Shown here: positions 1 to 64,000 of the stretch, in pieces | Position numbering within the stretch: the stretch's first letter is position 1 | How the letters are laid out: each line of letters begins with the position of its first letter | DNA from: Paraspadella gotoi | Taxonomy: Eukaryota; Animalia; Chaetognatha | Direction of reading: 5' to 3' | DNA length: 64,000 nucleotides | Assembly (NCBI GenBank): GCA_051294375.1 | Contig: CM119267.1 | Coordinates: forward strand, 13,755,326-13,819,325 | Notes under the pieces: generated by a model | Database searches by the model: none | The model's input: only the letters and a program-made list of their open reading frames with translations | What the model was told of the DNA's origin: nothing | Program-made: the position numbers and the translations under genes

Positions 1-325
1 GAGCCCTGACCTTTTATTTTTTAATGGCTCAAATATCTGAATTTAAGCTTTAATTGAATGACTCCAATAGTTCTGTTTAAAGCCTCTAATTGGTTGAATT
101 TTATACATTGAATTTGAATATCTGGTCTCTCATTGGTTAATAATAACTAGTAGATGTTTTGATTTTATTCTCAAAATGTGAACTCTCATCTCATTGGTTG
201 TTATATATAAATTCTTAATTTTTGGGAGATTCTTCTGAGACCATCAGGTATTAAACGATATTTGTAAAATTATTTGAATATGTTAATTAATTTATATTAA
301 TCCTTTCTTTTGTTGTTTGTTGAGA

Positions 326-1362
326 TTAATTAAAAACGAAAATTTTCGTGGAACAACAATAAAGTTTTTATTAACTTTGGACATGTTTCGGCTCACAACT
401 CAAGCCTTCATCAGCATCTGAAATCACAAATAATTTATTTCACAAACATTGAGAGAAGAGAGAGAGGGAGAGAGTTCCAACAAAGAATTTAGTAAAGGAA
501 AGTGGTCAGATGTGAGGACAGGTGAAGATGATGACAGGGATGAAAAGGAGAGTGAATGTGAAATTGGTGAAAAGGGAGAGAGAGAGGGGAGAGAGAGACA
601 CAGAGAGAGAGAAATAATAGTATACATTAGGCAATGTACAACAAAGAATAATAGTATTATAAACTAGACATAACAAAGATTTAAATAAATTAAATTAGGC
701 TGTTTGTGCATTTTTGAAATAGTGGAATATTGAAATATTGAAAATGAAATGGAAGGATAGTTTATGAGGGATAGTTAAGATAAAGAGGTAAGAGAAATAA
801 GTAAAGAAAGAGCTCAAAGTGAGCTCAAAGTGAGCATTCGGCAGGCTTATCAGGTCAGAGAGACATTCGAGTGGCACTGGGCATTTTTCCAGGTGGGTCA
901 TTACCAGATCCCAGCCTAACTAACTCCACCACAATACTCTCTCAACCTATGACAGGCCTATGAACCGAAATTCATCAGTAATATCCCTCATTTGCCCGGC
1001 TGGGGGGGGGACCAGCTCACTTTGAGCTCTTTCTTTACTTATTTTTCTCTTACCTCTTTATCTAACTATCCCTCATAAACTATCCTTTTCCATTTCATTT
1101 TCAATATTTCAATATTCACCTATTTCAAAAATGCACAAACAGCCTAATTTAATTTATTTAAATCTTTGTTATGTCTAGTTTATAATACTATTTATCTTTG
1201 TTGTACATTGCCTAATGTATACTATTATTTTCTCTCTCTGTGTCTCTCTCTCCCTCTCTCTCTCCTTTTCACCAATTTCACATTCACTCTCCTTTTCATC
1301 CCTGTCCTCATCTTCACCTGTCCTCACATCTGACCACTTTCCTTACTAAATTCTTTGTTGGA

Positions 1363-1415
<53 letters not shown>

Positions 1416-1536
1416 GTTTGTGAAATAAATTATTTGTGATTTCAGATGCTGATGAAGGCTTGAGTTGTGAGCCGAAACATGTCCAAGTTAATAAAAACTT
1501 TATTGTTGTTCCACGAAAATTTTCGTTTTTAATTAA
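326..1536. mobile_element. Penelope-like element relic arranged as a foldback (~500-bp inverted arms), with a minimal hammerhead in each arm
   Basis: 326-834 is the reverse complement of ~1015-1536. The hammerhead-like motif CTGATGA-A-GGCT..AGCC-GAAA-CATG-TC lies at 1449-1483 (+) and ~380-414 (-), followed by AATAAA. Confidence 0.75.
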
Positions 1537-3921
1537 GTTAATTAATTTTAAGCTTTTATGTAGCTTTGAGCTGTTGCTGCGTCTTGACTATGCTACTGTT
1601 GCTGTATCTCGTCTCTGCTGCTGCTGCATCTTAGCTCTGTTGCTTATCTCTGTCATGCTGATGTACGTTTTTCAATGATTATTGGATACTGAATACTAAA
1701 TAAAGTTATTATTCTATTTATCTTTTGATATATGGATTGAGTTAATATTAAGTCGGGATTAAGCACTGCTCAAACAATGTTTCATTGAAACTGAGAAACC
1801 CCCCAAGGAATCTTCAATGATGAATGATTATCATCGGTTCAATGAATGATTATCATTGTATAAATGATTATCATCGCATCAATCATTTGGTTATCATCAC
1901 ATCAATCATTTGGTTATCATCGCATCAATTTTTTGGTTATCATCTCATCAATCAATCAATTACTATTACATTAATCAATCAATTACTATTGCATCAATCA
2001 ATCAATTACTATTGCATTAATCAATTACTATTATATCAATTAATAATTATTTTAATAATTCGTTATCGCATCAAACATTCGTTTTTTTCATAAATATTTT
2101 TTGATAGTAACGTCTGACGAGATCACTACACTTAAAATTTGTTTAATTTATTTTATTTTAATATTTTTAATTTATGGTTCTTTTCCAACTTTTCATTTTC
2201 TTTTATATTGTTGCCATTCGTCATCGTCGATGTGCAATTCACGATCGTCATTCTAAAATCGATGATTATGATCAATTATAGATTTGAGTATAAAACAATA
2301 TTAATTCAATGATAACAGATTATAAAAAACTATTGATTCAATAATTAAGAATTATTTACGCGATAATAACTAATTATTGATATAATGATAATGAATTATT
2401 GAAGCGATGAGAGTCATTCATTGATGCGATGATAGTCATTGATTGATTCAATGAGAATCATTTATTTATGCTATGAATGAAAAACCTAAACCCTGGACTC
2501 GAGCCTGGATCTCCGGGAGGAGGGGGAGGAGGATGAGGAGAAATGATGAGGAAACGGTGCATGTTGGCGAAACCTATCGGTTCTTTCTGCTATTATAATA
2601 ATTTAATAATGAAATTATAATAAATAATTGATTCGATGATAATCATTCAGAATGCAATGATAAGCACAATATAAACCATGTACAAACCCCGACAATGGCA
2701 AATTAATATTATCACAATCTGTATAAAGGAAATCATTATTAAACAGAGCAATGAAATAACAACGAACAGTATTGTTTGTATTTTTATTTATTTGTAAACA
2801 AATATCGATTGTTTATATTTTTAAACACTTTTACAAAAGGTAAATAAGATCGACAAATTACAATGAGTTTGTCCAACATTTGATAATGCGATAATAACCA
2901 TACATTGATGTGATAATAGTCATGCGATGATAGTCATTTATTGATGATGATAATCAATTAATCATGCACTGATGTGAGGATAATCATTTATTGATGCGAT
3001 GATAGTCATTTATTGTTGCGATGATAATTATTTATTGATACGATGATAATAATTCATCAATGCGATTATTGATGCAATGATAGAGATTTAATGATGCGTT
3101 AGATACAATGATAATCGAAAAATGATGGACATATCAGAAAAAGTGAGAGAGAAAGAGAGACAACCAATCATAACAGATTTCTTAATAAATTACTAAAGGA
3201 ATCTATAAATAAATCATTCATTCAACTGATCAATCAGCCAATATTTTCAACTGAAAGAGAAAGAATGAAAAATAATTCAAATTTATAAATATCACCTTTG
3301 TTTTTTCTATTAAAACTCTTTTCCACTCGTACGATTCCATCGAAACTTAATATCCAGCTCAATCTCATACTTTGCTACCCACACACAAACTTTCATCTCA
3401 ATCCATCCATCCAATTATAAATAATTGAAATAATTATGAGTAAATATAATTATATGAATTTAAGCAAATATGACTTGTTTTTTCCATTTAAACTCATTTC
3501 CACTCGGACTATTCCTTCGAAAGTTTATATCCAGCTCAATCACACACTTTCCTAGTCTTTCCTACCCACTCACAAAATTTCTTTCCAATTCATCTATCCA
3601 ATCATGAGTAATTGGAGTTTTTTGCTAAGGTGGGACGGACGGACGGATAGACATAATTTTTTTGCATAATTTATCATAATTCGATGTTCTGATATGATAA
3701 AAATGATTTACCGACAAGCTTTTTGGGTGGGACCGACGGACCGACAAAGTGGATTACAGAGTCGGAATCTGCTGATAGGCAGACCCACCTAAAAATTAAT
3801 TATGATCATTGATATATATTTTATTTATTTCACCTTTAGAAACTATTTAGAATTTAATTAATACTTAATTCGAGCACAGCAAAAAAATCCTTGCTTAAAA
3901 TTTTTTTAAAATACAAATTAC

Positions 3922-4655
3922 CTTTTAGTAGCTGCTTTGAGCCCTTGCCACGGAAGCGATCCTCGATTGAAATACATGAGAACATAGCCAAGTGACTCGA
4001 GATCGTCTCGCCGTGACTGCTCAATTCCCAGATGCGTGTTGATGCTCGCATAACGAGCGGTTCCTAATTTCATTTCCATTCAAATTGTTTAATAACCTCA
4101 ATGAGCTCATTTTTTATAGCTACATATAGTACCTGTCAAGTTCTTGTTTTCACGATAGGGTATATGTTGGTGCGTTCGCGCATCACGATATTTTTTTGCT
4201 AATCCAAAATCGATTATGTAAACTAAATTCCCTTTTTTACCAAGACCCATCAGAAAGTTATCCGGTTTGATGTCTCGATGGATGAAGTTTTTGGAGTGAA
4301 TGTATTCAATTCTACTAATCATTTGATCGGCTAACAACAATACAGTTTTCAATGAAAATTTCCTTGAGCAGAAATTGAAGAGATCCTCTAAAGATGGTCC
4401 AAGGAGCTCCATAACCATTACGTTATAGTCTCCCTCTACTCCGCACCATTTTATTTGTGGAATACCAACCCCGCCTTGCATCATCTTATAAAATTTACTC
4501 TCGATATGCAATTGAGGGTGTTTAGTTTTTATGCATTCAAGCTTGATAGCTACTTCTTCTCCATTTGAAATATTAGTTCCGAGATAAATATCGCCAAATG
4601 AGCCGCTTCCAATTTTCCGTCCTAAACGATACTTGTTTCCAACACGTAACTCCAT
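3922..4655 (-). CDS. CSNK1D/E: Casein kinase I delta/epsilon (doubletime-like), first two coding exons; gene probably continues beyond the left edge of the window
   Basis: Exon 1, 4655-4133: [24 protein letters not shown]...HRDIKPDN...IDFGLAKKY...ENKNLT. A 69-nt GT-AG intron follows. Exon 2, 4063-3922: (G)[46 protein letters not shown], then a GTAATT donor. The next exon was not found in 1-3900. Confidence 0.96.
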
Positions 4656-6758
4656 TTTAATTTAATCCAGGCATAATGATGGAATAAAAATTTGCCTTGT
4701 CCATTTGTCAAGGCTTAATATTTTAAGTGTTTAAAATTTTGACGATCACTTTATAACTTACTACACGATTTACAGACCTGTGCGAAAAAAAGAGAACACC
4801 CAGAAACATTATGAAAATAAATAAAATTAGATTCCTTGAAAATGAAAGATATCATCGCAGAGGAATCGAACCTAAAAGTCGGAATCGGGTCAGCGACGCG
4901 AGAATAAATTTCAAGAGACTCTCTCATTGGGCAAACGACAAATGGCACCGGCAAATGGTTAGCCGGGCTTCCATCCGGCGGGCAAAGTTACCAGAGTCAC
5001 GGATCCGATTCCATTATATAAATAGGGGGAGCCTAACTCAGTAAGGTAGTTTAGAAATTCGTATTAAGCACCTGCTCAAACGAAAATTTAAACATTTTTT
5101 AAAAAAATTGAATAGACTAAAAATTTTAATATTACTCCATATATTAATTTTTTAATATTTAGGAAAGGCTAAACATTTTTTTAGAATTTTTTTATTTTTA
5201 AGATCAGATTCAGGTAGCTTACAAAAAGTTTTTCCCCAAAGTATAATTTTTTTTCTCGATATTTTGATCATAAGTAGCTGAAAAATATGAAAAACTATAT
5301 ATAATCAATATATTAATCATCATCATCATCTTTCAATAATTTTATTCCTTTTTCTTAATTTTGACTAAGAAAATATAAAAATTTTTGAAAATTGTAGTTA
5401 TATTTTTAAACTTGTTATGCTCTATCAGAATCCATCAAAAAAGTTAAGATTGATTTAAAAAAAATATCATTATATACTGTAATTTTGATAGCAACACACG
5501 GTAGGATGTGAAAAAAAAAGTGCCATCTCTGAAACCTATAAAATCTTAAAGTATACCCATGAGACACTTAATGTAGTAGGTCAGTAAAATTCGATAAAGG
5601 TAGGATTTTTTTTAAACGCTAATTAAAGTTTTTGAAATGTTTTTATAAAATTTTTTAAAGTAGTTTAGTGAATATGCTTACAATTTGAATGTCTATATGT
5701 CTATTATTATCTACAAAGCATAAGCTTTAATTTGAGACCTCTCCCAACTTTCTATTACTTTTCGTTATTGAAATATAAGTAAAATTTCGAATTTTTTTTT
5801 TAAAAAGATTAATCAATTAGTACCTTTGAACAGATTATTTCTCAAAAATAAAGATACAAATATGTTCTTAAAATTCAATTCTACTTATTAGGCTTCAAAA
5901 TAAGTTTTTTTTTAATTAATAGTAATTTTAATATAAAAAATTTTAAAAATTAAAAAAATAATTTGAAAAATATTAATATATACTCTAATTAAGTATTAAA
6001 AGTTAAAGCATTATGTCTGTTAATATTTTTATTCATTTGTCTATTAATAATATATATCAAATATTGCGTGAGCTATTATTATAATATAATTTTATAAATA
6101 TTTTTTTTGTATTAGAAATAAAAAATATAATTGGCTGAATATAATTTTGAATTAAAGTTCTCAGCTGATATTTATCTGTTATTTTATTTGAGATTAAGTT
6201 TTAATTAAATATCATATATTTAAAAAAAAATAATTATCTGTATTATTTATTTTTAATAATAATTTTATATTAATTTCTAAAAAAAATATGTTTTAAGGCC
6301 TAATAAGTAGAACTGCATTTTGAGAACATATTTGTACTTTTATTTTTAAGAAATAATTTGTTTGAAAGAACTGATTGATTAATAATTTTTTTAAAAAATT
6401 ATGATTTTTACTTATAATTCAATAACAAAAAATTGTAGAAAGTTGGGAGAGGTCTCAAATTAAAGCTTATGCTCTGTAGAGAATGATAGATGTATAGACA
6501 TTAAAATTGTAAGCATATTAACTAAACTACTTAAAAATTTTTATAAAAAAATTTAAAAAAACTTTAATTAGCATTTAAAAAAACCCTGCCATTATCGAAT
6601 TTTACCACATTAAGTGTCTCATGTAGAGACCGGAAGTGTTTGGCGAAATTTTTATTTCTCTATCTGCCGAAAAAACATAGGGAATTGGAAACAAAAAAGA
6701 ATACATTTAAAAAAAATTACTATTGTGTTAATCCTTTCGGCTTCGTTGAGTGTAGAGA

Positions 6759-6941
6759 TTTAAACAAAGTATGGAAATATTTTCGTCAACGATTTTTCAT
6801 TTAATAATATACGGACATGTTTCGACTCTTCATTTCGCTGATGAAGACTCGAAATGAAGAGTCGAAAGATGTCCGTATAATATACGGCGTATATTATTAA
6901 ATGAAAAATCGTTGACGAAAATATTTCCAAACTTTGTTTAA
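6759..6941. mobile_element. Short PLE pseudo-LTR foldback with minimal hammerhead (6834-6877, +)
   Basis: Near-perfect inverted repeat; CTGATGA-A-GACTC..GAGTC-GAAA-GATG-TC. Confidence 0.65.
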
Positions 6942-7769
6942 AAAAAATTACTGTATTGAAAGATGAGACTTGATCTTTGAAATAGAAAATGTACAAACAT
7001 AATTCTAACTGTTATGCAAAAAAGTAATATTTTAAATTACAATAATTTAGAGTTTACATTTGTTTGTACCATAGTATCAAGAACAAAAACATTAAGGTAA
7101 CATATAAAGCTGAAGCCATTGCTTAACCTTAATCACTATGTTTTAAACTTTGAAAATGAGTCCCCTAATGTCCCGGCCAATAATATGTTGATAGTTTTTT
7201 TTATAAAAATTATTTTACTGGGTATCATCAGATAAAGCTGAGGTATGAGTATAAAATTGGTGTATTCTCGTCCTTATTATGTTCAGAATCTAAAGAAGTT
7301 TTCTGAACTCTGGTATTTTCCATTGTTTAGTAAATTTGTCTCATATTTTCATTTATTATTTTATTAAATATCTTTGCATTGATAAAAACATTTTTTTAAA
7401 ACTTTTAATATGATAATACAGATACATCTCATTAACATTTACTGAAATTTTTACAAAAATTGATGAACTGGTTGGTCATGGCACAATGTTAATTTTTTTA
7501 ATCCAGAATTTAACACTTTTTCACGCTATTCGAGATTTTTTCCAAAAAAATCGTATAAAAATTGTATACATTTAATATAAATTAAAAGGCGGAGGAAGGG
7601 AGAAGAGGAGATCAAACGTGGCGTGGCGTAGCGCAATATATACCCTTTTGCGCCACACTTTTAAGTAAAAAGCTAGACATTGTATTTTGACTTTCTTTTT
7701 TGCTGTTTGAATTAGTTTAGAGGTAATAACGAAAAACCCGTTGTAACAGCAATTTAGTTTTATATTATA

Positions 7770-7810
7770 ATGGATATATTTCGACTCTTATTACCAGTCT
7801 TCATCAGCTA
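7770..7810 (-). ncRNA. Minimal hammerhead-like motif (PLE relic)
   Basis: Minus strand CTGATGA-A-GACT..AGTC-GAAA-TATA-TC with palindromic stem III loop; stem I weak. Confidence 0.5.
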
Positions 7811-8644
7811 AGTAAAAAGCTGAAATTATTATAGATTTTTATTTATAAATGCATTTTAAATTATAATTAAGAAAAAAATTATTATTTCATCTTTGAGGGA
7901 AAAAATGGTTGACATAGTTTTTACGCGACCAAACCATGTATTGCTTAAAATTGATAAAAAGAAGATGCAGCCTTAAACTTTAAACCTTTGCTTATAGATA
8001 TTTGCAATTGTTAAAGTTTTTGTTCAAAAATGTGGCTCAGAAAAGAAGAGCAGAAACTGATGTATAGTCAGTGTTTGTGTTCATTGCTTGCCTCGTATTC
8101 TAAAAATTAACAATCAAATTGGCAATCAATGATCAATTGACATTTGTGGGGGTCTGATTAAAGGTTTAAATGCATTCATTAAAGCCAGAAAGAAAATACT
8201 AAATTTTTGTGCCGGTCCCTATCTCATGGGTATACTTTAAGATTTTTAAAGGTTTCAGAGATGGCACTTTTTTGTTTCTTTCACATCCTCTCTGGCCTAC
8301 CGTGTAACAATAAAAGCATTAAAATCGAACTTTTTTTAAAGATTCTTTTTTTACCTGAAAGTAGACTTCAAGATTAAAGTTTTGAACTCCGGCCCCTATT
8401 GCATTTAATTTCATAGTAGATTTCTAGTATAAATAGCTCTTATTTTCCATGGCGATTCACTCTGTCTAAAAATTGACACCATTTTCACTGTCTATTTTCT
8501 TGTAAATACATCCACTTTGGTTTCACCCAGAAATCCCTGTCTACATACATAAATGCGGTGGCAGGAGTGGACTCGACTCACCACGACTCCAAAGAAGAAT
8601 CAAGCCTTATCACCGCAACCACGCCACCCCTCAAAAAAATTTAT

Positions 8645-9100
8645 AAACAGAAAGAAAAAGAAGAAAAGAATAAATAAAGAAAGAATAGAAACGAAAGATA
8701 GAAAAGAAAGGAAAGAAAGAAAAGAAAGGAAAGAAAAAAGAAAGGAAAAGAAAGAAAAGAAAAGAAAGAAAGAATAGAAAGGAAAGAAGAATAGAAAGGA
8801 AAGAAAGAATAAAAAGGAAAGAAAGAATAGAACGGAAAGAAGGAATAGAAAGGAAAAAAAAATAGAAAGGAAAGAAAAAATAGAAAGAAAAAAATAGAAA
8901 GGAAAGAAAGAATAGAAAGGAAAGAAAGAATAGAAAAGAAAGAAAGAATAGAAAGGAAAGAAGGAACAAAAAGGAAAGAAGGAATAAAAAGGAAAGAAGG
9001 AATAAAAAGGAAAGAAAGAATAAAAAGGAAAGAAAGATTAGAAAGGAAAGAAAGATTAGAAAGGAAAAAAAAAAATAAAGAGAGAGTGACGAGAAGAAAG
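8645..9100. repeat. Purine-rich low-complexity minisatellite (~18-bp AAAGGAAAGAAAGAATAG)
   Basis: Directly visible; the overlapping ORFs are repeat artefacts. Confidence 0.9.
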
Positions 9101-10309
9101 AACGAAATTAAAACCCGATGTTGCGATAGCAAAATGATAACATGAACAAATGTGCTTAATTTTACAAGTTCAATCCTAATTCAATTTTTTTTTTAATAAA
9201 AACGCAGAGAGAGAGAGAGAGAGATAAGCCAAATCGTTTTCGGACAAATCAGCAGCGGCAGCAGCAGAGGCACCCAGAAAAAAAGAAAGAGAACAAAAGG
9301 CAGCAGCAGAAGCAGCAGGAGAAAAGAGAGAAAAAGAATAAGCCCCTGCAGAATCAGTGACTAGGGAAAAGAGAAAGGGAGAGAGACATGTAATTAAAAG
9401 AGAAAAGAGAGAGAGCAAAAAATATAAAAATAAAAGAGAAAATTTGTTTGTTTTGATAAAACGTAAACAAAACATATTTAATAACTGTCCAGACTCAATT
9501 TTAAGTACATCGATGATGAGAAGCTGTATATAAATTTTCAGCTTCATACACCTAAATTTAATCATAAAAAAGGCGATCTATAATTTGGAACGCCGACGAC
9601 AACAACGACGACGACGCCACTTATGCGCAATACAATATCGTCGCAAACGCTAAGCGATTGCGACGATAAAATGATATTAAAAAAAAATTTTAATACCAGT
9701 AATAATCAAATTAAATAAGAACTATACGAGCTGAGAGTTAAAACTGACTACTTTGAATTCTTTTAAAAACTTCGCGAGAACGAAAAGGGGAAAACAATCA
9801 TTGATTGTAGTTTGTTGTCATGGCACAACCGGCAATAACAGTAGGCGAAAATAGCTCGACTTAAAGAAGTTCGTTTTCCGAAAAGGGGCCACGAAAACTA
9901 GATGATGCCTTCAAAGGGCCTCTTCGAGGAGACTTTAGATGTAGAAAACGTAAAAATTCTCTCCAATAAAACATGAAGTAAGCTGAGTTTATCGAGAAGC
10001 GGTCATCTTGGTTTCGAACATTGAATAAGCAGACGACTCTCAAGTTTCAGACGAACTCCATCGTCGTTAAGGACTTTAAATTGAGAATTAAAATCAGAAT
10101 GTCATTGTGATGGAAAACTCATTTAGTTATTAGTTATTTTTAATTTTTTTAGGTTTATTTAGGAATTGGAAGGTTGAGAATGAATAAAAGAGGGAAAAAA
10201 AGGGTATTCTTTGATGCCTTTCCTCGACAATTATCATTATTTTTGACAAGTACACAAGTAGTTCTACCATTTTTATTTCGTTTCATCCTATGGACAATAG
10301 AGTAGATCA

Positions 10310-11206
10310 GTTTTTAGCTGGATCTGCTTATCGCAGATTCCGACTCTATAATTCACTTTGTCGGTCTGTCGGTCCCACCCTAAAATCTTGTCGGTAAATC
10401 ATTTTTATCATATCAGAACATCGAATAATAATAAATTATGCAAAAAAAATTATGTCTGTCTGTCCATCCGTCCGTCCCCCCTTAGCATTAAACACCAATT
10501 ACTCGTGATTGAATTGATGGATTGGAATTTTGTGTGTGTGTAGGAAAGTGTGTGATTTAATCATAATTATTGTAGTATTTTCCTTTCTTTTTGTTTTTCT
10601 TTTTTTTTAATTCGCGACAAAGTAAAATAGTTATTTTATTTATAATAAAAATAACTCTTTTACTTTGTCGAGAATCATAATTATTTTATTTATTAAAAAT
10701 TGGATTGATAAATTTAAATAGAATTTTGTGTGGGGGTAAGAAAGTATGCAATTAAGCTGGTAATAAATTTTTGATGGAATGGTAGGAAAAGAGTTTAAAT
10801 TAAAAAATAAAAATATACTTTTATTAGAATTTCTGTCTATCTCTCTCTGATTGATTGATTGATGGATTGATTGAATGTTAATTTAGGTAAATGATTGATT
10901 AATAAATTTTTAAATTTATTTATTGAGAAATCTGTTATAATTTATGTTATAAGTTATGTTTCTTTCTCTCTTTATTTATTTATGCATTTTCTTTTCGAAC
11001 ATTATTATAATTTATATCATTGATTAATGATCGATTATCAGCACGTCAATGATCGAATATTATCGCTTTACTATTATCGCATCAATAAATCCTTAGCTTA
11101 GGTAGCAATGCTTTAACAATTGAGAATCAGTAATCAGGAAGTGATTAATGCTTACCGCTAAATTATCTATCGTAAGCAGATCCGACATTGTTTGCTCAAA
11201 CTTGTT
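10310..11206 (+). mobile_element. HINE/DINE-1-like element
   Basis: TTTTAGCTGGATCTGC..GCAGATTCC start, GTCC microsatellite, GCAGATCCGACATTGTTTGCTCAAACTTGTT end. Partial copies at ~3300-3795, 33800-34952, 44560-45948, 50290-50970. Confidence 0.75.
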
Positions 11207-11902
11207 CTATTTCAAAATACTTCACGCTCCCTGGCCTGGTGCAGAACTTGTTGTTTATCATTTTTATGGTTCAAACAATTCAGTCGAGATCTTTGACCCA
11301 AGGGAGTTTATCCAAATCTTCGCAACGGTGCCACTTGTAGCGGTACTAAAGTACAAACAGAAAAACGCAAAATACATTTGACTATTGCAAACTGATACTA
11401 AACAAACTATATCTTTATTTAACGCCACAAAGACTGAACAAATGCTTGGTTCAAAACTACGATGTGATGCTTAAGCTAAGGATAGTAAGTTTAGTAAGTT
11501 TACACTTAGAACTAGGGCTTTTTACGACAGTTGCAAACCTTCACATACAAAATTCACTTTTGACTGTGAAAAATGCAATGGGACCATTATGGGTCTTAAG
11601 GAAAAAAATTATGACGAGGAAAGAATATCTTTGTTAAAGAGACTTAGGATATGATATCTTCGGCCAAATTGATTGGCCAATCGATCGGTGTGGCGTCGTC
11701 AACCCTAAGGCTTTATTTGCATTTTAGTATATAGGGAAAAATACGTAACAAACTTAAATCGGAAAAGAAGATAAAAGGACGAACCGCTTGAAAGAAACTA
11801 GAATTAAATCGTGCCCCACTGAATTATGTCTCAGGTAATTCGCGAGAATTAATAGAATTGGTATTTATCGGAGCGGGTTTTTTTCTCATAAAACAAAAGC
11901 TT

Positions 11903-12867
11903 AGTAAAAACAGATTTAAGATTTAACGATTTATTTGATTAACGGACATGTTTCGACTTTGTTTTCAAGTATTAATTAGCATTTTGACAATAATGTGAAA
12001 TTTTGCGAAAAATAAGAGTGAGAAAGAGAGAGGAAAGGTGAAAGTTTTCCAACATAGTGGTGAGATAGGACAGTGGTCAGAGGTGAGGACAGGCTGAAGG
12101 TAAGGACAGATTGAGTTAGTTTTTGAAAGGAAGTGAAAATGGTCAGAGAGAGAGAGAGAACAAAATTATACATTTGTGCAATGTACAACAGAGATATAAA
12201 GTTTGAAACTGATTAGTCCTGATTTTTAACAATTAGCTAGTCCCTGGTTGGCCACTGCTCTCAGCCAGGCGCCAACCATTGATCACCAAGGCTCTTTTGA
12301 TGTGCTCAAGCTCGGCGGCTGTAATAGCTGTATTAGCACATCGAGTATTGGAATTGGCACATTCTCCTTCTCACATGTCCACTTGATTCTTGCATGTATG
12401 CTGTTCAGATGGTTCATGATGTCCTCAATGAAGTCCCTCCTCACGGTTATTTTGAGCTATTTTAATTTTTAAATTTTTATCTTTTTTCCTTTACTTACTT
12501 ATCCCTCACCAAATATAAATTTTTCAAATTTCAAATTCCTTTCTCTTATTTAGCTAATTGTTCAAAATCAGCACTAATCAGTTTAAAACTTTATATCTCT
12601 GTTGTTCATTTTATTCTCTCTCTCTCTGACCATTTTCACTTCCTTTCAAAAACTAACTAAATCTGTCCTTCCCTTCAGCCTGTCCTCACCTCTGACCACT
12701 GTCCTATTTCACCACTATGTTGCAAAACTTTCACCTTTCCTCTCTCTCTCTCACACTCTTCTTCTGCACGAAATTTCACATTGTCAAAACGCTGATGAAG
12801 ACTTGAAAACAAAGTCGAAATATGTCCGTTAATCAAATAAATCGTTAAATCTCAAATCTGTTTTACT
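11903..12867 (-). mobile_element. Penelope-like retroelement relic: RT fragments flanked by inverted pseudo-LTRs
   Basis: Minus strand 12444-12328 translates RRDFIEDIMNHLNSIHARIKWTCEKENVPIPILDVLIQ (PLE RT motifs 6-7), and 12319-12272 translates AAELEHIKRALVINGW (thumb EL..I...L..NG motif). Arms 11903-12240 and 12550-12867 are inverted. Confidence 0.82.
12788..12830 (+). ncRNA. Minimal type I hammerhead ribozyme (PLE-type)
   Basis: Stem I AACG/CGUU, core CUGAUGA(A), stem II GACU/AGUC, GAAA, 1-bp stem III with loop UAUG (palindromic CAUG in the partner arm), GUC cleavage triplet ending at 12826. Confidence 0.75.
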
Positions 12868-13813
12868 GATCACCCTACACAATGAAAAGAAAGGATTAAT
12901 ACACTAAAATAAAAGCTATAAAGGGTTTAAGCAGTCCAAGTAAAATTCCATTGATAATAAAGACGTGATTCCAATTCAACATTAATAGACATGATTTTGA
13001 CATTGATAGACAATGGAATAAACGTATATAGATAAACTTGAGGTCAATGAGGACAAAATAATTTCACAAAACAATTCTAAAAATTTTACAAAAATATTAC
13101 CAGGAGTCCTGGTTGCATCATATAATTAAGTAAAACCTTAATTTTAATAGGTCTCAATCTCTTAAATACTACTTTTAACCAAAAGGAAACTAGGATTGAG
13201 GTTGGGAAAAAATTGAAACTTTAAATCAATCGGAAGGCAGGAAATATTAGGGTCACGATTCTGATTCTAAAAATTGGTTCGTTTTTCCGATTAGAACGGA
13301 CAGAGTTAAACTCAGATAAAAATCATTAAAATATCTAACAGCATTGGGTAGATGATATTGTTCACAGGGACGTCGAATTTCCCTCCACTGAAAAGGACAG
13401 AACCTCATGGTGTTTTTTTTTGTTTTAGCTTAACGCCATATTTTTACTTAACTTCTTTAGGTCTTTTGACTTGTCAAAAAATAGTTTTTGTTTGAACTAA
13501 ATTTTTTTATATAAAAATGGGAATTTTAATGACCTGGTATTCGCTTTCTGGAAATTTCCATGTGTTCTTTTCCGAGGGTCGACCATTTGTGGGGAGGTTT
13601 GGCGGTGGATTGATGAGAAATGGGCTACCAATATAAATCCCCAATTTTAATAATACTTCATTTGCTATATAAATGATGTATTTTAAATTATTTTGTACCT
13701 CGTTTCATCCGATTGCTGCTGGCCTCTAAAATTATCCATATAGTCAGATGGGTTCGGAAAATCTCCTGCCGAAAAAGTTTAATGATTGCACAACCATAAA
13801 GTAAATACTTTAT

Positions 13814-14068
13814 TATGGCAACAGACGGGTTGCCTGTGATGCCCATTGGGATGGGGCATCTCACTGTTGGCTTTGGCGGCTTCCGACCCTCAGTGACGCA
13901 TCCAGTCACTGGTGCGGTTACCCTAGGACGGTCTTGCTTTGTCAACGCAGAGGGAAGTCGCTAGGACTGTGGATGGAACACAACGCCGAGGATGGTGTGT
14001 TCCCCTTCTGGGGCAATGGTATTGGCTGAACGATCGTGGATGTGAGGTGGTGTGAATATACCACCACA
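13814..14068 (-). mobile_element. Solo-LTR-like/TRIM element, family A copy 1, with a partly decayed twister (13866-13946)
   Basis: Same TGTGG...CCATA ends; flanks TTAT/ATAT (TSD with one mismatch). Twister core GA CCG..UAA..U CGG AAGC is retained, but T2 GC>AC and P2/P4/P5 carry mismatches. Confidence 0.8.
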
Positions 14069-14753
14069 ATATTTTAATATAATTAATAGTAACGGTGTTC
14101 CGTAATCCTCGAGCAAAAATATTTTTACATTGATGTAAACCTGTAAAGAAACTTTTGACGATGTTAACTGCTTATGTCAATGTTTATTATACTATATACT
14201 ATTATACTATTATACTATATTTATAGTATTATCATGATTGTGCTATTCCTGTTAGATGTAGCCTGAATGTATTTTTATTTCAAGTTTGATTTAATTAAAA
14301 ACTCTTAGTATGATTTTAAAAATATAAATTAATAATAAATAAGCTTTTTGGTGGGCTTCCTTAAGACAGCACTTACCCGGTGGGACTATACCAGCTCGAA
14401 TCTGAACCTCCCGCAGAGAACGCGAGTTGGGTGGGTTTCCCTTGTTTTTCTTGACGAATATAGGAATAGACATTTTCTGCTTAAAAAAAAATATAAAAAT
14501 AAAATAAATAATGGTTTCTTCCCTAAAAGAAGAAAATAGATTATATATCTTTTATAGTTTTTATGTTGTCTCACAAAAAATCAGAATTTTACACCCATCT
14601 TATTCAATATTTAATTATTTAGTATTAGTTGCGCCGCGAGTACTCGCGGAGCAACTCTATAAGTCACTTTTCGGTCGGTCAGTATGTCTGTCCTACTTAC
14701 GTTAAAAATATATATTATTTGCCTATAGTTGGTTGCTCATTTGTTAAGACAGA

Positions 14754-15866
14754 AAACAAATTTGAGCAAACAATGTCGAATCTGCCTACGATAATTAAGC
14801 GGTAATCATCTCTAGCCATCGACGAGGGCGTCGGCGACAGTCTTGGCGGAAATGTCCTTCATGGGGATGGCGATGGGCCATCGAGTAAATCTGACGGCTG
14901 TCAACACGTAATTGAAACCGTTAGACGATGGGAGAGTTACAATGTCGACGTGAATATGATTAAAGCGGCGCTCAGGGAGCTCGAAGGTGCCAATTTCTGG
15001 CATTGTATTTCGCGTTACTTTGGCGCGTTGACATTCGTGGCACTCGCGAGCCCACCGAGAGACCTCGGCGCGCATTGAGGGCCATACGAATTTCTCGCTG
15101 ATTATTTGTCGGGTCCTCTCGACTCCGGGATGGCCAAGGTTGTGGACCGTCTCAAAGACTCGACGGCGCCAGGAGAATGGCACGAATGAGCGCGGAGGAC
15201 TGTTGCTTACGTCGACTGAGATTGACGTTTTTCCAATTGGAATCCGGCGGAAACGGAGGCCGGACGTGGCGTCGGTTGAGATGCGTCGAAACTCGGCGTC
15301 AAGTGGTTGGTCGACGGCCATCTTTTGAAGGTCTACGCCGTGTTGCAGGATCGAGTTTGCCAGTTGATCGAGATTTTGTTGTTTCTCCGCGGGGTCCTCT
15401 TTGTCGATTGTCGCCGAAAAAACATAGGTCGCATTTACTAAAACGTTTTTTTCCATTTAAACTCATTTCCACTCGCGCGATTCCATCGAAACTTTATCTC
15501 AAGCTTATTACCACACTTTGCTACCCAGACACAAAGTTTCATCTCAATCTAATCATCCAATTATGATTAATTATAGTAATTTTGGGTTCAAATTCGGAAA
15601 AAGATTTATGTAAGTGACTTTTTTTTTTCATTTAAACAGATTTCCATTCGAAACTTTATATCAAGCTCAATCACACACTTCCCTACCCACACACAAAATT
15701 TAATTTCAATCCATCAATCCAATCACGAGTAATTTGAGTTTATTGATAAGGGGGAACGGACGGGCGGACAAACAGATGGACAGACATAATTTTTTTGGTA
15801 TAATTTATCAAAATTCGACGTACCGACGGACCGACAAAGTGGATTATAGAGTAAGGATCTGCTGAA
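14754..15866 (-). mobile_element. HINE-like element enclosing the Gypsy integrase fragment
   Basis: HINE end at 14754-14808 and HINE body/other end at 15420-15866 bracket the integrase piece. Confidence 0.6.
14812..15415 (-). pseudogene. Ty3/Gypsy integrase fragment (HHCC zinc finger and start of catalytic core)
   Basis: VHNLGHPGVERT...FVWPSMRAEVSRWARECHECQRAK...RFNHIHVDIV...YVLTAV-RFTRWP; GC-rich island truncated at both ends. Confidence 0.9.
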
Positions 15867-18800
15867 AAGAAGTGTCATCAATCACCTTTGGAAATCACTT
15901 TTTCCCCAATTCCATTTTGAGACTATGATTTTAAGGTCTTGCTATATTTTACTGCCGGAACCAATTCAAATTTTTTTTGCACCAATCGATAGCGCTTTAA
16001 AAGAGCTATACTTTTCAAGTATATTTTTTCATATAAAGCGATTTACAAAAAAATCAATCCCTCAATTTTAAGATTTGCCGTATTGTATTCGTTTTAATTT
16101 AATTCACACTCAAAAAACAAGTTTACGCAAACAAGACAGTCACAGACTGTTAATTGTGCTTTCAATGGCGATCAATACACATTATTCTCTTTCTCTCTCT
16201 CTCTTTTTTTCTCTCTCTCTCCCTCTCATCCCCTTTAATTTCTTCTGAGCTCTTCAACTTCGTAAGAGATAACTGATGTAAAGTCATCCTCTCAGCACCA
16301 AGCGCGATTGCGCAATGCGCATGCCTTCGGCAGAATGTGAGCGCCGATCCGAATACGAATGAAAAATTGAGAATGAGTTCGTGAAATTTCTTTAAGTAGC
16401 CCCTCCAGCATTAACTAAAAAATTGGGCTAACTTTTATATTCGACGACCGGGATTTTGCGGTCGGTAGTTTTTTTTTCGCTTCTTATGAGCGACATATAG
16501 AAATTTCGTTGCGCAAATATAAAAAGAATATTATTGGTAAGGGAAAAAAAAACTTTTTTATGTATATTGGCAAATATTAGCATAAATTTCATAATTCTTT
16601 CGCCTAGAAACCATTTAACCCTAACCACTAGAGTGATGTGAAAATAAAAAAATCAAAATGTAACATATAAAATATAAAAATAAAAACTAATAAAAATCAT
16701 TTAGTAAATTTATTTTTTAATTTTATAGATTAGTAAGCACCAGTGATACATATAAATATATATATATATATATATAAATATATATTTTTAAAATTTTAAG
16801 ATCGGATTTGGATTTTTTGTAAAAAGTTGATATCAGAAATTATAATTCTTTTTAAAAAAATATTTTATTAAGTTGGTCAAAAATATAAAAAAAACTATAT
16901 GCTTTTCGAATAAAACTTTATATTTTTAAAAGATGGTTTATTGAAATTAAATTTGAATCGAAAAGATCTTAAAGATCTTAAAGAAGTAAGTTTGGGTTAA
17001 GGGTAAGTTTGGGTTAGGGGTAAGTTAGAATTAAATTTAAAATTAAGTTTCGGCTTAAGCATACAATAATTTAACTTTTCAAAAAATAATATTTAAATAT
17101 TAATAAATTTATAAAAAAAATATTATAATAATATTTACAAAGAAACAGAGTTTTTATTTATGATTACAATGATCATTTAATAATTCGGAGAGAGAGAGAG
17201 AGATATCAAGGTTAAAATTACCTCTCTTTCTATCTCTCAAAGTTAGTATCCAAATATTTGTTAAAACTATTAAAACTGGCTGATGAAGGTTCAAAAAACA
17301 ATAACCAAAACATATCTGAATTAATAAATGATTGTGGTTATTACAAATAAAAACTGTTATTTTGTAAATATCTATCAAAGGCAATAAAAAAATATTACAA
17401 TTATTAATATTTAAAAAACATTTTTTAAATAATTTTAAAAAAATCCTTAGCTCGTGAAGCTTAAAAACGTTTTTAATATCATAATCATTGTTGTTACAGT
17501 CTTAAATTTTTTTTTCTGTAAAGAAAAGAACTTTATTTTTTCCTCTTCTTTCTCTTCATTTTCCCATAAGCCTCCAGAGCATATTCAAATTATTATTACA
17601 ATAAATTTTTTAAAGATATAAAGTCTATAAAGTATTGCAATTGATAAAATATTAAGAATTCGCAGTAACCAACTTTTATTTTAAATACGACAAGACCGAC
17701 AAAACTTTGTATTAAAAGTTTTTGCACTTTCATAATTTAATCAGGTTTTTAATTAAATTATAATTAGTTCACCGGATATTAAAATATAAATATTACCAAA
17801 ATTTTTTTAAAAGATATTCGCTCATGACGGTTGTTTTCTTCTGGGTTTGCAGCCTCGTCCCCGCTTTCGGTTCTTGTTATTTGATATTTAAAATTATTTA
17901 AAAATATTTTTTTCATTCTAATTTGATTTTTTTCTCTTAATACCCTTTTACTTATTTGTAATGTGGCTATAGAATTATGGTAAAATGCTAATAATTATGA
18001 TTTTTTTTGCCATTACTATAATAACTAAAGTAATTAAAATAAAATATAAGCATATCTCCTTACGAAGATATCCATTTATAATTTTGTTTTTGTTTTAGGA
18101 AAAAACCTCATTTAACAGGTCAGGTAATTAGTTAAAGCAAAAGTGATAAAGTATTTATATTGTTATAAATATATTTTTTATTTAAAAAATTATAATAAAG
18201 ATCAAAAACATTAACCAAAAATTGAAAAAGATTTAAAAAAAAATTTAGTGTAAAAAGTAGAAAAGTATTTTATAAATGTACGAGGTTTTGTTCGAGATAG
18301 CTTTTTAAACAGTGATTTTTAATTTCCAGCTTAAAAATATAATTTTTATAATTCTAACCTATTTATAAAAATCTACTATAAAATTAAATTCAATAGGGGT
18401 GGGGGTTTAAAACTTTAGTCTTGAAGTCTACTTTTAGGTAAAAAATTTTTTTTTTAAAAAGTTCGATTTTAATGCTATTAAAATTACAATATTACTATAT
18501 AATGATCACAATTTTTTTTAATCAATCTTAACTTTTTTTGATGGATTCTGATAGAGCATAAAAAGTTAAATAAAAAATTTAATTACAACTTTCAAAAATA
18601 TTTATATTTTTTTGGTCAAAATTAAGAAAAAATAATAAAATTATCGAAGAATGATGATGATGATGATTATAAATAGTTTTTCATATTTTTCACACACTTA
18701 TGATCAAAATATCAAAAAAGAATTATACTTTGTGTAAACAACTTTTTACAAGCTACCTGAATCTGACCTTAAAAATCAAAAAATCGAAATTTTTAGCCTT

Positions 18801-19404
18801 TCCTATTTATAAATAAATATTAAAAAATTAATATATGGAATATGGAGTAATATTAAACAATTTTGTCTATTCAATTTTTTTAAAAAATGTCTAAATTTTC
18901 GTTTGAGCAGGGGCTTAATTCAAATTTCTTAACCACCTGACTGAATTAGTCTCCCCCTACTATTTAATAACATATCAAGTTATCAAAAGGTTGGAAGTGA
19001 GAAGGACATTGATTTTATAATTTATTCTGACTCTGATTAAAGAAGACAGCTAACCGATTTATATATATAAGTTATAACTGCTGTTTTTGACTTAGTAGCT
19101 GTCAAGAGTTACTATGTTAATATTTCATTGCCGTCTTGTTTTATTTTCGCTTCCCTATTGCAAACAAAAGACTTTTCTTATAATTTTACAAATTAGCTAC
19201 GGTATGTATGAGGACTGAGGAGAATAATAAAAAACATACGTTTAAAAAAATAATTAAATTTACTCATTAACTTAAATTTAAAGTTGAATGCTCATGAAGG
19301 TTTTTGGCTTCGGATTTGATTTATTCGGATCTTTTTCTCTTCGTTTCTTTTTCTTTTTCCCGTCTCTTAATTTTGTTCGCACTTGTCCCAAGATGCTCCT
19401 CTGC

Positions 19405-19445
19405 TGTGATTGGCTCGATGCGGTTCAAATTAAAAGGTGATTGGA
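19405..19445. promoter_or_regulatory. Candidate Ttd14 promoter: tandem inverted CCAAT boxes with a CHR-like element
   Basis: ATTGG at 19409 and 19440 flank GCGGTTCAAA, just upstream of a probable 5'UTR exon ending at the GTAAGT donor at 19584. Confidence 0.4.
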
Positions 19446-19712
19446 GCTCCTAATGTGCGACGTCAACGACTCAAAGAATCAGCAATTTTTTTTCTCCTCA
19501 TTTATTCTCCACAGCTCACATGGCTCGCACGAATACTCTCTCCGTCTTTTTTTCCGCGCGTTCGTTATTTTCTGATTCGATGCGGTAAGTTAATGTTTCC
19601 TTTTCATTCATACTCGTGCCTGGAGTAGGATTATAATTCTCCTATTTTCAATTTTGATAATTTTCATTTTCAGTGGTTGTTCGGAACGGCATTGGTTATT
19701 CAAATCGAAAAT

Positions 19713-22700
19713 ATGACGTCTCAGACAGAAAAAAGTAGCGGAGCGGGCTTGGCTGAGGACTCATCGACGAATCGGGAAAAGATAAACGGCGTAGAAAGTA
19801 GACATTTCCGATACGCTTCGTCTTATTAATAACTTGTGATTTCACTATAGTTTGTGGGGTTTATTCGCTCAGTGAGGAGTATTGAAGCAGTGCAGTTGAA
19901 GCAGTTTTTCATAATTCACGATAACCAGGGAAATATTGATTTTTTTTGCTACGTATAGGATTGCCACATGCTTATATTTGACTGAGAAAAATCGGCATAC
20001 GTCTTAACCGTTTTTTCCCATCGCTTCTTAAACGGCTACATTTATTTAAATTATTATTCTGAAACTTCAACTGTTTTCTCAATTTCGAATTCACGACTTG
20101 AACAGAGTTACTCAGGGGAATAGATTTAAATAACTAAGGCGTATCGGAAATGTTTAGAAGACAGTCATCGGAAAAAAAAAGATACTTCCCGCCGTATCTA
20201 CAAACTTGTTCTAACAGGAGGTAATTCTTGATTGAAGAATTCGAGTGACAGTTAAAGGAACATTTTACAATTTTTGACAATTTTAAGGGCCATGCGCCGG
20301 CAAAACGACTGGACAAAATCGCCTCAGCGATTTTTTCGAAAATCTAGGCTGGAAGGTAATTTTTAATTATATTTGTCCAAAGTAGGACAAAAATTGTCGA
20401 TTAGCAACATAATTTTTTAAATGTTTTATTCCGAAAATTTTGATTATTGATTAATGATCTTAAGACGGATGCGATAAGTTAAAAAAATTGTCATTGAAGA
20501 CACAAACGTCTTCTAATGAGAGAAAAAAAGAAATTCTGCTGCTGTGGTTGATTAATAATGATTATGTATAATCTCTACGATGTTTCGTGATTCATTTGTC
20601 TTGTATCGATCATTGCTAAAAAATCAATAATTCCTTGATTAAATTCGATAACCTTTTAATTAATTTTTTCTGTTAAATTATTAATAGAGAATTATAATTT
20701 TGTGCCTATTAAATTTTTTTTTAAGTTATGATTTTATTTGTTTCGATTTTTTTTTCTTTGCGTATGTTGCATTAAAGAAGAAAAACCTTTTGTTTCATGT
20801 TAATTTATTTTAATGAAAAACGTTTTTCATTAAATTAAATTCGTTGTATGAAAACAAAACAAAACAGTTTTTCTCCTTCAGATATATCATATGATTAAAA
20901 ATTTCGTAATTTAGCTAAAAATTTAAGATTTTTCTCAATTTGAAATTTCATTGTTAATTTAAATTTTCAAATTTTATTTAGGTCTTTCGAGCTCCAGAAA
21001 CGGCGACAGTATTGATGCAGTATGTATATGGGATTTGATGTTTTTTGGAACGAAATGATTGATATTTTGTTTTCTAATTAGGGGCGGAATTAAGTTCCCT
21101 GAGCTAAGTCAGCGGGATGCTTTCGTTTTTCAGGTATGAAATTGGTACTACTACAATTTCAATCAGTAAACGAGCTATCTTAATCATGCCCATGACATTT
21201 GAACATGTTATTCAATATCTTAAAAAAATTAATGATAATGAATAAATAACGTAAATGTTTTTTTTTATTTTACATATAACGATCATTCGATTTCAAGATA
21301 ATAGTGAAAATTGTTACCACCATTTCTAATTGCAAATGTTAAAAATATTACCAATTTATCAATTGTTGGTTATGTATTATTTGTCAAATATTTCAAGTGT
21401 GATACTGTAAATTTTAACGAGTTCTTTGATGACATTCGCATCTGGACTCTTGGTTCTTCTTTGGTAGGAGTTGTAAAAGCTGGTGTTTTATATTTAAAAT
21501 TTAATTTTCTACGATTGTATTTTCATTGATTGCTTTTTTATAAAAATACCCTCAAACTACATGTAATTTTTTTATTTTGGTAAATATTTAGGAGAATCTC
21601 ATCAAAACAATGCTGGCGATTGAAAACACTTACTTTGACATTGCTGAAACTTGTCCAAAAAACTGCATTGTTATTTGCGATCGCGGAATTATGGATGCAA
21701 CGGCGTGTAAGATTTATATCTCAAATATCAATAGGATAGCTAATAATGATAATTTATTCGTGGTATATTTGTTAAAAAAGGAAATGTTTAAATTTCAAAT
21801 TAAGCCATCGCTCCCTTTTCTACTTTAAATATTTAATATTAATAACATTATTAGAATAAAAATAAATTAAATTTACTCCTATCAACTTTTTTTAAAAGTT
21901 ATCTCCCTTGACGAATGGGATATCATGTGCAAACGAAATGGATGGAATTCTGTCGATTTGAGAGACAACAGATACGATCAAGTAATACATTTGGTGAGTG
22001 ATTTACATAATTAAAAATGTGAGATATAGGTTGAGCGGATTAACATGCCGTAAGGTTCACCGCAAATACATTTAGTAATGTAATTTTTATTTAATAGTAA
22101 AGTATCAACGAGGCAACTTGATAACATCGATAGAAACTGAAAACTAGAGGCGTAACAGAGTTAGAAAACTTTAGCCCAAGAATTTGCGGTCTTTAAGCGT
22201 TATTAAGTTATTTTTTTATTGCTTAGATTAATTGCTTCGTGGTAAAAATAGGTCTCGGCTGCCAAAGGCGCTGAAGAATATTATACGACGGAGGAACACA
22301 CTACTAGAAGCGAGGACGTTTCACTGGCTCGTATGAGAGATGACAAAGCATGTGCGGTAAGTAACGTATACAGAAGGCTTCAAATTAGAAAATGATACGC
22401 CGATTTTTCGTATCAAGAATAAAATTTGAAAAAAATTGGCATGAAGGTAGACACCAGGGAATTATCGAGAAGATTTTTGATATTAAATCCCTGAGAGGAG
22501 ATACAAGGCCCCGGGGTTGTACCTCATGGGGGCGAAAAAATCCATTTTTTAAAAATTTTCTTTACTATATATTTATGAAATTGGTACAATAATTAATTGA
22601 TGTCTTAACCACATAAAAAAAATTTTACATGTAAAATTGATGTATTTTTGTTAAATAGACGTTGTTTGAAGAGGCATGGTTCATCATTTAACTTCAAATT

Positions 22701-25700
22701 TTCTCTTATTCCAAATCTGGCATGAACCGTTGATGTTCATGGTCATAAAAATTAAGGTTAACTAGTTTGTTGGTAAAATACGTTTTTCAGGATAAGTAAA
22801 CGTCTATGCAACTATTCAAAATAAAAATATTCGAAAAAAAAGGTTTGACCATTTTCCGCCCCTGTGGGTGACACCCATGGGGGCCCATATCTCGGCTCAG
22901 GGTTCAAATATTGAAATTCGCCTCGATAGTTCTATTTGCATTCCCTTATTGATCATATATACAAAATTTCATTATATTTGTTCCAGTAGTTTTTTCGGAA
23001 CCGATTCTCGGCTCAAAAAACGGCGTATTATTTTCTAATATGAAGGCTTTTGTATTTATAACATAACGACATTGTATTCCTGACAATTTCGGGTTCGAAA
23101 ATTTATCAATTTTTTTAGGCATGGGTCGGTCACCCTTATTTCGACATAGTGGATAATTCTACATCTTTTGAAGCGAAGGTGGTTAGAATGATGAATATTG
23201 TTTGCATGCGAATGGGAATAGACGTTGGTGATCGTCTCATGCGTGAATCGAAAAAGAGAAAGTTTCTCGTTGCCATCATGCCCTCCGATAATGTATGTAT
23301 CATTTTTTAAACATTTAGCCTAAGCAATTAAAGTGATTCTTCGAATTACTCTGTGATTTGATTTCTATTGACAGGTATTCCCTGATTATCAAGACTTCGA
23401 AGTTATTCACGATTATCTATCAACACCTGGTCAAAAAACTCAAGCTCGATTGAGAAAACGTGGACAGCATGGGTCTTACACTTACATGCATACAATCAGA
23501 CGTCACTTGGAAAAGATTGAATCAACCGGCGAGCAGCCTGAACTTAAGCAAGCTATTTCAAGAAGAGATTACATTGTAAGAATAATCTTAAAGTGCGAAT
23601 AAAAATATAGTGAGGTCCCGCTCTTTTGGGACTAAAAACAAGTTTGAGTAAACAATGTCGGATCTAGCCCACGATCATTAGCGGTAATTAATTAATTAAT
23701 TAATTAATTAGGCAAATTATTTATTTATTAATTTGATCCAAAATGTTTGTTTTTAGGTCATTTCGTCATTGACCAGAAACAAAAGCAACGACGATGATGA
23801 TCACGACAATAATGCCGATAATGATTGACTTGATTGATTGATTAAATAATTATTTCATAAATAGATTGATCAAGTTATTAATAGATAAATAAATTGATTG
23901 ATTAAATAAATAATTGATAATTGACTGATTAATTAATTAATTGGGATTAATACATCTTGCATTTACATAATCAATTAGTGAAACAGGTTATTTGTTTTTT
24001 CCATTTAAAGTCATTTCCACTCAGACAATTCGATCGAAACTTTATTTCCAGCTTAATCACACACTTTCTTACCTCATACAAAATTTCAAGTCAATCCCCC
24101 AATCCTCTCATGAGTATTGACTCACGAGTAATTGGCGTTCAAATAGTGAAATATATTTTTTTGTTTTTTCCATTGAAACTCATTTCCACTCGCACGATTC
24201 CGTTAAAACTTCATATCCAGCTCGGTCACCCACTTCCCTACCCACTCACGAAATTTCATTCCAATCCATCCATCCAATCACGAGTAATTTTTTTGCTAAG
24301 GTGGGTTGGACGGACGTACGTACATCTTTTTTTTGGCCTAATTTATCATAATTCGATGTTATGACATGATATAAGTGAATGTTCGACGAGATTGTTGGGG
24401 CGGACCGATGGACCGACATGGATTAGAGTCTGGATCTGCTGATAAGCAGATCCGACTAAAAATTCGTAATGACATCATAATCAATTAAAAAGATTCACCT
24501 TTGGCAACCATGACCATCTCCAAGTGTCCAGAGAAGACGACATATGCTTTGGGGACCGCGTCCATTGGGAATTCTGTCATTTCTGTCACTATTGTTGCTG
24601 TCAGAAAGTTAACAGTTCTAGAGAGGATGTGTGGGGACATTCTGATTTTCATTAATCAGGGGATTGCAGTCAGAAAGATTTGCAAGGCCAAAAGTCATTT
24701 TGATTTTTGTTATAATTTCCTAAAATTTTGTAAGGAAGCGTCGCGAATAATTTTGACATATTGTGGAAAAAGCTTTAATTACTGTATTTACTGTCGGATT
24801 TTCCAGACATTTCTGATATCGATTGAAAGAAAATTGAGCCTATTTTCTAAAAATGGTTTCTTTTTTCTTTTATCATAAACCCTTTTTGTGCTGAAAGCAC
24901 TTGAAGTTATTCCCATTAGAGCTGGACCTCTCTGTAAAATGATCTAATTTTTTTTGTTGGAAAATGATTAAATCTGACGATATATCGCATTGTTGGATTG
25001 TTTAAAAACAAATCATTTCCATTTTTTTATAGATTTTACTGGCGCAAAAGGATCAAAGGAGAAGTAGCATCTACAAAAAAAGAAGATGCTTTACATTCAA
25101 TAATCATTATTACCAATTAGATGTTTATCTTGAACCATGCCCGGCAAGGTAAGAAAAATATATACAGTGAAGAGACAGTAATTATTGATGTGTTAATAAC
25201 AGAACCGTTCAATATAAGCAGTCCCTGAGCTTCGGATCAGGCTGTAACACCGTGTTACAGGCGGGTTAAGCGCCCCGTCCCTCTTAACTGCTAGGCGACC
25301 ACCGGGCTAGAACCCCGGACCTTTGGGTTGGGAGGCGAATGACTTGCCTCCGGCACCATTGGCCGCTGATGAACGGTTGGTGGATTTTAGTCCACCATAA
25401 CAGAAGGCTTCATATTATAAAATGTGGTACCCCTTTTTTGTGACCAGAATCTGTTCCCACCAAACTACCTGATCGAATTTAATGAAATTTTACATTTAGA
25501 GTGCTAATGACTATATAAATGGAACTATCGAGGCGAATTTTGATATTCAGCGGTCAAATATTGAAATTCGCCCCGATAGTTTTATTAGTATTCACATAAG
25601 GGATCGTTCATTCCAAATTTCAATAAATTTGGTCCAGTAGTTTTCTCGGAACGAGTTCTGGTCACCAAAAAGGGATACCACATTTTATAATATGAAGCCT

Positions 25701-28700
25701 TCTGTAAATATATAAAAATATTTTCATTTGATTAACGTTTAGGATTGAAACAATCTTTGAAATATTATACCTTTTCATTGACAGTGAAGCCAAGTACTCT
25801 AGGAGACGAGACTGAGAGATTCTTGATTGAAAGCTTGCAGAGACCTGCTATGTCATTAGCTGTAAGAGTGATGGAGGCCTTAAACCACCATAGCCTGTCC
25901 AAAGTCAGGGGCAAGATAGCTTTTTTATTAAATGATCGGATAATTTTAAATTGGCTGTAACAATTTCATTGAAAAAACTTTTATCATTTTAAATGAAAAT
26001 AAAAATAAACAAGTTTAAACAATGCCGGATCTGCCCACGATCTTAAGCAGCTGATCAGAGAATTAATTAATTAATAGTAATTTTTTAATTTGTGTTTAAT
26101 TTAGTTATCCACTTTGTCTTTCCTCTCAATTAATTTATTTTGTGATCGAGATTGTTTTGTTATTAATTAATTAACATGATTCTACTTATTAAATTCTAAA
26201 TATAAATTATAAATAAATGCAAATTTAATTTGGCTTTTAAAAATGTGGCACTATTATCTATGATCTATATTTTACAGAGGTCTCGCTCTTTTGGGACGAG
26301 TAAATAAAAAAATAATCCAATGAAAATTCGTGCATTTGTAAAAAAAGGTTAGGGTCAGTTACTGTTATGGTTTACTTTTTATTAAAATTAACCATAACAA
26401 TAAAATTATAAAAAAATTATTAACGATATTATCAGATCATTAAGTTAATCATGTAAAATTTCGGAATGCATATTAATAAGGTCAAAATAGTAAGAAAAAT
26501 ATAGTATTAAACGATTTTAGAATATTCGTTAAAATCTTCTTAAATTTTTTTTTATTTACCTAAAAAAATTGAATAAGTTTAATTTGGATAGTGATGAAAA
26601 GCTTAAAATGAGGTCAATTGAAGATAAGACATAACACTTATGTTCAGAAACGACCCTTAAAAATATTAACTAGTGGAGAAGACGAAAATAATAATAATAA
26701 AAGTGAGGAGAAGGTGAAGAATTGTAACGATGTAAGAGAAGTAGAAAAGAAGTGAGACTTGCTCTCTCCTGATCCACTTTTATCAACGCCCGGACCAACT
26801 TGACCTTACGGTCGCCTCGGCCCTATTACTGGGTCTGGTCAATCTAAGGTCATTGCCAAAGCTAGGGCAAAGTGACCGTGTGGATAGACCGGCTCTTAGA
26901 AAGAGGAGAGAGGAAGGGTTTCGAGAGAAAGACCGGTGGTAAGTCGCCTCACTAGTATGGCTTTTATCATATACAATATAATACGCGCGCATAAAAACGA
27001 TTGTTTTGAAAACATCCACGATGTTTTAAAGTTGCTTAAAAAATTTTGTTGTTTCATTGTATATTAAAGTAAAAAGCTAAAACCACAATTGTTTATATCG
27101 ATCGAAAGAAAGTTTAGTATTTAAATATAATCCTTTTTTTCTCTAACATAAACCGTTTTTCTGCTGTAAGTGTAAGCACTTGAAATTAGTCTCATTAGAG
27201 CTGGACCTCCCTGTACTTTACTGTGTTCTTTCATGTTAAGATTTTTTTTAGTTGTCGCGGACTTATTCTGTTGGAGACTTATACCGCTGATGCTTCAGCA
27301 GAGTTTGTGTCCAAGTTACCTTCTTTTCTCAATGTCTTAAGAGAAGTCACTGGAGATCCTCAATATTCCATGTACAATTTGGCTCTTAAAGATGAAGGTA
27401 TTGAGGAATTTGCTTTTCATTATACTAGTTGATGTTATCCGTTATTATTCCGAATTTTCTTTCAGTTCAGGAAATGCGTGATATACGGCGGCGAATCAAG
27501 AGCGAAGGTGGTCCCCAACTAATGAACCAAATAAGGAATGCTCGACTGTCCACTCGTACCACCTCGCTGTCAAGCAACGATGATACTGGCCCTGAGGTTC
27601 GCATTATGATTTTACGTGATATGCTTTTTATTATAAAATGGTCCCATCCTCGCTTAATAAAAGGATCTTGATCGACTAATTGGAACTACACCTGAACAAG
27701 CTGTCGGATCCTCTGCTCCGAATCTTAGCAATGGTACTTCAATACCAGATGAAGATGTTAATTGTAGTAAGTACGAGCTACTTCGACTTTCTCCTTTGTG
27801 GTGGAGGCCAATAAATTTTTTTTTCCGGTTTACGGATGAATCTGTAGAATTATCCGCCCGAATCTCAGGAAGCTAGGGTGAAGTATAATACTTGTAGATT
27901 ACCTATTACTGATATGTGATAAATGTAATATTAAAAACTTAAAATTTATGACAGATGTATCCTGGCACTTGAAAATACAGCCTAATCTCTACGAGTTTTA
28001 CTTTTAGTCTTTTTGTTCAATTTGAATAAAAAACTATTTTTTCTGTTATGGCCTAGGGGGCGAGACTGTTAAATTTTAGTATGTCCTCTCGCTAGAGGCA
28101 GGAAGCGCTTCGCAGCCCTATCTCCAAACGATGGGAGACCCATTCTCTGGCGATCAGCTTCGTTACAAAAACACTATTTCTATTAGTTTGTCATTTACTT
28201 ATTCAGTTATTGTAATAAGAATTCCCTAGGGATACGTTGTTCATTCAAAAGAACCGTTTGTTGACTTATGTCTATAGGTAGTCACTAAGTCAGCTATGGA
28301 AAGATAGAGGGCGATATCATATTTTTTTTCTGATTACAGCTGAGGATGAAACAACGGATCCATTTTGATTATTATTTTGATAACGAAATATGATGCGATA
28401 ATCCTTTCATTTTCGTTGTTTATTGGTATTAGAGAAAGCAAAGAATTTTGAATTTTTAACAACGATTTTTAATTAATAGTTGGACATGTTTCGGCTTGTT
28501 TACTTCAAGCCTCACTTAATCTGCCCTCACCTTCAACCTGTCCTCACATCTGACCACTATTCTGTCTCATCACTTTGTTGGAAAAACTTTTACCCTCTCT
28601 CTCTCTCTCTCACACTCTTCTTTTACACAAAATTTATTATTGAATGTCATATGCTGTTGAAGGCTTGAAGTAAACAAGCCGAAACATGTCCAACTATTAA

Positions 28701-29195
28701 TTAAAAATCGTTGTTAAAAATTCAAAATTCTTTGCTTTCTCTGATAACGAAATATAAAAAAAATACCCACAATGTAGTTATTTTAGCTGTTAATCTGACA
28801 ATTTTTAATGCATTTTTTATTTATTTTTAAAATTTTTATTTGTAATATTGCCAGTACATATTTCTAGATTTTAAATCTACAAAAATCTACGAGTTTTGTC
28901 GAATTGTTATTCCTTTTCAATATAGATATTCCTATATTTTTCAGATCAAAAAAGCCGAACCAAAGGTGGAGCCGTATGTCTCAATGATGTCGTCAATCAC
29001 GCTATGATTTCGAGCAAGAAGGTGAACTTCGGACGCGAGGAAAATGCTGTGAAGTTTCCCGTTACTTTCCATCCGGCTGATTGCCTCGATTTCAACGTGT
29101 CATCCCGAAATTTCGCCGAGAAAATTGAGTCGATGCCGGAGTTTGCCAATAATTCCTCTCATCCTCAACGTTCCATTTCGTCTCCCCCAAACTAA
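19713..29195 (+). CDS. Ttd14: TRPL translocation defect protein 14-like (N-terminal NadR/AAA_28-type P-loop domain plus CYTH-like C-terminal domain)
   Basis: Phase-consistent GT-AG exons: 19713-19790 (least certain), 20139-20220, 20288-20355, 20982-21019, 21082-21133, 21592-21706, 21899-21993, 22252-22356, 23119-23292, 23375-23575, 25033-25148, 27252-27397, 27466-27596, 27664-27766, 28945-29195. Motifs: [89 protein letters not shown] near 29406. Confidence 0.9.
22369..23055. mobile_element. Tc1/mariner-type MITE (TA-CAGAAGGCTTC.. TIR); related copy at 25400-25707
   Basis: TIR ACAGAAGGCTTCAAATTAGAAAATGATACGCCG / CGGCGTATTATTTTCTAATATGAAGGCTTTTGT with TA flanks. Confidence 0.65.
23635..24462 (-). 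mobile_element. Helentron-associated non-autonomous element (HINE/DINE-1-like)
   Basis: subTIR GTCGGATCT(A)GC / GCAGATCCGAC, short internal IR, GGAC microsatellite, terminal small hairpin plus CTTGTT, inserted in T/A runs. Confidence 0.75.
24494..24760 (-). pseudogene. Tc1/mariner (maT/DD37D-like) transposase C-terminal relic
   Basis: Frameshifted DFWPCKS-DCNPL (WPPxSPDLNPLD motif), then [41 protein letters not shown], matching the ..L...I......V.KA...F..RLE.V..A.G C-terminus. Confidence 0.6.
25168..25399 (-). mobile_element. Solo-LTR-like/TRIM element, family B copy 1 (tRNA-like head plus twister), in a Ttd14 intron
   Basis: TSD ACAG (25164-25167 / 25400-25403); removing the element restores the TIR of the adjacent MITE. 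A 72-nt tRNA-like segment at 25366-25295 has acceptor stem GCGGCCA/UGGUCGC and a B-box-like GGTTCTAGCCC. 5' hairpin GGTGGA/TCCACC. Confidence 0.87.
25217..25292 (-). ncRNA. Twister ribozyme, type P5 permutation (family B)
   Basis: Minus strand: P5 AGCAGU - uaa - GAGG - GA CGG - P1 GGCGCU - UAA - CCC - GC - P3 CUGUAACAC/GUGUUACAG - P4 CCUGA - L4 U CCG AAGC - UCAGG - g - P5' ACUGCU. Predicted cleavage between 25268 and 25267. P2 has only about 2 canonical pairs. Confidence 0.82.
28431..28741. mobile_element. PLE pseudo-LTR foldback, hammerhead mutated (CTGTTGA)
   Basis: Inverted arms 28431-28512 / 28660-28741; GGCTT..AAGCC-GAAA-CATGTC; spacer similar to the 1-kb foldback arms. Confidence 0.65.
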
Positions 29196-29543
29196 TGTCG
29201 TTTGCCCACACCCACCTTCAACCACTACCAGCCTGCGTGAACAATTAAAACGCCCAATTTTTCTTAGATTTGAGTGTTGAGAAAAGTTTTGAACCCCCAT
29301 TTTTTTTCGTAACAGATTGCTAATTTCGAGTTTGTTTTTTTACTTTTTTACAATTTAAAGAAATGTTGAAAGGCATGAGTACAATTAATGTGAAAATTAT
29401 CTGATAATAAAGCAGTGTGGAAAGCCTCGATTTAGCTTTGCCTTCTTTTCGTCGCCGTTTTCGAGGAAATCCAATGCAATTGATCGTAATTGCTTCTCCC
29501 TATAAATCAATTTTTCCGCCAGTTTAAGCCGGCTTATCTTTAC

Positions 29544-32060
29544 ATTCGCCGACCGGGATTTTGTGGTCGGTTATTTTTTTTTTGCTTCTTATGAGCAACA
29601 TAGAAAAATTTCGTTACGAAAAAAAAAATATTGGTAAAGATAAAAAACTTTTTATTACAAATCCCTATTACTAACCACTTGAGTGATGTGAAAATGATCA
29701 AATTTTTAGAAAATTAAAATTTAGCATATAAAACATAAAAATAAATACCAATAAAAATACTTTCGTAAATTTACTTTTTAATTTTATACATTAGTCGGCA
29801 CAAGTGAGGTATATTTATATATAGTAATAACTAAGAAGTATATAATAGGCTAAAATTTCAAAATACAATTTTTTAAATTTTCTGATCGGATTTAAATTAC
29901 TTGCAAAAAGTTGATATAAGAAAATATAATTCGTTTTTAAAAATTCTTTCATTAAGTTGGTCAAAAATGTAAAAAATATATTTAAGACGCTGATTTTCAA
30001 TTTCCAGCTTAATTACCACCCCTAATTCTCAATTGATAACCGTTTAAAAAATATAACATAAAAATATTATTAAGAAATAAATTTTGTACATGTTTCTGCT
30101 TCAATGTAAGTTAACCTTCATCAGCGTAAAAACGAATTGATTTGTAAAACAAATATTTTGAAGTTTTGAAGTTTGAAGAGAGAGCTGAAACTTATCCAAA
30201 ATTTATATTTCTATATAAAATGTGTAAGTAAATAAGCTATTCATTTTTTACCTCAAACATCTTTTGCTAAAACTGGTCAGTGCTTTGTTAATCCATTTAA
30301 TTTTGTTTTCCCTCTAATGTCGAGTTTTAATTTGTTTAGTAATATAAATTTTATAATAAACAATAATTTTTAAATTTATTTTAATTGTTATTTTTATGTT
30401 TGAGGTAGAAAATTAAAGTGTAAAAACAGAGTTGTGAAACAAATATTTTTATTGACTCTTTTTCTTTTTCTTTTTTTAAACTTAAAAAATTGTGAAAAAT
30501 ATTTGTTTCATAACTCAATTCGTTTTTGCGCTGGTGAAGGTTTACATTGAAGCCGAAACATGTCAGAAATTTGTTTTTTAATAAAACTCGTAAGTAAATA
30601 AAAAAATAAAAATCAATATTTTTATATTATATTTTTTAAACGGTTAGCAATTGAGTTAAGGTTGTTTAGGCATTAGGGGTGGTTAGTAGTGATGTGAAAA
30701 TGATAAAATTAAAATTTAGCATATAAAATATGAATATAAAAACTAATAAAAATATTTTCATAAATTTTTGAATTTTATAGTTAGCTATATTTATATATAG
30801 TAATAAGTATATAATAACTAAAATTTCAAAATACAAATTTTTAAATTTTAAGATCGGATTTAGATTCCTTGCAAAAGGCAAAAAGTATAATTTTTTTAAA
30901 AAAATTCTTTCATTAAGTTGGTCAAAAATATAAAAAAAACTATATTTAAGACGCCAATTTTTAATTTCCAGTTTAAAAATTTAGTTTTTTAAAATTTTAA
31001 CCTATTTAATAACATAATTTTTAAAAAAGATTTATATTTTCTTTTATCAACTTTTAATGAGGAATCTGAATCTGTTCTCAGAATTTAAAACAAAATATTT
31101 TGAAAATTTTGACATTATATAAGGGTAGTACTATCTACAAAATAAGCTTACTGGGTTATTCTATTTGTAAAAAAAGAAAGAGTATTCACATATGATAGTT
31201 TTCGAGATATAACTGTTAAATTTTGATTCCAAACTTTTACTTCACCCTAGTGGTTATTGGTTAAGGTTAGGAGTAGTTAAGGATTTATAATAAGTTTTTC
31301 TACCCTTACCAGAAAAGCGTAGTAAAAATTTTAAATTTAACTTTTTCCTGACCCGCACAGATCGGTACTGCCCCTCCTTCACGCGACCGAGGGGGGCCAA
31401 ATCATTTTGAGCTCTATCTTTATCTCTTATTATTTCTAAAACTGTATATCAGTATGCTATATTTATACTAATATTAGTTTAATAAATGTTAAAATTTCAA
31501 AATAGTTTTTTTGTAAGATTTTTTTTGAAGATTTGGATTCATCATGAAAAGTTTTTATTAAGAAATATGATGCGATAAACCTTTAGTTTTCGTTGTTATT
31601 AGGATATATAAAGAAATATAACTCTTTTTTAAAAAACCTATATTTTAAGCTGAAAATGAAAATTTTATATATTAAATATAGTTTTTTTTATTTTTAACCC
31701 ACTTAATGAAAGAATTTTTAAAAATGATTTATATTTATTTCTATTAACTTTGGACGAGGAATTCAAATCTGCAATCAAAATTTTAAAAAAGCCTATTTTG
31801 AAATTTTTCGATTTTATAAGGATAGTACTATATATAAATATAGCTTACTGCGAAAATTGAAGAATATAAAATTATTTTTTTTTATAAATTAATGTTCACT
31901 GATGGTATGTTGTGAATAATTGACATTTAGAATTTTCGTATGTAACTTTCACTACACTCTACTTACCAGTATCCTTTTTTTATTTTTTAGCAATGAGATT
32001 TCTATACATCGCTCATAGAAAGCAAAAAAAAAATAACCGACCGCAAAATTCCGGTCGAAT
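29544..32060. mobile_element. TIR MITE with nested insertions; single ends also at ~16425, 38715, 62640
   Basis: ATTCGCCGACCGGGATTTTGTGGTCGGTTATTTTT..CTTATGAGC is inverted at 32010-32060. Confidence 0.6.
30025..30658. repeat. Foldback repeat with degenerate hammerhead-like motifs; a related copy lies at ~62835-63150
   Basis: Inverted arms; CTGGTGAAGG..GCCGAAACATGTC at ~30531-30564 and a reverse degenerate copy at ~30087-30125. Confidence 0.5.
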
Positions 32061-33344
32061 TTAAAAATAATTTAAAACAATTAAAATAAATTTAAAACAA
32101 TTATTATTTATTATAAAATTATAAAATTTGTATTACTGAACCAAAAAAATGTATATTATTGCGCAACCTGAGACTCGACGCGAGAGGGAAAACAAAATTA
32201 AGTTAAGAGATTGTCTCCCTCTCTTTACACAGGGTGCATATATGTAATTATGTATTTTGAAAGATTTACGATCAAAAATTCTAAATCTCTCTTTTTAGTA
32301 GATCATTTATCTCGGTTAAAAATCTCGTTATAGATTAAACTATTTCTATAAACTTGTTAAAGTTTGAATAGTTTAAGTAAAGCTCATTATTGTTGATTTT
32401 GCAAATGTTTATTTCGAAACCTTTTGCTGTGTGTATTAGATTTATCTGCTTTCAACATTTCTTGCCGTGATCTTGACAAAACTTATTTCTAAGAAATACT
32501 TATTATTATAAACCATGCGTTCTTTTATTACTCCTGTTACTGCACTAAATACGGCAATAGGACAAAAGTTCTACGCCGAATCATAAATATCTTTCAAAAT
32601 CCAATTTTCACGCATCGATGCGTGGATAGTGATAATTATTATTATATCATATCCCTAAGTGACTGTTTATTAATGCCGTTGTTGACCCACGTAATTTTCC
32701 AATCCCTTAATTATATATTCCAGAATTAATAAAATGACGTTTTCTTTTGGTCTCACATCGAAAAATTAAGGTTTTAAATTTTTGTCAAGAGGAAATAGCT
32801 TTAGTGGCTTTAAAGATACGTAATGTTAAATGGTTAAATCCAAAATTATTTTATTCTGTATATCCACATAAAGCGGTATCATTTTATGCGGAATGGTACT
32901 AATGGGTGAATAATAAAAATTTAAATGCTAATCTATTACTTTTCTAACAATTTATATTCTGTTATTAATTTTGTGGTTTTATAAGATTCAATAGTTTGTC
33001 TAATTGTTTGAAGGAAAATGTATAAAAAATCCATTTCCTAACAACTTCTTTCATTGCAGGGGGATTATCGATGCACTTACTTCTCTTTGTTAATTTATAG
33101 GACGATCAGATCATATTTCTCTTTCCGCCTTTGGAATTACCTGGGCGCAAGCGGCATGTAAGATAAAAAGCTAAGCCTCTCGATTTTATCATTAATAAGG
33201 CGTAGTGAAAGTTACAGATCAAAATTCGAATAGTTGTTCAATGTTCAATGTTCATGAACAGTCTTGTATTCAAGAACATTGATATATAAAAAAAAAAAAA
33301 TTAAATTATCAATTTTCGCGTACGCCCATATATATTTCATACAA

Positions 33345-33800
33345 TTGAAACATTCTTTGAAATATACCACTTCATTGATAGGGAAGCCAGGTACTCTGGG
33401 AGTGAATAAACGACTGTGAGAGAGTCTTGATTAAAAGCTTGCAGGGACCTGCTATGTCATTATCTTGTAAGAGTGATGGAGGCCTTAAACCACCAAAGCC
33501 TGTCCAAAGTCAGGGGCAAGATAGCTTATTTATTAAATGAATGGATAATTTTTATATTGGTTGTACCAATTTCATAAAATTCAGCTCCTTGTATTTTGAT
33601 GCGAGTGCGGAGTACAATAAGTATTCCCCGATCTAATACTTAAGGGAGTGTTCTTTTCATACAATTGAAACATTCTTTGAAATATTATACCACTTCATTG
33701 ATAGGGAAGCCAGGTACTCTGGGAGTGAATAAACGAGACTGTGAGAGAGTCTTGATTGAAAGCTTGCAGGAGCCTGCTATGTCATTATCTGTAAGAGTGA
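33345..33800. repeat. ~230-bp dispersed repeat of unknown class, here in tandem; also at 25745-25970, 53485-53690 and 61866-61972 (inverted)
   Basis: Shared core GCCTTAAACCACCAAAGCCTGTCCAAAGTCAGGGGCAAGATAGC. Confidence 0.8.
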
Positions 33801-33964
33801 TTGGGGAGTGAATTGAAATTTTGTATGTGGGTAGGATAGTGTGTGATTAAGCTGGAAATCAAGTTTCAATGGAATCGTCTGAGTGGAAATGAGTTTAAAT
33901 GAAAAAAAAAACCTGTTTCACTAATTGATTATGCTTCTTTTTCTTTTTATATTAAAAGATAAGA

Positions 33965-34672
33965 TTTATTAATTAATCAAATAATTAATGAGTTAATTAA
34001 TCAAATAATTAATGAGTTAATCAAATAATTAATGAGTATTAATCAATAATTAATTAATCAATAATTAATAAGTTAATTAATCAAATAATTAATAAGTTAA
34101 TTAATCAATAATTAATAAGTTAATCAATAATTAATGAGTTAATCAAATAATTAATGAGTTAATTAATCAAATAATTAATGAGTTAATTAATCAAATAATT
34201 AATGAGTTAATTAATCAAATAATTAATGAGTTAATTAATCAATAATTAATGAGTTAATAATCAATAATTAATGAGTTAATTAATCAAATAATTAATGAGT
34301 TAATCAAATAATTAATGGTTAATTAATCAAATAATTAATGAGTTAATTAATCAAATAATTAATGAGTTAATTAATCAAATAATTAATGAGTTAATTATCA
34401 AATAATTAATGAGTTAATTAATCAAATAATTAATGAGTTAATTAATCAATAATTAATGAGTTAATTAATCAAATAATTAATAGTTAATTAATCAATAATT
34501 AATGAGTTAATCAAATAATTAATGAGTTAATCAAATAATTAATGAGTTAATCAAATAATTAATGAGTTAATCAAATAATTAATGAGTTAATCAAATAATT
34601 AATGAGTTAATCAAATAATTAATGAGTTAATCAAATAATTAATGAGTTAATCAAATAATTAATGAGTTAATC
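33965..34672. repeat. 20/24-bp tandem satellite (GAGTTAATCAAATAATTAAT)n inside a HINE
   Basis: Directly visible tandem array. Confidence 0.95.
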
Positions 34673-35056
34673 GGTCAATTAAGCAATTATTTAATTTATT
34701 TAGTTATCAATAATTAATTATTCAATCAATCAATTTATAAATTAATTATTTAATCAAGTCAATCTTTATTGGCATCATCGTCGTCGTTGCTTTTGTCGTG
34801 GTCAGTGACGAAAAGACCTAAAACAAACATTTCAGATCAAATTAATTAATTTATTAATTAAATTGTTTTAGTTTATATAGTTTGTATTAATTAATTAATT
34901 AATTACCGCTAATGATCGTGGGCAGATCCGACATAGTTTGCTCAAACTTGTTTATATTAGAATTAAATTATAAGTTAACCGTTTTTTAGGATTTTGACCC
35001 ACTTAATGAAATAATTTTCTAAAAAGGGTTTTGTGTTAAGCCTTTCTTTTTGTTGT

Positions 35057-35388
35057 TTTAGATTTAAGTGAAACGTAATTTTCATAAAACAACATTTTAA
35101 TTTTATTTTAGATAAAATTAGACATGTTTTGGCTCAGATTTCGAGCCTTCATTTGATTCATTTGAAAACCACACCTGTCCTCACATTTAACCACTTTCCT
35201 TTACTCAATTCTTTGTTGGAAACTTTCTTTTCTCTCTCTCTCTCTCACCAACTCAATGTTTGTGAAAATTATTTGTGGTTTTCAAATGCTGATGAAGGCT
35301 CGAAATCTGAGCCGAAACATGTCCAATTTTATCTAAAATAAAATTAAATTGTTTTTTCACGAATATTTCGTTTCACTTAAATCTAAAA
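35057..35388. mobile_element. PLE pseudo-LTR foldback with minimal hammerhead (35284-35328, +)
   Basis: CTGATGA-A-GGCTC..GAGCC-GAAA-CATG-TC; inverted truncated copy at 35120-35153. Confidence 0.7.
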
Positions 35389-36231
35389 AGCGTTATATTT
35401 CCTTTTATCAACTTTTCGTGATGAATTCGAATCTGCTTTCAAATATAGGAAAAAACGTATGGGCGTATGCAAAAATTGAAAAATAAAAAACAAATTTTAA
35501 TTTAAAAAAGTTCACAGGTACAAGTCTGTTCATGATTTACTATTAGAATTTTGATTCTACTTGATTTTAATATTTTTGCTACGCTTTGTAGCATTGCATT
35601 AGACGGTTTAAAACAAAATATACTGGGATCTTTTTTTGCTTATGATCCGTGCGGTTTACGTTGCATAATTTCTGCTGTGGCTTAACTTTCATCGAATGTA
35701 CCAAAAGTTATAGAATTTTTATTAATTTTTTTTCAGTAGCTTTTTTTTTTTATAGGTTAAATCGTTTAGAAGTTACAAGCAAGTGAAAAATGGCAAAAAA
35801 AATTATATCATTTTAGTATAGTTATTTATTTTTATTTCAAATTGAATTAATTATTTTTATCTCGCCAGACTGGTTTAGATAACCATTTAGTATTGCTTCT
35901 TTATATCGTCGTCGTAACGCTGTTTCAACATTAAAAATAGCTCGTGTGTAACTATAAAAAGTTAACAATTTAAAAAACCTCAATGATAAAAAGCTATATT
36001 TAAATTTTTATATTTCATATTCCTTCACTCATTTGTTTGTTTTATTTCCAAAATAATTTTTATATATATAGTTATAAACGAATTTAGCTTTGTCGCGGCT
36101 GTCCAGTTCCTTTTTTAAATATATGTTGCTTTTTTTTTTTTGTCGTTGCTACTTCTGATTCGTGCAGTGGTTGTCCAGATTCTTTATATTTTTTTTTCCT
36201 TTCTTTTATACATGCATTTATTTTATTTACG

Positions 36232-36690
36232 ATAAATGATTATCATCGCACTAATGAATAATTATTTTTGCGTCAATGAATGATTATTATCGGGTCAATG
36301 AATGATTATGATTGCGTCAATGAATGATTATCATTGTCAATGAATGATTATCATTGCGTCAATGAATTATTATTATTGCGTCAATGAATGATTATCATTG
36401 CGTCAATGAATGATTATCATTGCGTCAATGAAGGATTATCATTGCGTCAATGAATGATTATCATTGCGTCAATGAAGGATTATCGTTGCGTCAATGAAGG
36501 ATTATCGTTGCGTCAATGAATGACTATCTTTGCGTCAATGAATGACTATCTTTGCGTCAATGAATGACTATCTTTGCGTCAATGAATAACTATCTTTGCG
36601 TCAATGAATAACTATCATTGCGTCAATGAATAACTATTATTTCGTCAATGATTATCATCCTATCAATATTTGGTTATCATTGCATCAATA
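36232..36690. repeat. 22-bp tandem repeat (TGCGTCAATGAATGATTATCAT)n; related arrays at ~1820-2070, 2330-2470, 2880-3120, 55150-55350
   Basis: Directly visible tandem units. Confidence 0.9.
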
Positions 36691-37047
36691 ATCTATTATT
36701 ATTATAACAATTAATTATTATTACATCAATTAATTATTTATTATTACTTCAATAATTTATTATTACATCAATTATTTATTTTTTTAGATTTTTTAATTTA
36801 TTTTTTTTATAGTAATGTATGGCGAGATCAATATACTTTTAAGATTTTTTTTAATTTGGGAATGCTAAAGGTACTGCAGTTTTTTTGGTTCATAAAGATA
36901 TTATTATAATTCTTAAAAAATAAAGAAAAACATATAATATTGGCAGCGGGGTTAAAAATTGTTTGAAAGGTATAAAAAGTATTTTTGTTATACCTCAATT
37001 TGTTGTACAAAAGCATGCTTAAACGAAAGCAAGCGGTAATCAATGTT

Positions 37048-37803
37048 GAAACAAGTTTTAGCAAACAATGTTGGATCTGCCCACGATCATTATCGGGAAT
37101 TAATTAATTAATAATTAATTCAAGTTAATTATTTCTTTAATTAATAATTCATTTATTCAAGTTAATTATTTAATTAAGCAATTAATTAATTTAATCCGAA
37201 ATGTTTGTTTTGATTGATTAATTGACTAATTAATTATTAATTGTCTAATTGATTAATTAACTGATTAATTATTTGATTAATTAATACATCTTGCATTTAT
37301 ATTTAAAATTAAAAAAAGCATAATCAATTAGTGAAATAAGTTCTTTGTTTTTCCATTTAAACTCATTTCCACACAAACGATTTTATCGAAACTTGATTTC
37401 CAGCTTAATCACACACTTTTTTACCCAAATACAAAATTTTAAGTCAATCGCCCTATCCATTCAAAAGTAATTGGTATTCAAATAGTGAAATATATTTTTT
37501 TGTTTTTTCCTTTTAAACTCATCGAAACTTCATATCCAGCTCAATCACACACTTCTTTACCCACACACAAAATTTTATTCCAATCCATCCATCCAATTAC
37601 GAGTAATTGGGTTTTTTTTGCTAAGGTGGGACGGACGGACAGACAGATGAACGGACGGATATAGTTTTTTTTGCATAATTTATTATAATTCGATGTTCTG
37701 ACATGATATAAGTGAATGCCCGACAAGATTGAGGGGGCGGATCGACGGACCGACAAAGTGAATTATAGAGTCGGGATCTGCTGAAAGCAGATCCGATTAA
37801 AAA
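37048..37803 (-). mobile_element. HINE/DINE-1-like element
   Basis: Same ends: AACAAGTTT..GGATCTGCC ... GATCTGCTGAAAGCAGATCCGA; GGAC repeats. Confidence 0.75.
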
Positions 37804-39004
37804 GGTACATTAAATATTCAGTATTTTATTTGTTTTATATATAAAAATTTTTATCTAATAAATGATTTTTTTAACAATTATATTATATACTTTTTACCTA
37901 TATGTTATTAATGTAATTTTTATATTGTCATGATGATTCCTTTAGAAATTAATGATTATCATTGATTATAATAAGTAAGTATCGGATTTATAAAACTAAA
38001 GCTGTCGATAATTAATTGCAAGTTTTATCTTGTGTTGAGAATGTGTTACATATATAACTTAAAATGAATGATCTTATTAAATTTTACAGGAGGGATATTA
38101 TCAATACCGCAAGCATAGAGCACGTGCATTGTCAGAGTCACATCATGTTGTTTCTGACATTCTTGAGGTAAGCTTAAAGGGTTGTAATTTACGAAAATCA
38201 CATTTTTGATCAATTTGTAAATAATCAATATTTCCGACAGGTTTGCGGGCGAAAGAAACGTCAGGATTCGAGCAGTAGCCAAGAAAACGTTCTTTGACAA
38301 GTAATATGATTTTTCAAAGACTTTTCTCAACAAAAACATTCGAGAAAAGTTTTATAAGATGCCTTTCTAGTCGATTGTCCATTATGCATTGTATACATTT
38401 TTTCACTACAAGCTTTTCCCTACTCTTGGTTTTGCGAAATACAGTACAATAATAACTAGAGTAATTCTTGGCTTAGTTTAGAAAGCGGAGGGCACTTAAA
38501 AAATACAATGTTGTTATTGGTTTTAAATGGCGCAATGAGATTAGCAATGAGTTGTGCCAGATTACTAGTTCTTCTTGTCGTCATCCGGGGCAAACTTTGG
38601 GAGTTGTCTAACGTACCAATCTGAGTTTGATATTGATTTTGTAGTTTTTTATGGCATTCAGCTTTTTAAGATGAAATTTTGGCACCTAAGCACGCAAGGC
38701 ATTTGGGGTTAATTTTACTTTCGCCGACCGGGGGTTAGGGGGTTTAGTGTTGAAGGTGGTTTACGGTTAGGGTAGTTATGGTTAAAAGGATTTAGGGTAT
38801 GGGTATTTAAGTAATTTTAAAAAAAATTTTTTAAAAAATAATATTTTTAAATGAATTTTTAAAAGACGCCAAATTAAGAAGCTGAGTGTCTAAAATTCTG
38901 AGTTGAAAATATCCACAACTTATTAATTGAATTAAGATTTAAAAACTGGTTTTGTAGGAAATAGAAACTTATTCAAAAATTTGGTGATTGAAAATATATA
39001 TTAA

Positions 39005-39192
39005 TATAGTAGTACTCTACTACAAAAGCTATCTAAAAGTGGCCGAGCGGGCTAACGCACCATTCCAATCTTTATTGGCGAAGCATGACGGAGTGATATA
39101 AGGCAGCCACTGAGGGCCCGAATTATTACGATGCTGCCCGCCTCCAGCATTACAAGTGTTCCCACCGTTGCTAGGTTAGCTCGTTTCCGTAG
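39005..39192 (+). mobile_element. Decayed relative of the tRNA-head/twister elements
   Basis: 5' hairpin TAGTAG/CTACTA and a tRNA A box GTGGCCGAGCGG. Then TTGGC gaa GCAT GA CGG agtgata TAA ggca GC cactg AGGG C CCG AA: a twister relic with most of P3 deleted and L4 truncated. No clean TSD; boundaries approximate. Confidence 0.5.
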
Positions 39193-39988
39193 CATTTCCA
39201 ATCCGAGCCATTTTGTAAGCTAAAAATTTACCAATATCAAATTACCTGTTAATACATTTAAGGTTAAATACTATGCAATTGTAAAAATTGTACGGTATTT
39301 TTACAAATTTTGCAATGTACACAAGTTGGCTACTTACAGTTGCATAGACGTTTACTCTTCCACAAAAAATATTTATTACCACAAAAATATTAGTTTACCT
39401 TAATTTTCAGCTTCATGAACAGCGGTTTAAGTCAGATTTGAAATAATTTGCAAAATTGGAAGTAAAACGATGAATCATGCATCTTCAAACAATGTTTAAC
39501 AACGGGAATAGATTCTGGTCACAAAAAAGGGGTACCTCATTTTATAATATGAACATTCTGTACTCTTAATTTTTACCTCTCCTAGGATGAATCTTGTTTT
39601 GGATCGAAGTGCTTCTATTTCGATGAAAAAGAAAGCTCGAAGGTTTTCAACTCACGCGCATCGACCAACTTGAGCGAGATTTTTCAGCTATCGCCGATTT
39701 TGGAACAGCAGGCAACAATTACAAAATAAACGCGGACTCCGATGTGTGCGGTGTGTTTCAAAAATAGAATGAACTTTTTCTTGGAAAAGTTGCTTTACGG
39801 GTCGAACTTTGCTAATAATTACAAAGAAGGATATTTTATTATTTTCATGACTGTCCTCTCGCTTCTAGACAATTTCTAATTGTTTACTTGGCAAAAATTA
39901 TTTAATACTCATCGGGTGGTCATGAAAAAGATAAAATTTTGTTTTAGTAATTATTATTATATTTATGAAATGTTATTTACTACAACAG

Positions 39989-42900
39989 TGGGAGAAAAGA
40001 TATCAAACAATGGATGAAACGTCAAATTTTGAAAGGAAACGCAACCAAATTTGGAAAAACTTTGTCGAAAACATCAAAGTTAGTCTAGAGGATATTGTGG
40101 CCGAGGCTGAAAAAAAGGTACGTTACATAAGTAGCCATAGCCAATAAAATTTAAATGCTAATGTATACAGCGTTAAAATAATCTATCATGAGCATAGATT
40201 ATGGTTTTAAAATATTTTTTGTCATAAATGTTTTCTTCTGAGGGTTCTAGTCTAATTAAAATTATTATATTACTATATAGAGAAAAAAATTTGTAATCTT
40301 AAATTTTTTTGATGGATTCTGATAGAGCATAAAAAGCTAATAAAGTTAAAAATGCTTACGTTTTTTAAGTGAAAATGTAAAAAAAAATAAAATCATTGAA
40401 AGATAATTATGACGATTTTTTATAGTTTTTCCTTTTTTTGACTCACTTATCATTAAAGAGACAATTTGAGTATTTTTTTAAAAAACAATTTACAAAAAAC
40501 AAAACACTCGCTTATCATAAAAATATTTAAAAAAAAAATTATACTTTGTGTAGACAACTTTTTATGAGCTATCTGAATCTGGTCTTAAAATTTAAAAATT
40601 CTAAAAAGATTTTTTTGGCTTTTCCTATCCATAAATAAATATTAAAAAATTACTAGGGTATAGAGCCATATAATATATTTTTTGTCCATTGAAAGTATAC
40701 TTAAAAATGAATAAATTTTTGTTTAAACATGTACTCCAAATTATTGACTCACCCCATTGCGACCCCTAACATAAGAAAATTTTTCGTGGGTATTTTGTAC
40801 TAAGTTTTGCTTGTCCTCATAATACCTTGAACATTTAGATTTTTTTGGTCCTAGGAATTGGTTCTTAGGAATTGGTTCATTCTATAAAGTTTGTACTGAA
40901 GAGACATAGGAAGATTTATTTTGGGAGATAAAACTGGGACAAAAATCAAGAGTGAATTTTACAGAAAATATTGAGAGATAGAGATAATAAAACCGGTGAG
41001 AGAGAGCGAGAGAAAAAGAGAGATTTAAATATATTCGGCCAAAACGACTGGCCAGTGGATCGGCGAGTTGTCTTCCACACATCCCCCCCCGGCGTGGCTG
41101 ATCAACTTGATTGGGAGGAAGATTGAAATCTGTTGTCGGCGCGACGCAGACAATTCCGCAATTCCCGGTTCTGAGGGAGTTCATGGTTTCTTTTAAGTTT
41201 TCCAACTTGGATTCGAGAGTCTCTATTTTGGGGCAAAGGAGATGTCACTAGAGTTGGTTTGGGAGATTTTTGCGATTCTGCATCCATCATCATTGATGAC
41301 GTTTGTGTTAAAACATCATGTTTTTTATCTCACCAAATTTTGTCACCATTTTTGTGACACATTTTTTCTTTTTGTGAACGATTGGACCCTGTTAATCTTC
41401 TTAAGTTAACGTGGCGAAGCTTACCCATGCAAATTTTTATTATATTTTTTAATCTGAGCCAAACTTAAAGCTTTATATTAATAATACTGCATGCGTTTGG
41501 TTCTACCAGACTTCCTTTACTTTTACCATAACCCTCATAACCCTAAAGGCAGTAAGAAGCAGACTCGTGGTGGCGAAAATCTATAACAAAATTTTGTACT
41601 TCTTGATTTGTCCGTTAATCTATATAGCCAAAAAATATTAAAAATGATTATAATTATATACCAAATGATAGCTGAAAAAAAGATCTTACTCTCTGATCCA
41701 TTATTTCATAATTTTAAATTTAAAAAATATAAATTTTAGATCAATCAATTTGAAAACTAAAATGACAAGTTTTTTTCCACTTTTTCAAGATTTGACTTTT
41801 TTTTACTGTATTACTCCTGTGTTGAGGCAAAGAATAAGGAAAACATTTTAAGTTAAGTCATGATATTGCAATCATATATGTATATTTTAAAACAGTTTGG
41901 ATTACAACTTCTGTACACTAAACATTTTTATTTCTTAAAAAAATAGGAAAAAAAGATTTTTGAAAAAAAGATTTTGAGCATTAAGAATTTTAGATCTTGA
42001 AATAAAGAACGAATTTTGAATTTTCAAAAAAATCAGCTTCTTGCTATTTGATTTTGCTACAATCTGATTTTTTTCTTTTTTTGATATCTTTTATTTTAGA
42101 GTAGAAATAAAATTCTCAATGAGCATCGGTCACTTCATTTTTTTCTGATTTTTAAAAAAAGATTTAATATTTTTTTATTTAAGTTAATATTTATACTTTT
42201 ATGAATAAAACAAAGGGGAGATGAATTGGAATGGTAAAAGTATAAGTAAGGAGCTTGAAGAAAAGGTAAGTTAAGAATGAAAGATCAAAAAAAAAACCAG
42301 AAATAGATTGAGAGAGAAAAAGATGAAAAAATTAAGAGGGATATTGAGTGAGAAAAAGAAAGTTATTGTTGTTATTATGTTTATACTTATTATTGTTATT
42401 ATTATTATCTATTTTTACTTTTTAAAATTATTTTTTATTTTCTTTATTTAAATTTATTTTTATCAGAATGATTTTGTCCAAACTTAAGATTAAGCTCGAA
42501 TCAACCTCTTTTCTGGCCACACACAAAATTTGACACAAAATTGACTCCAAGTGAGCGAACTTATTCTTTGAAGCCGACGATCCCGCGCGGGGTAAGGCCG
42601 CTTCGACGCGCCTAATCCAGATTCGATGTTGGCGGTCGAAATCCGTAAGATCAGCTTTCGGTTCGACGCTCTCTTCCAACGCGCGTTCGCGCTGCCCAAA
42701 GCCGCGCGCGAAAGATCATCGTTTTCGCTCTTAATTCCCTTTCGGCGGCAGCCGCATGCGCAATGACGGCGTCGTGAAGTTCTCAGCGCAGCGGGTGGAA
42801 GCTGATACGAACTTGCGGCGGCTGTGGCGTATATAGGCGACGTACCATCTCGATCGCGTCCTCTCCACGAAGCCAATAGGATCTGGAGCGTCGCGGCGCT

Positions 42901-45900
42901 CGGCCCGTGGCTCGTCGGCGTTCGCGTTTGAGATGACGGAGGCGGTTGACGTAGTCGGGGTCCGCTCATCGGTCCTCCTCTCGCCGATGTGAAGTCGATC
43001 GCGGATTTGGGAAAAGTTGGGGCAATGGAAATGTGTGAGAAAACGGGTGATTCACACTTTAATTCCAATTCATACACCCGATCTTACCTCAGAGATGGTG
43101 ATTTTCGTCTTGCCCGGTATCGAAGGTTGGTTGACGTCCTTTGTCGGGATTACATGTGTAGGCAAGGTATCGGGGAAGCCGTTGACCTTGTCACGGCGGG
43201 ACTCTGATGACCGTGGACAAGAACGTAGAGGCTAAGATGATTAGAGCAGATTTTAATCTCGCTCATTGCAGGAAAGTATAACGTTGGATTTGATTACTTG
43301 TTAATGAAGAATTTACTTTTTGTGAGACAAAGTTTTTCTCTACTTATCAATGTAGTATTTACATTAGAGAACGTTGATTAAGAAACAGTGAGTAATTTGA
43401 TAATCAGTTTATCAATTCAAAAGGGAAATTCAGTCTGATCATTTAAAAAGATCCATAATTAAAAATTCAAGTTATCGTCATAAACATAATATCAAAATGA
43501 ATACGAAATAGTCCCCAAAAGTAGGACTATACAAGTGAACGACCCTCGAAAATCTTCATAAAACAAAAGTCATCATGGGAATAGGATATTTACAGACAAT
43601 TAAAATTGACCCATCTTTATGTCCTGATTCATCGTGCCCACAGAAGTCGATACCTGAGTACAAAACTGCTTCTCATGCATTCAGCTCCACATCAGAGGGT
43701 TCGCACTCCCGAATAGCCAATAAAGATTCTCGTCAAATGTGCGATGTATACTAAGAAGACTCTGAAGTGGCCCAGCACAGAGGCAATACTCCTTGTACAC
43801 GCAGACAGGACTAGGATTTAATTTTTTGGTAATTCTTTTTATCAACATCAGATGATAACAAATCACCAGATAAAGCCCACACGTAATTCTACTCTACACA
43901 ACGAAGACCCGGAGGACAGGTGGACAGATAAAAACGAGGACACAACATGAGGTTATAAAATACCTGGACGATTATCCTAAAAAATTTAAATAGCATCTGA
44001 TCCATAATATCTAGATCAGCGAACAGCACATTCCACTAATCCCTCACTCAAACCAGCCAACGATCCGACCCTATATCACTTCACCCGTCTGCGTCGTAGC
44101 GCGAACTCCGCGTCCGCACCCCCTCCAACTAGCTCCGTCGGGCATCCAATAGCAAGAATCGAGTACGTGCATGAAATAACCAACGCGAAATTAGACTCAA
44201 TCGAACGCACAAAAAGAAATGCGCCGCGGCCCCTGAGTCCGTTGCACGTGCCGGCGATCCGACGGCGTCGTTCCGGTGGCAGCCCGCCTCGCAGACGAAA
44301 GACGCATAAGAACGAAGATAAACACGATACGGCGAAGCTACTCCGATACTCTGTCCACCCGACCTTAGCATAAGAAAGTCAACATCGACTTAGCCAGCGA
44401 GGACGCATGGCGATGAGAATAATAGAGTGTTATGTAGATGGGTAGGAAGAGTATGAGTGGAGCGTGACGATAGATAGAGCGAATGTTCACAGAATGGAAA
44501 TCGAGAACAAATATACCCCAGTGAAAAGAGATCGCTCTAATAACAGATCGACGAACAAAAAATACATTTCACTATTTGAACAGCAATTGCTCATGAGTGA
44601 ATGCGGCGATTGACCTGGAATTTTGTATGTGGGTAGGAAAGTGTGTGATTGAACAGGAAATCAAGTTTCGATGGAATCATTTGAGTGGAAATGAGTTTAA
44701 ATGGAAAAAAACAAAAAATCTGTTTCACAAATTGATTATGCTTCTTTTTCTTTTTATATTAAATGTATATGTAGGATGTATTAATAAATTAAATAATTAA
44801 TCAGTTAATCAATCTGTCCATCCGTCCTACCTTAGCCAAAAGCTCCAATAACTCGTGATTACCTGGTTGAATTGGAATGAAATTTGTGTGTGGGTAGGAA
44901 GTGTGCGATAAAGCTGGATATAAAGTTTGGATGAATCGTGTGAGTGGAAAAATAAGTTTAAATGGAAAAACATAAGTCGCATTTACTAAAATCTTTTTAC
45001 TTATTTTAACCAATAAATACTCTAATTAATCATAATTGGATAGATAGATTGAGTACAAAATTTTGTGTGTGGGTAGGAAGTGTGTGATGAAGCTTGATAT
45101 AAAGTTTCGTTACGAGTGGAAATGAGTTTAAATGAAAAAATATGAGTCACATTTACTTGAATCTTTTTACTTATTTTAACCCATAATAGATTGAGATAAA
45201 AAATTTTGTGAGGGGTAGGAAAGTGTGTGAAGAAGCTAGATATAAAGTTTTGACGGAATTGTGCAGTGGAAATGAGTTTAATGGAAAAACATAAGTCACA
45301 TTTACTTGAATCTTTATTATTTATGATATTAATAAATGTTTTAATTAATTAATTAATATGAAAAAATGATGCAATTAAAAAAATTATGCAAGTTGAAAAA
45401 ATGATGCAAGTTGAAAAATCTTAAAAGCATAGGATCGTCGCAATTTCAGAGAGAGAGAGAGATAAAAACGAAATAAAAACATGATGTTGTGATAGCAAAA
45501 TGATAACATGCACAAATGCGATGCTTAATTTTACGAGTTCAATCTTAATTCAATTCTTTTTTTAATAAAAAGCCAGAGGAGAGAGAGAGCGGCAGCAGCA
45601 GAGGCAGCCAGAGAAAATTAAAGAAATCAAAAGGCAGCAGTAGAAGCAGCAGGAGAAAAGAGAGAAAAAGAAAAAGCCCCTACAGAGCCAGCTGCAGACT
45701 GGTTTTTTTTCCCGATGAATCAGCACTAAAAATGATTATTAAAATGATGCGAATTGAAAAAATGATGCTAATTGAAAAAATGATGCGAATTGAAAAAATG
45801 ATGCGAATTGAAAAAATGATGCGAGTTGAAAAAAATTTTTTGAAAAATTCTAATTTATCATCTGATTAGCTAATTACCTACTATTTTTGTCTTCTACAAC

Positions 45901-48756
45901 CGCTTAATTATTGTAGGCAGATCCGACATTGTTTGCTCAAACTTGTTTTTAATTATTCTATATTTAGTCATATCCTAACTACCAAATATTATTTTGCATT
46001 GATTTTTTTTTCATATATAAAGAAAACCATAATGTTTCATATAACCTATTCAGAGATGACAATTTCAATCACCAATTTTTTTTTATGGCTGCATAGTGCA
46101 TACACTACGCCACGCTAACTGGGAATCGTTGACCCTGGTCCTTGTAACAGAACCTTTGTAATACCTTATGGGTCCATAGTTTATATTATTGGTCAAAGGA
46201 GTTAGCACCGAGATGAACAAATTCATGCAAAAGTAGGGTGAACTCGATTTTAACTTTTATCTGGCAATGCGACTTAAATAGAGGAAAAAAAAAATCGAAA
46301 AAAAGAGGGGAAAAAAATTGTACAATTTCAGGGTTTAATCACTAAAGTGATTTACAATAAATAAGCTATTGAAGAGACAGTAATTATTGTTATGTGTTAG
46401 TGACAGAACCATTCAATATAAGCAGTCCCTGAGCTTCGGATCAGGCTGTAACAACGTGTAACAGGCGGGTTAAGCGGCCCGTCCCTCTAAACTGGTAGGC
46501 GACCACCGGGCTAGAACCCCGGATCTTTGAGTTGGGAGGCGAATGACTTGCCTCCGGCACCAATGGCCGCTGATGAACGGTTGGTGGATTTTAGTCCACC
46601 ATACTATCTTGCCTTCCAGCTTTGGATAATGGACACATTGGACAATAAAAGGATTGGAATGGCTGCAATTAGCTTACTCTTTTAAAAATCGCCTACCGAC
46701 AGCATTGTTCGAGCTTAAGACTGACCATATGAGTATTACATTTGTTTCTTCTTCATACAGATTAATGAAAATGACTATGAGGAAGCCGGAATATTATACG
46801 ACGCCGCCGGGAAGAGGATTGAGTTGAAGAAAATTATACTTCCAAATGCTATGGAAGTAGATTCGCTTTGTAACTTCGTACAAATTCAGATGAATTTTAT
46901 GATAAAATCTGGGGAGGCTTTACTTATTCATCTTGATCGAATGGTAACCAGTTTGAAAATATCAGTTTACTCTTGAAAATTCGCCCAACTTTCCATTTTG
47001 TATTTTTAGGAAGATGATTTACTCAAAGCAAATTTAGACGCATCCTCCGAAAAAACCTTCAACGAATATAGCATTATTTTACAATTTATTCGTAAATTGC
47101 TTTGCGATGCCACCAACACTCGCAAGTCTCAGTATGCCGATACAATTAAAGATTCTCTCAGGAGCGCGGAAGTTCTTTTGATGCAGTCATACTTCAAGCC
47201 TAAATTCAACACTAAGCAAGAAAATGTGCTCAACTATAAACTTTGCACGCGAGCCATCGACGAATTTTTTGATACTTATGGCGAAAATTTCGGCGATCAT
47301 TCTCACGAGATTTGTCTCATCATGCAACAACTTGGACATCCAAAGTACCGCCAGTTTTTGGAAAAACAAATTAGTTTTGGCGAACTGCGTTACCCGGACA
47401 ACACTCTTATTGTAGATCCATATGGTTTTGCGTGCTTCAAGACCATCAATGAGGCGCTCAAATTTGTTCTCAAAGAGGCTATGTTCCTTCTTGTTCGGTC
47501 GCTCTTAAAGATGGAGGAAAACCCGACACGGACTCAATACTCTATTCTTGTCCAACCAGAAACTTATGAAAATGATCTTAAACTTGTCATGCCAAAGAAT
47601 GTGGATATTGACATCGTCGGCAATGTTGGACGCTATGATTATTATGGGTTTAATAAAAATTGCGAAAAACCCCCAGCGGCCGTGGTTCGACTCTCTCGAT
47701 CAAAAATCGAAGGAATGGACCGAAAATCATTAGTAACCATTTTGGAAGGTCGTAATTCTAATCTCAGATTGGCAAGGTAAGGTTTGTTTGCTTTTAGTAT
47801 CTAGATCGAATATTTTTTTTTAAATTTGCCTTTACCCCATCAGGTTAGAGATTTTTGATGTCACGGATCTTAATGACAGCTCTATTTTAATCGATCAAGG
47901 ATCATCAGTGGAAATTAAGGAATGCCTCTTAGTCAGTACTGGAGGGGGCTTTGTAGTCTCGGCTAAAGGATTTAATACAGATTTGAAAATTATTTCCTGC
48001 GCCATTGAGGAAAGCCACAAAGCTTTCAGCATTAATAACAGTGCTAAGCTTTATCTCATGGGCAGTCGATTAGAAAATATTGGAGAGGATGGTTGCATGG
48101 TGAACGAAAGCATTTGTCACATAACTAATTCAAAATTCATCAATGCCAAGAATATTAAGTTTAGCGGTAAATCTCGAGGCATTTTTAACGATTGTAATTT
48201 TCATGGAGAATGGAAAAAAAGTGTAAACACTAGCTTAAAGGGAAGCATCTACAAGTGCTTTTGTCTCGAGGACGCTGCCCGGGTTTCCATACAAAATTGT
48301 ATTGTCTCAGATTACGAAGTGGCAGTTTTCGCCCTCAACCCTGAAAACCATGTGGCTTTGGGCCATACTAAGATTTACCAATGCAAGGTGTGTGCAGAAA
48401 TTTGTGAAAATGCCGGCGCTACTTTGCGGAACAATGAAATCAACTCGGATATCATCCTTGGCGTTTTTGGAAATTCCCAAGGGAAAATTGTACTGGAACA
48501 CAACAAGTCGGTCCAACCTATGGCCATGATTTTGGTAGACGAAAAATCACGGGCCCCGCTTATGATTGGGCCTCAATACGAGGTCATGTCGGTAAAGCTG
48601 GATGATCAACAGATCGAACAAGAAGTTCCCCCACAGCCTGTGAAGGAAGAAGTTCAGACGGAAAATAGTTTAACTTCTACGCTAGACCCTCGGGTATCTC
48701 AGTCAAAAAGAGATAAGAAAAAACGCAAAAAGAAAAAAACCATTGCTCATGAATGA
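39989..48756 (+). CDS. Uncharacterised protein: TPR-like helix followed by a right-handed parallel beta-helix (pectin-lyase-like/PbH1) domain and a basic C-terminal tail; 5' end unresolved
   Basis: Phase-consistent exons 39989-40117 (tentative), 46761-46943, 47010-47776, 47844-48756. The first junction reads IVAEAEKK/INENDYEEAGILYDAA (TPR-like). LIVDPYGFACFKTINEAL...ILVQPETYE resembles a beta-helix N-cap. Periodic I-x-N/D-C repeats in the last exon; KRDKKKRKKKK near the C-terminus. Confidence 0.75.
40875..41300 (-). mobile_element. LTR retrotransposon 3' relic: polypurine tract and start of 3' LTR
   Basis: Minus strand G-run PPT (GGGGGGGGA) directly followed by TGTGTGG at ~41082, then a TATA-like TATATTTAAA and AATAAA. 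Confidence 0.5.
42540..43235 (-). mobile_element. Ty3/Gypsy 5' relic: LTR-like segment, leader and frameshifted gag N-terminus
   Basis: LTDFD..WIRRVEAA..RAG...NKFAHLES resembles the Gypsy gag N-terminal motif (W...VEA.F...GI....KF..L). The LTR-like segment ends ..ACTTCACA at 42988, followed by a degenerate PBS-like TCGGCGAGAGG. Confidence 0.6.
46370..46603 (-). mobile_element. Solo-LTR-like/TRIM element, family B copy 2, twister at 46421-46496
   Basis: TSD CTAT (46366-46369 / 46604-46607). Same TGAAG...CCATA ends as 25168-25399; twister core GA CGG / UAA / GC / U CCG AAGC retained. Confidence 0.87.
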
Positions 48757-48981
48757 ATCCAAGACAAGTAATCCACGAAATATTATTTTACGATCTTTCG
48801 CGTGTCTAGTATGAGAGGCAAGTTGCATCCCTGATGAGTGATGGATTCGACATGGGAAGTGTTAATGCTTTTTATCTGACAGATTTATTTTTTGTAATCC
48901 TTTGGTTTTAAACACTTTATGTAACTTATATTATATATATAAAATATATATATAAATATATATTATAGTTACCAGGTTAGA

Positions 48982-49120
48982 TCAGGGATGCTGGAGGCGC
49001 TAAATTTCGCCCGCCTCCACTCCCCGCCTCCCGAGATCCCCTCGCCTCCGGTTTTGCGTTCGCCTCTCAATTTTTTAGCCCGGATCGCCTCCGCGTTCGC
49101 CTTTTTAATGCCTCCGGCTT
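48982..49120. mobile_element. hAT-like transposon end with subterminal CGCCTC repeats
   Basis: CAGGGATG start followed by about 8 (C)GCCTC(C)-like motifs, typical of transposase-binding arrays; partner end not found. Confidence 0.45.
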
Positions 49121-51136
49121 TTTGTTAAAAATGTATTTATAGTTTTGTATTTGATATTATTTTTTTTTAATTCAGATCAATGGGTCATGAAAAAACTTTC
49201 CATTTGTTTTGTTTAAAATTGATAAATAAATAAATAAGTTTTTTATTTTTAAATGTATATGTTTTAACTTTTTTCAAATCTTTTTAACAAAAAATATATT
49301 TTAAACAATTTTTGCAAGACATTTTAAGAGAGAAAGAGAGAGAGAGATATAATGAAAGAGAAAAAAAAAGAAATAAAGAGAGAAAAGCATAAAGCTTCAA
49401 AAAATACTTAGGAAAAGAATATTATTAAGAATAAGGACAAGCTTTATTCTTATATGATTTGATTTTATTTCTTTTTATCCACTCTTAATCTCTTCTGTCC
49501 TTAAAAAAGAATAGTAAAAATTCTAATTTTAATTTTAATAAAAATTCTAAAAGTAAAGAATAAACAACATCGTACTATGAATAAATTGAATATTTATTAT
49601 ATAAAAATTGTATTATAAATTTTGCCATTTTTGTAGTAAGCAATATTTATGAATAATATTTACCCAAGACATAAATTGAGAATGGGGGGGAAAAATCTGT
49701 CCTCACTTCTATACGGTACCCTAGACACCCCATAAAAGAAAATAAAAATAACCCATTTTTGAAACAAAAAATAAAAAATGTTTTTACTACATCGTAGTGA
49801 AGTCAAAAAATTATGATTCAAGCAAGTTTTTTTTAATTGAATTTTAAAGTTTGTTATAATTTTTTATACAAAATGAGAAATTAATTAACGACTTTGTCAT
49901 TCTTTGTCAAATTTAACTTTATCTATATCAATCATTATCTACTAAACGAAAGCTTTAATTTGAACCCATTCTCATAAGCCTACGATTATTTGTTCTCAAG
50001 TTATTAATGAATAACTCAATTTATTGTAAAAATAGTAACAATTTGGTAATTAGTATATGAAAGACTTATTCATTTCTTATTTAATAAAAAACTATAGAAA
50101 TGTAACATAATATGGTTTAGATAAACCTAATTTTAAATTTTTCTTCAACAAATAACTACAAATAACTAGTATCCTTTCTTAATGCTTGGTTGGAAACCTT
50201 TCTCTCTCTCCTTTTTTTCTCTTTCGCTCTCTTTCCCACTCTCCCTCTTTCTTTCAAAAAATCGGTACAATTTTCATTACTCTGTTTTTTCATTTTTTAT
50301 ATATAGCATAATTTATCATTCGATGTTTGGATATGATGACTTACCGACAAGATTTTGGAGTGGGATCGATGGACCAAAAAAGTGAATCATAAAGCCAAGA
50401 TCTATAATAAGCAGATCCAGCTAAAAACAAGTTTGAGCAAACAATGTCGGATCTGCCCACGATCATTATCGGTAATTAATTAATTAATAATTATATTATT
50501 TAAGTTAATTAATTAGGCAATTAATTAATTAATTTGATCCCAAATGTTTGTTTTTAGGTCTTTTCGTCACTAACCATGACAAAAGCAATAACGACGATGA
50601 GAATTATGCCAATAAGGATTGACTTAATTGATTGATTAATTAATTATTGATTAATTGACTAATTGATTAATTAACTGATTAATTATTTGATTTATTAATA
50701 CATATAATAGGAAAAAGAAGCATAATCAATTAGTAAAACAGGTTTTTTGTTTTTTCCATTTAAACTCATTTCCACTCAAACAATTCCATCGAAACTTGAT
50801 TTCCTGCTCAATCACACACTTTCCTACCCACATACGAAATTCCAGGTCAATCGCCCCATCCACTCATGAGCAATTGGTGTTCAAATAATGAAATATATTT
50901 TTTTTGTTTTTTCCATTTAAACTCATTTCCACACGGACGATTCCATCGAAACTTCATATCCAGCTCAATTATCGGGAAAAAAAAGCGTCTGCAGCTGCTT
51001 CTGCTGATTCGAAAACGATTTGGGCTCTGCAGGGGCTTTTTCTTTTTCTCTTTTCTCCTGCTGCTGCCTTTTGATTTTTTTTTTCTGGCTGCCTCTGCTG
51101 CCGCCGCTGCTGATTCGTCCGATAACGATTTGGCTT

Positions 51137-51640
51137 CTCTCTCTTTTTTTTTTCTCTCCTCTCTCTCTCTCTCTCTTTCTCTCTTTTTTTTCTCTCTTTT
51201 TTTCTCTTCTCTCTCTTTTTTTTCTCTTTCTCTCTCTTTTTTTTCTCTCCTCTCTCTCTCTTTTTTTTTCTCTCTCTCCTCTTTTTTTTTCTCTCTCTCT
51301 CTCTCTTTTTTTTCTCCTCTCTCTCTCTCTTTTTTTCTCTCCTCTCTCTCTCTTTTTCTCTCTCTCTCTCTCTTTTTTCTCTCCTCTCTCTCTTTTTTTC
51401 TCTCTCTCTCTTCTTTTTTTTCTCTCTCTCTTTTTTTCTCTCTCTCTCTTTTTCTCTCTCCTCTCTTTTCTCTCTCTCTCCTCTCTTTTACTCTCTCTCT
51501 CTCTCTTTTTTTCTCTCTCTTCTCTCTTTTTCTCTCTCTTCTTTTTCCTCTCTCTTTCTTCTCTCTCTCTCTCTTTTTTTCTCTCTCTTTTTTTTTCTCT
51601 CTCTCTCTTCTTTTTTTTTCTCTCTCTTCTTCTTTTTTCT
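51137..51640. repeat. Pyrimidine-only (CT/T)n tract within an interspersed repeat also seen at 9100-9420 and 45430-45720
   Basis: About 500 nt almost entirely C/T, flanked by shared GCTGCTGATTCGTCCGA motifs. Confidence 0.9.
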
Positions 51641-51875
51641 CAGGGGCTGCGTCTGCTGATCAGTTTATTTGACAATGAAAAAGTTTTCACTGCTGCTTCT
51701 GCTGATTCGTCCGAAAACTATTAGTTTAAAAACATTAACTGAATAAATAAGAGAACACCGTATGTATATTTTTTTTATCTTACATTAATTAAAATTTTAA
51801 TGTTTTTACTAGTAGGTGATTAATAAATCGCAAACCTCGCCAAAATGCTTTCGGCAAAATAACTTAGATGAAACT

Positions 51876-54800
51876 ATGGAGTTTATACAATACCTAAAAA
51901 GCCCCGAACTTGTCTGTTCCATACAAAACTACTTTGGTCTTTATCGAACAACACATTGCGAATCAACGCCTATAGCCCCAACGCCTGGACTTTCCGGAAC
52001 AAAATTAGAGGCTTACGATGAAGAACCTCACATTCAAAGCCGGAAGAGGGCCGAGAACGCGACTGCTCTGCACGACCGATTGCCCAACGGTGGTCCAGCT
52101 GCTTATATGTCCAACGCCGCTGGAATCGCCGAAAGTCTGCGCAGTTCGGGCTTAGAAGCTCACGGAATATTTTCCGTGCGAGTTGCCACTTCCGCCGGTT
52201 CCTCGTCACGAGCCACACCTTGCAGCAGTAGTGGGGACGAAACCGCGCAGGATGACGGCGACGGTGCTAGTAATAGCTACGTGGCGTCCTCATTTTGGCA
52301 TACTTTATTTGCCGTTGCGTCGAATCTTGGGAATGAAGTTTTTTACTGCTCATTCTTTCCTTTCTGGTTTTGGAACGTCGATACATTCGTCGCGAGACGG
52401 GTAGTCATGCTTTGGGCGCTCAACCTTTATTTCGGACAGGTTCAGTAACTGGGAAAATATTTATAACGGGAACCTAAATGCTAGATAATTTCTTCTTGCT
52501 TTCTCAGGCTTTGAAGGATGTAATACGTTGGCCACGTCCGGCTTCTCCGCCCGTCGTTCGTTTGGAGGATCGTTACGCGCTAGAGTACGGGATGCCGTCC
52601 ACCCACGCCATGGTTGGTGTCGCGATTCCGTTTGGACTTCTCATCACCAGCTTACCTCGTTATAATCTTATATTGTGGCTTAGTCTTTCCATTGCCTTCA
52701 TCTGGACTTCTTCAATATGCCTCAGTAGAATTTATCTTGGTACGATATAGTCAATACCCCTTTATCTCAAGTTTTTAGTTTCTCATACCCCATCTATGTA
52801 AATCATTTCTGTAAATAAATAAATAAATACACTGAAGTTTTTCTTCTTTTCTAACCATTGTCAGTATTATATTGAATCCTTGAATCAGTTAGTGATTTTT
52901 CTTTTCAGGAATGCATTCCGTTTTGGACATTTTGGTTGGCATACTTTTGACGGCGGGCATGATGGCTGCCTATTTGCCTTTTTCTGATTACGTGGATGCC
53001 TTCTTTCTTTGGAACTCCATGTCACCCTTTGTCGTCGCTGGAGCCGCCGTTCTTTCCGCAATATGCTATCCGTCTCTTGATCGATGGTCCACGGCTCGTG
53101 GTGATACCACGACAGTTATGGGCTCTATGTCGGGCGTTCTCATTGGATCTTGGCTAAATTGCCGTCTTGGGTAAAGCGACTTATACGTATTCTTAAGGCC
53201 CGTCTTGTCGTGATGTTGGTTCGCTTCTGCTTTTTTTTTACCGTTGTCGTCAGCGTCACGCTTTCATACCATTGGAAATTGTAAAAGTGTGTAACCATAG
53301 GAAGCTAAAAATTTAGATATAGCTTCTAATAAGCAAGATCTTTTAGATTCACATGTTTCATATTGCTACACGCATTTGTTTGTTTTATTTACAAAACAAT
53401 TATATACAGTCCTGTGCAAAAAAAAACGCGCCACTTTATAATTTTAAATTCCAGACCCTTTATAAAAACATTTTTAAAAATTTTATACCACTTCATTGAC
53501 AGGGAAGCCAGGTACTCTGGGAGTGAATAAACGAGACTGTGAGAGAGAAAGCTTGCAGGGACCTGCTATGTCATTATCTTGGAAGAGTGATGTAGGCCTT
53601 AAACCACCAAAGCCTGTCCAAAGTCAGGGGCAAGATAGCTTATTTATTAAATGAATGGATAATTTTTATATTGGGTGTACCAATTTCATAAAAAATAAAA
53701 TTTATTAAAAAAAGAATTAATGTGATTAAATTTTCTTACAATCGGTCAAGTGGTTTAGAAGATATGATTTTTGAAACTTGAGTATTCCAAAGCCAAACAG
53801 GAAAATCGATATTAGTGAATACTAATCTGTATTTATTTTTTTTTTTTTATAAATCGAATAGCCCAGTCAGCTTATTTTGTAGATGGTACTACCCTTATAT
53901 AATATTAAAATTTCAACAATTTTTTTTTTTAATTCTGAGAACAGATTCAGATTCCTCATTAAAAGTTGATAAAAGTAGCGGTAGCCGACCAAATTCAAAT
54001 TTTAATGGGAACAGCATTAAATTAATCCATTATTGGTATTAATTATTGTATTAAAATATTTTTTTGCAAAAATGTTCCCCAACTATGAATAATTCACTAA
54101 TTAATATTATTATATTGCTATATAATGTCAAAAAATTTTTTTTGATAATTTAAGTTTTTTAAATTGATTCTGATAGAGCTTAAAAAGTTAAGCAAAAAAT
54201 ATAATTACAACTTTTTAAAATTTTAATGTTTTATTACTTAAAATTAGTAAAAACTGCTGAAATCATCTGATGATGATGATGATGATGATTTTTTAAGGTT
54301 TTTCTCAGTTTTGACCCACTTATCATCAAAATATTGAAAAAAGAATTATACTTTGTGTAAACAACTTTTATAAGCTATCTGAATCTGCTTTTAAGAATAC
54401 AAAATTTAAAAAAAATTTTTTGACATTTCCTATCTATAAATAAATATTAAAAAATTAATTATTAATGCTTTTAGCCATTTTAAAAAATTTTGGTCTATTG
54501 AAAGTTTTCTCAGTTTCATTTGGAAAGGTTCCCAAATCAATCTTCTGACCTACCCCATTGACAAAGTTTGGCTCTAATAAAAGAAAATAAAAATCTTTTT
54601 AAAAATTTTTTTTTAAATATATTAAGATTATAAAAATTTATATTTTTAAGCTGGAAATTAAAAATTGGTGTCTTAAATAAAGTTTTTTACATTTTTAACC
54701 AACATAATGAAAGAATTTTTAAAAAAGAATTATATTTTTATATTAACTTTTTGCAAAAAATTTAAATCCGATCTTAAAATTTAAAATTTTGCATTTAGAA

Positions 54801-57800
54801 ATTTTAGTTGTTATATATTTATTATTATATATAAATATAGCTTACTGGTGCCCACTAATGTATAAAATTAAAAATTAAATTTACTAAAATATTTTTTTTT
54901 GTTTTTATTTTCATGTTTTATATGCTAAATTTTAATTTTCTAAATTTTTTTTCATTTTTACATCATTTTATTTGTTATTATTGCATAAATAATCCATTAT
55001 TATTACATTAATACTTAGTTATTGTATCAATCATTCTTTTTATTTTTAATTTTTCATTAATTTTTTTTAATGGTAACATCTGGCGAGATCATTATTCTTT
55101 CAAGATTTTTTTTTCTCTTACTCATATACGCATATTTTATTTACGGCAATGATTATAACCGCATAAATGATTATCATCGCATCAATCATTAGTTATCATT
55201 GTATCAATATTTGGTTATCATCGCATCAATATTTGGTTATCATCGCATCAATATTTGGTTATCATCGCATCAATAATTGGTTATCATCGCATCAATAAAT
55301 TTTTATTGTATCAATCAATTACTATTATATCAATCAATTACTATTGCATCAATTACTATTGTATGGCAACAGCCGGGTTGCCTGTGATGCCCATTGGGAT
55401 GGGGCATCTTACAGTTGGCTTTGGGGGCTTCCGACCCTCAGTGACGCTTCCAGTCACTGGCGCGGTTACCCTAGGACGGTCTCGCTTTGCCAACGCAGAG
55501 GGAAGTCATTAGGTCTGTGGATGGAATACTACATTATACTACACTATGGTGTGTTCCCCCACTGAGCCAATAGATTTGGCTGAAGGATGGTGGACGTGAG
55601 GCGGTTTGAATATACCGCCACAATTGCATCAATCACTAAATCAATTACTATTACATCAATCTATCATTATTCTATCAATAATTCATTATCACATCAATAA
55701 TTCATTTTTTTTTTTCATTTTCTTTAATAGTAACGTCTGGCGAGATCACTATAGATTTACTATACTTTTAAGATTTTTTTTTAGTCACGGCTTTAGATAT
55801 GTTTGTCTGTATGTCGGTCTGTGAATACTGGACATTTAATTAATAAGATTAAAAAGTTTTAAAAAATGTGACATGTTTTCGGAGATGCATTAATTATGAA
55901 AGTGATAAATTTTAGCCTGTCTTATTATTATTAAGGGGTTTTACAATCAAAATTTATAGGTTCCTAAAACCGCCACTTTCTCCACCTCCTTACGAAATCA
56001 TTTATCCTTCATTCCGTGACATGGGCGTCAGCTTACTACGGACCAGCATTGGCGTCCTCATACTTCTTGCAACTCGTGCTGTCGTTAAGCTGGTCGTTTT
56101 TTGGGGCCTCAAGCTTACTTTCACTATAGATGCTAAGTCTAAAGAAGATCTAAAGGTGCGTTAACTGACCATTAAGGCGTAGTGAAAGTTGCAGATCAAA
56201 ATTTGAATAGTTGTTCAATGTTCAGGAACAATCTTGTACTAAAGAATATATATTGATATATAAAAAAACAAGTTTGAGCAAACAATGTCGGATCTGCTTA
56301 TGATAATTAAGCGTTAATAAGCTAATCCGATGATAAATCATGGCACCTTTTCGGACTCTCAATTTGTGATTATAACAAATCATTACAGACTAAATCTATG
56401 AAAAAATTTATAAATCAATTGATCTATCAGTCATTACCAGAAGCTGTGCCAATACTAACTTGCATAATTTGGTCAACAGGCATAATTTGGTGAATTGGTA
56501 TAATATGGTCAACTGATGTAATTTTGTCAGGTGACGTAATTTTGTTAAGTGACGTAATTTTGTCAACTGGCATGAATTGGTCAACTGGCATGAATTGGTC
56601 ANNNNNNNNNNNNNNNNNNNNNNNNNNNNNNNNNNNNNNNNNNNNNNNNNNNNNNNNNNNNNNNNNNNNNNNNNNNNNNNNNNNNNNNNNNNNNNNNNNN
56701 NNNNNNNNNNNNNNNNNNNNNNNNNNNNNNNNNNNNNNNNNNNNNNNNNNNNNNNNNNNNNNNNNNNNNNNNNNNNNNNNNNNNNNNNNNNTTGATCAAC
56801 TGGCATAATTTGGTCAACTGGCATAATTTGGCAACCGGCATAAATCGATCAACTTCCATAATTTAATCAACTTCCATAATTTAATCAACCTTCCAATGAT
56901 TTAATCAATTCCATGATTTAATCAACTTCCATGATTTAGTCAACATCGGCATGAATTTAACATCAACTTCCATGTTTAATCAATCTCCATATTAATCACC
57001 CTAATACAACCATGTCACCCAATTATTTAATCAACTTCCATATTAATCAACTCCATATAATCAAACTTCCATGATTTAATCAACTTCCATGATTTAATCA
57101 ACTTCATGATTTAACAAAAACTTTCCCATGATCTTTAATCAACTTCCATGATTTAATCAACTTCCATGATTTAATCAACTTCCATGATTTAATCAACTTC
57201 CATGATTTAATCAACTTCCATGATTTAATCAACTTCATATTTTAATCAACTTCCATGATTTAATCAACTTCCATGATTTAATCAACTTCCATGATTTAAT
57301 CAACTTCCATGATTTAATCAACTTCATTGATATTTAATCAACTTCCATGATTTAATCAACTTCCATTTATTTAATCAACTTCCATGATTTAATCAACTTC
57401 CATGATTTAATCAACATCGCATGATTTAATCAACTTCCATGATTTAATCAACTTCCATATTTAATCAACTTCCATGATTTAATCAACTTCCATGATTTAA
57501 TCAACTTCCATGATTTAATCAACTTCCTTGATTTAATCAACTTCCATGATTTAATCAACTTCCATGATTTAATCAACTTCCATGATTTAATCAACTTCCA
57601 TGATTTAATCAACTTCCATATTAATCAAACTTCCATTGATTTAATCAACTTCCATGATTTAATCAACTTCCATGATTTAATCAACTTCCATGATTTAACA
57701 ACTTCCATGATTAATCAATTCATGAATTTAATCAACTTCCATGATTTAATCAACTTCCATGATTTAATCAACTTCCCATGATTTAATCAACTTCCATGAT

Positions 57801-60800
57801 TAATCAACTTCCATGATTTAATCAACTTCCCATGATTTAATCAACTTCCATGATTTAATCAACTTCATGATTTTAATCAACTTCCATGATTTAATCACTC
57901 ATGATTTAATCAACTTCCATGATTTAATCAACTTTCCATGATTAATCAACTTCCATGATTTAATCAACTTCCATGATTTAATCAACTTCCATGATTTAAT
58001 CAACTTCCATGATTTAATCAACTTCCATGATTTAATCAACTTCCATGATTTAATCAACTTCCATGATTAATCAACTTCCATGATTTAATCAACTTCATGA
58101 TTTAATCAACTTCCATGATTTAATCAACTTCCATGATTTAATCAACTCCATGATTTAATCAACTTCCATGATTAATCAACTTCCATATTTAATCAATTCC
58201 TATGATTTAATCAACTTCCATGATTAATCAACTTCCATGATTTAATCAACTTCCATGATTTAATCAACTTCCATGATTTATCAACTTCCATGATTTAATC
58301 AACTTCCATGATTTAATCAACTTCCATGAAATTTAATCAACTTACATGATTTTCATTCATGATTAACAACTTCCATGATTTAATACCCGCATGATTTAAT
58401 CAACTTCCATGATTTAATCAACTTCCATGTTTAATCAACTTCCATGATTTTCAACTTATAATTTGGGTCAACTGGCATATTTTTTCAACTTGTATAATTT
58501 GGTCAACTTTGTAAATTTGTCAACTTGCTATAATTTGGTCAACTGGCATAATTTGGTCAATTAATCAATCACTCAGAGAGAGATAGAGAGAAACTTTTTA
58601 AAAATTGACATAAATGTGTCTTTTGGTTTTCTGTTTAAACTCTTTTCCACTCCTATGATTCCATCAAAAAACTTATATCAGCTTAATCACATAGTTTCCT
58701 ACCCACACACAAAATTTCATTTCAATTTATCTATCCAATTTTTAATCAATATAATAATTATGAGTAAATATAAGTTAAAATGCTTCAAGTAAATATGACT
58801 TCTGTTTTTTTCCATTTAAATCATTTCCATTTCCAATCATTAGTGGTAATTAATTAATAAATTAATTAATTTAATCCAAAAAGTTTGTTTTTAGATCTTT
58901 TCGTCACTTACCATGACAAAAGCAATGAGGACGATGATGGCGACGACGAAAATAATGCCGATAACGATTGACTTGATTGATTGATTAAATAATTAATTGA
59001 TAAATTGATTGATTGAATAATTAATAGATCAATTAATTATTAATTGACTGAATAATTAATTATTGATTAATTAACTAATTGATTAATTAAATCATTTATT
59101 ATTTGATTAATTTTTACATCTTGCATTTACATTTAATATAAAATAAAAAGTGAAACAGGTTTTTTTCTTTTTCCATTTAAACTCATTTCCACTCAGACGA
59201 TTCCATCGAAACTTTATTTCCAGCTTAATCGCATACTTTCCTACCCACATACAAAATTTCAAGTCAATCGTCCTGTAGTCGGGCATTGCCTAGGTTCACC
59301 CCGCCAAGAATCATGACACTTTCAGTTGTGACCCGGTGGCTCATTGAGTAAAGCCATCAGCTCATGACCACTAGGTACCGGGTTCAATCCCAACCCGGTA
59401 CCTACCCTGCGGGAAGCGTGAGGACGGTCATAAGCCGCCTTGGGGGCATGGCAAACCCTCAAGCCTGGTTCCAAGCCCAGGGACCCGTTCCATGGCTGCT
59501 AGAGGGGGTTATAGAAGTTACGGACAGTCATCTTCAGCCCACGTAGCGCCTTATCCACAGTCCCATCCATTGGCGTTCAAATAGTGAAATATATTTTTTT
59601 GTTTTTTCCTTTATTCTTTTCCACTCGTACGATTCCATCAAAACTTCATATCTAGCTTAATCACACACTTCCCTAGCCACACACATCCATCCATCCAATC
59701 ACGAGTAATTGGAGTTTTTTGGCTAAAGATGGGACGGACGCGATGGACATCGTTTTTTTTTTTTTTGCATAATTTATCATAATTCGATATTCTGACATGA
59801 TATATAATGAATTACCGCGACGCCGCCTGCCCCGTCCGCCGCTCCCCACTAGCCTTCCACTCCCGCGCTCCGCCCCGCCCCCCCGCCGGCCTCCGCCGAC
59901 CCGACCCCACCGCGCCCGCGCCGCCGCCCCGCGCCCTCCACCCCCACCCTCGCCACCGCCCACCACCCACCCCATCCGCCGCATCCGTCCACCCCACCAC
60001 CACCCTCCCACCACCGCCCGCCCCCCCCGCCCCCGCCCCTCCCCACACCCCCCCCCCCGCCGCCCCGCCCCCCCTCCGCGACCACCCCCCCCGCCCGCCC
60101 CCCCGCCTCCCGCCCGCCCAAGATTGAGGGGGCGGGCCGACAAGTGAATTGAGGAATCTGCTTTATAAGCATTCCGACTAAATATTTTTAATTTTTCGGA
60201 TACGCCCATATTTATGCATATTACTTAACATAGAAAAAGTCAATTTTTTTAAAAAGTTGCTAAAAGAAAAAACAAATTTTAATCAAAAATTTCATTAAGT
60301 GAGCTAAAAATTAAACTATTTTTTATACTAAAATTAAATTATAAGTTAACTATAACAGTTTTTGAGGATTTTGACCAACTTAACAGGAAATATAATTCTT
60401 TTAAAAAACTTATTTCATTATAAATTTTTTGTAAGGAATTCAAATCTGCTTTTAAAAATAAGGGGAAAAAATTTAAAATTTTAACATTTTTTATGGTGAC
60501 TATTATTGGTGAGTATTATCTATATATATCTATCTATATATATATATCTATAAATATTAAATATGGGCGTATTTATTTAAAAATGTTCTCAGGTAAAAGA
60601 CTGTTCATGATCTACTATTCGAATTTTGATTCAACTTGATTTTAATATTTTTGCTACGCTTTACTGATCATAATTATTACTATTTGGCGTTATATTCTTT
60701 TATAATAATTTCTTTAGGTCGAATTTCCCTACAAGTTTTTGCCATACGCAGCTATGGGCTTTATCGCCATATTTTTTTGTCCAATCGCATTTGAAATTTT

Positions 60801-60837
60801 AAATATTGCAAGAATAACAAGCTATACCGAGATATGA
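51876..60837 (+). CDS. SGPP: Sphingosine-1-phosphate phosphatase (PAP2 superfamily)
   Basis: Exons 51876-52439, 52508-52739, 52909-53170, 55960-56155, 60718-60837, all in phase. PAP2 motifs KDVIRWPRP (C1), EYGMPSTH (C2), SRIYLGMHSVLD (C3), plus WSTARGDTT and the C-terminal VEFPYKF...SYTEI*. AATAAA near 60973. Confidence 0.93.
55362..55622 (-). mobile_element. Solo-LTR-like/TRIM element, family A copy 2 (Pol III box-like head plus twister)
   Basis: 4-bp TSD ATTG (55358-55361 / 55623-55626) interrupting a host repeat. Minus strand begins TGTGG and ends CCATA; terminal hairpins; A-box-like TGGCTCAGTGG; homologous to 13814-14068. Confidence 0.85.
55414..55494 (-). ncRNA. Twister ribozyme, type P5 permutation (family A, best-preserved copy)
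   Basis: Minus strand: P5 GUUGGC - aaa - P2' GCGA - GA CCG - P1 UCCUAGGG - UAA - P2 CCGC - GC - P3 CAGUGAC/GUCACUG - P4 AGGG - L4 U CGG AAGC - CCCC - aaa - P5' GCCAAC. Predicted U/A cleavage between 55468 and 55467. Confidence 0.85.
56440..58560. repeat. 18-bp tandem satellite (ATTTAATCAACTTCCATG)n with diverged ATAATTTGGTCAACTGGC flanking units
   Basis: Directly visible tandem array; interrupted by Ns at 56602-56791. Confidence 0.95.
56602..56791. other. Assembly gap
   Basis: Run of Ns. Confidence 1.
59274..59559 (+). mobile_element. Solo-LTR-like/TRIM element, family C (tRNA-like head plus twister), inserted in a HINE inside SGPP intron 4
   Basis: TSD GTCC (59270-59273 / 59560-59563); TGTAG...CCACA termini. 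A-box-like TGGCTCATTGAG, B box GGGTTCAATCCC, and an anticodon-loop-like CTCATGA (~59330-59400). Confidence 0.85.
59409..59488 (+). ncRNA. Twister ribozyme, type P5 permutation (family C; P2 imperfect)
   Basis: P5 GCGGG - aa - GCGU - GA GGA - CGGUCA - UAA - GCC - GC - P3 CUUGGGGG/CCCUCAAG - P4 CCUGG - L4 U UCC AAGC - CCAGG - ga - P5' CCCGU. Predicted cleavage at 59431/59432. Confidence 0.72.
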
Positions 60838-61081
60838 ATTTCGGTTATTTTTCGATTTATCACAAAGAAACTTAACTAGTCTTTTAGGTTTAATAATGAC
60901 TATCTAAATGTATTTACAAGTTCTATTCGTTATCAGTGCTTGACTTATTGTTTTTTTACTGTATAAATTAAATAATAAAACAGTATTATTACTTTCTGAA
61001 TTTTTAAATTTATTCCTATCTTAATAATTAAAGTTAGTGAAATTTAATTTTTTATTTATTTACAAAATTAATTGCCTACTG

Positions 61082-61335
61082 TTTGGCAATAGCGCTGATC
61101 GCCTGTGATGCATCTCACAAACTGGCTTCAGAGGAATCGAAACTTCAGCGGCTGCCTCAGACTACTTGCGTATTTATGTACTGCGATTCAGTCACACTTT
61201 AGCAAGGAAACAGATTTCCCATGGAATGAACGCGAAATGTCATGTTTTAACTGACCTGTTCGGCCATTGGGGATTGGATTTTTAAAAACAATGAATTGAG
61301 CCTGTGGCGGCTCTAATATTTAGTTTTCACTACGA
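61082..61335 (-). mobile_element. Highly decayed family-A-like element
   Basis: TTTGGCAATAGCGCTGATCGCCTGTGATG-CATCTCACA aligns by eye with the family A end TATGGCAACAG..GGTTGCCTGTGATG..CATCTCAC. A-box-like TGGCCGAACAGG on the minus strand; twister region eroded. Confidence 0.4.
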
Positions 61336-63015
61336 GGCTAAAAATTTTAAATTACTTGGCGAACAAAATTTGCCAAGTATGAAAAAACTATGATCTGGTT
61401 CAAGATGTAAGTCTCAGTTTTCTCTTGTTTTATTTATATATATCGCTCTTTGTCTGGTGTACGATGGGATGGAATTAAAAATAGCCGTGTTTGCCGAACT
61501 GGTACGAGAAAGAGAAGAAAGAGGGAAGTAAGAGAGCAAACCTGAGAAGTCGCCTTTTCACTGTTTAAGATCTTCCAAGTTGGTGATTTTTTTTCCTGCT
61601 TTTTATACATAAACGTTAAATAAATTTCTTCCGGCAAAAAAGAACGGCTATGGTTTTCGAATGTTATCACAACCACTCTTAACCCTAACTAGTAACTACC
61701 CTTAACCATCCCTAACCCTAAATACCTCTAATCTTAACCAAACTTTATCGGAGTTGGATAATATATGGATATTAAGGGGAAAAAAATATTGTACAGAAGT
61801 CTTGATTTTAGAAAATGCTCTGTTTCTGACTGAGAATCGGTTCTGACTAATTCACTGAATCAAATTCTATGAAATTGGTACAACCAATATAAAAATTATC
61901 CATTCATTTAATAAATAAGCTATCTTGCCCCTGACTTTGGACAGGCTTTGGTGGTTTAAGGCCTCCATCACTATATGATTTTGCATACAGTATCACAATG
62001 GGACTATCGAGGCGATTTTCAATATTTTACCCTTGAGCTAAGATACAGGGCCTTGGGTATCACCCGACGGGGGCAAAAAATTACAATTTTTTTTATTTGA
62101 AAAAAAGATTTTTGAAGCGAGTAAAAAAATAACTGATTGGGTCGGTTCCAGTCGGCGAAAGTAAAATAGTGCCGAAAAGGTAGTTGCGGGAATTGTGGCT
62201 ACGAAGGTTTCGTAGCCACGGGGTGTGGTCATTATTTTTAGCGGTAGCTAAGGAGGCCAGTTACTGACACTCTCTCTCTCTCTTACTTACTTTATCTGTG
62301 CCGTGCTCTCTTTTTAGTCTCGTCTTATGATCTTCCATGGTCAACATCTTTATCACATTGTTATTCGCCAATAAAATATGATTATGACCGCTACAGTACA
62401 GAATGATCTTTTTAGCAACTTAACGTCCATTTTTTTCACGATCGCATGAACTACTTGCATCGAGAGAAATATTTTCGTAAAAGCTTAATTTTAAGAGGCA
62501 GATAAGTCGGCGCTACACATTCAGCAGTTTCACCACGTCACTCGGTCTTGGCAATAGAGACAGTATTGAATACTCTTCAATCTTCATGTATAGGCAGATG
62601 ACAACTTCGGAGCTTGAACCTCGGCCCTATAGATGGCCCAGCTTATTTTTACATTCGCCGACCGGGATTTTGCGGTCGGTTATTTTTTTTTTTCGCTTAT
62701 TATGAGCGACTTATATAAAAATCTCGCTACGCAAAAAATAAAAATAAGATACTGGTAAGGGTAGAAAAACTTTTTATTACAAATTCCTAACTACCCCTAA
62801 CCCTAACCACCCCTAATCCCTAACCAACCGTAACCCAATTGCTAACCGTTTAAAATATATAATATAAAAATAGTGTTTTTCCTTTCCTTATTTGTTTACA
62901 TACGAGTTTTATTTAAAAAAAACAAATTTCGGATATGTTTCGGCTTCAATGTAAATTTTCTTCAGCTCAAAAACGAATTGATTTTTAAAAAGAATATTTT
63001 TACAGACTAAAATTT

Positions 63016-63058
<43 letters not shown>

Positions 63059-64000
63059 AAAAAGTTAGAAGGCTTACATTAAAGCTGAAACATGTCCGCA
63101 ATTTGTTTCTTTATAAAACTCATACGTAAACAAACAATTCATTTTCAACCTCAAACATAAAAATAGCAATTAAAATAAATTTAAAACAATTATTATTATA
63201 AAATTATAAAATTTGTATTACTCAACAAAAAATATATATATTATTGCGCAAAGTGAGACTCGATGGCCCTATAGATGACGCAATGGTCCATTCAGCTACT
63301 ATTATTAGTAGTAGTTAGTCTTAAGCATCAATTCTTTCTACGAAATATAATTACCTAACCTATGCCGGTAATCTACTTTTAAGCGAAAACTCGTCATGTC
63401 TTAATAAAAACGTACTTAAGAAAAAAAAGGCGTTTTCATTTTTAGCTAGCTGTAATGTCGGTGCAAAATCGGCCAATGTTCTTAGAAAGCAATATTGAAA
63501 GTTGTACGAAAGATGTTATTTTCTTGATTTGTGATACAAAGACATTGACATTGCATTAGTAAATCAAATAGTGGCATTTAGTTCAGAACGAGCTTATTTG
63601 TACTTGCAGTATAATGACAAATATTTTTAGACATTTCAGAGAGATCGAATTTTATTTAAGTGATCAATTATACAATGTAAGTACATTTTAAAGCTACGTG
63701 CCCGAAATATTCGCTCTTTGAAATGTATTTAATATTTTTGGTTATCTTAAATCATTTTGCAGGTTGATTATGACGTCTCAACAAAAATTGCAATGCCAGA
63801 GAATTTCAGATGAATAACAACAAAACCCAGGGTATAATTTAAGAATAATTGATATCCAGTGCAAAAAGGTATGCTTCGTGATGCATTTAAACTTTAGGGG
63901 TATGATTTTGCTAACTTACTACTTAACATCAGACTATTCCACTTTTTAAAAAAAATACCAATTCCTTTCTATGTCTAGACTATTCAGGGATTGAAGTATC

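Follow-up and report, generated by a model that had tools for sequence, protein, structure and literature searches.

What kind of mobile element do the short, dispersed repeats at this locus of the chaetognath Paraspadella gotoi represent, and how might their RNA be processed? The window, by which we mean the whole 64,000-nucleotide stretch analysed, had been described in a first-pass annotation as holding three families (A, B and C) of solo LTRs of non-autonomous TRIM-type retroelements, each with a tRNA-like Pol III head followed on the same strand by a permuted twister ribozyme. All five elements were found at the positions assigned to them, the A and B copies on the minus strand and the C copy on the plus strand: A1 (13814–14068), A2 (55362–55622), B1 (25168–25399), B2 (46370–46603) and C1 (59274–59559), with lengths of 232–286 bp. 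Identity is 85% between A1 and A2 and 94% between B1 and B2, and global identity between families is 50–61% (z of 1.0–5.1 against shuffles, highest for B1/C1).

[quoted passage not shown] Empty sites were available for three: C1 lies in a repeated host element, B1 within one end of an inverted repeat resembling a MITE and B2 in sequence resembling a fourth family, D (see below), and in each of these host repeats the TSD 4-mer is single-copy. On the sense strand the termini are TG..TA in A and TG..CA in C, as annotated; family B begins with TA instead (TA..CA). Terminal inverted repeats are 2–5 bp long and imperfect, a 3′ tail is absent from A–C, the TSD length is constant at 4 bp, and the dispersed copies have a GC content of 51–56%. 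The 5′ terminal hairpin ascribed to all three families is clear in A and B and missing from the minimum free energy (MFE) fold of C. The window also contains an Integrase_H2C2 fragment at 14815–15456.

Public contigs were aligned to families B and C as a check at population level, and both proved to be high-copy with sharp ends (both ends of B, the 5′ end of C). The B terminus at 25168 stayed fixed next to many unlike flanks in 64, 21, 51 and 27 contigs of the four runs, and that at 25399 in 124, 26, 108 and 70; the C 5′ end was fixed next to unlike flanks in 72 contigs of one run (X4, agreement 0.39). Loose ends at 25188 share the terminus, and we therefore read the fall in depth across the final 30 bp of B1 as clipping at a 2-bp length difference. 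Beside the five elements in the window we found no two-LTR copy, PBS or PPT, and no joint of an LTR end to an LTR start occurred among the joints listed (15 of 193 for C, 15 of 86 for B). Taken together, the 4-bp TSDs, the empty sites and the sharp, fixed termini support insertion of the A–C elements by an integrase-type enzyme.

The tRNA-like A and B boxes were confirmed, together with their degeneracy in family A. C1 carries a tRNA-like head at 59330–59403 (plus strand) in which both boxes match (A box 59337–59348, B box 59381–59391). The head of B1, at 25294–25366 (minus strand), has one mismatch in each box (A box 25358–25348, B box 25314–25304) and a tRNA-like fold with a 7-bp acceptor-like stem and a T-arm-like hairpin. 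In A2 (minus strand) an intact A box at 55569–55559 is accompanied by a degenerate B box near 55527–55519. ARAGORN reported no tRNA genes, and a T4 terminator is absent from the LTR in all five copies. The head is likely to be a Pol III promoter.

Downstream of the head, the twister assignment was examined with a descriptor in which pairing of T1, T2 and P4 was enforced while P1 and P2 were left free. It matched seven times in the window (A2, B1, B2, C1 and three copies of family D), compared with a mean of 0.43 on 30 block shuffles, and 4–9 of 20,000 own-composition shuffles matched per element. The type-P5 folds lie at 55414–55494 in A2 (minus strand, predicted cut 55468/55467), 25217–25292 in B1 (minus, 25268/25267) and 59410–59487 in C1 (plus, 59431/59432); the B2 core lies at 46421–46496 (minus). 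A twister-like core at 13866–13946 in A1 (minus, predicted cut 13920/13919) has T2 and two P2 pairs broken. The conserved L1 (UAA, GA) and L4 (U-NNN-AAGY) nucleotides are present in nine of nine copies of A–D, and both pseudoknots, T1 (3 bp) and T2 (2 bp), are intact in seven of the nine, with four T1 triplets and two T2 types. P4 comprises 3–5 bp (1 bp in A1), and the pair next to L4 is A-U in family B. The termini fall in P5, which has at least 4 bp within bounds set by eye and differs in sequence between families. In place of a four-base-pair P2, families B, C and D have 3 bp with a 1-nt bulge, and the 4-nt P2 of A2 has 3 bp with a C.A mismatch. The annotated type-P5 core stands in its L1 and L4 nucleotides, T1, T2, P4 and P5; P1 forms no hairpin, and P2 departs from the consensus in B, C and D.

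Helix pairs were counted from anchors in a script, MAFFT having misaligned family A against the others. The first-pass annotation had named absent GA-NNN/U-NNN-AAGC pairing or absent covariation as evidence against its proposal; pairing was found in 71 of 72 cells across the four families A–D, and at 15 of the 18 helix positions both sides had changed. Across contigs, variation in the B core is confined to changes of CpG type, none above 13% of depth, and to two positions within or beside the P3 loop. The scan with Rfam twister models that the annotation had proposed yielded no copy at the gathering score (37.6 for P5, 67.2 for P1): C1 scored 15.5 bits with Twister-P5, A2 19.3 with twister-P1 and family D 24.9–25.8, and B1 had no twister match at all. 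Hammerhead matches to A–D were likewise absent from the Rfam scans. In the MFE folds of B and C the P5 and P4 helices were recovered, though the complete twister was not (z-scores −2.3 to +0.2). Searches with the twister pattern gave no match in viral contigs (three scans) or prokaryote genomes (one scan); 28 metagenome matches were set aside as chance, all 28 being without P4 pairing by eye and 21 sharing one flanking sequence.

The count of three families holds for A, B and C, and a fourth family with the same twister variant, D, had been overlooked in the window. Its copies lie on the plus strand at 25746–25969 (approximate bounds; core 25858–25916, no B box), at 33347–33574 (approximate bounds; core 33463–33521, with a second, partial copy at about 33655–33801) and at 53466–53693 (T1 mismatch), and on the minus strand at 61863–61972, where it is 5′-truncated just upstream of the core. 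Family D is without tRNA boxes and clear LTR ends, and looks tandem or permuted.

P1, too, departs from the annotated model. It is a 6–8-nt palindrome whose sequence is different in each family; an intramolecular P1 hairpin cannot form in any monomer, and the helix is stable only as a homoduplex (−8.3 to −11.0 kcal/mol). The central dinucleotide is self-complementary in all four families. A2 has an 8-nt linker and B1 a 6-nt linker that is the family majority form; the palindrome is damaged in B2 and C1, and the majority form of family C is a perfect palindrome accounting for about 99% of family depth; the bulged base of this family varies. Since P1 forms no hairpin but is a family-specific palindrome, these models point to P1 acting as a palindromic dimer linker, a possibility that the annotation had passed over, and to cleavage as a dimer. 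Dimer cleavage via a palindromic stub is known from the hammerheads of Penelope-like elements (PLEs; PMC6765202), in which the palindromic loop of a shortened stem pairs between tandem copies, much as predicted for the A–D linkers; they differ in being hammerheads, located in pseudo-LTRs of non-LTR-type elements. As for the other irregularities, the accessible text on natural twisters describes imperfections in P1, P2 and P4 as tolerated (PMC11662667); that of a review states that a change in P2 length might disrupt the active site and that the P4 G-C pair adjoining L4 is essentially invariant (PMC5408937).

According to the accessible parts of the papers cited here, several known systems share features with these elements. 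In Helenus/TRIMp3 (PMC10886601) a short LTR contains tRNA-like A and B boxes, the TSDs are 4 bp long in animals, and the ends are of the TG..CA type with TA variants, the published LTRs including both TA starts and TA ends; solo LTRs are common and a Gypsy helper has been proposed, matching our reading of A–C. By eye, the head of animal Helenus LTRs usually lies near the 3′ end before a short tail and no twister was seen, whereas in A–C the head precedes the twister. Also by eye, the gall-wasp Helenus-2_SyJa and SyUm LTRs combine a 5′ hairpin, a tRNA-like head and, following the B box, a type III hammerhead, and they contain no T4 run; this putative hammerhead, in the position of the A–C twister, appears to have gone unremarked in the publication, the accessible text of which mentions a ribozyme in one reference only. 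These papers present LTR retrozymes primarily as plant elements with a type III hammerhead, and animal retrozymes as non-LTR. The plant elements (PMC4918200, PMC7761336) are, as proposed for A–C, non-coding, with an LTR ribozyme, 4-bp TSDs (PMC4918200) and solo LTRs; their circular intermediates and Gypsy machinery are features that we infer for A–C. They differ in their hammerhead and LTRs of about 330–350 bp, and no tRNA-like promoter is reported in the accessible text, in contrast to the twister, animal host and tRNA-like head of A–C. The type-P5 twister (Rfam RF02684, clan CL00120; PMC5408937, PMC11662667) shares with A–D the GA-NNN, UAA and U-NNN-AAGY motifs, pseudoknots, P4 and P5 termini; A–D differ in the palindromic P1 linker, the 3-bp P2 with a bulge (B, C, D) and sub-threshold scores, and their activity is predicted. 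Schistosoma Sm-alpha (PMC6765202), as suggested for A–C, places its ribozyme after a Pol III promoter, but the repeats are tandem and the ribozyme is a hammerhead. The Perere-3 T-variants (PMC8501958) place a twister within an animal retroelement; unlike A–C, they are open at P1 and belong to an RTE LINE, at whose 5′ end they lie and which inserts by target priming.

The observed boundaries, TSDs, abundance (of B and C), boxes, fold covariation and palindromes lead us to favour, with a little better than even confidence, the reading that the A, B and C elements are solo LTRs of non-coding, Helenus-like TRIMs whose tRNA-like head is followed by a twister-type fold predicted to cleave as a dimer. 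The annotated reading would thereby be retained in its integrase-type insertion, tRNA-like head and covarying type-P5 fold and revised at the P1 helix. In a parent copy with two LTRs, transcription by Pol III would begin at the 5′ LTR head and, for want of a T4 terminator in the LTR, continue across the internal region and into the 3′ LTR. The palindromic P1 linkers of the two LTRs could then pair, and both twisters would cut at the U/A site, releasing an RNA of unit length (the internal region and the equivalent of a single LTR) with a 5′-OH and a 2′,3′-cyclic phosphate, which would probably be circularised by an RtcB-type ligase. A Gypsy-type helper reverse transcriptase and integrase would copy this RNA and insert it with 4-bp TSDs, and solo copies may arise by LTR–LTR recombination or from short cDNAs. 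RNA from a solo copy would be cut only once, about 100 nt after the head, so no unit-length circles are expected from the copies in the window. The annotation had proposed looking for circles joined at the U/A site; ligation would restore intact LTR sequence, and the junction could not be told apart in this way.

Among the alternatives, the strongest, which we regard as unlikely, is that the TRIM LTR twister cleaves in monomeric form and does no more than trim or end Pol III transcripts, without forming a circle, either by replacing a T-run terminator or by freeing a tRNA-like RNA of about 100 nt. P1 is dispensable in vitro in a mini-twister (PMC5408937, accessible text), and a dimer may therefore be unnecessary; the A, B and C LTRs are without a T4 run, and the Schistosoma T-variants process the 5′ ends of a linear retrotransposon RNA (PMC8501958, accessible text). 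However, an idle P1 leaves four differing palindromes, central dinucleotides included, unexplained, and cleavage of both LTRs at one and the same position would remove the terminal redundancy needed for strand transfer unless the RNA were circular, as may be deduced from the accessible text on Helenus (PMC10886601).

Less probable still is that the unit of about 250 bp makes up the entire mobile element: its Pol III transcript, which contains the ribozyme, would be copied from monomers in tandem or circular form and inserted, and there would be no separate internal region. The presence of solo units only, with no PBS or PPT seen in the window, would fit, as would the tandem or permuted appearance of family D and the Schistosoma SINE-like repeats in which a Pol III promoter precedes a hammerhead (PMC6765202, accessible text). 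Fixed ends, constant TSDs and the lack of tails nevertheless fit integrase-processed LTR ends rather than target-primed insertion, and metazoan non-LTR retrozymes are tandem, with a type I hammerhead, less than 50% GC and larger TSDs (PMC7229834). By that definition the dispersed, GC-richer, twister-bearing A–C elements with 4-bp TSDs were not assigned to the metazoan non-LTR retrozymes.

That the fold is a leftover from an ancestral element, neutral or no longer active, with the families spreading as ordinary TRIMs, seems to us improbable: the sub-threshold Rfam scores, the non-canonical P2 and the damaged pseudoknot or palindrome in three of the five A–C window copies (T2 in A1, the palindromes in C1 and B2) speak for it, but two-sided changes at so many helix positions between families at 50–61% identity, and family majorities with an intact core and varying loops, speak against it. 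MITEs with a captured segment resembling a tRNA and a twister would likewise show fixed termini and a constant 4-bp TSD, but are a very remote prospect given the short, imperfect terminal inverted repeats and a strand-specific promoter-then-ribozyme order in three families, which implies an RNA stage. Identity as tRNA-derived SINEs or Sm-alpha, for which variable TSDs and tails had been named as typical, was rejected on the constant TSD, the missing tail, the fixed B 3′ end and the lack of tandem arrays; the abundance of B and C with sharp ends also counts against SINEs.

In the literature searched, mostly at the level of listings, we found no description of a twister in an LTR or TRIM, or of a dimer twister, and our searches found a unit-length cutting cycle of LTR RNA described solely for plant elements with another ribozyme. 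We tentatively suggest, at somewhat short of an even chance, that these elements represent a family-rich animal lineage of LTR retrozymes with its own Pol III promoter and a natural twister acting as an intermolecular or inter-LTR dimer via a palindromic P1. To our knowledge, no role has been assigned to most twisters found in genomes; this proposal, if borne out, would give the twister one in the cycle of an LTR retroelement, provide the first dimer-dependent twister among the literature searched, and predict that an animal contains an abundant circular RNA made by Pol III. It would also explain why standard Rfam scans miss such ribozymes, and animal repeat libraries may conceal more of them. 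If true, and considered with the Helenus-2 hammerhead LTRs, it would mean that in Pol III TRIMs an interchangeable ribozyme module repeatedly takes the place of the terminator, and that these elements move by way of small circular RNAs.

Both strands of the window were searched with a descriptor that demanded GA-NNN, UAA, U-NNN-AAGY, complementary pseudoknots T1 and T2 and a P4 helix of at least 3 bp, leaving P1 and P2 unconstrained. Seven matches were obtained, whereas 30 block shuffles averaged 0.43; when elements were shuffled singly, 4–9 of 20,000 shuffles matched. The matched copies were A2 (55362..55622, minus strand), B1 (25168..25399, minus), B2 (46370..46603, minus) and C1 (59274..59559, plus). 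The other three belonged to D, a fourth family absent from the first-pass annotation. Family D is an AT-richer repeat (25746-25969, 33347-33574, 33655-33801, 53466-53693 and 61863-61972) with a twister variant shared with the other families: its linker, the stretch in place of P1, is palindromic, P2 is bulged, T2 includes an A-U pair and P3 is absent. Scores against the Rfam twister models were sub-threshold, the highest being those of D (24.9–25.8 bits, under 37.6), and MFE folding did not recover the complete twister fold. The pairing and covariation on which the original proposal had been made to depend were found in an anchor-based table of A2, B1, C1 and D2: pairs fill 71 of its 72 cells, and 15 of 18 positions show changes on both sides. 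Its rows are not all independent, because T1, T2 and P4 were enforced by the descriptor, the P5 bounds were set by eye and the C linker was written in family-majority letters. The informative part of this table is the diversity of the paired sequences. Helix order and open ends match type P5 as outlined in the accessible part of PMC5408937. Of the P5-permuted consensus claimed earlier, the core, order and pseudoknots stand, and the P1 stem and full P2 do not.

More specifically, the claimed P1 helix gives way to a linker of 6 nt in B, C and D and 8 nt in A that is incapable of forming a hairpin. Its homoduplex was computed at -8.3 to -11.0 kcal/mol, and the four families carry four unlike palindromes. 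The central dinucleotide, which would be the loop if the linker were a remnant hairpin, is self-complementary in all four families, an outcome with a chance probability near 1 in 256 under independence. The C1 linker is damaged in the window, and the two letters that perfect its palindrome are present in ~99% of C family depth in three runs; the B1 linker is the family majority form and that of B2 a private variant. In B, C and D, P2 consists of 3 bp and a bulged base, which is variable within C. Family B has A-U at a site where G-C is described as essentially invariant (PMC5408937, in part), and variation in its core is limited to two positions in or beside the P3 loop and to changes of CpG type reaching at most 13%. 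In a large assay of natural twisters, imperfections in P1, P2 and P4 were tolerated and pseudoknot mismatches were harmful (PMC11662667). By this pattern, the ribozymes of A1 (13814..14068, minus) and D3 (53466-53693) are likely to be weak or dead, and B1, A2, D1 (25746-25969) and D2 (33347-33574) are plausible candidates. Weighing against the latter are the incomplete MFE fold, the Rfam scores and a review's caution that the active site might be disrupted by a P2 of different length (PMC5408937).

Re-reading of the sequence bore out the positions of the five A–C elements, which measure 232–286 bp with 51–56% GC, the minus strand being sense for A and B. On the sense strand, family A has TG..TA termini, family B TA..CA and family C TG..CA. 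The 4-bp TSDs are exact in four copies and agree at three of four bases in A1. Three insertions lie inside other repeats, which made an empty-site test possible: the 4-mer position is single in the host repeats of C1 (12 window copies matched), B2 (D-like; 4 copies) and B1 (MITE-like; 2 other ends). B1 lies in one end of a MITE-like element whose terminal inverted repeats are long (25400-25710), and the sequence flanking B2 (46356-46369 and 46608-46640) corresponds to the 3' part of D. The element ends are confirmed by contigs from public runs of this organism. For B, loose contig ends with unrelated flanks accumulate at 25168 and 25399/25400 in all four runs; for C, 72 contigs of one run, X4, start at 59274 with unrelated flanks. 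In X4, 17,192 contigs aligned to the B region, with a summed depth of ~4.5 million against ~300 on unique flank, which is not a copy number; family B is highly repeated, and nothing finer is drawn from depth. The 3' tails and variable-length TSDs named beforehand as signs of SINEs were seen in none of the elements examined, which counts against SINE-type insertion. No PBS or PPT flanks the five window copies, and no LTR end-to-LTR start joint occurs among the joints listed (15 of 193 for C and 15 of 86 for B).

The tRNA-like boxes, said to be degenerate in A, conform to that description. Both boxes match in C. In B each has one mismatch, and the head folds with an acceptor-like stem of 7 bp plus a hairpin resembling a T arm. 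In A2 the A box is good and the B box poor, and in A1 there is one mismatch per box. ARAGORN called no tRNA, and a sense-strand T4 run is absent from all five copies, which is not improbable by chance given their length and GC. Family D lacks the B box. Its start and end have a short sequence in common and two copies lie ~90 bp apart, pointing to a tandem or permuted arrangement and suggesting that D may be a non-LTR-type twister element of that kind.

The window consists of animal DNA that is rich in repeats, with a GC content of 32%, and includes kinase and PAP2-family exons. It also contains an Integrase_H2C2 fragment (retroelement integrase; 14815-15456, minus) ~750 bp from A1, a near-perfect hairpin (6805-6882) with weak miRNA-family scores (~36 bits, far under threshold), an 18-bp satellite array (56400-58600) that includes a 190-N assembly gap, and a pair of long ORFs of 256 and 310 aa (47010-48756, plus) without a Pfam match.

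Overall, integrase-type ends, a tRNA-like head, a conserved fold and a palindromic linker form a real and well-supported structure; the mechanism is a proposal. We propose that Pol III would transcribe a two-LTR parent from the 5' head on into the 3' LTR, that the linkers of both LTRs would pair with each other and that both twister sites would then cut, giving a unit-length RNA with RtcB-compatible ends. This RNA would lack terminal redundancy, a problem for strand transfer that a circular template would solve, as in the model of plant retrozymes (PMC4918200); RtcB ligation has been demonstrated for animal hammerhead retrozymes (PMC7229834). The five solo copies would each be cut once at most, ~100–110 nt past the head.

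Elements A–C are proposed to work like LTR retrozymes but do not have the hammerhead of that class; they are built like Helenus LTRs and would be solo copies of a putative two-LTR form. Twisters in animal retroelements are known from RTE LINEs (PMC8501958 and PMC7761336, in part), and LTR retrozymes are still treated as primarily plant elements, with twister left unmentioned, in the accessible part of a 2026 preprint (10.64898/2026.07.22.740005). No publication on a dimer twister, or on one within an LTR or a TRIM, was found in a search that had most subscription journals and Repbase reports outside its scope, and viral, metagenome and prokaryote collections yielded no relatives. By eye, no twister was seen in the other animal Helenus LTRs examined from the available supplement of PMC10886601. 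The consensus LTRs of Helenus-2_SyJa and -2_SyUm showed, again by eye, a GUC site, stem I, CUGAUGA, stem II, GAAAC and complementary loops, all after the tRNA-like B box (PMC10886601 DataS1, in part); the accessible text of that paper does not mention a hammerhead in Helenus-2 LTRs. Neither of the two LTRs has a T4 run by eye. We take this GUC/CUGAUGA/GAAAC arrangement to be a type III hammerhead, which would make Helenus-2_SyJa and -2_SyUm animal LTR retrozymes.
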